From an uncultured virus (IMG/VR IMGVR_UViG_3300037086_000332) (taxonomy: Duplodnaviria > Heunggongvirae > Uroviricota > Caudoviricetes): a stretch of DNA of 20,000 nucleotides. The position numbers were made by a program, and so were the translations under genes. The notes under the pieces are model-generated. The model searched no databases. It saw only the letters and a list, made by a program, of their open reading frames with translations, and had not been told where the DNA came from. Positions 1-20,000 of this stretch are shown piece after piece; within the stretch, counting starts at the first letter, position 1, and each line of letters opens with the position of its first letter. The stretch lies in IMG/VR virus record IMGVR_UViG_3300037086_000332; one strand, 5' to 3'.

Positions 1-387
1 GGTGACATGCACGGCTGGTCCGAAACCTCTAACAGGGAGTTCTTTTTTTCTAGAAGGTGGGACTCTATAAACAAGTGGATTGGTGGAGGCTGGATCAGCG
101 GACCTAGAAAAATATTAATAAAACATTTCGAGGAGCTTCTTAAAGCGACACATCTTTTTCCTGATGTTTTACAACACTTTTGCGTTGATGAGTGGCTCTT
201 TAATAGTTTTTTGCCAAGGGGGTTGAAGCTTTTAGATAGTTCTAAATACGATATAAATGATTTTATTCTTCGGCCTGAAGATGGGGTTGTTTGGTACCAT
301 GTGCTAACCCTCTGGAGAGATAAGTTTCCATACTACCATCCCGAGCACCGTCCAAAGATCTTGCCTCCAAGAAGGACATTTGCTTAA
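1..387 (+). CDS. 5'-truncated hypothetical protein, possibly C-terminal part of a glycosyltransferase-like protein
   Basis: Frame is open from base 1 (GGT GAC ATG...). WIGGGWISGP...VDEWLFN loosely resembles the GG-x-x-G...D(Q/E)xxxN segment of sugar transferases. Weak assignment. Confidence 0.4.
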   Translation, partial: GDMHGWSETSNREFFFSRRWDSINKWIGGGWISGPRKILIKHFEELLKATHLFPDVLQHFCVDEWLFNSFLPRGLKLLDSSKYDINDFILRPEDGVVWYHVLTLWRDKFPYYHPEHRPKILPPRRTFA

Positions 388-389
388 TG

Positions 390-776
390 CTAGTCGGCTT
401 CCAGCCAATCTAGAGCCTCTTGTATATCATTAAACGCTGCAACGGTTCGAGGCATGCCTACCAACTCTGCTTGGATCTCATACATCCTGCTGAGGCCATA
501 AGCCGCACTTGTACCATAAACCATCTCGCTTGAGGCTACTAGCGCTGTTCGCCCTTTTGAATAAGATGAAAGCTCTTTCGCTGTGTGTGCTATTAGTCGA
601 ATGTCCTCTAGTCCCATTTCTGCTGAAATTACTTCTCGTAGGTCCCAAATGATTTTGGAGGTAGTTGTTGGACCGTTAAAGTAGTTTATGATCCAATCTA
701 GTAATTCTTCTGTAGTAATATTTCCACTTGCTTTTATGGTTGTCAAGTCTTTATTTATTGTTGTTTTTATGCTCAT
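390..776 (-). CDS. STAS/SEC14 (SpoIIAA-like) domain protein
   Basis: 128 aa. The pattern TIKASGNITTEEL...IIWDLRE...RTALVAS...YGLSRMYE...AAFNDIQEALDWL is typical of bacterial SpoIIAA-like proteins. AAGATAA lies 7 nt upstream. Confidence 0.75.
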   Translation of the reverse strand: MSIKTTINKDLTTIKASGNITTEELLDWIINYFNGPTTTSKIIWDLREVISAEMGLEDIRLIAHTAKELSSYSKGRTALVASSEMVYGTSAAYGLSRMYEIQAELVGMPRTVAAFNDIQEALDWLEAD

Positions 777-783
777 GTTAAGA

Positions 784-790
784 TTATCTT
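784..790 (-). promoter_or_regulatory. AAGATAA putative phage promoter motif
   Basis: 7 nt upstream of ATG 776, no SD. One of 8 copies at transcription-unit heads. Confidence 0.6.
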
Positions 791-878
791 TATGTCATGA
801 GAGCCAGAGGATTTTTTTCCGAAAACATCAATTGATATTCCCTCTCTCTGGAAATGGACCTTGTGGTAAGAGAGGCTA

Positions 879-885
879 AAGATAA
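879..885 (+). promoter_or_regulatory. AAGATAA putative phage promoter motif
   Basis: 4 nt upstream of ATG 890, at the head of the 19-gene + strand array. Confidence 0.6.
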
Positions 886-889
886 CTTC

Positions 890-916
890 ATGCAGTATTG
901 GTATGGAACACAATGA
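890..916 (+). CDS. 8-aa leader mini-ORF (MQYWYGTQ)
   Basis: ATG 890 follows AAGATAA+4 nt. Its TGA (914-916) overlaps ATG 913 of the next gene (ATGA). Confidence 0.4.
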   Translation: MQYWYGTQ

Positions 917-1149
917 GTCATTGGTATGTAGAAAAAGAAGCAGATCTTGAATATCCTTTCTATGTCATAGAAACATATGGAGAGGAAAAGGGTCCTTACG
1001 TGCCTCTCACCATCTGCAGCTACATTTCCCTTATGATGTGGTTCTGGAGAGAAAGAGAGAAGTTGGACCTAGTGTTTGCAGAAAAATATATTCCAGAAGA
1101 TGCCGACTATCGAGCAGTAGTGAAAATATTGTTTGGGGAGAAGAGATGA
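913..1149 (+). CDS. small paralog-family protein (78 aa)
   Basis: Start MSHWY. C-terminus KYIPEDADYRAVVKILFGEKR. ATGA overlap with next gene. Confidence 0.8.
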   Translation: MSHWYVEKEADLEYPFYVIETYGEEKGPYVPLTICSYISLMMWFWREREKLDLVFAEKYIPEDADYRAVVKILFGEKR

Positions 1150-1394
1150 ACGTCGGATCTTGGTATAAATGTATTGTTAAAGACTCTGTCTTCATAGACG
1201 CTCATCTTTATGTTTTCGCAGATGGCGGTGGAGGAGAATATAATGTTGTGTGGTTGGATCGGCCTGACAACTTCAAGGCTCGACGCAGAATAGTTTATGG
1301 TGAGGATCTTCGCGACAGTCAATGGGAAAAATATATTCCTTCACAGAAGGAGCTTCATCTCGCTATAGCCATAGTTTTTGGAAAAGAGAGATAA
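1146..1394 (+). CDS. small paralog-family protein (82 aa)
   Basis: Start moved to ATGA-overlap ATG (MNVGSWY) with SD GGGGAG. C-terminus KYIPSQKELHLAIAIVFGKER. Confidence 0.85.
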   Translation: MNVGSWYKCIVKDSVFIDAHLYVFADGGGGEYNVVWLDRPDNFKARRRIVYGEDLRDSQWEKYIPSQKELHLAIAIVFGKER

Positions 1395-1672
1395 TGTTTA
1401 AACACTTCAGATGGCAACAGCTTGATACCCTATACACCAAACGTGATGGAGAGATTCAATGTATTTTTGGAAGAGTTGGAACTCGGGACGGTATTGCTAT
1501 GTATGATGGAGTAGTCATTCTTGCAAACAATAATGGCGCCCAGTTGCTCATCAATGAACCATTTTACATAAATAATGCCGACAAGAAGACTAAACACTAT
1601 CCAACCGAGCGTGATATGCAAATTGTAATGTGCACGTTCTGGGAAGAAGTAGCGTGGGACACGTGGGGATGA
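1394..1672 (+). CDS. small paralog-family protein (92 aa)
   Basis: TAATG overlap start MFKHFRW. C-terminus HYPTERDMQIVMCTFWEE. Confidence 0.75.
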   Translation: MFKHFRWQQLDTLYTKRDGEIQCIFGRVGTRDGIAMYDGVVILANNNGAQLLINEPFYINNADKKTKHYPTERDMQIVMCTFWEEVAWDTWG

Positions 1673-1920
1673 AACTAGGAACTTGGTTGCTAAATATAAA
1701 CCATGACTCACCACTTTGGATGGAACGGATTTATATCATTGCCAAAGGTGAGAGAAACATGTTTGGTGAACAATTGTATGAAATAGTTGAGTTTGGAGAT
1801 GGGTGGAACAGATATAATTTGAGCCGAAGTTTAGGTAGATTGAAAGAATGGAAAAAATGGGAGCCGTCTGAGACCGATCTTCAAGGTGCTGTAAAAACAT
1901 TGTTTGGAGAAAGCTATTGA
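1669..1920 (+). CDS. small paralog-family protein (83 aa)
   Basis: ATGA start MKLGTW. C-terminus KWEPSETDLQGAVKTLFGESY. Confidence 0.85.
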   Translation: MKLGTWLLNINHDSPLWMERIYIIAKGERNMFGEQLYEIVEFGDGWNRYNLSRSLGRLKEWKKWEPSETDLQGAVKTLFGESY

Positions 1921-2174
1921 ATCACGAAGGAACATGGATTTCTACTAACAGCATGGCCTACTATCTCATTCATTATCTGGGCCTTACTGGTGGTCAGAGA
2001 CCATTTTACAGCTGTATCAAGCTTGGATTCATGAAAATGAAGAGTGATGACCACGACGAGCGTGCTGATACACACAGTAGTGGATGGATCTTCTCTGATA
2101 AAATAGAAAACTACGACAAATACGATCCTGATGAGAACGATCTACATCGATCAATCAAGGCGGTGTTTGCATGA
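1917..2174 (+). CDS. small paralog-family protein (85 aa)
   Basis: TTG start overlapping upstream TGA with GGAG SD. MNHEGTW...KYDPDENDLHRSIKAVFA. Confidence 0.8.
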   Translation: MNHEGTWISTNSMAYYLIHYLGLTGGQRPFYSCIKLGFMKMKSDDHDERADTHSSGWIFSDKIENYDKYDPDENDLHRSIKAVFA

Positions 2175-2413
2175 TGAAACCATATCGATACTACAGCAGC
2201 CCACACGTCACTGAGAAAGTCTATCTGATGGACGTGTATGCCGTCACTCCTGCTGGCGGGAAATATTGGAACTACATGGATGTAACTGATGAGGGTGCAT
2301 CATTGGTAAGCGGGCCATTAGTATTGCAAGAAGATTGGACTATTCAGAAGATTTCTCGAGAAATAAAGAAAGAATTGATACGTGCTTGGTTTAAGGGCAT
2401 GGAGAAAAAATGA
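2171..2413 (+). CDS. small paralog-family protein, divergent (80 aa)
   Basis: ATGA overlap. C-terminal helix KKELIRAWFKG. Confidence 0.75.
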   Translation: MMKPYRYYSSPHVTEKVYLMDVYAVTPAGGKYWNYMDVTDEGASLVSGPLVLQEDWTIQKISREIKKELIRAWFKGMEKK

Positions 2414-2442
2414 GCAGGGGTAGTACGGGACACATAGAATGA
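2410..2442 (+). CDS. 10-aa bridging mini-ORF (MSRGSTGHIE)
   Basis: ATG 2410 overlaps upstream TGA, and its TGA 2440-2442 overlaps downstream ATG 2439. Confidence 0.4.
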   Translation: MSRGSTGHIE

Positions 2443-2708
2443 AAAATAGAGTGGGAAATTGGTGGCAAAACAACAATGATAACTCTCAATATGAAGGAGA
2501 ATATGTCTACGTGTTGGCATTTAGACCTGAGAAATCAAAGCCTCATGATATGAGGTGGGATGTGATTTGGTTCAGTGAGCTAGATTCCTCAAAAACTCAA
2601 ATGTTTTCAGCAGTGGATCTCACATTTGTTAAATGGACAGCCTACAGTCCTACAACTGATGATCTTCATGATGCCGTACTATGCCTTTTTAGAGACAAAA
2701 AGAAATGA
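2439..2708 (+). CDS. small paralog-family protein (89 aa)
   Basis: MKNRVGNWW...YVYVL...AYSPTTDDLHDAVLCLFRD. Confidence 0.85.
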   Translation: MKNRVGNWWQNNNDNSQYEGEYVYVLAFRPEKSKPHDMRWDVIWFSELDSSKTQMFSAVDLTFVKWTAYSPTTDDLHDAVLCLFRDKKK

Positions 2709-2971
2709 AACACGACTTTCAGCTCGCTAGTATAGGACATTGGTTTTTTACTCCAAAGTATATTGGACCACCTCGACACGTATACGTAGTTGATTATGAA
2801 TTCGATCAACACAGTGGAATGCATCACTTTACTCTCATTGAGTTTTACTCTGAACATGACATCAGCTTTGGAACCAATAGTGTTGGTCCAGACGAGGATT
2901 GGACAAAATATGAGCCTACAGAACTTGACTATAGAATAGCCATCAAGAAAATATGTGAGGACATAAGATGA
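2705..2971 (+). CDS. small paralog-family protein (88 aa)
   Basis: IGHWF...HVYVV...DWTKYEPTELDYRIAIKKICED. ATGA overlaps. Confidence 0.85.
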   Translation: MKHDFQLASIGHWFFTPKYIGPPRHVYVVDYEFDQHSGMHHFTLIEFYSEHDISFGTNSVGPDEDWTKYEPTELDYRIAIKKICEDIR

Positions 2972-3210
2972 CACCAAGACAGGCAATGAAAAAGAGAGTA
3001 TGGCTCTATAAAGATGGATGGTACGACTTCTTAGATAGGATCGAAAATGGAAATGCCATCACTTGGCGCTATATGGAAAAAGACCATAACTTTAGAGTAT
3101 TCGAAAATTGGGACGCTAATGATGATCTCTTAGACTATGATGGCTGTGTCGAGAAGAAGCCACCAGAACAACGCAAAGTAATAGAAGCTCTCTTTGAGAG
3201 ACTGAGATGA
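2968..3210 (+). CDS. small paralog-family protein, divergent (80 aa)
   Basis: ATGA overlaps. C-terminus QRKVIEALFERLR. Confidence 0.8.
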   Translation: MTPRQAMKKRVWLYKDGWYDFLDRIENGNAITWRYMEKDHNFRVFENWDANDDLLDYDGCVEKKPPEQRKVIEALFERLR

Positions 3211-3452
3211 TAAAACCAAAAGATCGAATTGGACATTGGTTCAGAAATGATGGAGCATATCATCCCATTCATGCTTATGTCGTAAAGTACTTAGGCATGG
3301 ATGCCAATATTCATCTTTTTGATGCCATCGAATTTGATGAAGATAATCATGATGTGGTATTACGACATGAAATCACTGGGGCCGACGGCTGGGTTCCATA
3401 TAAACCAGGAAACACAGATCTTCAAGAGGCAGTAATGGCGGTATTCGAATGA
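3207..3452 (+). CDS. small paralog-family protein (81 aa)
   Basis: RIGHWF...HAYVV...WVPYKPGNTDLQEAVMAVFE. Confidence 0.85.
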   Translation: MIKPKDRIGHWFRNDGAYHPIHAYVVKYLGMDANIHLFDAIEFDEDNHDVVLRHEITGADGWVPYKPGNTDLQEAVMAVFE

Positions 3453-3685
3453 GGCCAACTACTTGGGAAGGAAAATGGTTCAATAGTTCTAGTCTGTGGT
3501 ATTGCTATATAATTAGCTTTAAGCGCAAAAAGATGGAAGGCTATGTCTTTGATCTAGTGGCCTCTGAAAGCAAAGGAAGTGCCTACTATCATGATGAATG
3601 GGCTTTTACTGACCTTTCCAGTTTGAGACCATACCAGCCCGCCAAGCGACAAAAACATATGGTCGTCAAGGCGGTGTTTGAATGA
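3449..3685 (+). CDS. small paralog-family protein (78 aa)
   Basis: WEGKWF...YCYII...PYQPAKRQKHMVVKAVFE. Confidence 0.85.
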   Translation: MRPTTWEGKWFNSSSLWYCYIISFKRKKMEGYVFDLVASESKGSAYYHDEWAFTDLSSLRPYQPAKRQKHMVVKAVFE

Positions 3686-3936
3686 ATCGATATGCTGTGT
3701 GGGTGGGACAGGGACCAGAGACGGGGAATTGGGCTATTGACCTTGTAGAAGTAGATAAGAACTTTAAGTTTCTTGAGTTTAAAGGTATTTTTGTACAAGA
3801 GATCATGAAAGGTGGTCCAAATCCAGGCGCTCTCAAAAAAGGAGCTCAAGTCACGTGGGACAACTACAACAACGTGCTAGAAACAATAGAAGAAGCATGC
3901 CAAGAAGTGGTGAGACGGCTGTGGACACCACTCTGA
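3682..3936 (+). CDS. small hypothetical protein, tandem paralog of 3956..4204
   Basis: 39 of 82 positions identical to the next ORF in an ungapped hand alignment. Confidence 0.85.
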   Translation: MNRYAVWVGQGPETGNWAIDLVEVDKNFKFLEFKGIFVQEIMKGGPNPGALKKGAQVTWDNYNNVLETIEEACQEVVRRLWTPL

Positions 3937-3959
3937 TGTTTAAAAGGATCAGATCATGA
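3936..3959 (+). CDS. 7-aa bridging mini-ORF (MFKRIRS)
   Basis: TGATG overlap at 3934-3938, and TGA 3957-3959 overlaps ATG 3956. Confidence 0.35.
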   Translation: MFKRIRS

Positions 3960-4204
3960 AACGATATGGCATATGGGTTGGAAGAGAAAAAGAATATGGT
4001 AGTTGGGTCATTGACCAACTAGAAGTGCCAAAATATCATACCTCATTCAACTTTAAAGGCAAATTTGTTTCAGAATTCATGGGTGGTGGTTCTGCCCCCA
4101 CCATTTTCAAGAAAGGAAAGGAAGTAGATTGGGAGAACTACCATAATTTAGTTGATTCACTTGAGGAAGCTTATAAAGAAGTAATAAGGCAGTTATACCG
4201 ATGA
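3956..4204 (+). CDS. small hypothetical protein, tandem paralog of 3682..3936
   Basis: MKRYGIWVG...LEEAYKEVIRQLYR. AAGGA SD upstream. Confidence 0.85.
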   Translation: MKRYGIWVGREKEYGSWVIDQLEVPKYHTSFNFKGKFVSEFMGGGSAPTIFKKGKEVDWENYHNLVDSLEEAYKEVIRQLYR

Positions 4205-4512
4205 ACAAGTACACTAAAGAAGCTAAAAAAATAGTAGGTAATTGGTATGTACAAAACAACGGTCCTTATGATAAGGGACTCACGATACAGAAGCCATTGC
4301 GAGTTTACGACTATGAAGGTGAGACAAAATCCACAAATGAAAAGATTACCATTGAAGATAGATACTTTCAGTTCTTCATCGAAAAGAACGATCTTGTTTA
4401 TCACGACAGTGGCGAAATGCACTACGTCTACAACAATCTTGCCAAACCAAACCATTTTAGGCGCGTCATCAAACTGCTTTTCAAATGCGAAGAATTTGAG
4501 GTGGATCTATGA
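4201..4512 (+). CDS. small paralog-family protein (103 aa)
   Basis: KIVGNWYV...PNHFRRVIKLLF. ATGA overlaps. Confidence 0.8.
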   Translation: MNKYTKEAKKIVGNWYVQNNGPYDKGLTIQKPLRVYDYEGETKSTNEKITIEDRYFQFFIEKNDLVYHDSGEMHYVYNNLAKPNHFRRVIKLLFKCEEFEVDL

Positions 4513-4763
4513 ATTGGAAGGGAATGGAAGGACAGTGGTGGAACAACATCAGTGTCGACATGAGGCATCCTCATTGCTATCTCATTCGTTTTCTTAGAGA
4601 ACAAGGAGATGGCAAGGCTTCATTTGAAATGTTGGCCTATATTCCTCAACTCGGAATGACCTATCTTTCCTCTGAAAGTATCGCAAATTTGAAAAACTAC
4701 AAGCACTATGTTCCAATGAATATAGATCTTCGAAGTGGAATCAGAACGGTGTTTGGAGAATAG
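4509..4763 (+). CDS. small paralog-family protein (84 aa)
   Basis: WKGMEGQWW...CYLIRFL...HYVPMNIDLRSGIRTVFGE. Confidence 0.85.
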   Translation: MNWKGMEGQWWNNISVDMRHPHCYLIRFLREQGDGKASFEMLAYIPQLGMTYLSSESIANLKNYKHYVPMNIDLRSGIRTVFGE

Positions 4764-4764
4764 A

Positions 4765-5034
4765 ATGGCGACATGGCATGATTACGAAAGACAGTGGTTA
4801 ATCCCAAAGAAAGATAAACACACTGGTCGGGATGATTTTCGTCTTTATATTGTATTCGCTCAAGGACCACGAATGGATACAATTTTTGTATTTGACAGGG
4901 GTCCAGCTTCTTATCTCACACAAGAGAAGAGAGGCAGTGAGGACACGATCAACAGCTATGAAGCATATCAACCAAAAGCTGAAGACTATCGTAAAGCAGT
5001 TGAAGCAGTGTTTGGTGAATGGATGAAGCGATGA
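4765..5034 (+). CDS. small paralog-family protein (89 aa)
   Basis: Start moved to ATG 4765 (TAG-A-ATG, GGAG SD). WHDYERQWL...AYQPKAEDYRKAVEAVFGE. Confidence 0.85.
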   Translation: MATWHDYERQWLIPKKDKHTGRDDFRLYIVFAQGPRMDTIFVFDRGPASYLTQEKRGSEDTINSYEAYQPKAEDYRKAVEAVFGEWMKR

Positions 5035-5303
5035 TCTTTATTGGAACGAACAATTGGTATTCTACCTATTATGGCAGTAGAGATGAAACAAAGCGGCAGC
5101 TTATTTATGTTGTGAAACTTCATAGAACGCGAACGAAAGACTCTGCCATGGTCGTTTGGTATCAGCCAGAACATAGTTGGACTTTCTTTGAAGAAGTTCC
5201 GGTTCCCAATTGGGATTGGGAGAAATATGAGCCTACAGAAAGAGACTGGCAAGTGGTACTTGTTTCGATATTTCAGCATTGGGGTAAGATAGATGACACC
5301 TAA
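5031..5303 (+). CDS. small paralog-family protein (90 aa)
   Basis: ATGA start. LIYVV...DWEKYEPTERDWQVVLVSIFQH. Confidence 0.8.
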   Translation: MIFIGTNNWYSTYYGSRDETKRQLIYVVKLHRTRTKDSAMVVWYQPEHSWTFFEEVPVPNWDWEKYEPTERDWQVVLVSIFQHWGKIDDT

Positions 5304-5571
5304 AGAAAGAGAAGGGCATTGGTATATCAACAATGATCCACAAAACTATTCTACATACAACACCTATGCATATCTCATCAATCATGTTGGGAGTGGACAT
5401 GCTTTAGAATTTTATGAATTGGTTTATTTTGATGTGGCCGTAAGCCCACACAAGATTCATTTTCATGAGAAAGAGGGATTGGGTGAAATGAGAAATTGGA
5501 TAGAGTATGAACCTCTTAAACGAGATCTTCGAGTTGTGGTTCATGCCGTCTTTGGGAATACAAATGGCTGA
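5293..5571 (+). CDS. small paralog-family protein (92 aa)
   Basis: REGHWYI...YAYLI...WIEYEPLKRDLRVVVHAVFGN. Confidence 0.85.
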   Translation: MTPKEREGHWYINNDPQNYSTYNTYAYLINHVGSGHALEFYELVYFDVAVSPHKIHFHEKEGLGEMRNWIEYEPLKRDLRVVVHAVFGNTNG

Positions 5572-5857
5572 TTTCACATGGACTTCCATGGAAGGCCAAT
5601 GGTTGAGAGGTGAAACCAGTCCAACATGGTCTTCTGCCATTAAACATGTTTCTCATATTTACATTGTTCGATTTATCTCAGAGAGAAATGGTACCCAAGG
5701 TCTTCGACCAACTGTTTCAATGATTCATATGGTGATGGGTGGCAGAAAGCAGTATGTTGATAACATGGAGATTGGTAGTATTGGAAACTACAAGGCATAT
5801 GAACCAGACAGAGGTGATCTTCACATGGCCATCAAATCAATCTTTGATGTTCGTTGA
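5564..5857 (+). CDS. small paralog-family protein (97 aa)
   Basis: Start moved to ATG 5564. WTSMEGQWL...IYIVRFI...YKAYEPDRGDLHMAIKSIFD. Confidence 0.85.
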   Translation: MADFTWTSMEGQWLRGETSPTWSSAIKHVSHIYIVRFISERNGTQGLRPTVSMIHMVMGGRKQYVDNMEIGSIGNYKAYEPDRGDLHMAIKSIFDVR

Positions 5858-6084
5858 TCGCTTGGAAGTCCAGCCTTTCTAGCACATGTTGAACACATAC
5901 CATGAGACACCAGCCCACCCTCAGCGTCTCCTTTTGAGATAGTTCGCCCACACCACGCACAAACGGTCTTTACGGCCTCAAACAGATGCTCTCTCAAATC
6001 CTGTTTCTTAGCCTCTCTAATAAGACGAGTTATTCGTTTGGTGGTAATAGAGATGCGCTCTTCCAATAGTTCCTGCTTTGTCAT
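5821..6084 (-). CDS. small CxxC...CxxC zinc-finger protein
   Basis: CAWC...SHGMCSTC. SD GGAAGG and AAGATAA upstream. Confidence 0.7.
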   Translation of the reverse strand: MTKQELLEERISITTKRITRLIREAKKQDLREHLFEAVKTVCAWCGRTISKGDAEGGLVSHGMCSTCARKAGLPSDQRTSKIDLMAM

Positions 6085-6111
6085 GATGCTTTCCTTCCAA
6101 ATGGTATAATA

Positions 6112-6118
6112 TTATCTT
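6112..6118 (-). promoter_or_regulatory. AAGATAA putative phage promoter motif
   Basis: 27 nt upstream of ATG 6084, with an SD in between. Confidence 0.55.
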
Positions 6119-6179
6119 AAAACTCCAGTTTTATAGATGCAAAAAAATGATGAGAGAGCCATGTCTGTCGGTTCGTTGT

Positions 6180-6186
6180 AAGATAA
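6180..6186 (+). promoter_or_regulatory. AAGATAA putative phage promoter motif
   Basis: TAAGATAA-taat-ATG 6191, no SD. Confidence 0.6.
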
Positions 6187-6190
6187 TAAT

Positions 6191-6457
6191 ATGAAATCAA
6201 TTACGATAGGAGATTGGTTTGTTCCAAGTATTCCTGGTGCCCTAATCCTTGAATACATAGTCAAAGTTGGAACTATCAAAATTGAATATATCTCCTATCA
6301 TTTTAGTTTTCATTCATCCTCTCTTTCTCGTGGAACTAAGAAAGAAAAGTTGATCGTTTATCAATCAGCAATGCAGATGGGTGGAAGAAAACACGCTGGA
6401 AAGAGAGATTTTGAAAGAATGATACAGTGTATTTTCAGTGCCAAAGAAATAGAATAG
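6191..6457 (+). CDS. small paralog-family protein (88 aa)
   Basis: ITIGDWFV...KRDFERMIQCIFS. Confidence 0.8.
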   Translation: MKSITIGDWFVPSIPGALILEYIVKVGTIKIEYISYHFSFHSSSLSRGTKKEKLIVYQSAMQMGGRKHAGKRDFERMIQCIFSAKEIE

Positions 6458-6468
6458 TGAGGCAAAAT

Positions 6469-6906
6469 ATGACCAAAGATTTAGGAAGTATGTTTGAGGC
6501 TAAAGACTCAAAAAAGAAAGAGCCACAAAAGGCGTACAGTGGAGACATTGAGAAACAAACACTCAATAACACAAACTTCAGAGAGGTGCTGTTCACTGGA
6601 GAACATGCTCAACTTGTTGTCATGTCTTTAAAGAAAGACGAAGAGATTGGAGATGAAGTTCATCAACACGTCGATCAATTCTTTAGAATTGAAAGGGGCA
6701 AAGCAAAGTTTGTCCTGAATGAGAAGGAGATACATGTCGTTGGCAATGGAGAGGCCGTGGTTATTCCTGCTGGAACCTATCACAACGTAATCAACGTTGG
6801 TGATGGACAACTTAAACTCTACACCGTCTATTCTCCTCCTAACCATCCTCCCAATACAATTCACAAAACGAAAGCTGATGCTGAGAAAGCTGAAAAGAAG
6901 AAATAA
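6469..6906 (+). CDS. cupin-domain protein (Cupin_2 / mannose-6-phosphate isomerase-like)
   Basis: Both cupin motifs are visible: IGDEVHQHVDQFFRIERG and GEAVVIPAGTYHNVIN, followed by LKLYTVYSPPNHP. SD GAGG before ATG 6469 (in-frame GTG 6457 is an alternative start). Confidence 0.9.
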   Translation: MTKDLGSMFEAKDSKKKEPQKAYSGDIEKQTLNNTNFREVLFTGEHAQLVVMSLKKDEEIGDEVHQHVDQFFRIERGKAKFVLNEKEIHVVGNGEAVVIPAGTYHNVINVGDGQLKLYTVYSPPNHPPNTIHKTKADAEKAEKKK

Positions 6907-7205
6907 TGGAAGTCTCCAATGCGTGGGAAGCACCCAATAAAACAGCCGGAAGTTGGCTCTATTGTGGCACTCGCTATCTCAAACGAGGAGAACAACACGC
7001 ATGGTATGGAGAGTATCGCAGAATAAAAAAGATTTACACTTTCAAAGGACAACAGAGAGTCCAATACAATTCATTTTGGGTTTGTGATAACTACTGTTTT
7101 CATGATAGCGGAAACCTTCCTTTCGATGAATTCAGAGGACGAGCTGTTATAGATAAAGATATTCGAACAGAAATAGAAAACATCTTTACATTGGGTGGCA
7201 AATGA
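6906..7205 (+). CDS. small paralog-family protein, divergent (99 aa)
   Basis: TAATG overlap. AGSWLY...DIRTEIENIFT. Confidence 0.7.
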   Translation: MEVSNAWEAPNKTAGSWLYCGTRYLKRGEQHAWYGEYRRIKKIYTFKGQQRVQYNSFWVCDNYCFHDSGNLPFDEFRGRAVIDKDIRTEIENIFTLGGK

Positions 7206-7513
7206 AATCTTTTGTAAAAAGAACGAAGAGAATAAAACAAGAAGGTATGCCAAAGGTTGGACAGTGGTATGTTCAATGGGAAGATACTTGGAAAAATTTA
7301 TTTTACGTCCTTAGAACTGAGAATGACCTTGCAAACTACGTGACTGCTAAAGGTTTCATTATGAGTTATTCCAATAGAACTTCTACTTGGCACGAAAAAA
7401 TTACGATCTCCATGACCGGATGGCACAGTGGCACGCTCGAATACGCTGATATAAACAATTTTGTTGACGCAATCAAGTACTTGTTTGAAACTGTTTACGA
7501 GGATCCATCGTGA
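7202..7513 (+). CDS. small paralog-family protein (103 aa)
   Basis: PKVGQWYV...LFYVL...NNFVDAIKYLFE. Confidence 0.8.
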   Translation: MKSFVKRTKRIKQEGMPKVGQWYVQWEDTWKNLFYVLRTENDLANYVTAKGFIMSYSNRTSTWHEKITISMTGWHSGTLEYADINNFVDAIKYLFETVYEDPS

Positions 7514-7767
7514 AAATAGGCGATTGGGTCATAGGGGTAGACAATGAACTAGGTGTCATTTATAAGGTGTTGGGTTTTCCTCTTGTGAGAAAAGAAGAAG
7601 ATGTATTCACTATGAGATACTGCAGACTTCTTGATGGGGCCGAGGCACGCGAATCAAGGCAATACAAAGACTATTTGACTGGCAGAGAGTTTAAACCAGC
7701 AAAGGACTCCGACTTGCAAGGTTTTATCATGGACATCTTCGAAGAAAACAAAAGAATACAATCATGA
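7510..7767 (+). CDS. small paralog-family protein (85 aa)
   Basis: GTGA overlap. MKIGDWV...FKPAKDSDLQGFIMDIFE. Confidence 0.85.
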   Translation: MKIGDWVIGVDNELGVIYKVLGFPLVRKEEDVFTMRYCRLLDGAEARESRQYKDYLTGREFKPAKDSDLQGFIMDIFEENKRIQS

Positions 7768-8018
7768 CATATGATGTTGGCAACTTTTATCTTGGCACTT
7801 CTGCATCCACAGTAGGAAAACTATACCTCTGTACTGGTGGCAATTCAACTCAAGGAGAGTTTATTCGTATTGCTCCGCCTGATGGATCTCTCACCCCTTA
7901 TAAGATCCATTGGGATGAACTTGGGTAACCCGTCAACGCTCCTCAATTTATGAGAATAGCTGTTCAAGAGTTGTTTGTGTTTGGTGGTCCAGGTGGGAAC
8001 CTAGGTCGACGGTCTTAG
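7764..8018 (+). pseudogene. paralog-family member interrupted by in-frame TAA at 7926-7928
   Basis: Not in the ORF track. ATGA start, MTYDVGNFY...KLYLCTGG...IHWDELG*PVNAPQFMRIAVQELF...; the family C-terminal helix continues in frame after the stop. Confidence 0.7.
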
Positions 8019-8270
8019 AGAATTTGAATTAACCAATCTGCTATTGTCTCCAAAAACTCTCATCAATAAATTACGCATTTGAAATTCAAATAATTTATGA
8101 AGATTAGCATGTCTCATACTGTGCCAGCCATAGACATCAGAACGAGATTGTAGTTCATCAACAAAAAGACCCACGTTTGCTATCTCTTGATAGTCCATAC
8201 AAACATAAAACCTCGGATGGGCTTTTGAACTTGAAACGCTGGCATATATTCCGCCCAATTCTCTCTTCAT
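8001..8270 (-). CDS. small paralog-family protein, R-x-x-G-x-x-Y/Cys subfamily (89 aa)
   Basis: RELGGIY...FYVCMD...MRNLLMRVFGD. Confidence 0.8.
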   Translation of the reverse strand: MKRELGGIYASVSSSKAHPRFYVCMDYQEIANVGLFVDELQSRSDVYGWHSMRHANLHKLFEFQMRNLLMRVFGDNSRLVNSNSLRPST

Positions 8271-8503
8271 CTAGCATCTCCAAACACTTTTCTAAGAAGT
8301 ACTTTCATAGTTCCTTTATCTATGTTGTCAATGTCTCCTTCTTGCATTTTGTACCAACTCTTCTCGTAAGCATCAGCATAATACTCATCTATAAAGAAAG
8401 CATGTCGATCATCTCCAAGATCCATACATATGTACCACGTGGCCTCACTTCTGTTGGATTCTTCATCAGTTATTTTATAAATGTGACCCACTTGTCTTAC
8501 CAT
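8267..8503 (-). CDS. small paralog-family protein, R-x-x-G-x-x-Y/Cys subfamily (78 aa)
   Basis: RQVGHIY...WYICMD...MKVLLRKVFGD. Confidence 0.85.
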   Translation of the reverse strand: MVRQVGHIYKITDEESNRSEATWYICMDLGDDRHAFFIDEYYADAYEKSWYKMQEGDIDNIDKGTMKVLLRKVFGDAR

Positions 8504-8739
8504 TTCTCAAACAACCTTATCAGAATGAGTTTTCTCTGTCGTACATCAATTATTTTTAATGGAATTCGTTTTACATCATCCCAATACAATTCTATTGGTT
8601 GTTCCGTGATAATGGCAATAAATTTTGCCTTGAAATGACTGGGTGATTCAACGCAGAGCAGAAAAAATTCGGGTCTCTCTGGTCGGACATAAAAATACCC
8701 TACCTCTCTGACCAGTGGAACAATGTTTTTCCGTCTCAT
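8497..8739 (-). CDS. small paralog-family protein, R-x-x-G-x-x-Y/Cys subfamily (80 aa)
   Basis: REVGYFY...FLLCVE...YWDDV...LILIRLFE. Confidence 0.8.
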   Translation of the reverse strand: MRRKNIVPLVREVGYFYVRPERPEFFLLCVESPSHFKAKFIAIITEQPIELYWDDVKRIPLKIIDVRQRKLILIRLFEKW

Positions 8740-8743
8740 ACAG

Positions 8744-8768
8744 TTATCTTACCATGCGCGAAAGATAA
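8744..8768. promoter_or_regulatory. back-to-back AAGATAA motifs (divergent promoter pair)
   Basis: TTATCTT (8744-8750), 11-bp spacer, AAGATAA (8762-8768), between divergent ORFs starting at 8739(-) and 8788(+). Confidence 0.65.
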
Positions 8769-8787
8769 ACACAAATAAGGAGATCTC

Positions 8788-9123
8788 ATGAACAAAGAAG
8801 GTGATTGGATTGGAATGAATGCTGGGACTCAAGGTGCAACTAATATAAGAATGGCTAAGATTCTTAGAAACTATTATGAGTGGAGAGGACACACATATCA
8901 AGATTTATTGTGGGTTGTCGCAGATAATTCTCCGCATATTAAGCCTGGAGTTTCTATTGAACGAAAGCGAGTAAAGACTAATCCAAAGTTTGAATCGGAT
9001 ATTATTAACCCACCGACTGAAGAATGGATGTTCAGGGCAGTAATGAAAATATTGTTTGATGTGCCATCAAACAATGTTGAATGGAACGACACTCTTTCAA
9101 CCTACCACCACACAACGTTTTAG
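8788..9123 (+). CDS. small paralog-family protein (111 aa)
   Basis: SD AAGGAG. KEGDWI...PPTEEWMFRAVMKILFD. Confidence 0.8.
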   Translation: MNKEGDWIGMNAGTQGATNIRMAKILRNYYEWRGHTYQDLLWVVADNSPHIKPGVSIERKRVKTNPKFESDIINPPTEEWMFRAVMKILFDVPSNNVEWNDTLSTYHHTTF

Positions 9124-9245
9124 CTCTTCTTTTTGTCTGTTTTTTTACTTGCTACTTTCTTTTGACTTGCTGAAAGGTCGGCTTCCTTAAAGAGATTCTT
9201 AATTGATCTAAAGAATGCAAGAATGGACGCTATGATCTTTATCAT
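9120..9245 (-). CDS. 41-aa basic peptide with hydrophobic/amphipathic N-terminus
   Basis: Below the ORF-track cutoff. SD GGAG 6 nt before ATG. MIKIIASILAFFRSIKNLFKEADLSASQKKVASKKTDKKKS. Confidence 0.55.
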   Translation of the reverse strand: MIKIIASILAFFRSIKNLFKEADLSASQKKVASKKTDKKKS

Positions 9246-9257
9246 GATTTTCTCCAA

Positions 9258-9536
9258 TTACCAATATTTCGTTTCATTCTGTTTTCCAAACAAAGCTTTG
9301 AACCACTGCTGCCTCTCCCACTCATTGATCTCTGCTATATTAAATTGATACATTTCGTCCCAGTAGCCCAAATGGCCCCATGGCGCAAACAATGAGAAGA
9401 AACGGCCCTCACTCTTATCACCTACGGTCAAACAGAGATGAACTCTGCCCTTGGTGTCACCTATCATCCCTCTCTGGTAGAACTTACCTACCTTGCGCCT
9501 AACTGGAGTTGATCGAAGCTTACGTTTTCTTCTCAT
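9258..9536 (-). CDS. small paralog-family protein, R-x-x-G-x-x-Y/Cys subfamily (92 aa)
   Basis: RKVGKFY...VHLCLT...YWDEM...QQWFKALFG. SD GAGG. Confidence 0.8.
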   Translation of the reverse strand: MRRKRKLRSTPVRRKVGKFYQRGMIGDTKGRVHLCLTVGDKSEGRFFSLFAPWGHLGYWDEMYQFNIAEINEWERQQWFKALFGKQNETKYW

Positions 9537-9624
9537 GGTGCCTCTTCAAAAACAAATGTGTGGTGATGTCCTTTTTGCTCACCAGGAGATCTCCCGCAGG
9601 AGACCCCGGATTGCTATTGTTTAT

Positions 9625-9631
9625 TTATCTT
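9625..9631 (-). promoter_or_regulatory. AAGATAA putative phage promoter motif
   Basis: Just downstream of the 9667-9706 terminator and 88 nt upstream of ATG 9536. Context cgcgAAGATAAataaacaat resembles the 8762 copy. Confidence 0.5.
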
Positions 9632-9666
9632 CGCGTTGCTGATTGATAGAGCAGCCATTTATCCAT

Positions 9667-9706
9667 AAAAAACCATCCTTTCAGCTGTTCTGCTTAAGGG
9701 ATGGTT
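9667..9706 (-). terminator. Rho-independent terminator
   Basis: Minus strand AACCATCCCTTAAGC-agaaca-GCTGAAAGGATGGTT imperfect stem followed by a T-run, 35 nt after the HNH stop. Confidence 0.75.
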
Positions 9707-9740
9707 CCTCAAAAGATGCAAACATTAGCACTATTATAAA

Positions 9741-10154
9741 CTATTTGCCTCTCTTGTTGGGCTCGTAGAAGAAATATAATCGAACGGATGCTTTGAGCTG
9801 TCTGACCATGTCACAATCTTCCTTCATTTGCATGATTTTGTGGCACATATTGTGGCATCTCTTACAAAGTCTTTGAAGATCCTCTCTGCTCTCTGCTCCA
9901 AGAGAGTGGTAATGACGATGATGCCAAGAAAACGCTCTAACCATCTTCTTCTCTCCAGTCTTAGTCCTGCGCCAATGTGGAGTATTACATATTTCGCACC
10001 GTTCATCCTCTCGAGCCAGTGTAAAGATTAATGTTTTCCAATGTTCTGAGAGAAGATAGGCCTTCCCTTGTCCACCATAGGATGGACTGCGAGACCTTCT
10101 GGATCTCGTCTTTTTGAAGCTCTTTGGCTTCTTTTCTGTTTTTCGTTTTCTCAT
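9741..10154 (-). CDS. HNH endonuclease (zinc-binding)
   Basis: YLLSEHWK...RCEIC...WHHRHYHSLGAESREDLQRLCKRCHNMCH with a basic N-terminus. Start at the ATGA-overlap ATG 10154. Confidence 0.85.
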   Translation of the reverse strand: MRKRKTEKKPKSFKKTRSRRSRSPSYGGQGKAYLLSEHWKTLIFTLAREDERCEICNTPHWRRTKTGEKKMVRAFSWHHRHYHSLGAESREDLQRLCKRCHNMCHKIMQMKEDCDMVRQLKASVRLYFFYEPNKRGK

Positions 10155-10393
10155 ATTCCTTCTTTCTTTAACCATTCTTCATCCTCAAATAAAATCATTA
10201 GCGCATTATGATACTCGTAGAGAGCAGGGGTGTACCTAAAAAACTCTTCTTCTGGTGAAAATGACCAATTTTTTATACCACCATCTCTGAGAGAGATTAC
10301 TGTCAATGTGGAGTTGTCTCTCGACAACACCCAACAAACTTTTCCTATTTCTAATTGTACCCAAGTATACGGTTTTACATCATGTACAAACAT
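10151..10393 (-). CDS. small paralog-family protein (80 aa)
   Basis: VKPYTWV...RYTPALYEYHNALMILFED. Confidence 0.8.
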   Translation of the reverse strand: MFVHDVKPYTWVQLEIGKVCWVLSRDNSTLTVISLRDGGIKNWSFSPEEEFFRYTPALYEYHNALMILFEDEEWLKKEGI

Positions 10394-10806
10394 TATTCAT
10401 TCCAATCAAACTTTTCTACACCATATGCTAACATTAATCTGAACACTAGTCTGAAATCTTCGTTAGTAGCCAGTCTCATTTCCGAGGCGCTACCAATCAT
10501 AGTTTTCTTTATTCTTCTTTCAAACTGAATTGAACACGAACCAAATTTGTTGGGTCCTTCTCTGAACCTACCAACCACTAGATCAGACACATAAAAGCTG
10601 GTAGGATTTCCATGCTGTTCGAGAGGCAGAAACAATTGAATATATCTATGATCAGCTTGAATGGTCACCCAAGATTTTGTTTTTAAGGCCTGTGACAGGA
10701 TTGCATTTTCTCTGTCCAGTTCTGAACCATGGCCTTGAGTTCTCATGTGAGCTACCATATCAGCGTCTGAGGGACTGATTATTGATTTGATAATTGGTGG
10801 TTTCAA
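10393..10806 (-). CDS. hypothetical protein, probable extended family member (137 aa)
   Basis: TTGA overlap start. C-terminus ATNEDFRLVFRLML. Confidence 0.7.
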   Translation of the reverse strand: MKPPIIKSIISPSDADMVAHMRTQGHGSELDRENAILSQALKTKSWVTIQADHRYIQLFLPLEQHGNPTSFYVSDLVVGRFREGPNKFGSCSIQFERRIKKTMIGSASEMRLATNEDFRLVFRLMLAYGVEKFDWNE

Positions 10807-11072
10807 TCATCCCTCCATTCAAACTTTTTGCAGTCAAAGAGCAACTTTATTGCCTTTTGTGCTGCTGCTGGATGGATCACATCGTATTCCTCTTCAAGTT
10901 TTTTCATTGAAATGTTTTTATGTAATTCAGAACCAAACCAAAATTGTTTGTCGTAAATAGTTAGCGCCCTCAGATCAGCAGTCTTGTCAGCTATTCGAGT
11001 GATTTGGAACAATCCAATTCGACCCATTATCATTGTTGCTACTGGATCTGTTAACCAATCACCCACTTTCAT
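10803..11072 (-). CDS. small paralog-family protein (89 aa)
   Basis: MKVGDWL...LFQITRI...AQKAIKLLFD. Confidence 0.85.
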   Translation of the reverse strand: MKVGDWLTDPVATMIMGRIGLFQITRIADKTADLRALTIYDKQFWFGSELHKNISMKKLEEEYDVIHPAAAQKAIKLLFDCKKFEWRDD

Positions 11073-11356
11073 AGATCTATGTCCTGTTCAAAGATTCCCA
11101 TTATCACTCCACCCATGTCCTGAACTGTTGGTTTATAATCCGCTCCCATAGTTTGAATCCAAAGAAAATCTCCTCTCTCTAGAGGAGGACGTTTGATATG
11201 AGCGAAGCGAACTGAGTGGTCTGAAAAAACATTAGCAATCCACATCCATTCACCGGGTCTTAATTGCCCATCAATAACATTGGAATCATCCATAATATAA
11301 TAAGCTTCTTTAATTTTTTTGAACCATTGACCTTTAAGTGGTGGATATTTTGTCAT
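11069..11356 (-). CDS. small paralog-family protein (95 aa)
   Basis: LKGQWF...AYYIM...DYKPTVQDMGGVIMGIFE. Confidence 0.85.
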   Translation of the reverse strand: MTKYPPLKGQWFKKIKEAYYIMDDSNVIDGQLRPGEWMWIANVFSDHSVRFAHIKRPPLERGDFLWIQTMGADYKPTVQDMGGVIMGIFEQDIDL

Positions 11357-11850
11357 TTATCTTTCTCGATCGCAACGTAGACCGACTGTCGATAACCATT
11401 GGGCCACATCTGTAATGATTGCATGGTTCGATGCCAACCTTCAACCAATTCATACTTTCCATCAGTTCGAAGTGTCATAATAATCGGCTCCTTGCTCACA
11501 CCAGATTTTATTAATCTCCGTGTTGCTCCAGCCTGACGTTCTGGATCGTGATAAACTCCCATTGGATTCTCGGTCCCAAATTTTCTCTTTTTCATCCACC
11601 CAATTGTATCTGAACCAAAAGAATCCAAAGTGAGAGACACTGTTTCAAACTTCCAGACAACATCTTTGGCACTCTTATATCCGATACCTCTAGCCCAATC
11701 ACCAACAAAGAGACCAAACTTGTTTGGTTCATCTTTGAGGTTACTGTAGACAAAATCTTTTACGACATATGCTGGCCACGTCGGTAAAGATTGCTGGAAA
11801 AACTCTAGGGTTTTTTTTCTAGTTTCTAGTAAAATAGGTTCTAGTTTCAT
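11353..11850 (-). CDS. ParB/sulfiredoxin N-terminal-like domain protein
   Basis: IKSGVSKEPIIMTLRTDGKYELVEGWHR matches the ParBc PI-x-V...Y-x-x-x-(D/E)G-x-HR core. No HTH is seen. Confidence 0.7.
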   Translation of the reverse strand: MKLEPILLETRKKTLEFFQQSLPTWPAYVVKDFVYSNLKDEPNKFGLFVGDWARGIGYKSAKDVVWKFETVSLTLDSFGSDTIGWMKKRKFGTENPMGVYHDPERQAGATRRLIKSGVSKEPIIMTLRTDGKYELVEGWHRTMQSLQMWPNGYRQSVYVAIEKDK

Positions 11851-12104
11851 TTTGCTGTCCCAAAAATATGTCGAATAACTCCAGGTATACCATCTGGCCA
11901 GGGATGTACATATTCTTTTCCAAAAGTTCGAAGATCTCTGGTTCGTGGAAATCCAGGAGTTTTGTCGCTGTAAAACACTTTAGTAACAGTGACTTCAACA
12001 CTATCCTCTGCATGAGTTGTTTTCTTGTAAATTAAACCTCTGACCAAGAGTCTGAGAGCGCCATTTTCTGAAACGGCTACATAGACTCTATCTCCCTTTT
12101 TCAT
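11847..12104 (-). CDS. small paralog-family protein, MKxGDxV subfamily (85 aa)
   Basis: MKKGDRVYV...LLVRGLI...PGVIRHIFG. Confidence 0.85.
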   Translation of the reverse strand: MKKGDRVYVAVSENGALRLLVRGLIYKKTTHAEDSVEVTVTKVFYSDKTPGFPRTRDLRTFGKEYVHPWPDGIPGVIRHIFGTAK

Positions 12105-12364
12105 TTACTTAACCCCCATCCAATCCATCCAAAAATTCTTCTCACAAAAGCATGATAAGTTTCTTCTGTATATATACAGTAAAGAGGAACCTTGAAATGA
12201 GAATGTGGACGAGCGTGCTCATGTTCCTTAAGATGAAATGTAGTTATTGGCCTGACTACCACATCAGTGGTATATTCTGAGCGAGTGTCATCTATCTCAG
12301 CCCTACAAACCAATTCAACATATGGCTCATTTTCAAAAACCCACACAATATCTCCTCTTTTCAT
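12101..12364 (-). CDS. small paralog-family protein, MKxGDxV subfamily (87 aa)
   Basis: MKRGDIVWV...LVCRAEI...HAFVRRIFG. Confidence 0.85.
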   Translation of the reverse strand: MKRGDIVWVFENEPYVELVCRAEIDDTRSEYTTDVVVRPITTFHLKEHEHARPHSHFKVPLYCIYTEETYHAFVRRIFGWIGWGLSK

Positions 12365-12609
12365 ATTACATCCTCGTCTCCAAATAAAATTCGTATAGCT
12401 TTCTGAATATTGGACTCAACGATTCGATAACCTCTATATGTAAGAAGGGGCCAATTGTCCTCCTCGTAATCTATTCTTTCTTCCCTAACAATCATCGTAG
12501 TATAGAAAACAAGCGCATTGCCTTGGCCATCTGTATCGAGTTTTGTGATCTTATGAAAAGCAATGTAGGCATTTGTTTCACCGCCATAAAACCAATCTCC
12601 CACTTTCAT
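12361..12609 (-). CDS. small paralog-family protein (82 aa)
   Basis: MKVGDWFY...FHKITKL...IQKAIRILFGD. Confidence 0.85.
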   Translation of the reverse strand: MKVGDWFYGGETNAYIAFHKITKLDTDGQGNALVFYTTMIVREERIDYEEDNWPLLTYRGYRIVESNIQKAIRILFGDEDVI

Positions 12610-12884
12610 TTCTCATATCCTTTTTCAAATAGTGCAATAACAACACTATGTAGAGCATCATAAGGAAATATGAAATCAATAGCAATATACTGTGTCTGAA
12701 GAGCAACCTTTGGATCCTTTGAATATAAAACCTCGAATGGATGAACCTCCGCGGTGGTGGCCGTACGACGAGCTCTTTCTTCACGAGCCTTGCCAACATA
12801 GCGTAATTCTCTGTTGAAGAAATACACTATCCAAACAATGTTTTTGAATTTGATCCAAACGGATCCTGATGATTCCATATTCAT
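12606..12884 (-). CDS. small paralog-family protein (92 aa)
   Basis: Start moved to ATG 12884 (TAG-A-ATG). NIVWIV...LHSVVIALFE. Confidence 0.75.
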   Translation of the reverse strand: MNMESSGSVWIKFKNIVWIVYFFNRELRYVGKAREERARRTATTAEVHPFEVLYSKDPKVALQTQYIAIDFIFPYDALHSVVIALFEKGYEK

Positions 12885-12885
12885 T

Positions 12886-13155
12886 CTAATCCCTAGCAAA
12901 TATGGCTTCAACAACAGCATGCGTGGCGTTCAAAGCGTGTACGAATGGCTGCCATATGCGGTGTGGGTCTGTAGCTTTTTTAGGCTCTGAGCTCACAAAG
13001 CTATAGATCTCTATGGGTTTGACAATAATGTAACCTGGCTCTATTATATCAGCAGATCTTGGCACTGGATCAGCATTAATCACTTCGCCCTTAAAGACCA
13101 AGTCGTAGGTTTTTTCTGGACAATAAACTACATATACAATATCACCAATTTTCAT
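12886..13155 (-). CDS. small paralog-family protein, MKxGDxV subfamily (89 aa)
   Basis: MKIGDIVYVV...LVFKGEV...HAVVEAIFA. Confidence 0.85.
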   Translation of the reverse strand: MKIGDIVYVVYCPEKTYDLVFKGEVINADPVPRSADIIEPGYIIVKPIEIYSFVSSEPKKATDPHRIWQPFVHALNATHAVVEAIFARD

Positions 13156-13451
13156 CTTACATTTGACCTCGCTCTTTCAAAAATTGATGTGACTACATTA
13201 TGAAAATCGGCCTCAGTCGGAACATAAGACTCCATCTCACCTGATACAGAAAACTTACGCAAGAATTGACCATCGTGTCCCTCTGGAATAACGACATACT
13301 CAAAATAGGGATATGTATTGGGGTGACTATCAATAGTATCAAGAAACCTAATGAGATAGAGAATTGCATTCTTGTTTCCATTCCCTTCAAAGGGTGGCAA
13401 ATTAAGAAGCCAGGTTCCTTCATATTTTTTGTATGGTTTTCTAAGTTCCAT
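13152..13451 (-). CDS. small paralog-family protein (99 aa)
   Basis: YEGTWL...LYLIRFL...SYVPTEADFHNVVTSIFE, closest to the 4509 and 5564 members. Confidence 0.85.
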   Translation of the reverse strand: MELRKPYKKYEGTWLLNLPPFEGNGNKNAILYLIRFLDTIDSHPNTYPYFEYVVIPEGHDGQFLRKFSVSGEMESYVPTEADFHNVVTSIFERARSNVR

Positions 13452-13459
13452 TATTTTTC

Positions 13460-13699
13460 CTATCCAACTTCATTCTTTGCCTCTCTGACCTCTGCTGCAC
13501 CAAAGATAGCCTTCACGAGACCTTTCAAATCTTGCAAATCCGCTACACGAAATTCAGTCAAACTCTCACTATGAATAGAGTTGATGTGGAGAATATCACC
13601 ATTGTATCTCCAATGTCTAGCTCTCTTTCCGAGCGACTTAAATTTCCAATGATGGGCAAATGGAGCCCAGTCGGCATTGTTTTGTGCATAATAAATCAT
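13460..13699 (-). CDS. small paralog-family protein, divergent (79 aa)
   Basis: C-terminus DLKGLVKAIFG. Shares W-x-F...Y(N/D)G...HSES with the neighbouring 13696 ORF. Confidence 0.75.
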   Translation of the reverse strand: MIYYAQNNADWAPFAHHWKFKSLGKRARHWRYNGDILHINSIHSESLTEFRVADLQDLKGLVKAIFGAAEVREAKNEVG

Positions 13700-13935
13700 T
13701 GATTGAATCCTGTCCGATCCTCTATCTCATTGGCTTCAAAAACAAATCGAACCAATCTTCGTACGAACTCCATGTCCTCAATGTCTTGCCAATTGGTTAT
13801 AGCCAATCCACTTTCAGAATGGTAAATCAATTTGTTACCATCATAATGTACAAAATAAGTGCCATGCGATCTTTGAAACTGCCAACTTTGCCAAATCTTG
13901 ATGTTTGAGGCGCTGGTGCCATAGAGCAATCTCAT
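13696..13935 (-). CDS. small paralog-family protein, divergent (79 aa)
   Basis: ATGA-overlap start MRLLY. C-terminus FVRRLVRFVFE. Confidence 0.75.
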   Translation of the reverse strand: MRLLYGTSASNIKIWQSWQFQRSHGTYFVHYDGNKLIYHSESGLAITNWQDIEDMEFVRRLVRFVFEANEIEDRTGFNQ

Positions 13936-14231
13936 TTCCATCCTTCTCCAAAAATAGTCTCAATAGCCATACGAATAAGGGTGTCATATCCAGTCACTTT
14001 AGATTCCAAATCATTTTCTTCAGTTCCAAGATAGTGTGAAAGTCGTTCTTGTTCAATGATCGTAATCTCTTCCATATCACTAAACCATCTGCCCTGTTCT
14101 TCTATAAAACCAACACTATCGGCAAACAGTATTTCATTAGGCCCTTTTCTTACATTGTATACATAAATTAGTCTACGGGGTACGCCTTTGTGTGAGTACC
14201 ACTTGCCGACGAGATTTGTTGAGGATTTCAT
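13932..14231 (-). CDS. small paralog-family protein (99 aa)
   Basis: LVGKWY...LIYVY...LIRMAIETIFGE. Confidence 0.85.
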   Translation of the reverse strand: MKSSTNLVGKWYSHKGVPRRLIYVYNVRKGPNEILFADSVGFIEEQGRWFSDMEEITIIEQERLSHYLGTEENDLESKVTGYDTLIRMAIETIFGEGWK

Positions 14232-14238
14232 TCTAGGA

Positions 14239-14245
14239 TTATCTT
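14239..14245 (-). promoter_or_regulatory. AAGATAA putative phage promoter motif
   Basis: TAAGATAA-tcctaga-ATG 14231 within a 23-bp intergenic gap. Confidence 0.6.
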
Positions 14246-14254
14246 ACGAGAGGG

Positions 14255-14668
14255 CTATCGAACGAAGATGAGTTGGATGATTTCTTTGCTTAGATTGGTC
14301 ACTGCTTTTTTGATGTTTTTACACTTGAACACGCTATTTTTACTTACTACCCAAAACATTGTACCATCAGTCTTTTCTTTTGGAAGATCATGATCTGTCA
14401 CTACTCCGGTCTCTGCATCCCAGGCGAAGAGAACATGACTCATGAAAATCTCTGCCAGATCACCCATATCCCCGATCTTTTCGACTTTTCCAATCAAAAA
14501 ATACTCTACACCATCAGTCGAATTCAATTTTTTTATAGTGCAGTCAAAAACATACATGCTATCACTCTTTTCAAACTCCACAACATCTTGTCCCTCAGGA
14601 AATTTGAACACCTTTAGCCTCGAGGTTTCTTCTTGGATCCTTGATTTCAGAGTAATTGGGGTTATCAT
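14255..14668 (-). CDS. hypothetical protein (137 aa) with family-like C-terminal helix
   Basis: ATGA-coupled to the baseplate gene. Ends LSKEIIQLIFVR. Confidence 0.7.
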   Translation of the reverse strand: MITPITLKSRIQEETSRLKVFKFPEGQDVVEFEKSDSMYVFDCTIKKLNSTDGVEYFLIGKVEKIGDMGDLAEIFMSHVLFAWDAETGVVTDHDLPKEKTDGTMFWVVSKNSVFKCKNIKKAVTNLSKEIIQLIFVR

Positions 14669-15009
14669 GTCATATACACTTGAGACTTGTCGGGAATAAT
14701 CAGTTTGGTACCAGCTACCAGCTGTTGAATAGGATCGTAAAGATTATTGGCATCTTCAATGATCCAATCATACATTGCTGAAGCGTAGAAAAGAATAGAG
14801 ATCTTATCAATTCTGTGTTCAGTGGTAGCATCAACTGTATAAAATTGATCCCCTTGTCGAATTTGGTACCCTTTGTATTTTGATTGATAAAACCCACACC
14901 TTACAGTATTTATCTTGGGATCAAGCAAAAGATCATATTGAGTCATTTTGCTATTTCTGCCATAGGTTGGCACTGCTGTCAAAGAGACATTGTATAATTG
15001 TCGCGGCAT
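14665..15009 (-). CDS. LysM-like baseplate/tail protein (T4 gp53 / P2 gpX-like)
   Basis: YTV...RIDKISILFY...DWIIEDANNLYDP...AGTKLIIP is the phage baseplate LysM pattern. SD GAGG before ATG 15009. Follows a tube-like domain gene. Confidence 0.8.
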   Translation of the reverse strand: MPRQLYNVSLTAVPTYGRNSKMTQYDLLLDPKINTVRCGFYQSKYKGYQIRQGDQFYTVDATTEHRIDKISILFYASAMYDWIIEDANNLYDPIQQLVAGTKLIIPDKSQVYMT

Positions 15010-15026
15010 ATTATCCTCTATTAGTT

Positions 15027-18000
15027 TTAGCTTGTCTTCCAACCAAGAGCAGTTTCAGTCGGTGTGGAGGCATCAGTCTTGGCTGAATCAGTTTCTGGAG
15101 TTTTTTGATTATATCCTTGGGCCTGAGATGGTAATGGCAACCACTTGTCCATGGTTAAATTCTGAGCAAGAGCAAGATCAGAGTAGCTGTTCCAAGTGTT
15201 ATATATTTCTTTAAGGTCTAGGTTGACTTCCCACATGATGGGATTTCTATTTTTTGTGTATCCAGCTAATGGATTCATATCAACTCCAACATTACTAACT
15301 ATCCATCTAGAGTATCTGAAACTATCTGAAATTGGAGTTATTTCATAGTATCCTCTAACAATTGTTATAAGAGGTGGGGCATAGGGAGCATTTCCTCTAG
15401 CCGACATTGGAAGAACCAACGATCTATATTTGTTTAGAAGATTGAGAACATATTCCTCATCCCATCCATTCAACCAAGTATAGGCTGGATTTTTTGGATT
15501 AGGGATTTTTGTTGGATCTAATCGATTACCGTTTCTGTCTAGTGGAGCTTCTCCGTCTCTGAAATCAGCCACAACCAACGTCGATTTTAAACTCAATTGT
15601 CTTGATTCAGTGTTTCCCCAAATCCACCAATCTGAAGTACGACCCATGGCCGTATGAGATACCCAATTTGCTCCTCTCGATTCTCCACTAATTTCTGGAT
15701 CAAATTGAAATGGTATTTTAAACAACTGACCACCACTGTTTTTGTTTTCACCTGGGCCACCAGCAGCCGCATTCCAATTAGAGAGAACTGAAATATATCC
15801 AGCTCCAGTAAAGTGATTATTAGTTTTAGTTTCATCTCCTTCGACATTATCGATTCTGTGTTTCGTTGAATGATTGATGTAAATGGTTTTATAAAATTTG
15901 TCGCGATCTCCATAAAGAGACATACCCTCATAGTTTTTGGTGCTGCCGTCTATGACTATTGCGGTTCTTTCTGAATCAGAACCGTGTAAGGCGTCGAACA
16001 TTTTATCGAGATCATTAGATCCATCTGGAAAAATAGAAAGATTAGATGCGGAGTTCATCCATGTACCATCCATGAAGACCACATGCCTGTCTTTCCCAAA
16101 TTCATTTCTCAATAGAGCTGGATATGGCTTGCTAAGATCTTCTCCATATGCTCCAATATAACCAATATCCTGTCTCCTAGTTGTAAAGGCTGAATCATAA
16201 AGACTTTGAACATTATTGCCATCTCTTAAGAGAGTGTTGTTTAGTAGTAGTTGATTTCTGTCAGAATACAAAATACCCCTACCTTGATCAGATCCATCAC
16301 TTGCTATTTGGTCGAAGTGAGTGAGATTCTGACTGGTGGCCCAAATGTCTTTGGGCAAAGGTTGAAAACGGTCTCTGACAACACCAAATCGACTCTTGAC
16401 ATTGTCAAAATCCATTTTCAAAAAATTATTACTTTGGGTATCCATTACCGCATTCAAGAAAGTTACATATGGGTCATCTGATTTCAATATAACTTTTGAG
16501 ATCTCAGCCGTGATATTAGACTTCGGTGAAAAATCTTCTCTATGCAATCTGAGAAGTTTAATTCCTGGAGATGGCTTGTTATCCACATCAGACATCTGAA
16601 TGTCCGCTGTGGTATAAACTTCCTTTTCATTTTTCAAAATCAACTGTTTCATGAAAGCATTTTTCAATGATGATTTCTGAGGAGTTTTGACTCCAAGTGC
16701 TGAAAGATGTGGGTCCTGAGGACCATTAGAATCACCCACAATCTTCTGAAGACCATAAACATCTGCCATCCAATCAGTCACTGACTCCACGGTGTAGGCT
16801 CCAATTCCTGGTTGTTTTAATGGAGTAACCGCTGTTTCTAGATTGGAATAGTATTTATCCTTTTCAACAAATATCAAATAATCGTAATAGCCACCTACTC
16901 GACTTACAGAGTTGTTGTTGAGCCAAGTACCTGTTGTTTTGACATCTGATTCTTTAACAACTCTCATTGCTGAAGATGGATAGGGTCTCGGATCTGAAAC
17001 AAGTATTTGAGTTCTCCAATTTCCAGAGCTTCTATCTGTAGAAAGATCCCAAAAATCTTTCTGTTTATTAACAGCTGGATCGTTGTTTGAAGCAAATTTT
17101 CCATACTCAATCGGAGAGCTCAATTGGGCAATCATAGCATTCAAGCGGTTTGTAGCTTTTTGATTATCATTTACTCCAAAACTCTTGTTCCACCAAGAAT
17201 TGAGAGAAGAGCCCAGAGAACCGACAGATTTTGAATAACTATCAGCATAGGCGAGAAGAGACTGATTCCAATCCCACATTGAACCAAACTTATGGGCTGC
17301 TGAATCGGCAATTGTGAATCCTACCACACTAGGTATATTGCCCCTTAATAGCATTTGTTCTTTGTGGGTCACATCTAGCAAACCAGTTCCTAAAATTTTA
17401 TTTCCAAAAGACACCGCACTAGCAGCCATGGCGGCGGCTTTTGCTCCCATTGCAGAAGTAGAAAAATTGGCTAAGTATTTAGATGAATTTGGATCATCTA
17501 TTCCAGAAATCATTAGCGATTGATACACGTCAGAATAGGCATATCGAACTAAATTGACTTCGAGAGTCTTTCTTTCTACATCATAGAGAGTTCCCTGATC
17601 AGAGAGAAGACCGATTCCCTTCTGTCCAATCGCCACTAATTCTGGAGCGGTGGCTAAACCTCCCAGAGCCATTTGTCCTAGACGCGCGGCGTCCATCTCT
17701 AAAGAAGTAAGAATACGAGACATTGTACCATCAACATAAGCTGATGAGTATTGAATTCCACGAATGAGATCATGATCAAGTTCTATTGGTTTGTCCGTTT
17801 CGACTGGAAGCTTAGTAGAAATGTCGGTTTGGTCCTTGTCGGACGGCTTCAACATGTCGTGAGAGTAGAGAGAGGTCGAAGAAGAAACTACGTCCAAATC
17901 TCTTTGATTTCGAGAAAAGTAACCAGAGTCGGTAGCCGTAATCAGAACCTTCGACATTGAGGTAGCAGTAAACCCCAATTGATCTTTGATGGTGTTTTGA

Positions 18001-19790
18001 GGACCAGTCCATGGGGCGGTGTTTCTCTGGCGTTGCAAAACAGCTTCTGCTCCAGACATACGAGGCACCCTATTATCGTAGCCATATCCAATGTTAGAAG
18101 AGACTTGAAATACTGGTCCGCCAAGTCCTGCCAAATAGTGAGTGATGTCGTTAAAAGGCACACCAGGCGATACCCTCTGGAAGCTCAATTTATCGCTAAT
18201 TTTAATTGAAGAGATTGGAACAGAGACATCATACTTGAAGTCTATATTGGTTCTTTGCTTGATTGTTGTTAGCTGAGGAGAAGTAGACTGTACGAGGTTA
18301 TCTGCCTCAATAAATACTTCAGTAGCTCGATCTCTAGCAGTAGGATTGGCCAGTGAATACAATTGATTTTCAACATCGCTTGATCTAATGGTACCATGGT
18401 TTGCAAATGATGTTCCAGTAGAAAGTTTTCCTCTAGAGATTGTAGGAATAATCTCTGTCTGCTCATTTTTTTGCATATCTTTGTTTCTGGCATCATCGGC
18501 TTCAGGCAATCTCTTTGTTCTGGAAAGAATACCTGAGTAACTAATGTCAAATGGAGCAGAAATGCCGACATCAATCGACAATATATTTTTCGTTGATTTC
18601 TTTGTAGTGTCTTGGGATGGTGTAATTAAACTCTCCAACTTTTTCATTGTATCTGGAGTGATAGCAATGATTCCACCACCAGGTAGACGGAACATAGGAC
18701 GGCCATATGAATAGTTGTTAAACTCTTCTTTATAGACATAACTTGGACTCGAGAGATCAAATGTTTTTACTCTGCCACCACTACCCGAAATAGAACTATT
18801 GATTACTGATTCTTGTTTCTTTTCATATATAGGAGTATATAAACCACTAAATTTAGAAGAAGCAACGGATGTGTTAATCTTGTCTTCTTCCTTTTTCTCC
18901 TGGTCCGCTTTAATTGTTTCACCAATTTCAGTTTTGATTTTGTGAACATGAAATGTTGAGATCTGAGTTTCTGTTTTGTTTTCTGGAAGTAGATCCGCTG
19001 ATATATTAATGTCAGTCTTTTTGAGTTCTTTAAGAGCCGTATTAATAACATTCTCACTCTTAGAGAGTTGCTTCTGATTGGTGGCAATACTTGTTTCAGC
19101 CTTCTTGTCTGGCTTTTGGTCAGTGACAACATTAGTGTCTGTTTTCTTCTCAGCTTTTTGTTGTGCAAATGCAATTTCTTCAGATTTCTTTACAGTTGGT
19201 TGAGCAAGACCAATAGTTATATCTTGTTTCTTTCTATGGCCCATCTCTTTAATGATTTGTTCTACTTTTCTGAGATTGATGTTTGGTTCTTTGATTTCAG
19301 AATCGATCTTAGAAGATTTTGGTTGATCTGTAGAAACTCGTTCATCAGTCTTGAAGACATATTTTTGATTTTGAGGAATGTCGAAATCAGTCTTTCTCAG
19401 AGACTTTGGAAGAGTAAATGGAGATTCTGCTTTTCTAGTTGATGCGGGGGACTCTGCTACTTGAGTGCCCTCTTTTTTAGACATATCAGAGAGGGATCTA
19501 ATCGTTTGATCGACCTTAGTTGTGCTGTTGGGACTGACTGTAACGGGACTGTCGGACTTATGATAAGCTTGAGGAGCTGAAGTGATGTCTGGGGCGGTTT
19601 TATTTTCATGGACTCCAGTAACAATATCGGTATCAGTTTTAGGAGTGTGAATACCGAAAGAGCCAAGAGGTTTCAACGATTTTTGGCTTTGGTTTGGAGG
19701 CAAGGTTTCGACAAGCTGACCTTTGGCCGACTTATTTGGAGGAATGATGGTCATTAGAGGGGTCCAATTTTTCTCAGTCCCTTGTCCCAT
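15027..19790 (-). CDS. 1587-aa virion structural protein with C-terminal CIS-tube/baseplate-hub (gpU/gp48-like) domain
   Basis: The C-terminal ~180 aa IPFQFDPEISGESRGANW...MGR...ESRQLSL...LVLP...PPLITI...WIVSNV...EVNLDLKE resemble contractile-tail tube-initiator domains. SD AAGGA. Adjacent to the LysM baseplate gene. Confidence 0.7.
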   Translation of the reverse strand: MGQGTEKNWTPLMTIIPPNKSAKGQLVETLPPNQSQKSLKPLGSFGIHTPKTDTDIVTGVHENKTAPDITSAPQAYHKSDSPVTVSPNSTTKVDQTIRSLSDMSKKEGTQVAESPASTRKAESPFTLPKSLRKTDFDIPQNQKYVFKTDERVSTDQPKSSKIDSEIKEPNINLRKVEQIIKEMGHRKKQDITIGLAQPTVKKSEEIAFAQQKAEKKTDTNVVTDQKPDKKAETSIATNQKQLSKSENVINTALKELKKTDINISADLLPENKTETQISTFHVHKIKTEIGETIKADQEKKEEDKINTSVASSKFSGLYTPIYEKKQESVINSSISGSGGRVKTFDLSSPSYVYKEEFNNYSYGRPMFRLPGGGIIAITPDTMKKLESLITPSQDTTKKSTKNILSIDVGISAPFDISYSGILSRTKRLPEADDARNKDMQKNEQTEIIPTISRGKLSTGTSFANHGTIRSSDVENQLYSLANPTARDRATEVFIEADNLVQSTSPQLTTIKQRTNIDFKYDVSVPISSIKISDKLSFQRVSPGVPFNDITHYLAGLGGPVFQVSSNIGYGYDNRVPRMSGAEAVLQRQRNTAPWTGPQNTIKDQLGFTATSMSKVLITATDSGYFSRNQRDLDVVSSSTSLYSHDMLKPSDKDQTDISTKLPVETDKPIELDHDLIRGIQYSSAYVDGTMSRILTSLEMDAARLGQMALGGLATAPELVAIGQKGIGLLSDQGTLYDVERKTLEVNLVRYAYSDVYQSLMISGIDDPNSSKYLANFSTSAMGAKAAAMAASAVSFGNKILGTGLLDVTHKEQMLLRGNIPSVVGFTIADSAAHKFGSMWDWNQSLLAYADSYSKSVGSLGSSLNSWWNKSFGVNDNQKATNRLNAMIAQLSSPIEYGKFASNNDPAVNKQKDFWDLSTDRSSGNWRTQILVSDPRPYPSSAMRVVKESDVKTTGTWLNNNSVSRVGGYYDYLIFVEKDKYYSNLETAVTPLKQPGIGAYTVESVTDWMADVYGLQKIVGDSNGPQDPHLSALGVKTPQKSSLKNAFMKQLILKNEKEVYTTADIQMSDVDNKPSPGIKLLRLHREDFSPKSNITAEISKVILKSDDPYVTFLNAVMDTQSNNFLKMDFDNVKSRFGVVRDRFQPLPKDIWATSQNLTHFDQIASDGSDQGRGILYSDRNQLLLNNTLLRDGNNVQSLYDSAFTTRRQDIGYIGAYGEDLSKPYPALLRNEFGKDRHVVFMDGTWMNSASNLSIFPDGSNDLDKMFDALHGSDSERTAIVIDGSTKNYEGMSLYGDRDKFYKTIYINHSTKHRIDNVEGDETKTNNHFTGAGYISVLSNWNAAAGGPGENKNSGGQLFKIPFQFDPEISGESRGANWVSHTAMGRTSDWWIWGNTESRQLSLKSTLVVADFRDGEAPLDRNGNRLDPTKIPNPKNPAYTWLNGWDEEYVLNLLNKYRSLVLPMSARGNAPYAPPLITIVRGYYEITPISDSFRYSRWIVSNVGVDMNPLAGYTKNRNPIMWEVNLDLKEIYNTWNSYSDLALAQNLTMDKWLPLPSQAQGYNQKTPETDSAKTDASTPTETALGWKTS
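18867..19643 (-). repeat. about 19 imperfect 13-14 aa protein repeats, x-K-(T/S/A)-(D/E)-x-x-(I/V)
   Basis: Residues ~50-308 of the 1587-aa ORF, e.g. KKTDTNVVTDQKPD / KKAETSIATNQKQL / SKSENVINTALKEL / KKTDINISADLLPE. Confidence 0.8.
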
Positions 19791-19805
19791 TGTATTTTCC
19801 TTTTA

Positions 19806-20000
19806 TCAAAAGACCATTTCCTTCTTAAGATTACTAAAAACAAAACCAATCAAATGGTGAGAATACTTTAAAACTCGTGTAGTTTTCCTTCGATCTTTTT
19901 CTTCCAATAGATTCGCACTACCCTTAAAGTCTCCAATATTCCATCTCATCAGTAACACATTTTTTCTAAGTGGTTTCACCTTATAGACTAACCCATATAC
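19806..20000 (-). CDS. 5'-truncated small paralog-family protein
   Basis: Open frame from the window end: ...GLVYKV...YSHHLIGFVFSNLKKEMVF*, TGA at 19806-19808. Confidence 0.6.
   Translation of the reverse strand, partial: VYGLVYKVKPLRKNVLLMRWNIGDFKGSANLLEEKDRRKTTRVLKYSHHLIGFVFSNLKKEMVF

Follow-up and report, generated by a model that had tools for sequence, protein, structure and literature searches.

Gene calling across positions 898..15042 of the window (the whole 20,000-nt stretch of DNA analysed) yielded 48 genes, 42 of which are small ORFs of 78-137 aa and six of which are unrelated genes. The initial annotation had counted 43 small ORFs; its size range stands, and the number becomes 42. 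All of them carry a hydrophobic-x-x-hydrophobic-F/W/Y motif 1-22 residues ahead of the stop, and the eight peptides that it had quoted as examples were all found at the positions given for them. These genes are tightly packed and translationally coupled, the next start lying at most 15 nt from the stop in 35 of 41 cases, mostly through ATGA overlaps. The encoded proteins range in pI from 4.7 to 10.2, and membrane-like segments are absent save in one marginal case. There is no terminase or capsid gene within the 20,000-nt window; the genome is phage-like on the basis of one baseplate-wedge match, a PHROG cupin and its gene density, and a bacterial host is presumed. Three other peat runs yielded contigs that were at least 99% alike, with no differences listed, indicating no somatic variation. 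The neighbouring genes outside the family are as follows.

5821..6084, minus: Cys-rich zinc-ribbon-like ORF, not family; PknG_rubred E 0.0017, below cut-off; hhalign 12.7
6469..6906, plus: cupin-domain protein, not family; Pfam Cupin_2 E 9.6e-13; phrog_13536 E 2.8e-31
7764..7928, plus: 54-aa ORF without tail, final gene of the plus array; anchor motif absent; linked to 9258-9536 (phmmer E 2e-5)
9741..10175, minus: HNH-like, not family; phrog_119 E 1.8e-4; Pfam HNH E 0.0058, below cut-off
11353..11850, minus: 165-aa protein, not family; zero matches in four libraries; hhalign 9.1
14665..15042, minus: LysM-like baseplate wedge protein (context), directly upstream of the minus-strand array; phrog_7145 E 3.5e-10; tblastn match to a phage baseplate wedge protein, E 7e-5
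15027..19790, minus: 1587-aa protein, no family assigned (context); P0080 match

Membership of the small-protein family

We built a family HMM that included 62 related sequences lying outside the window, and used 528 shuffled or reversed sequences as controls. The results showed that 18 of the 42 small ORFs score 29-75 bits (core, full-length members), the best control reaching 9.0. Nineteen of the remaining 24 exceed the hhalign shuffle maximum of 13.8 (120 shuffles), chiefly via the C-terminal tail, and the six unrelated window genes score at most 12.7 against the family profile. Altogether, 18-22 copies can be aligned along their full length, about 15 ORFs match the profile in the tail only, and five of the 42 lack statistical support. 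The truncated ORF 19806-20000 was left out of these statistics.

The tail was also scored with a position matrix (columns -17 to +2 about the aromatic residue; leave-one-out scoring). Twenty of the 42 ORFs lay above all 200 of their self-shuffles, and for 33 no more than 10 of the 200 shuffles attained the ORF's score, while nine are inseparable from shuffles by this matrix alone; in 34 ORFs the best-scoring position coincided with the C-terminal anchor. Scores of at least 5 bits were found in 26 of 42 ORFs but in only one of 97 small ORFs from two unrelated phages (12 + 85; maximum 7.2), and the top score among 70 other-frame ORFs of the window was 5.0. The shared C-terminal helix reported earlier is thereby confirmed. 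So are the recurrent starts: 23 of 42 ORFs have G-x-W among their first 25 residues (mean 1.9 and maximum 8 in 1000 shuffles), including nine non-core ORFs that also bear the tail, and MKxGD opens six. The core member at 12361-12609 has an MKxGD start and so links that group to the core family. Of the 26 genes in the plus-strand array, 24 are candidate family ORFs; the plus-strand small ORFs up to 7767 are listed first (P numbers denote outside counterparts, with identity).

898..1149, plus: core member; HMM 47.3 bits; P0006, 78%
1146..1394, plus: core member; HMM 47.2 bits
1394..1672, plus: probable full-length member; hhalign 26.8, 64 columns (shuffle maximum 13.8)
1669..1920, plus: core member; HMM 59.4 bits
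1917..2174, plus: core member; HMM 59.9 bits; P0022, 54%
2171..2413, plus: probable full-length member; hhalign 20.5, 73 columns
2439..2708, plus: core member; HMM 72.1 bits; P0021, 57%
2705..2971, plus: core member; HMM 63.1 bits; P0012 (732-kb contig), 51%
2968..3210, plus: tail-similar small ORF; hhalign 18.5, C-terminal 40 columns
3207..3452, plus: core member; HMM 67.1 bits; P0015, 48%
3449..3685, plus: core member; HMM 68.0 bits; P0017, 71%
3682..3936, plus: paralogue of 3956-4204 (48% identity), GxW present; tail not significant alone (hhalign 11.7, under the shuffle maximum)
3956..4204, plus: tail-similar small ORF with GxW; hhalign 16.5
4201..4512, plus: probable full-length member with GxW; hhalign 22.9, 79 columns
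4509..4763, plus: core member, modelled by AF2; HMM 74.6 bits; P0002, 79%
4765..5034, plus: core member; HMM 54.0 bits; P0026 (732-kb contig), 53%
5031..5303, plus: core member; HMM 60.1 bits; P0007, 67%, and P0016, 65%
5293..5571, plus: core member; HMM 74.5 bits; P0027, 41%
5564..5857, plus: core member; HMM 69.6 bits; P0013 (732-kb contig), 65%
6191..6457, plus: tail-similar small ORF with GxW; hhalign 17.5
6906..7205, plus: tail-similar small ORF with GxW; hhalign 17.9; phmmer link to 12361-12609, E 1e-4
7202..7513, plus: probable full-length member; hhalign 25.4, 75 columns
7510..7767, plus: tail-similar, MKxGD start; hhalign 18.5, tail only; tail score 17.0, reached by 0/200 shuffles

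The downstream and minus-strand small ORFs are the following.

8001..8270, minus: tail-similar small ORF; hhalign 14.7; paralogue of 8267-8503, E 2e-9
8267..8503, minus: small ORF, profile-like in the N-terminal strand region; hhalign 17.6, query 18-39
8497..8739, minus: small ORF, motif by eye only; hhalign 9.1; tail score 7.2, reached by 5/200 shuffles
8788..9123, plus: small ORF with GxW and AVMKILF, not significant; hhalign 12.9
9258..9536, minus: small basic ORF, not significant; hhalign 13.6
10151..10393, minus: core member; HMM 29.3 bits (best control 9.0)
10393..10806, minus: 137-aa ORF, marginal tail similarity; hhalign 14.4; tail score not above shuffles
10803..11072, minus: tail-similar, MKxGD start; hhalign 15.7; blastp link to 4201-4512, E 8e-5
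11069..11356, minus: core member; HMM 33.5 bits
11847..12104, minus: tail-similar, MKxGD start; hhalign 16.6
12101..12364, minus: tail-similar, MKxGD start; hhalign 18.5
12361..12609, minus: core member, MKxGD start; HMM 34.4 bits
12606..12920, minus: tail-similar, start uncertain; hhalign 17.8; overlaps the upstream gene by 35 nt
12886..13155, minus: tail-similar, MKxGD start; hhalign 18.0
13152..13451, minus: core member; HMM 59.8 bits; P0040 (732-kb contig), 47%
13460..13699, minus: tail-similar small ORF; hhalign 22.6; tail score 22.6, 0/200 shuffles
13696..13941, minus: tail-similar small ORF; hhalign 17.7; tail matrix not significant
13932..14231, minus: core member; HMM 29.8 bits
14255..14668, minus: 137-aa ORF, motif by eye only; hhalign 9.0; 25/200 shuffles reach its tail score

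Predicted fold, relatives and age

Structures were modelled for one core and one non-core member of the 42. The AF2 model of core member 4509-4763 (pLDDT 91.4, pTM 0.80) consists of a short N-terminal helix, five beta strands and a C-terminal helix at residues 71-82 (block 71-80, pLDDT 95); the model of non-core 12886-13155 was poor (pLDDT 57), with the same strands-then-helix order. The top structural matches were Tudor, Sm, KOW and RimP-type barrels (Z 4.2-6.0; Foldseek E at least 0.024), and these weak matches fit the earlier guess of a small SH3/KOW-like barrel. Similar in size and five-stranded like the family are the SH3-like barrels of UvrD/PcrA Tudor, Sm/LSm/Hfq, NusG KOW and the RimP C-terminal domain (1ib8_A, Z 6.0; 6zn8_F, 5.7; 7de9_A, 5.3; 7egs_B, 5.2). 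However, they gave no sequence-family match and Z values within the range that the tool describes as common arrangements. Specific to the phage family are its conserved capping helix at the C terminus and its GxW and YxPxxxD motifs.

Conservation was strongest in the tail, with a mean of 1.96 bits per column versus 0.77-1.21 elsewhere. The most conserved columns (n=80) are W10 (80/80), P69 (75), F82 (75), Y67 (67), Y24 (66), G8 (63) and D73 (63); helix positions 74, 77, 78, 81 and 82 are hydrophobic in 86-100%, and position 75 (R/H/Q) is a conserved polar helix residue. The shared tail would be the best-conserved portion of a common fold. It combines an aromatic-x-x-Y-x-P turn with a T/S-x-x-D helix-capping box, a hydrophobic face (L, A/V, V/I, V/I/L and F at spacings i, i+3, i+4, i+7 and i+8) and a frequent terminal Gly. 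From the confidence values and the residue pattern, we infer that this hydrophobic face is buried as an element of the fold.

Searches of Pfam, PHROGs, NCBIfam and PADLOC found no match to the family, in line with the initial view that it is not a described one, while 71 matches at E<=1e-3 were obtained among 1.84 billion representatives, making relatives rare. They come from a few metagenome contigs: among thirty whose location was checked, a single contig of 732,019 bp accounts for 13, and contigs of 5,127 bp and 2,674 bp account for four each. Another, P0045, sits on the same 75,232-bp contig as the window, so the family extends outside the window, as had been anticipated. The window's genome appears to be related to the 732-kb contig, whose P0080 (1574 aa) shows 54% identity to the 1587-aa protein at 15027-19790. 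For twelve of the 18 core copies there is a counterpart outside the window, with 41-79% identity. In 13 counterpart pairs, identity is 60% in the barrel and 59% in the tail, whereas 153 in-window paralogue pairs show 15% and 30%, respectively. Because counterparts are so much more alike than paralogues, the duplications are old and each copy is conserved; the barrels are kept between related genomes, and therefore the copies have been individually maintained. The barrels seem to have diverged so far that most paralogues barely align. The earlier statement that the middles cannot be aligned does not hold for the 18 ORFs that are significant full-length homologues.

Overall, the approximately 40 packed genes of this uncultured, phage-like peat genome appear to have diverged from a single undescribed mini-protein, predicted to fold as a small beta-barrel with a C-terminal helix. 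They probably represent a lineage-specific tandem multigene family of single-domain proteins of about 80-100 aa, with an SH3-like barrel closed by a C-terminal amphipathic helix.

Alternative readings and role of the copies

A question raised by the initial annotation is whether these genes are an adaptor or effector library, with a variable target-binding barrel and a constant helix that docks on one partner or serves as a targeting signal. The higher conservation of the tail, both per column and among paralogues, speaks for it, as do the approximately 15 ORFs with just the tail in common with the profile and the conserved polar residues D73 and R/H/Q75. Moreover, 8788-9123 shares 21 of 22 nt (95%) with the tail-coding stretch of the otherwise unalignable 898-1149, and the motif stands alone as a tandem repeat in P0053, an unrelated 850-aa protein. 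On the contrary, AF2 places the helix with high confidence in one compact domain, its conserved positions are mostly the hydrophobic face and capping residues, the N-terminal GxW strand accompanies the tail, full-length alignment is possible for 18-22 copies, tail and barrel are equally kept between counterparts, and a candidate common partner was not found within the window. A variable domain plus a constant docking tail is thus not supported as stated, and we consider it rather unlikely.

The copies could instead be virion-associated small proteins (decoration, internal or ejected), expressed late alongside the tail genes. The first gene of the minus-strand array does overlap the baseplate-wedge-like gene by 4 nt, the 1587-aa gene precedes the array on that strand, and short RNA-library contigs identical to the window fall on the array and on both of these genes, although such contigs cannot prove a transcript, DNA carry-over being possible. 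However, the 26-gene plus-strand array is convergent to it and does not adjoin the structural genes, and no member has a PHROG structural match, which makes this role improbable.

More doubtful still are Sm/Hfq-like RNA-binding proteins forming homo- or hetero-oligomeric rings, as eukaryotic Sm/LSm paralogues do. Sm/LSm/Hfq-like chains make up many of the weak structural matches, and in the model a short N-terminal helix precedes the five strands; yet a Pfam LSM or Hfq match is absent at E<=0.01, the structural scores (Z 4.3-4.9, Foldseek E at least 0.09) are not better than those of Tudor, KOW or RimP barrels, and the charges run from strongly acidic to basic, unlike a uniform RNA binder. The Sm fold is, moreover, not known to include a C-terminal helix.

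Finally, the shared ending as a nucleotide-level signal (a Shine-Dalgarno site or coupling element for the next gene) would account for the position of the F codon, which at 24 of the 35 tightly coupled junctions lies 6-30 nt ahead of the following start, and for the frequency of TTTGGAGA and TTTGAGGA there, but is largely refuted, and hardly credible, given that pairwise nucleotide identity in the tail is lowest at third codon positions (0.36 versus 0.53 and 0.58 at the first and second), that the motif reaches about 16 codons upstream, that 8001-8270 and 9258-9536 keep it without a close downstream gene, and that G or E follows F in 50 of 80 sequences (outside relatives). The tail seems to be under protein-level selection, with a nucleotide signal reinforcing at most its last two residues.

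The expansion ranks among the larger phage gene-family expansions. In the jumbo Bacillus phage G, about 35 zinc-ribbon copies form a lineage-specific expansion, termed unprecedented by the authors who described it (Iyer et al. 2021, PMC7824862). Both cases involve dozens of copies of one small domain with an only guessed function in a single phage genome, phage G's being very large; the peat-phage domain is a beta-barrel plus helix rather than a zinc ribbon, and its copies form tightly overlapping tandem arrays, many with counterparts in related genomes. Large eukaryotic viruses have multigene families, such as the poxvirus ankyrin/PRANC proteins, in which a variable binding domain is joined to a constant docking motif at the C terminus. 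They are like the present family in having numerous paralogues in each genome, with bodies that vary and a C-terminal element that is better conserved; unlike them, the peat-phage proteins are far smaller and single-domain, their tail docking is only putative and a bacterial host is presumed. Arrays of small early, takeover or anti-defence phage genes, such as the SPO1 host-takeover module and anti-CRISPR loci, encode mostly unrelated proteins. They resemble the present arrays in their tightly packed small genes of no assigned function, but most peat-phage members have one fold or motif in common, and an HTH regulator gene was not detected in the small-gene arrays.

Returning to a family of single-domain barrels, the copies may form a repertoire of binding or regulatory proteins, small and soluble, that differ in their barrel surfaces and in which the helix would chiefly hold the scaffold together. 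The most plausible targets would be host or phage macromolecules during infection, for take-over or counter-defence.

Membership and arrangement of the small-protein family

The 42 small ORFs (78-137 aa) lying between 898 and 14668 share a hydrophobic-x-x-hydrophobic-aromatic ending; the aromatic residue, F in most cases, lies 1-22 residues ahead of the stop. This ending was scored with a tail matrix of 20 columns around the terminal F, from which the scored protein was always left out. The results showed that 20 of the 42 ORFs scored above each of their own 200 shuffles, that at most 10 of 200 shuffles reached the score in 33 of them, and that the C-terminal anchor was the best-scoring site of the whole protein in 34; for nine ORFs, the tail alone was indistinguishable from shuffles. 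A score of at least 5 bits was reached by 26 of the 42 ORFs, compared with a top score of 5.0 among 70 other-frame ORFs of the window and a single ORF at 5 bits or more (maximum 7.2) among 97 small ORFs of two unrelated large phages (12 and 85 ORFs). The common C-terminal ending proposed in the initial annotation was therefore borne out, as the tail scores better here than on shuffled or unrelated small phage ORFs. The N-terminal pattern that it had pointed out is also real: G-x-W occurs within the first 25 residues of 23 of the 42 ORFs (1.9 expected; maximum of 8 in 1000 shuffles), and six ORFs begin with MKxGD.

All-against-all phmmer linked approximately 13 of the ORFs, and an iterated HMM converged on 17. 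An HMM that also drew on 62 relatives encoded beyond the window scored 18 ORFs (the core members) at 29-75 bits versus a top score of 9.0 in 528 shuffled or reversed controls. These 18 ORFs align end to end, with a GxW strand, a Y-hydrophobic-hydrophobic strand, and two further strands followed by the tail, W/Y-x-x-Y-x-P-x-x-x-D-L-x-x-A-V-x-x-hydrophobic-F. The remaining 24 small ORFs were compared with the family profile by hhalign, using the maximum of 120 shuffles (13.8) as the threshold, which was exceeded by 19 of them; six unrelated window genes gave scores of 12.7 or less. Four of the 19 (1394-1672, 2171-2413, 4201-4512, and 7202-7513) aligned over 64-79 columns, while most of the other 15 aligned over the tail only. 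Five ORFs had no hhalign support (3682-3936, 8497-8739, 8788-9123, 9258-9536, and 14255-14668), although one of them, 3682-3936, shares 48% identity with 3956-4204, which is supported. GxW and the tail occur together in nine non-core ORFs, indicating whole-domain homology. One genome hence holds 18 firm and 19 further supported paralogues among 42 ORFs in 14 kb, and one more member is encoded on the window's own 75,232-bp contig, beyond the window. The initial interpretation, a variable small domain with a constant tail helix, stands as to the helix and the predicted small barrel; the split into a variable domain and a constant tail is not supported as stated, given the end-to-end alignment of the core and the co-occurrence of GxW and tail.

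Two short repeats were seen at the DNA level. A 22-nt tail-coding stretch (AV[V/M]KILF) is identical at 21 of 22 nt between 1114-1135 and 9037-9058, in the otherwise unalignable genes 898-1149 and 8788-9123; gene conversion or an exchange of tails between copies may have left this trace. A second stretch, of 35 nt, is 83% identical between 2896-2930 and 5213-5247.

According to the gene call, the window (G+C approximately 40%) contains a plus-strand array of 26 genes (898-7928) and a minus-strand array of 20 genes (14668 down to 8001), and the sign of the GC skew flips near 8 kb, at the convergence of the two arrays. A single plus-strand gene (8788-9123) breaks the minus array, and a single minus-strand gene (5821-6084) sits within the plus array, overlapping the end of the opposite-strand 5564-5857 by 37 nt. 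The genes are tightly packed: the stop and the following start are at most 15 nt apart for 35 of 41 family-type genes, usually through an ATGA overlap. Six genes of the span were set outside the family pattern, and they are listed here with the large gene upstream of the minus array.

Genes outside the family pattern and the large neighbouring gene
5821-6084, minus strand: Cys-rich ORF of 87 aa, CxxC ... CxxC; weak matches to PknG rubredoxin and PtuB models (E 3e-4 to 2e-3)
6469-6906, plus strand: cupin; Cupin_2 E 9.6e-13, phrog_13536 E 2.8e-31
7764-7928, plus strand: ORF of 54 aa
9741-10175, minus strand: HNH-like ORF
11353-11850, minus strand: ORF of 165 aa
14665-15042, minus strand: LysM-like baseplate-wedge gene, same-strand neighbour upstream of the minus array; phrog_7145 E 3.5e-10, match to a phage baseplate wedge protein by tblastn E 7e-5
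15027-19790, minus strand: gene for a 1587-aa protein, also upstream of the minus array; no match to any family or to PDB sequences

The 1587-aa protein, whose N-terminal third is rich in K, T, D, and S and looks repetitive, has relatives of 34-54% identity on five other metagenome contigs, and is probably a tail or baseplate component because of its neighbour gene. At the other end of the window, 390-776 (minus strand) encodes a 128-aa protein resembling anti-sigma-factor antagonists (STAS/SpoIIAA-like), with matches to TIGR00377 (E 4.1e-5) and Pfam SpoIIAA-like (E 0.013) that are both under the curated cut-offs. The window yielded no tRNA or Rfam matches, no promoter or terminator sites in excess of shuffles, and no DNA-level match to isolated phages.

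Composition of the tail and predicted fold

Conservation was analysed in an alignment of 80 sequences, in which the tail is the best-conserved segment (1.96 bits per column versus 0.77-1.21 elsewhere). Within it, Y67, P69, T/S70, D73, L74, R/H/Q75, A/V77, V/I78, V/I/L81, F82, and G/E83 are conserved; positions 74, 77, 78, 81, and 82 are 86-100% hydrophobic and are spaced as one face of a helix. T/S-x-x-D is the classical capping-box pattern, and a Gly past the last turn often terminates a helix; on these general grounds, the corresponding tail residues would cap and terminate the helix. R/H/Q75 is the only conserved polar residue of the tail without an obvious structural role. We also considered the F-G-E ending as a possible prohead-protease cleavage site; this candidate was dropped, with G-E present in only about one quarter of the sequences and many proteins stopping 1-4 residues further on.

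Another explanation is that the ending reflects purely a nucleotide signal. In 24 of 35 coupled junctions, the purine-rich codons after F (TTTGGAGA, TTTGAGGA) precede the next start by 6-30 nt, the place expected for a ribosome-binding site. Over the 16 tail codons, pairwise nucleotide identity is 0.53 at the first, 0.58 at the second, and 0.36 at the third codon position, and the low third-position value shows that conservation acts on the protein rather than on the DNA. Moreover, the same ending is kept in genes without a close downstream neighbour, so a DNA signal can only reinforce the last residues. A pure nucleotide signal is thus the less likely explanation and is largely refuted by the codon-position identities.

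A core member (4509-4763, plus strand) was modelled by AlphaFold2 from an alignment of the 17 paralogues only (pLDDT 91.4, pTM 0.80). The model contains a short N-terminal helix, five strands (9-13, 22-33, 36-45, 49-58, and 64-67), and a helix at 71-82, of which block 71-80 has a pLDDT of 95. Its five antiparallel strands form a small barrel of the SH3-like class, and barrel-type chains predominate among its structural matches. No strong fold match was obtained in Foldseek or wide VIA searches: the top Foldseek matches were Ssl0352 and Sm proteins in the PDB (best E 0.09) and uncharacterised phage proteins in BFVD (E 0.024), and the wide VIA search gave the RimP C-domain (Z 6.0), VapX (5.7), Tudor domains (5.0-5.3), and Sm/LSm, Hfq-like, and KOW domains (4.3-4.9). 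A search of the ESM Atlas gave no usable match. The predicted model and these weak matches agree with the small barrel guessed from the N-terminal motifs in the initial annotation, and would place the family among the SH3-like small barrels, but no further. The AlphaFold2 model of the non-core 12886-13155 (8-row alignment) is of low confidence (pLDDT 57), though it has the same strands-then-helix order. A homodimer prediction for 4509-4763 (score 0.02, mark 0.42) counts neither for nor against self-association. In a comparison of the profile with PDB sequences, Kelch repeats appeared as summed short-motif matches without a single significant stretch and were considered spurious; the W-x-x-Y-x-P-like motif attracts such matches.

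Relatives and age of the copies

The family fits no described family, as the initial annotation had supposed: Pfam, PHROGs, NCBIfam, and PADLOC gave no match, and no description was found in a limited literature search. A word-index search of 5.8 billion clustered proteins gave three outside relatives. An exhaustive, length-unrestricted search of 1.84 billion representatives gave 71 proteins at E<=1e-3, which confines the family to a narrow lineage; fused forms of greater length did not turn up. Sixty-two of the 71 are encoded outside the window, and all of these are 73-113 aa long with the same architecture; this number leaves out P0053, an 850-aa repeat protein encoded on a 5,977-bp ENA contig. 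P0053 has approximately 14 tandem repeats of about 35 aa, each containing F-S-P-T-Q-Q-N-I-Y-D-A-V-K-A-I-F-H-P, close to the family tail Y-x-P-T-x-x-D-L-x-x-A-V-K-x-I-F. It matches the family profile through six stretches (E 4.5e-5) and Mycobacteriophage_Gp67 (PF25715) with a summed Pfam score of 32 bits and no single significant stretch. The helix unit may be an independent module.

Contigs were looked up for 30 of the matches: 13 lie on one contig of 732,019 bp, four on a 5,127-bp contig that also carries another outside protein from the searches (P0007), four on a 2,674-bp contig, seven on contigs of 602-10,835 bp, and one on the window's contig, beyond the window; the one remaining match is P0053. 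A 1574-aa protein encoded on the 732-kb contig is 54% identical to the 1587-aa protein of the window, which makes this contig a true genomic relative. No true relatives of the family were found in INPHARED phages, IMG/VR, or GTDB genomes, and IMG/VR scans with the 1587-aa protein, the outside protein P0013, and an alignment of three orthologues found nothing. The sole returns of the metagenome and GTDB scans were rejected: L001 (5509-5610) is a high-GC actinobacterial locus with a chance PVPNWDW peptide, and L002 (10001-10075) belongs to a Paceibacterota MAG and encodes a 388-aa enzyme-like protein with a chance NWDWKKY.

For 12 of the 18 core copies, the best outside match is 41-79% identical, far above the paralogues in the window. 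Thirteen counterpart pairs are 60% identical in the barrel and 59% in the tail, versus 15% and 30% for 153 paralogue pairs. Since counterparts are far closer than paralogues, the duplications are older than the divergence of these genomes, and the barrel of each copy is constrained separately. By these sequence comparisons, the array is a stable repertoire and not a fast accordion.

The window sequence is present at 99% likeness or more in contigs of peat metagenome runs from at least three other studies, one of which covers all 30 bins of the window. Contigs of three other peat runs, at least 99% alike to the window and with no listed differences, showed no sign of targeted hypervariation. 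Sequencing runs X3, X4, and X13 leave parts of the window uncovered, and these gaps are no evidence of absence. Under the peat habitat label, the population is widespread and uniform. Short contigs of the RNA-library run X13 are identical to seven places of the window, which is no proof of transcription. One RNA-library contig differs from the HNH-like gene at 39 positions in about 300 nt (9791-10094), so a diverged HNH-like relative is present in peat.

Possible functions and significance of the expansion

The family proteins are soluble-looking and aromatic-rich, with pI values from 4.7 to 10.2, a range that speaks for diversified surfaces and against a single nucleic-acid-binding role common to all. 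In our working model, the array would encode a repertoire of small proteins with binding or regulatory roles in infection; we favour this model because the genes stand in long coupled arrays of a phage-like genome of very large size, and because small-domain expansions in jumbo phages have a precedent in phage G. The old, individually conserved copies imply many distinct functions on one tiny scaffold.

Several other readings were weighed against this working model. The docking-helix model of the initial annotation, in which the tail binds a putative common partner, remains a live rival, although we consider it unlikely. An Sm-like RNA-binding role, which the Sm/LSm and Hfq-like structural matches bring to mind, is less likely: no member has any Pfam match at E<=0.01, LSM and Hfq (Sm1/Sm2 motifs) included. 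A role in the virion, for genes that lie next to a baseplate-wedge-like gene, is also less likely. An anti-defence (anti-CRISPR-like) locus found no support, with no HTH regulator gene among the Pfam matches in the arrays and no member match in PADLOC, which covers defence and not counter-defence families. A CcdB/MazF-type toxin (barrel plus C-terminal helix) found no support either, with only weak structural matches (3jsc TM 0.40, 5ck9 TM 0.36, 5wyg Z 4.4), no Pfam or NCBIfam match, and neighbours that are further family copies and not antitoxin-like genes.

Gene-family expansions are rare in phages. Here, one family fills approximately 14 kb with roughly 37 supported copies and recurs on the 732-kb relative contig. 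The only comparable printed expansion that we found is in phage G, where zinc ribbons number about 35, a case that was described as unprecedented by its authors (PMC7824862). In term look-ups, the strings 'paralog' and 'duplicat' were absent from PMC7162821 and 10.1101/2025.01.14.633092. Lineage-specific expansion as a phenomenon is already known; this family is new in itself, in its scale, and in its architecture. The phage markers seen in the window are the baseplate-wedge-like gene and the PHROG cupin only, and overall we regard this as an undescribed family with a large lineage-specific expansion, probably in a huge phage from peat.

A more far-reaching reading, which we consider quite improbable, is that a lineage of huge phages carries, by stable inheritance, dozens of putative mini-binders on one barrel scaffold, with the helix plugging all of them into one hub (e.g. 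a host protease, or some other machine of the host or the phage) and each diversified barrel delivering or blocking a different target. If true, bacterial viruses would have their own equivalent of the families in large eukaryotic viruses that combine a variable domain with a docking motif. Returning to the working model of a binding or regulatory repertoire, the binding targets, once worked out, would show what very large phages use their surplus coding capacity for, and the family could serve as a natural set of small binder proteins.
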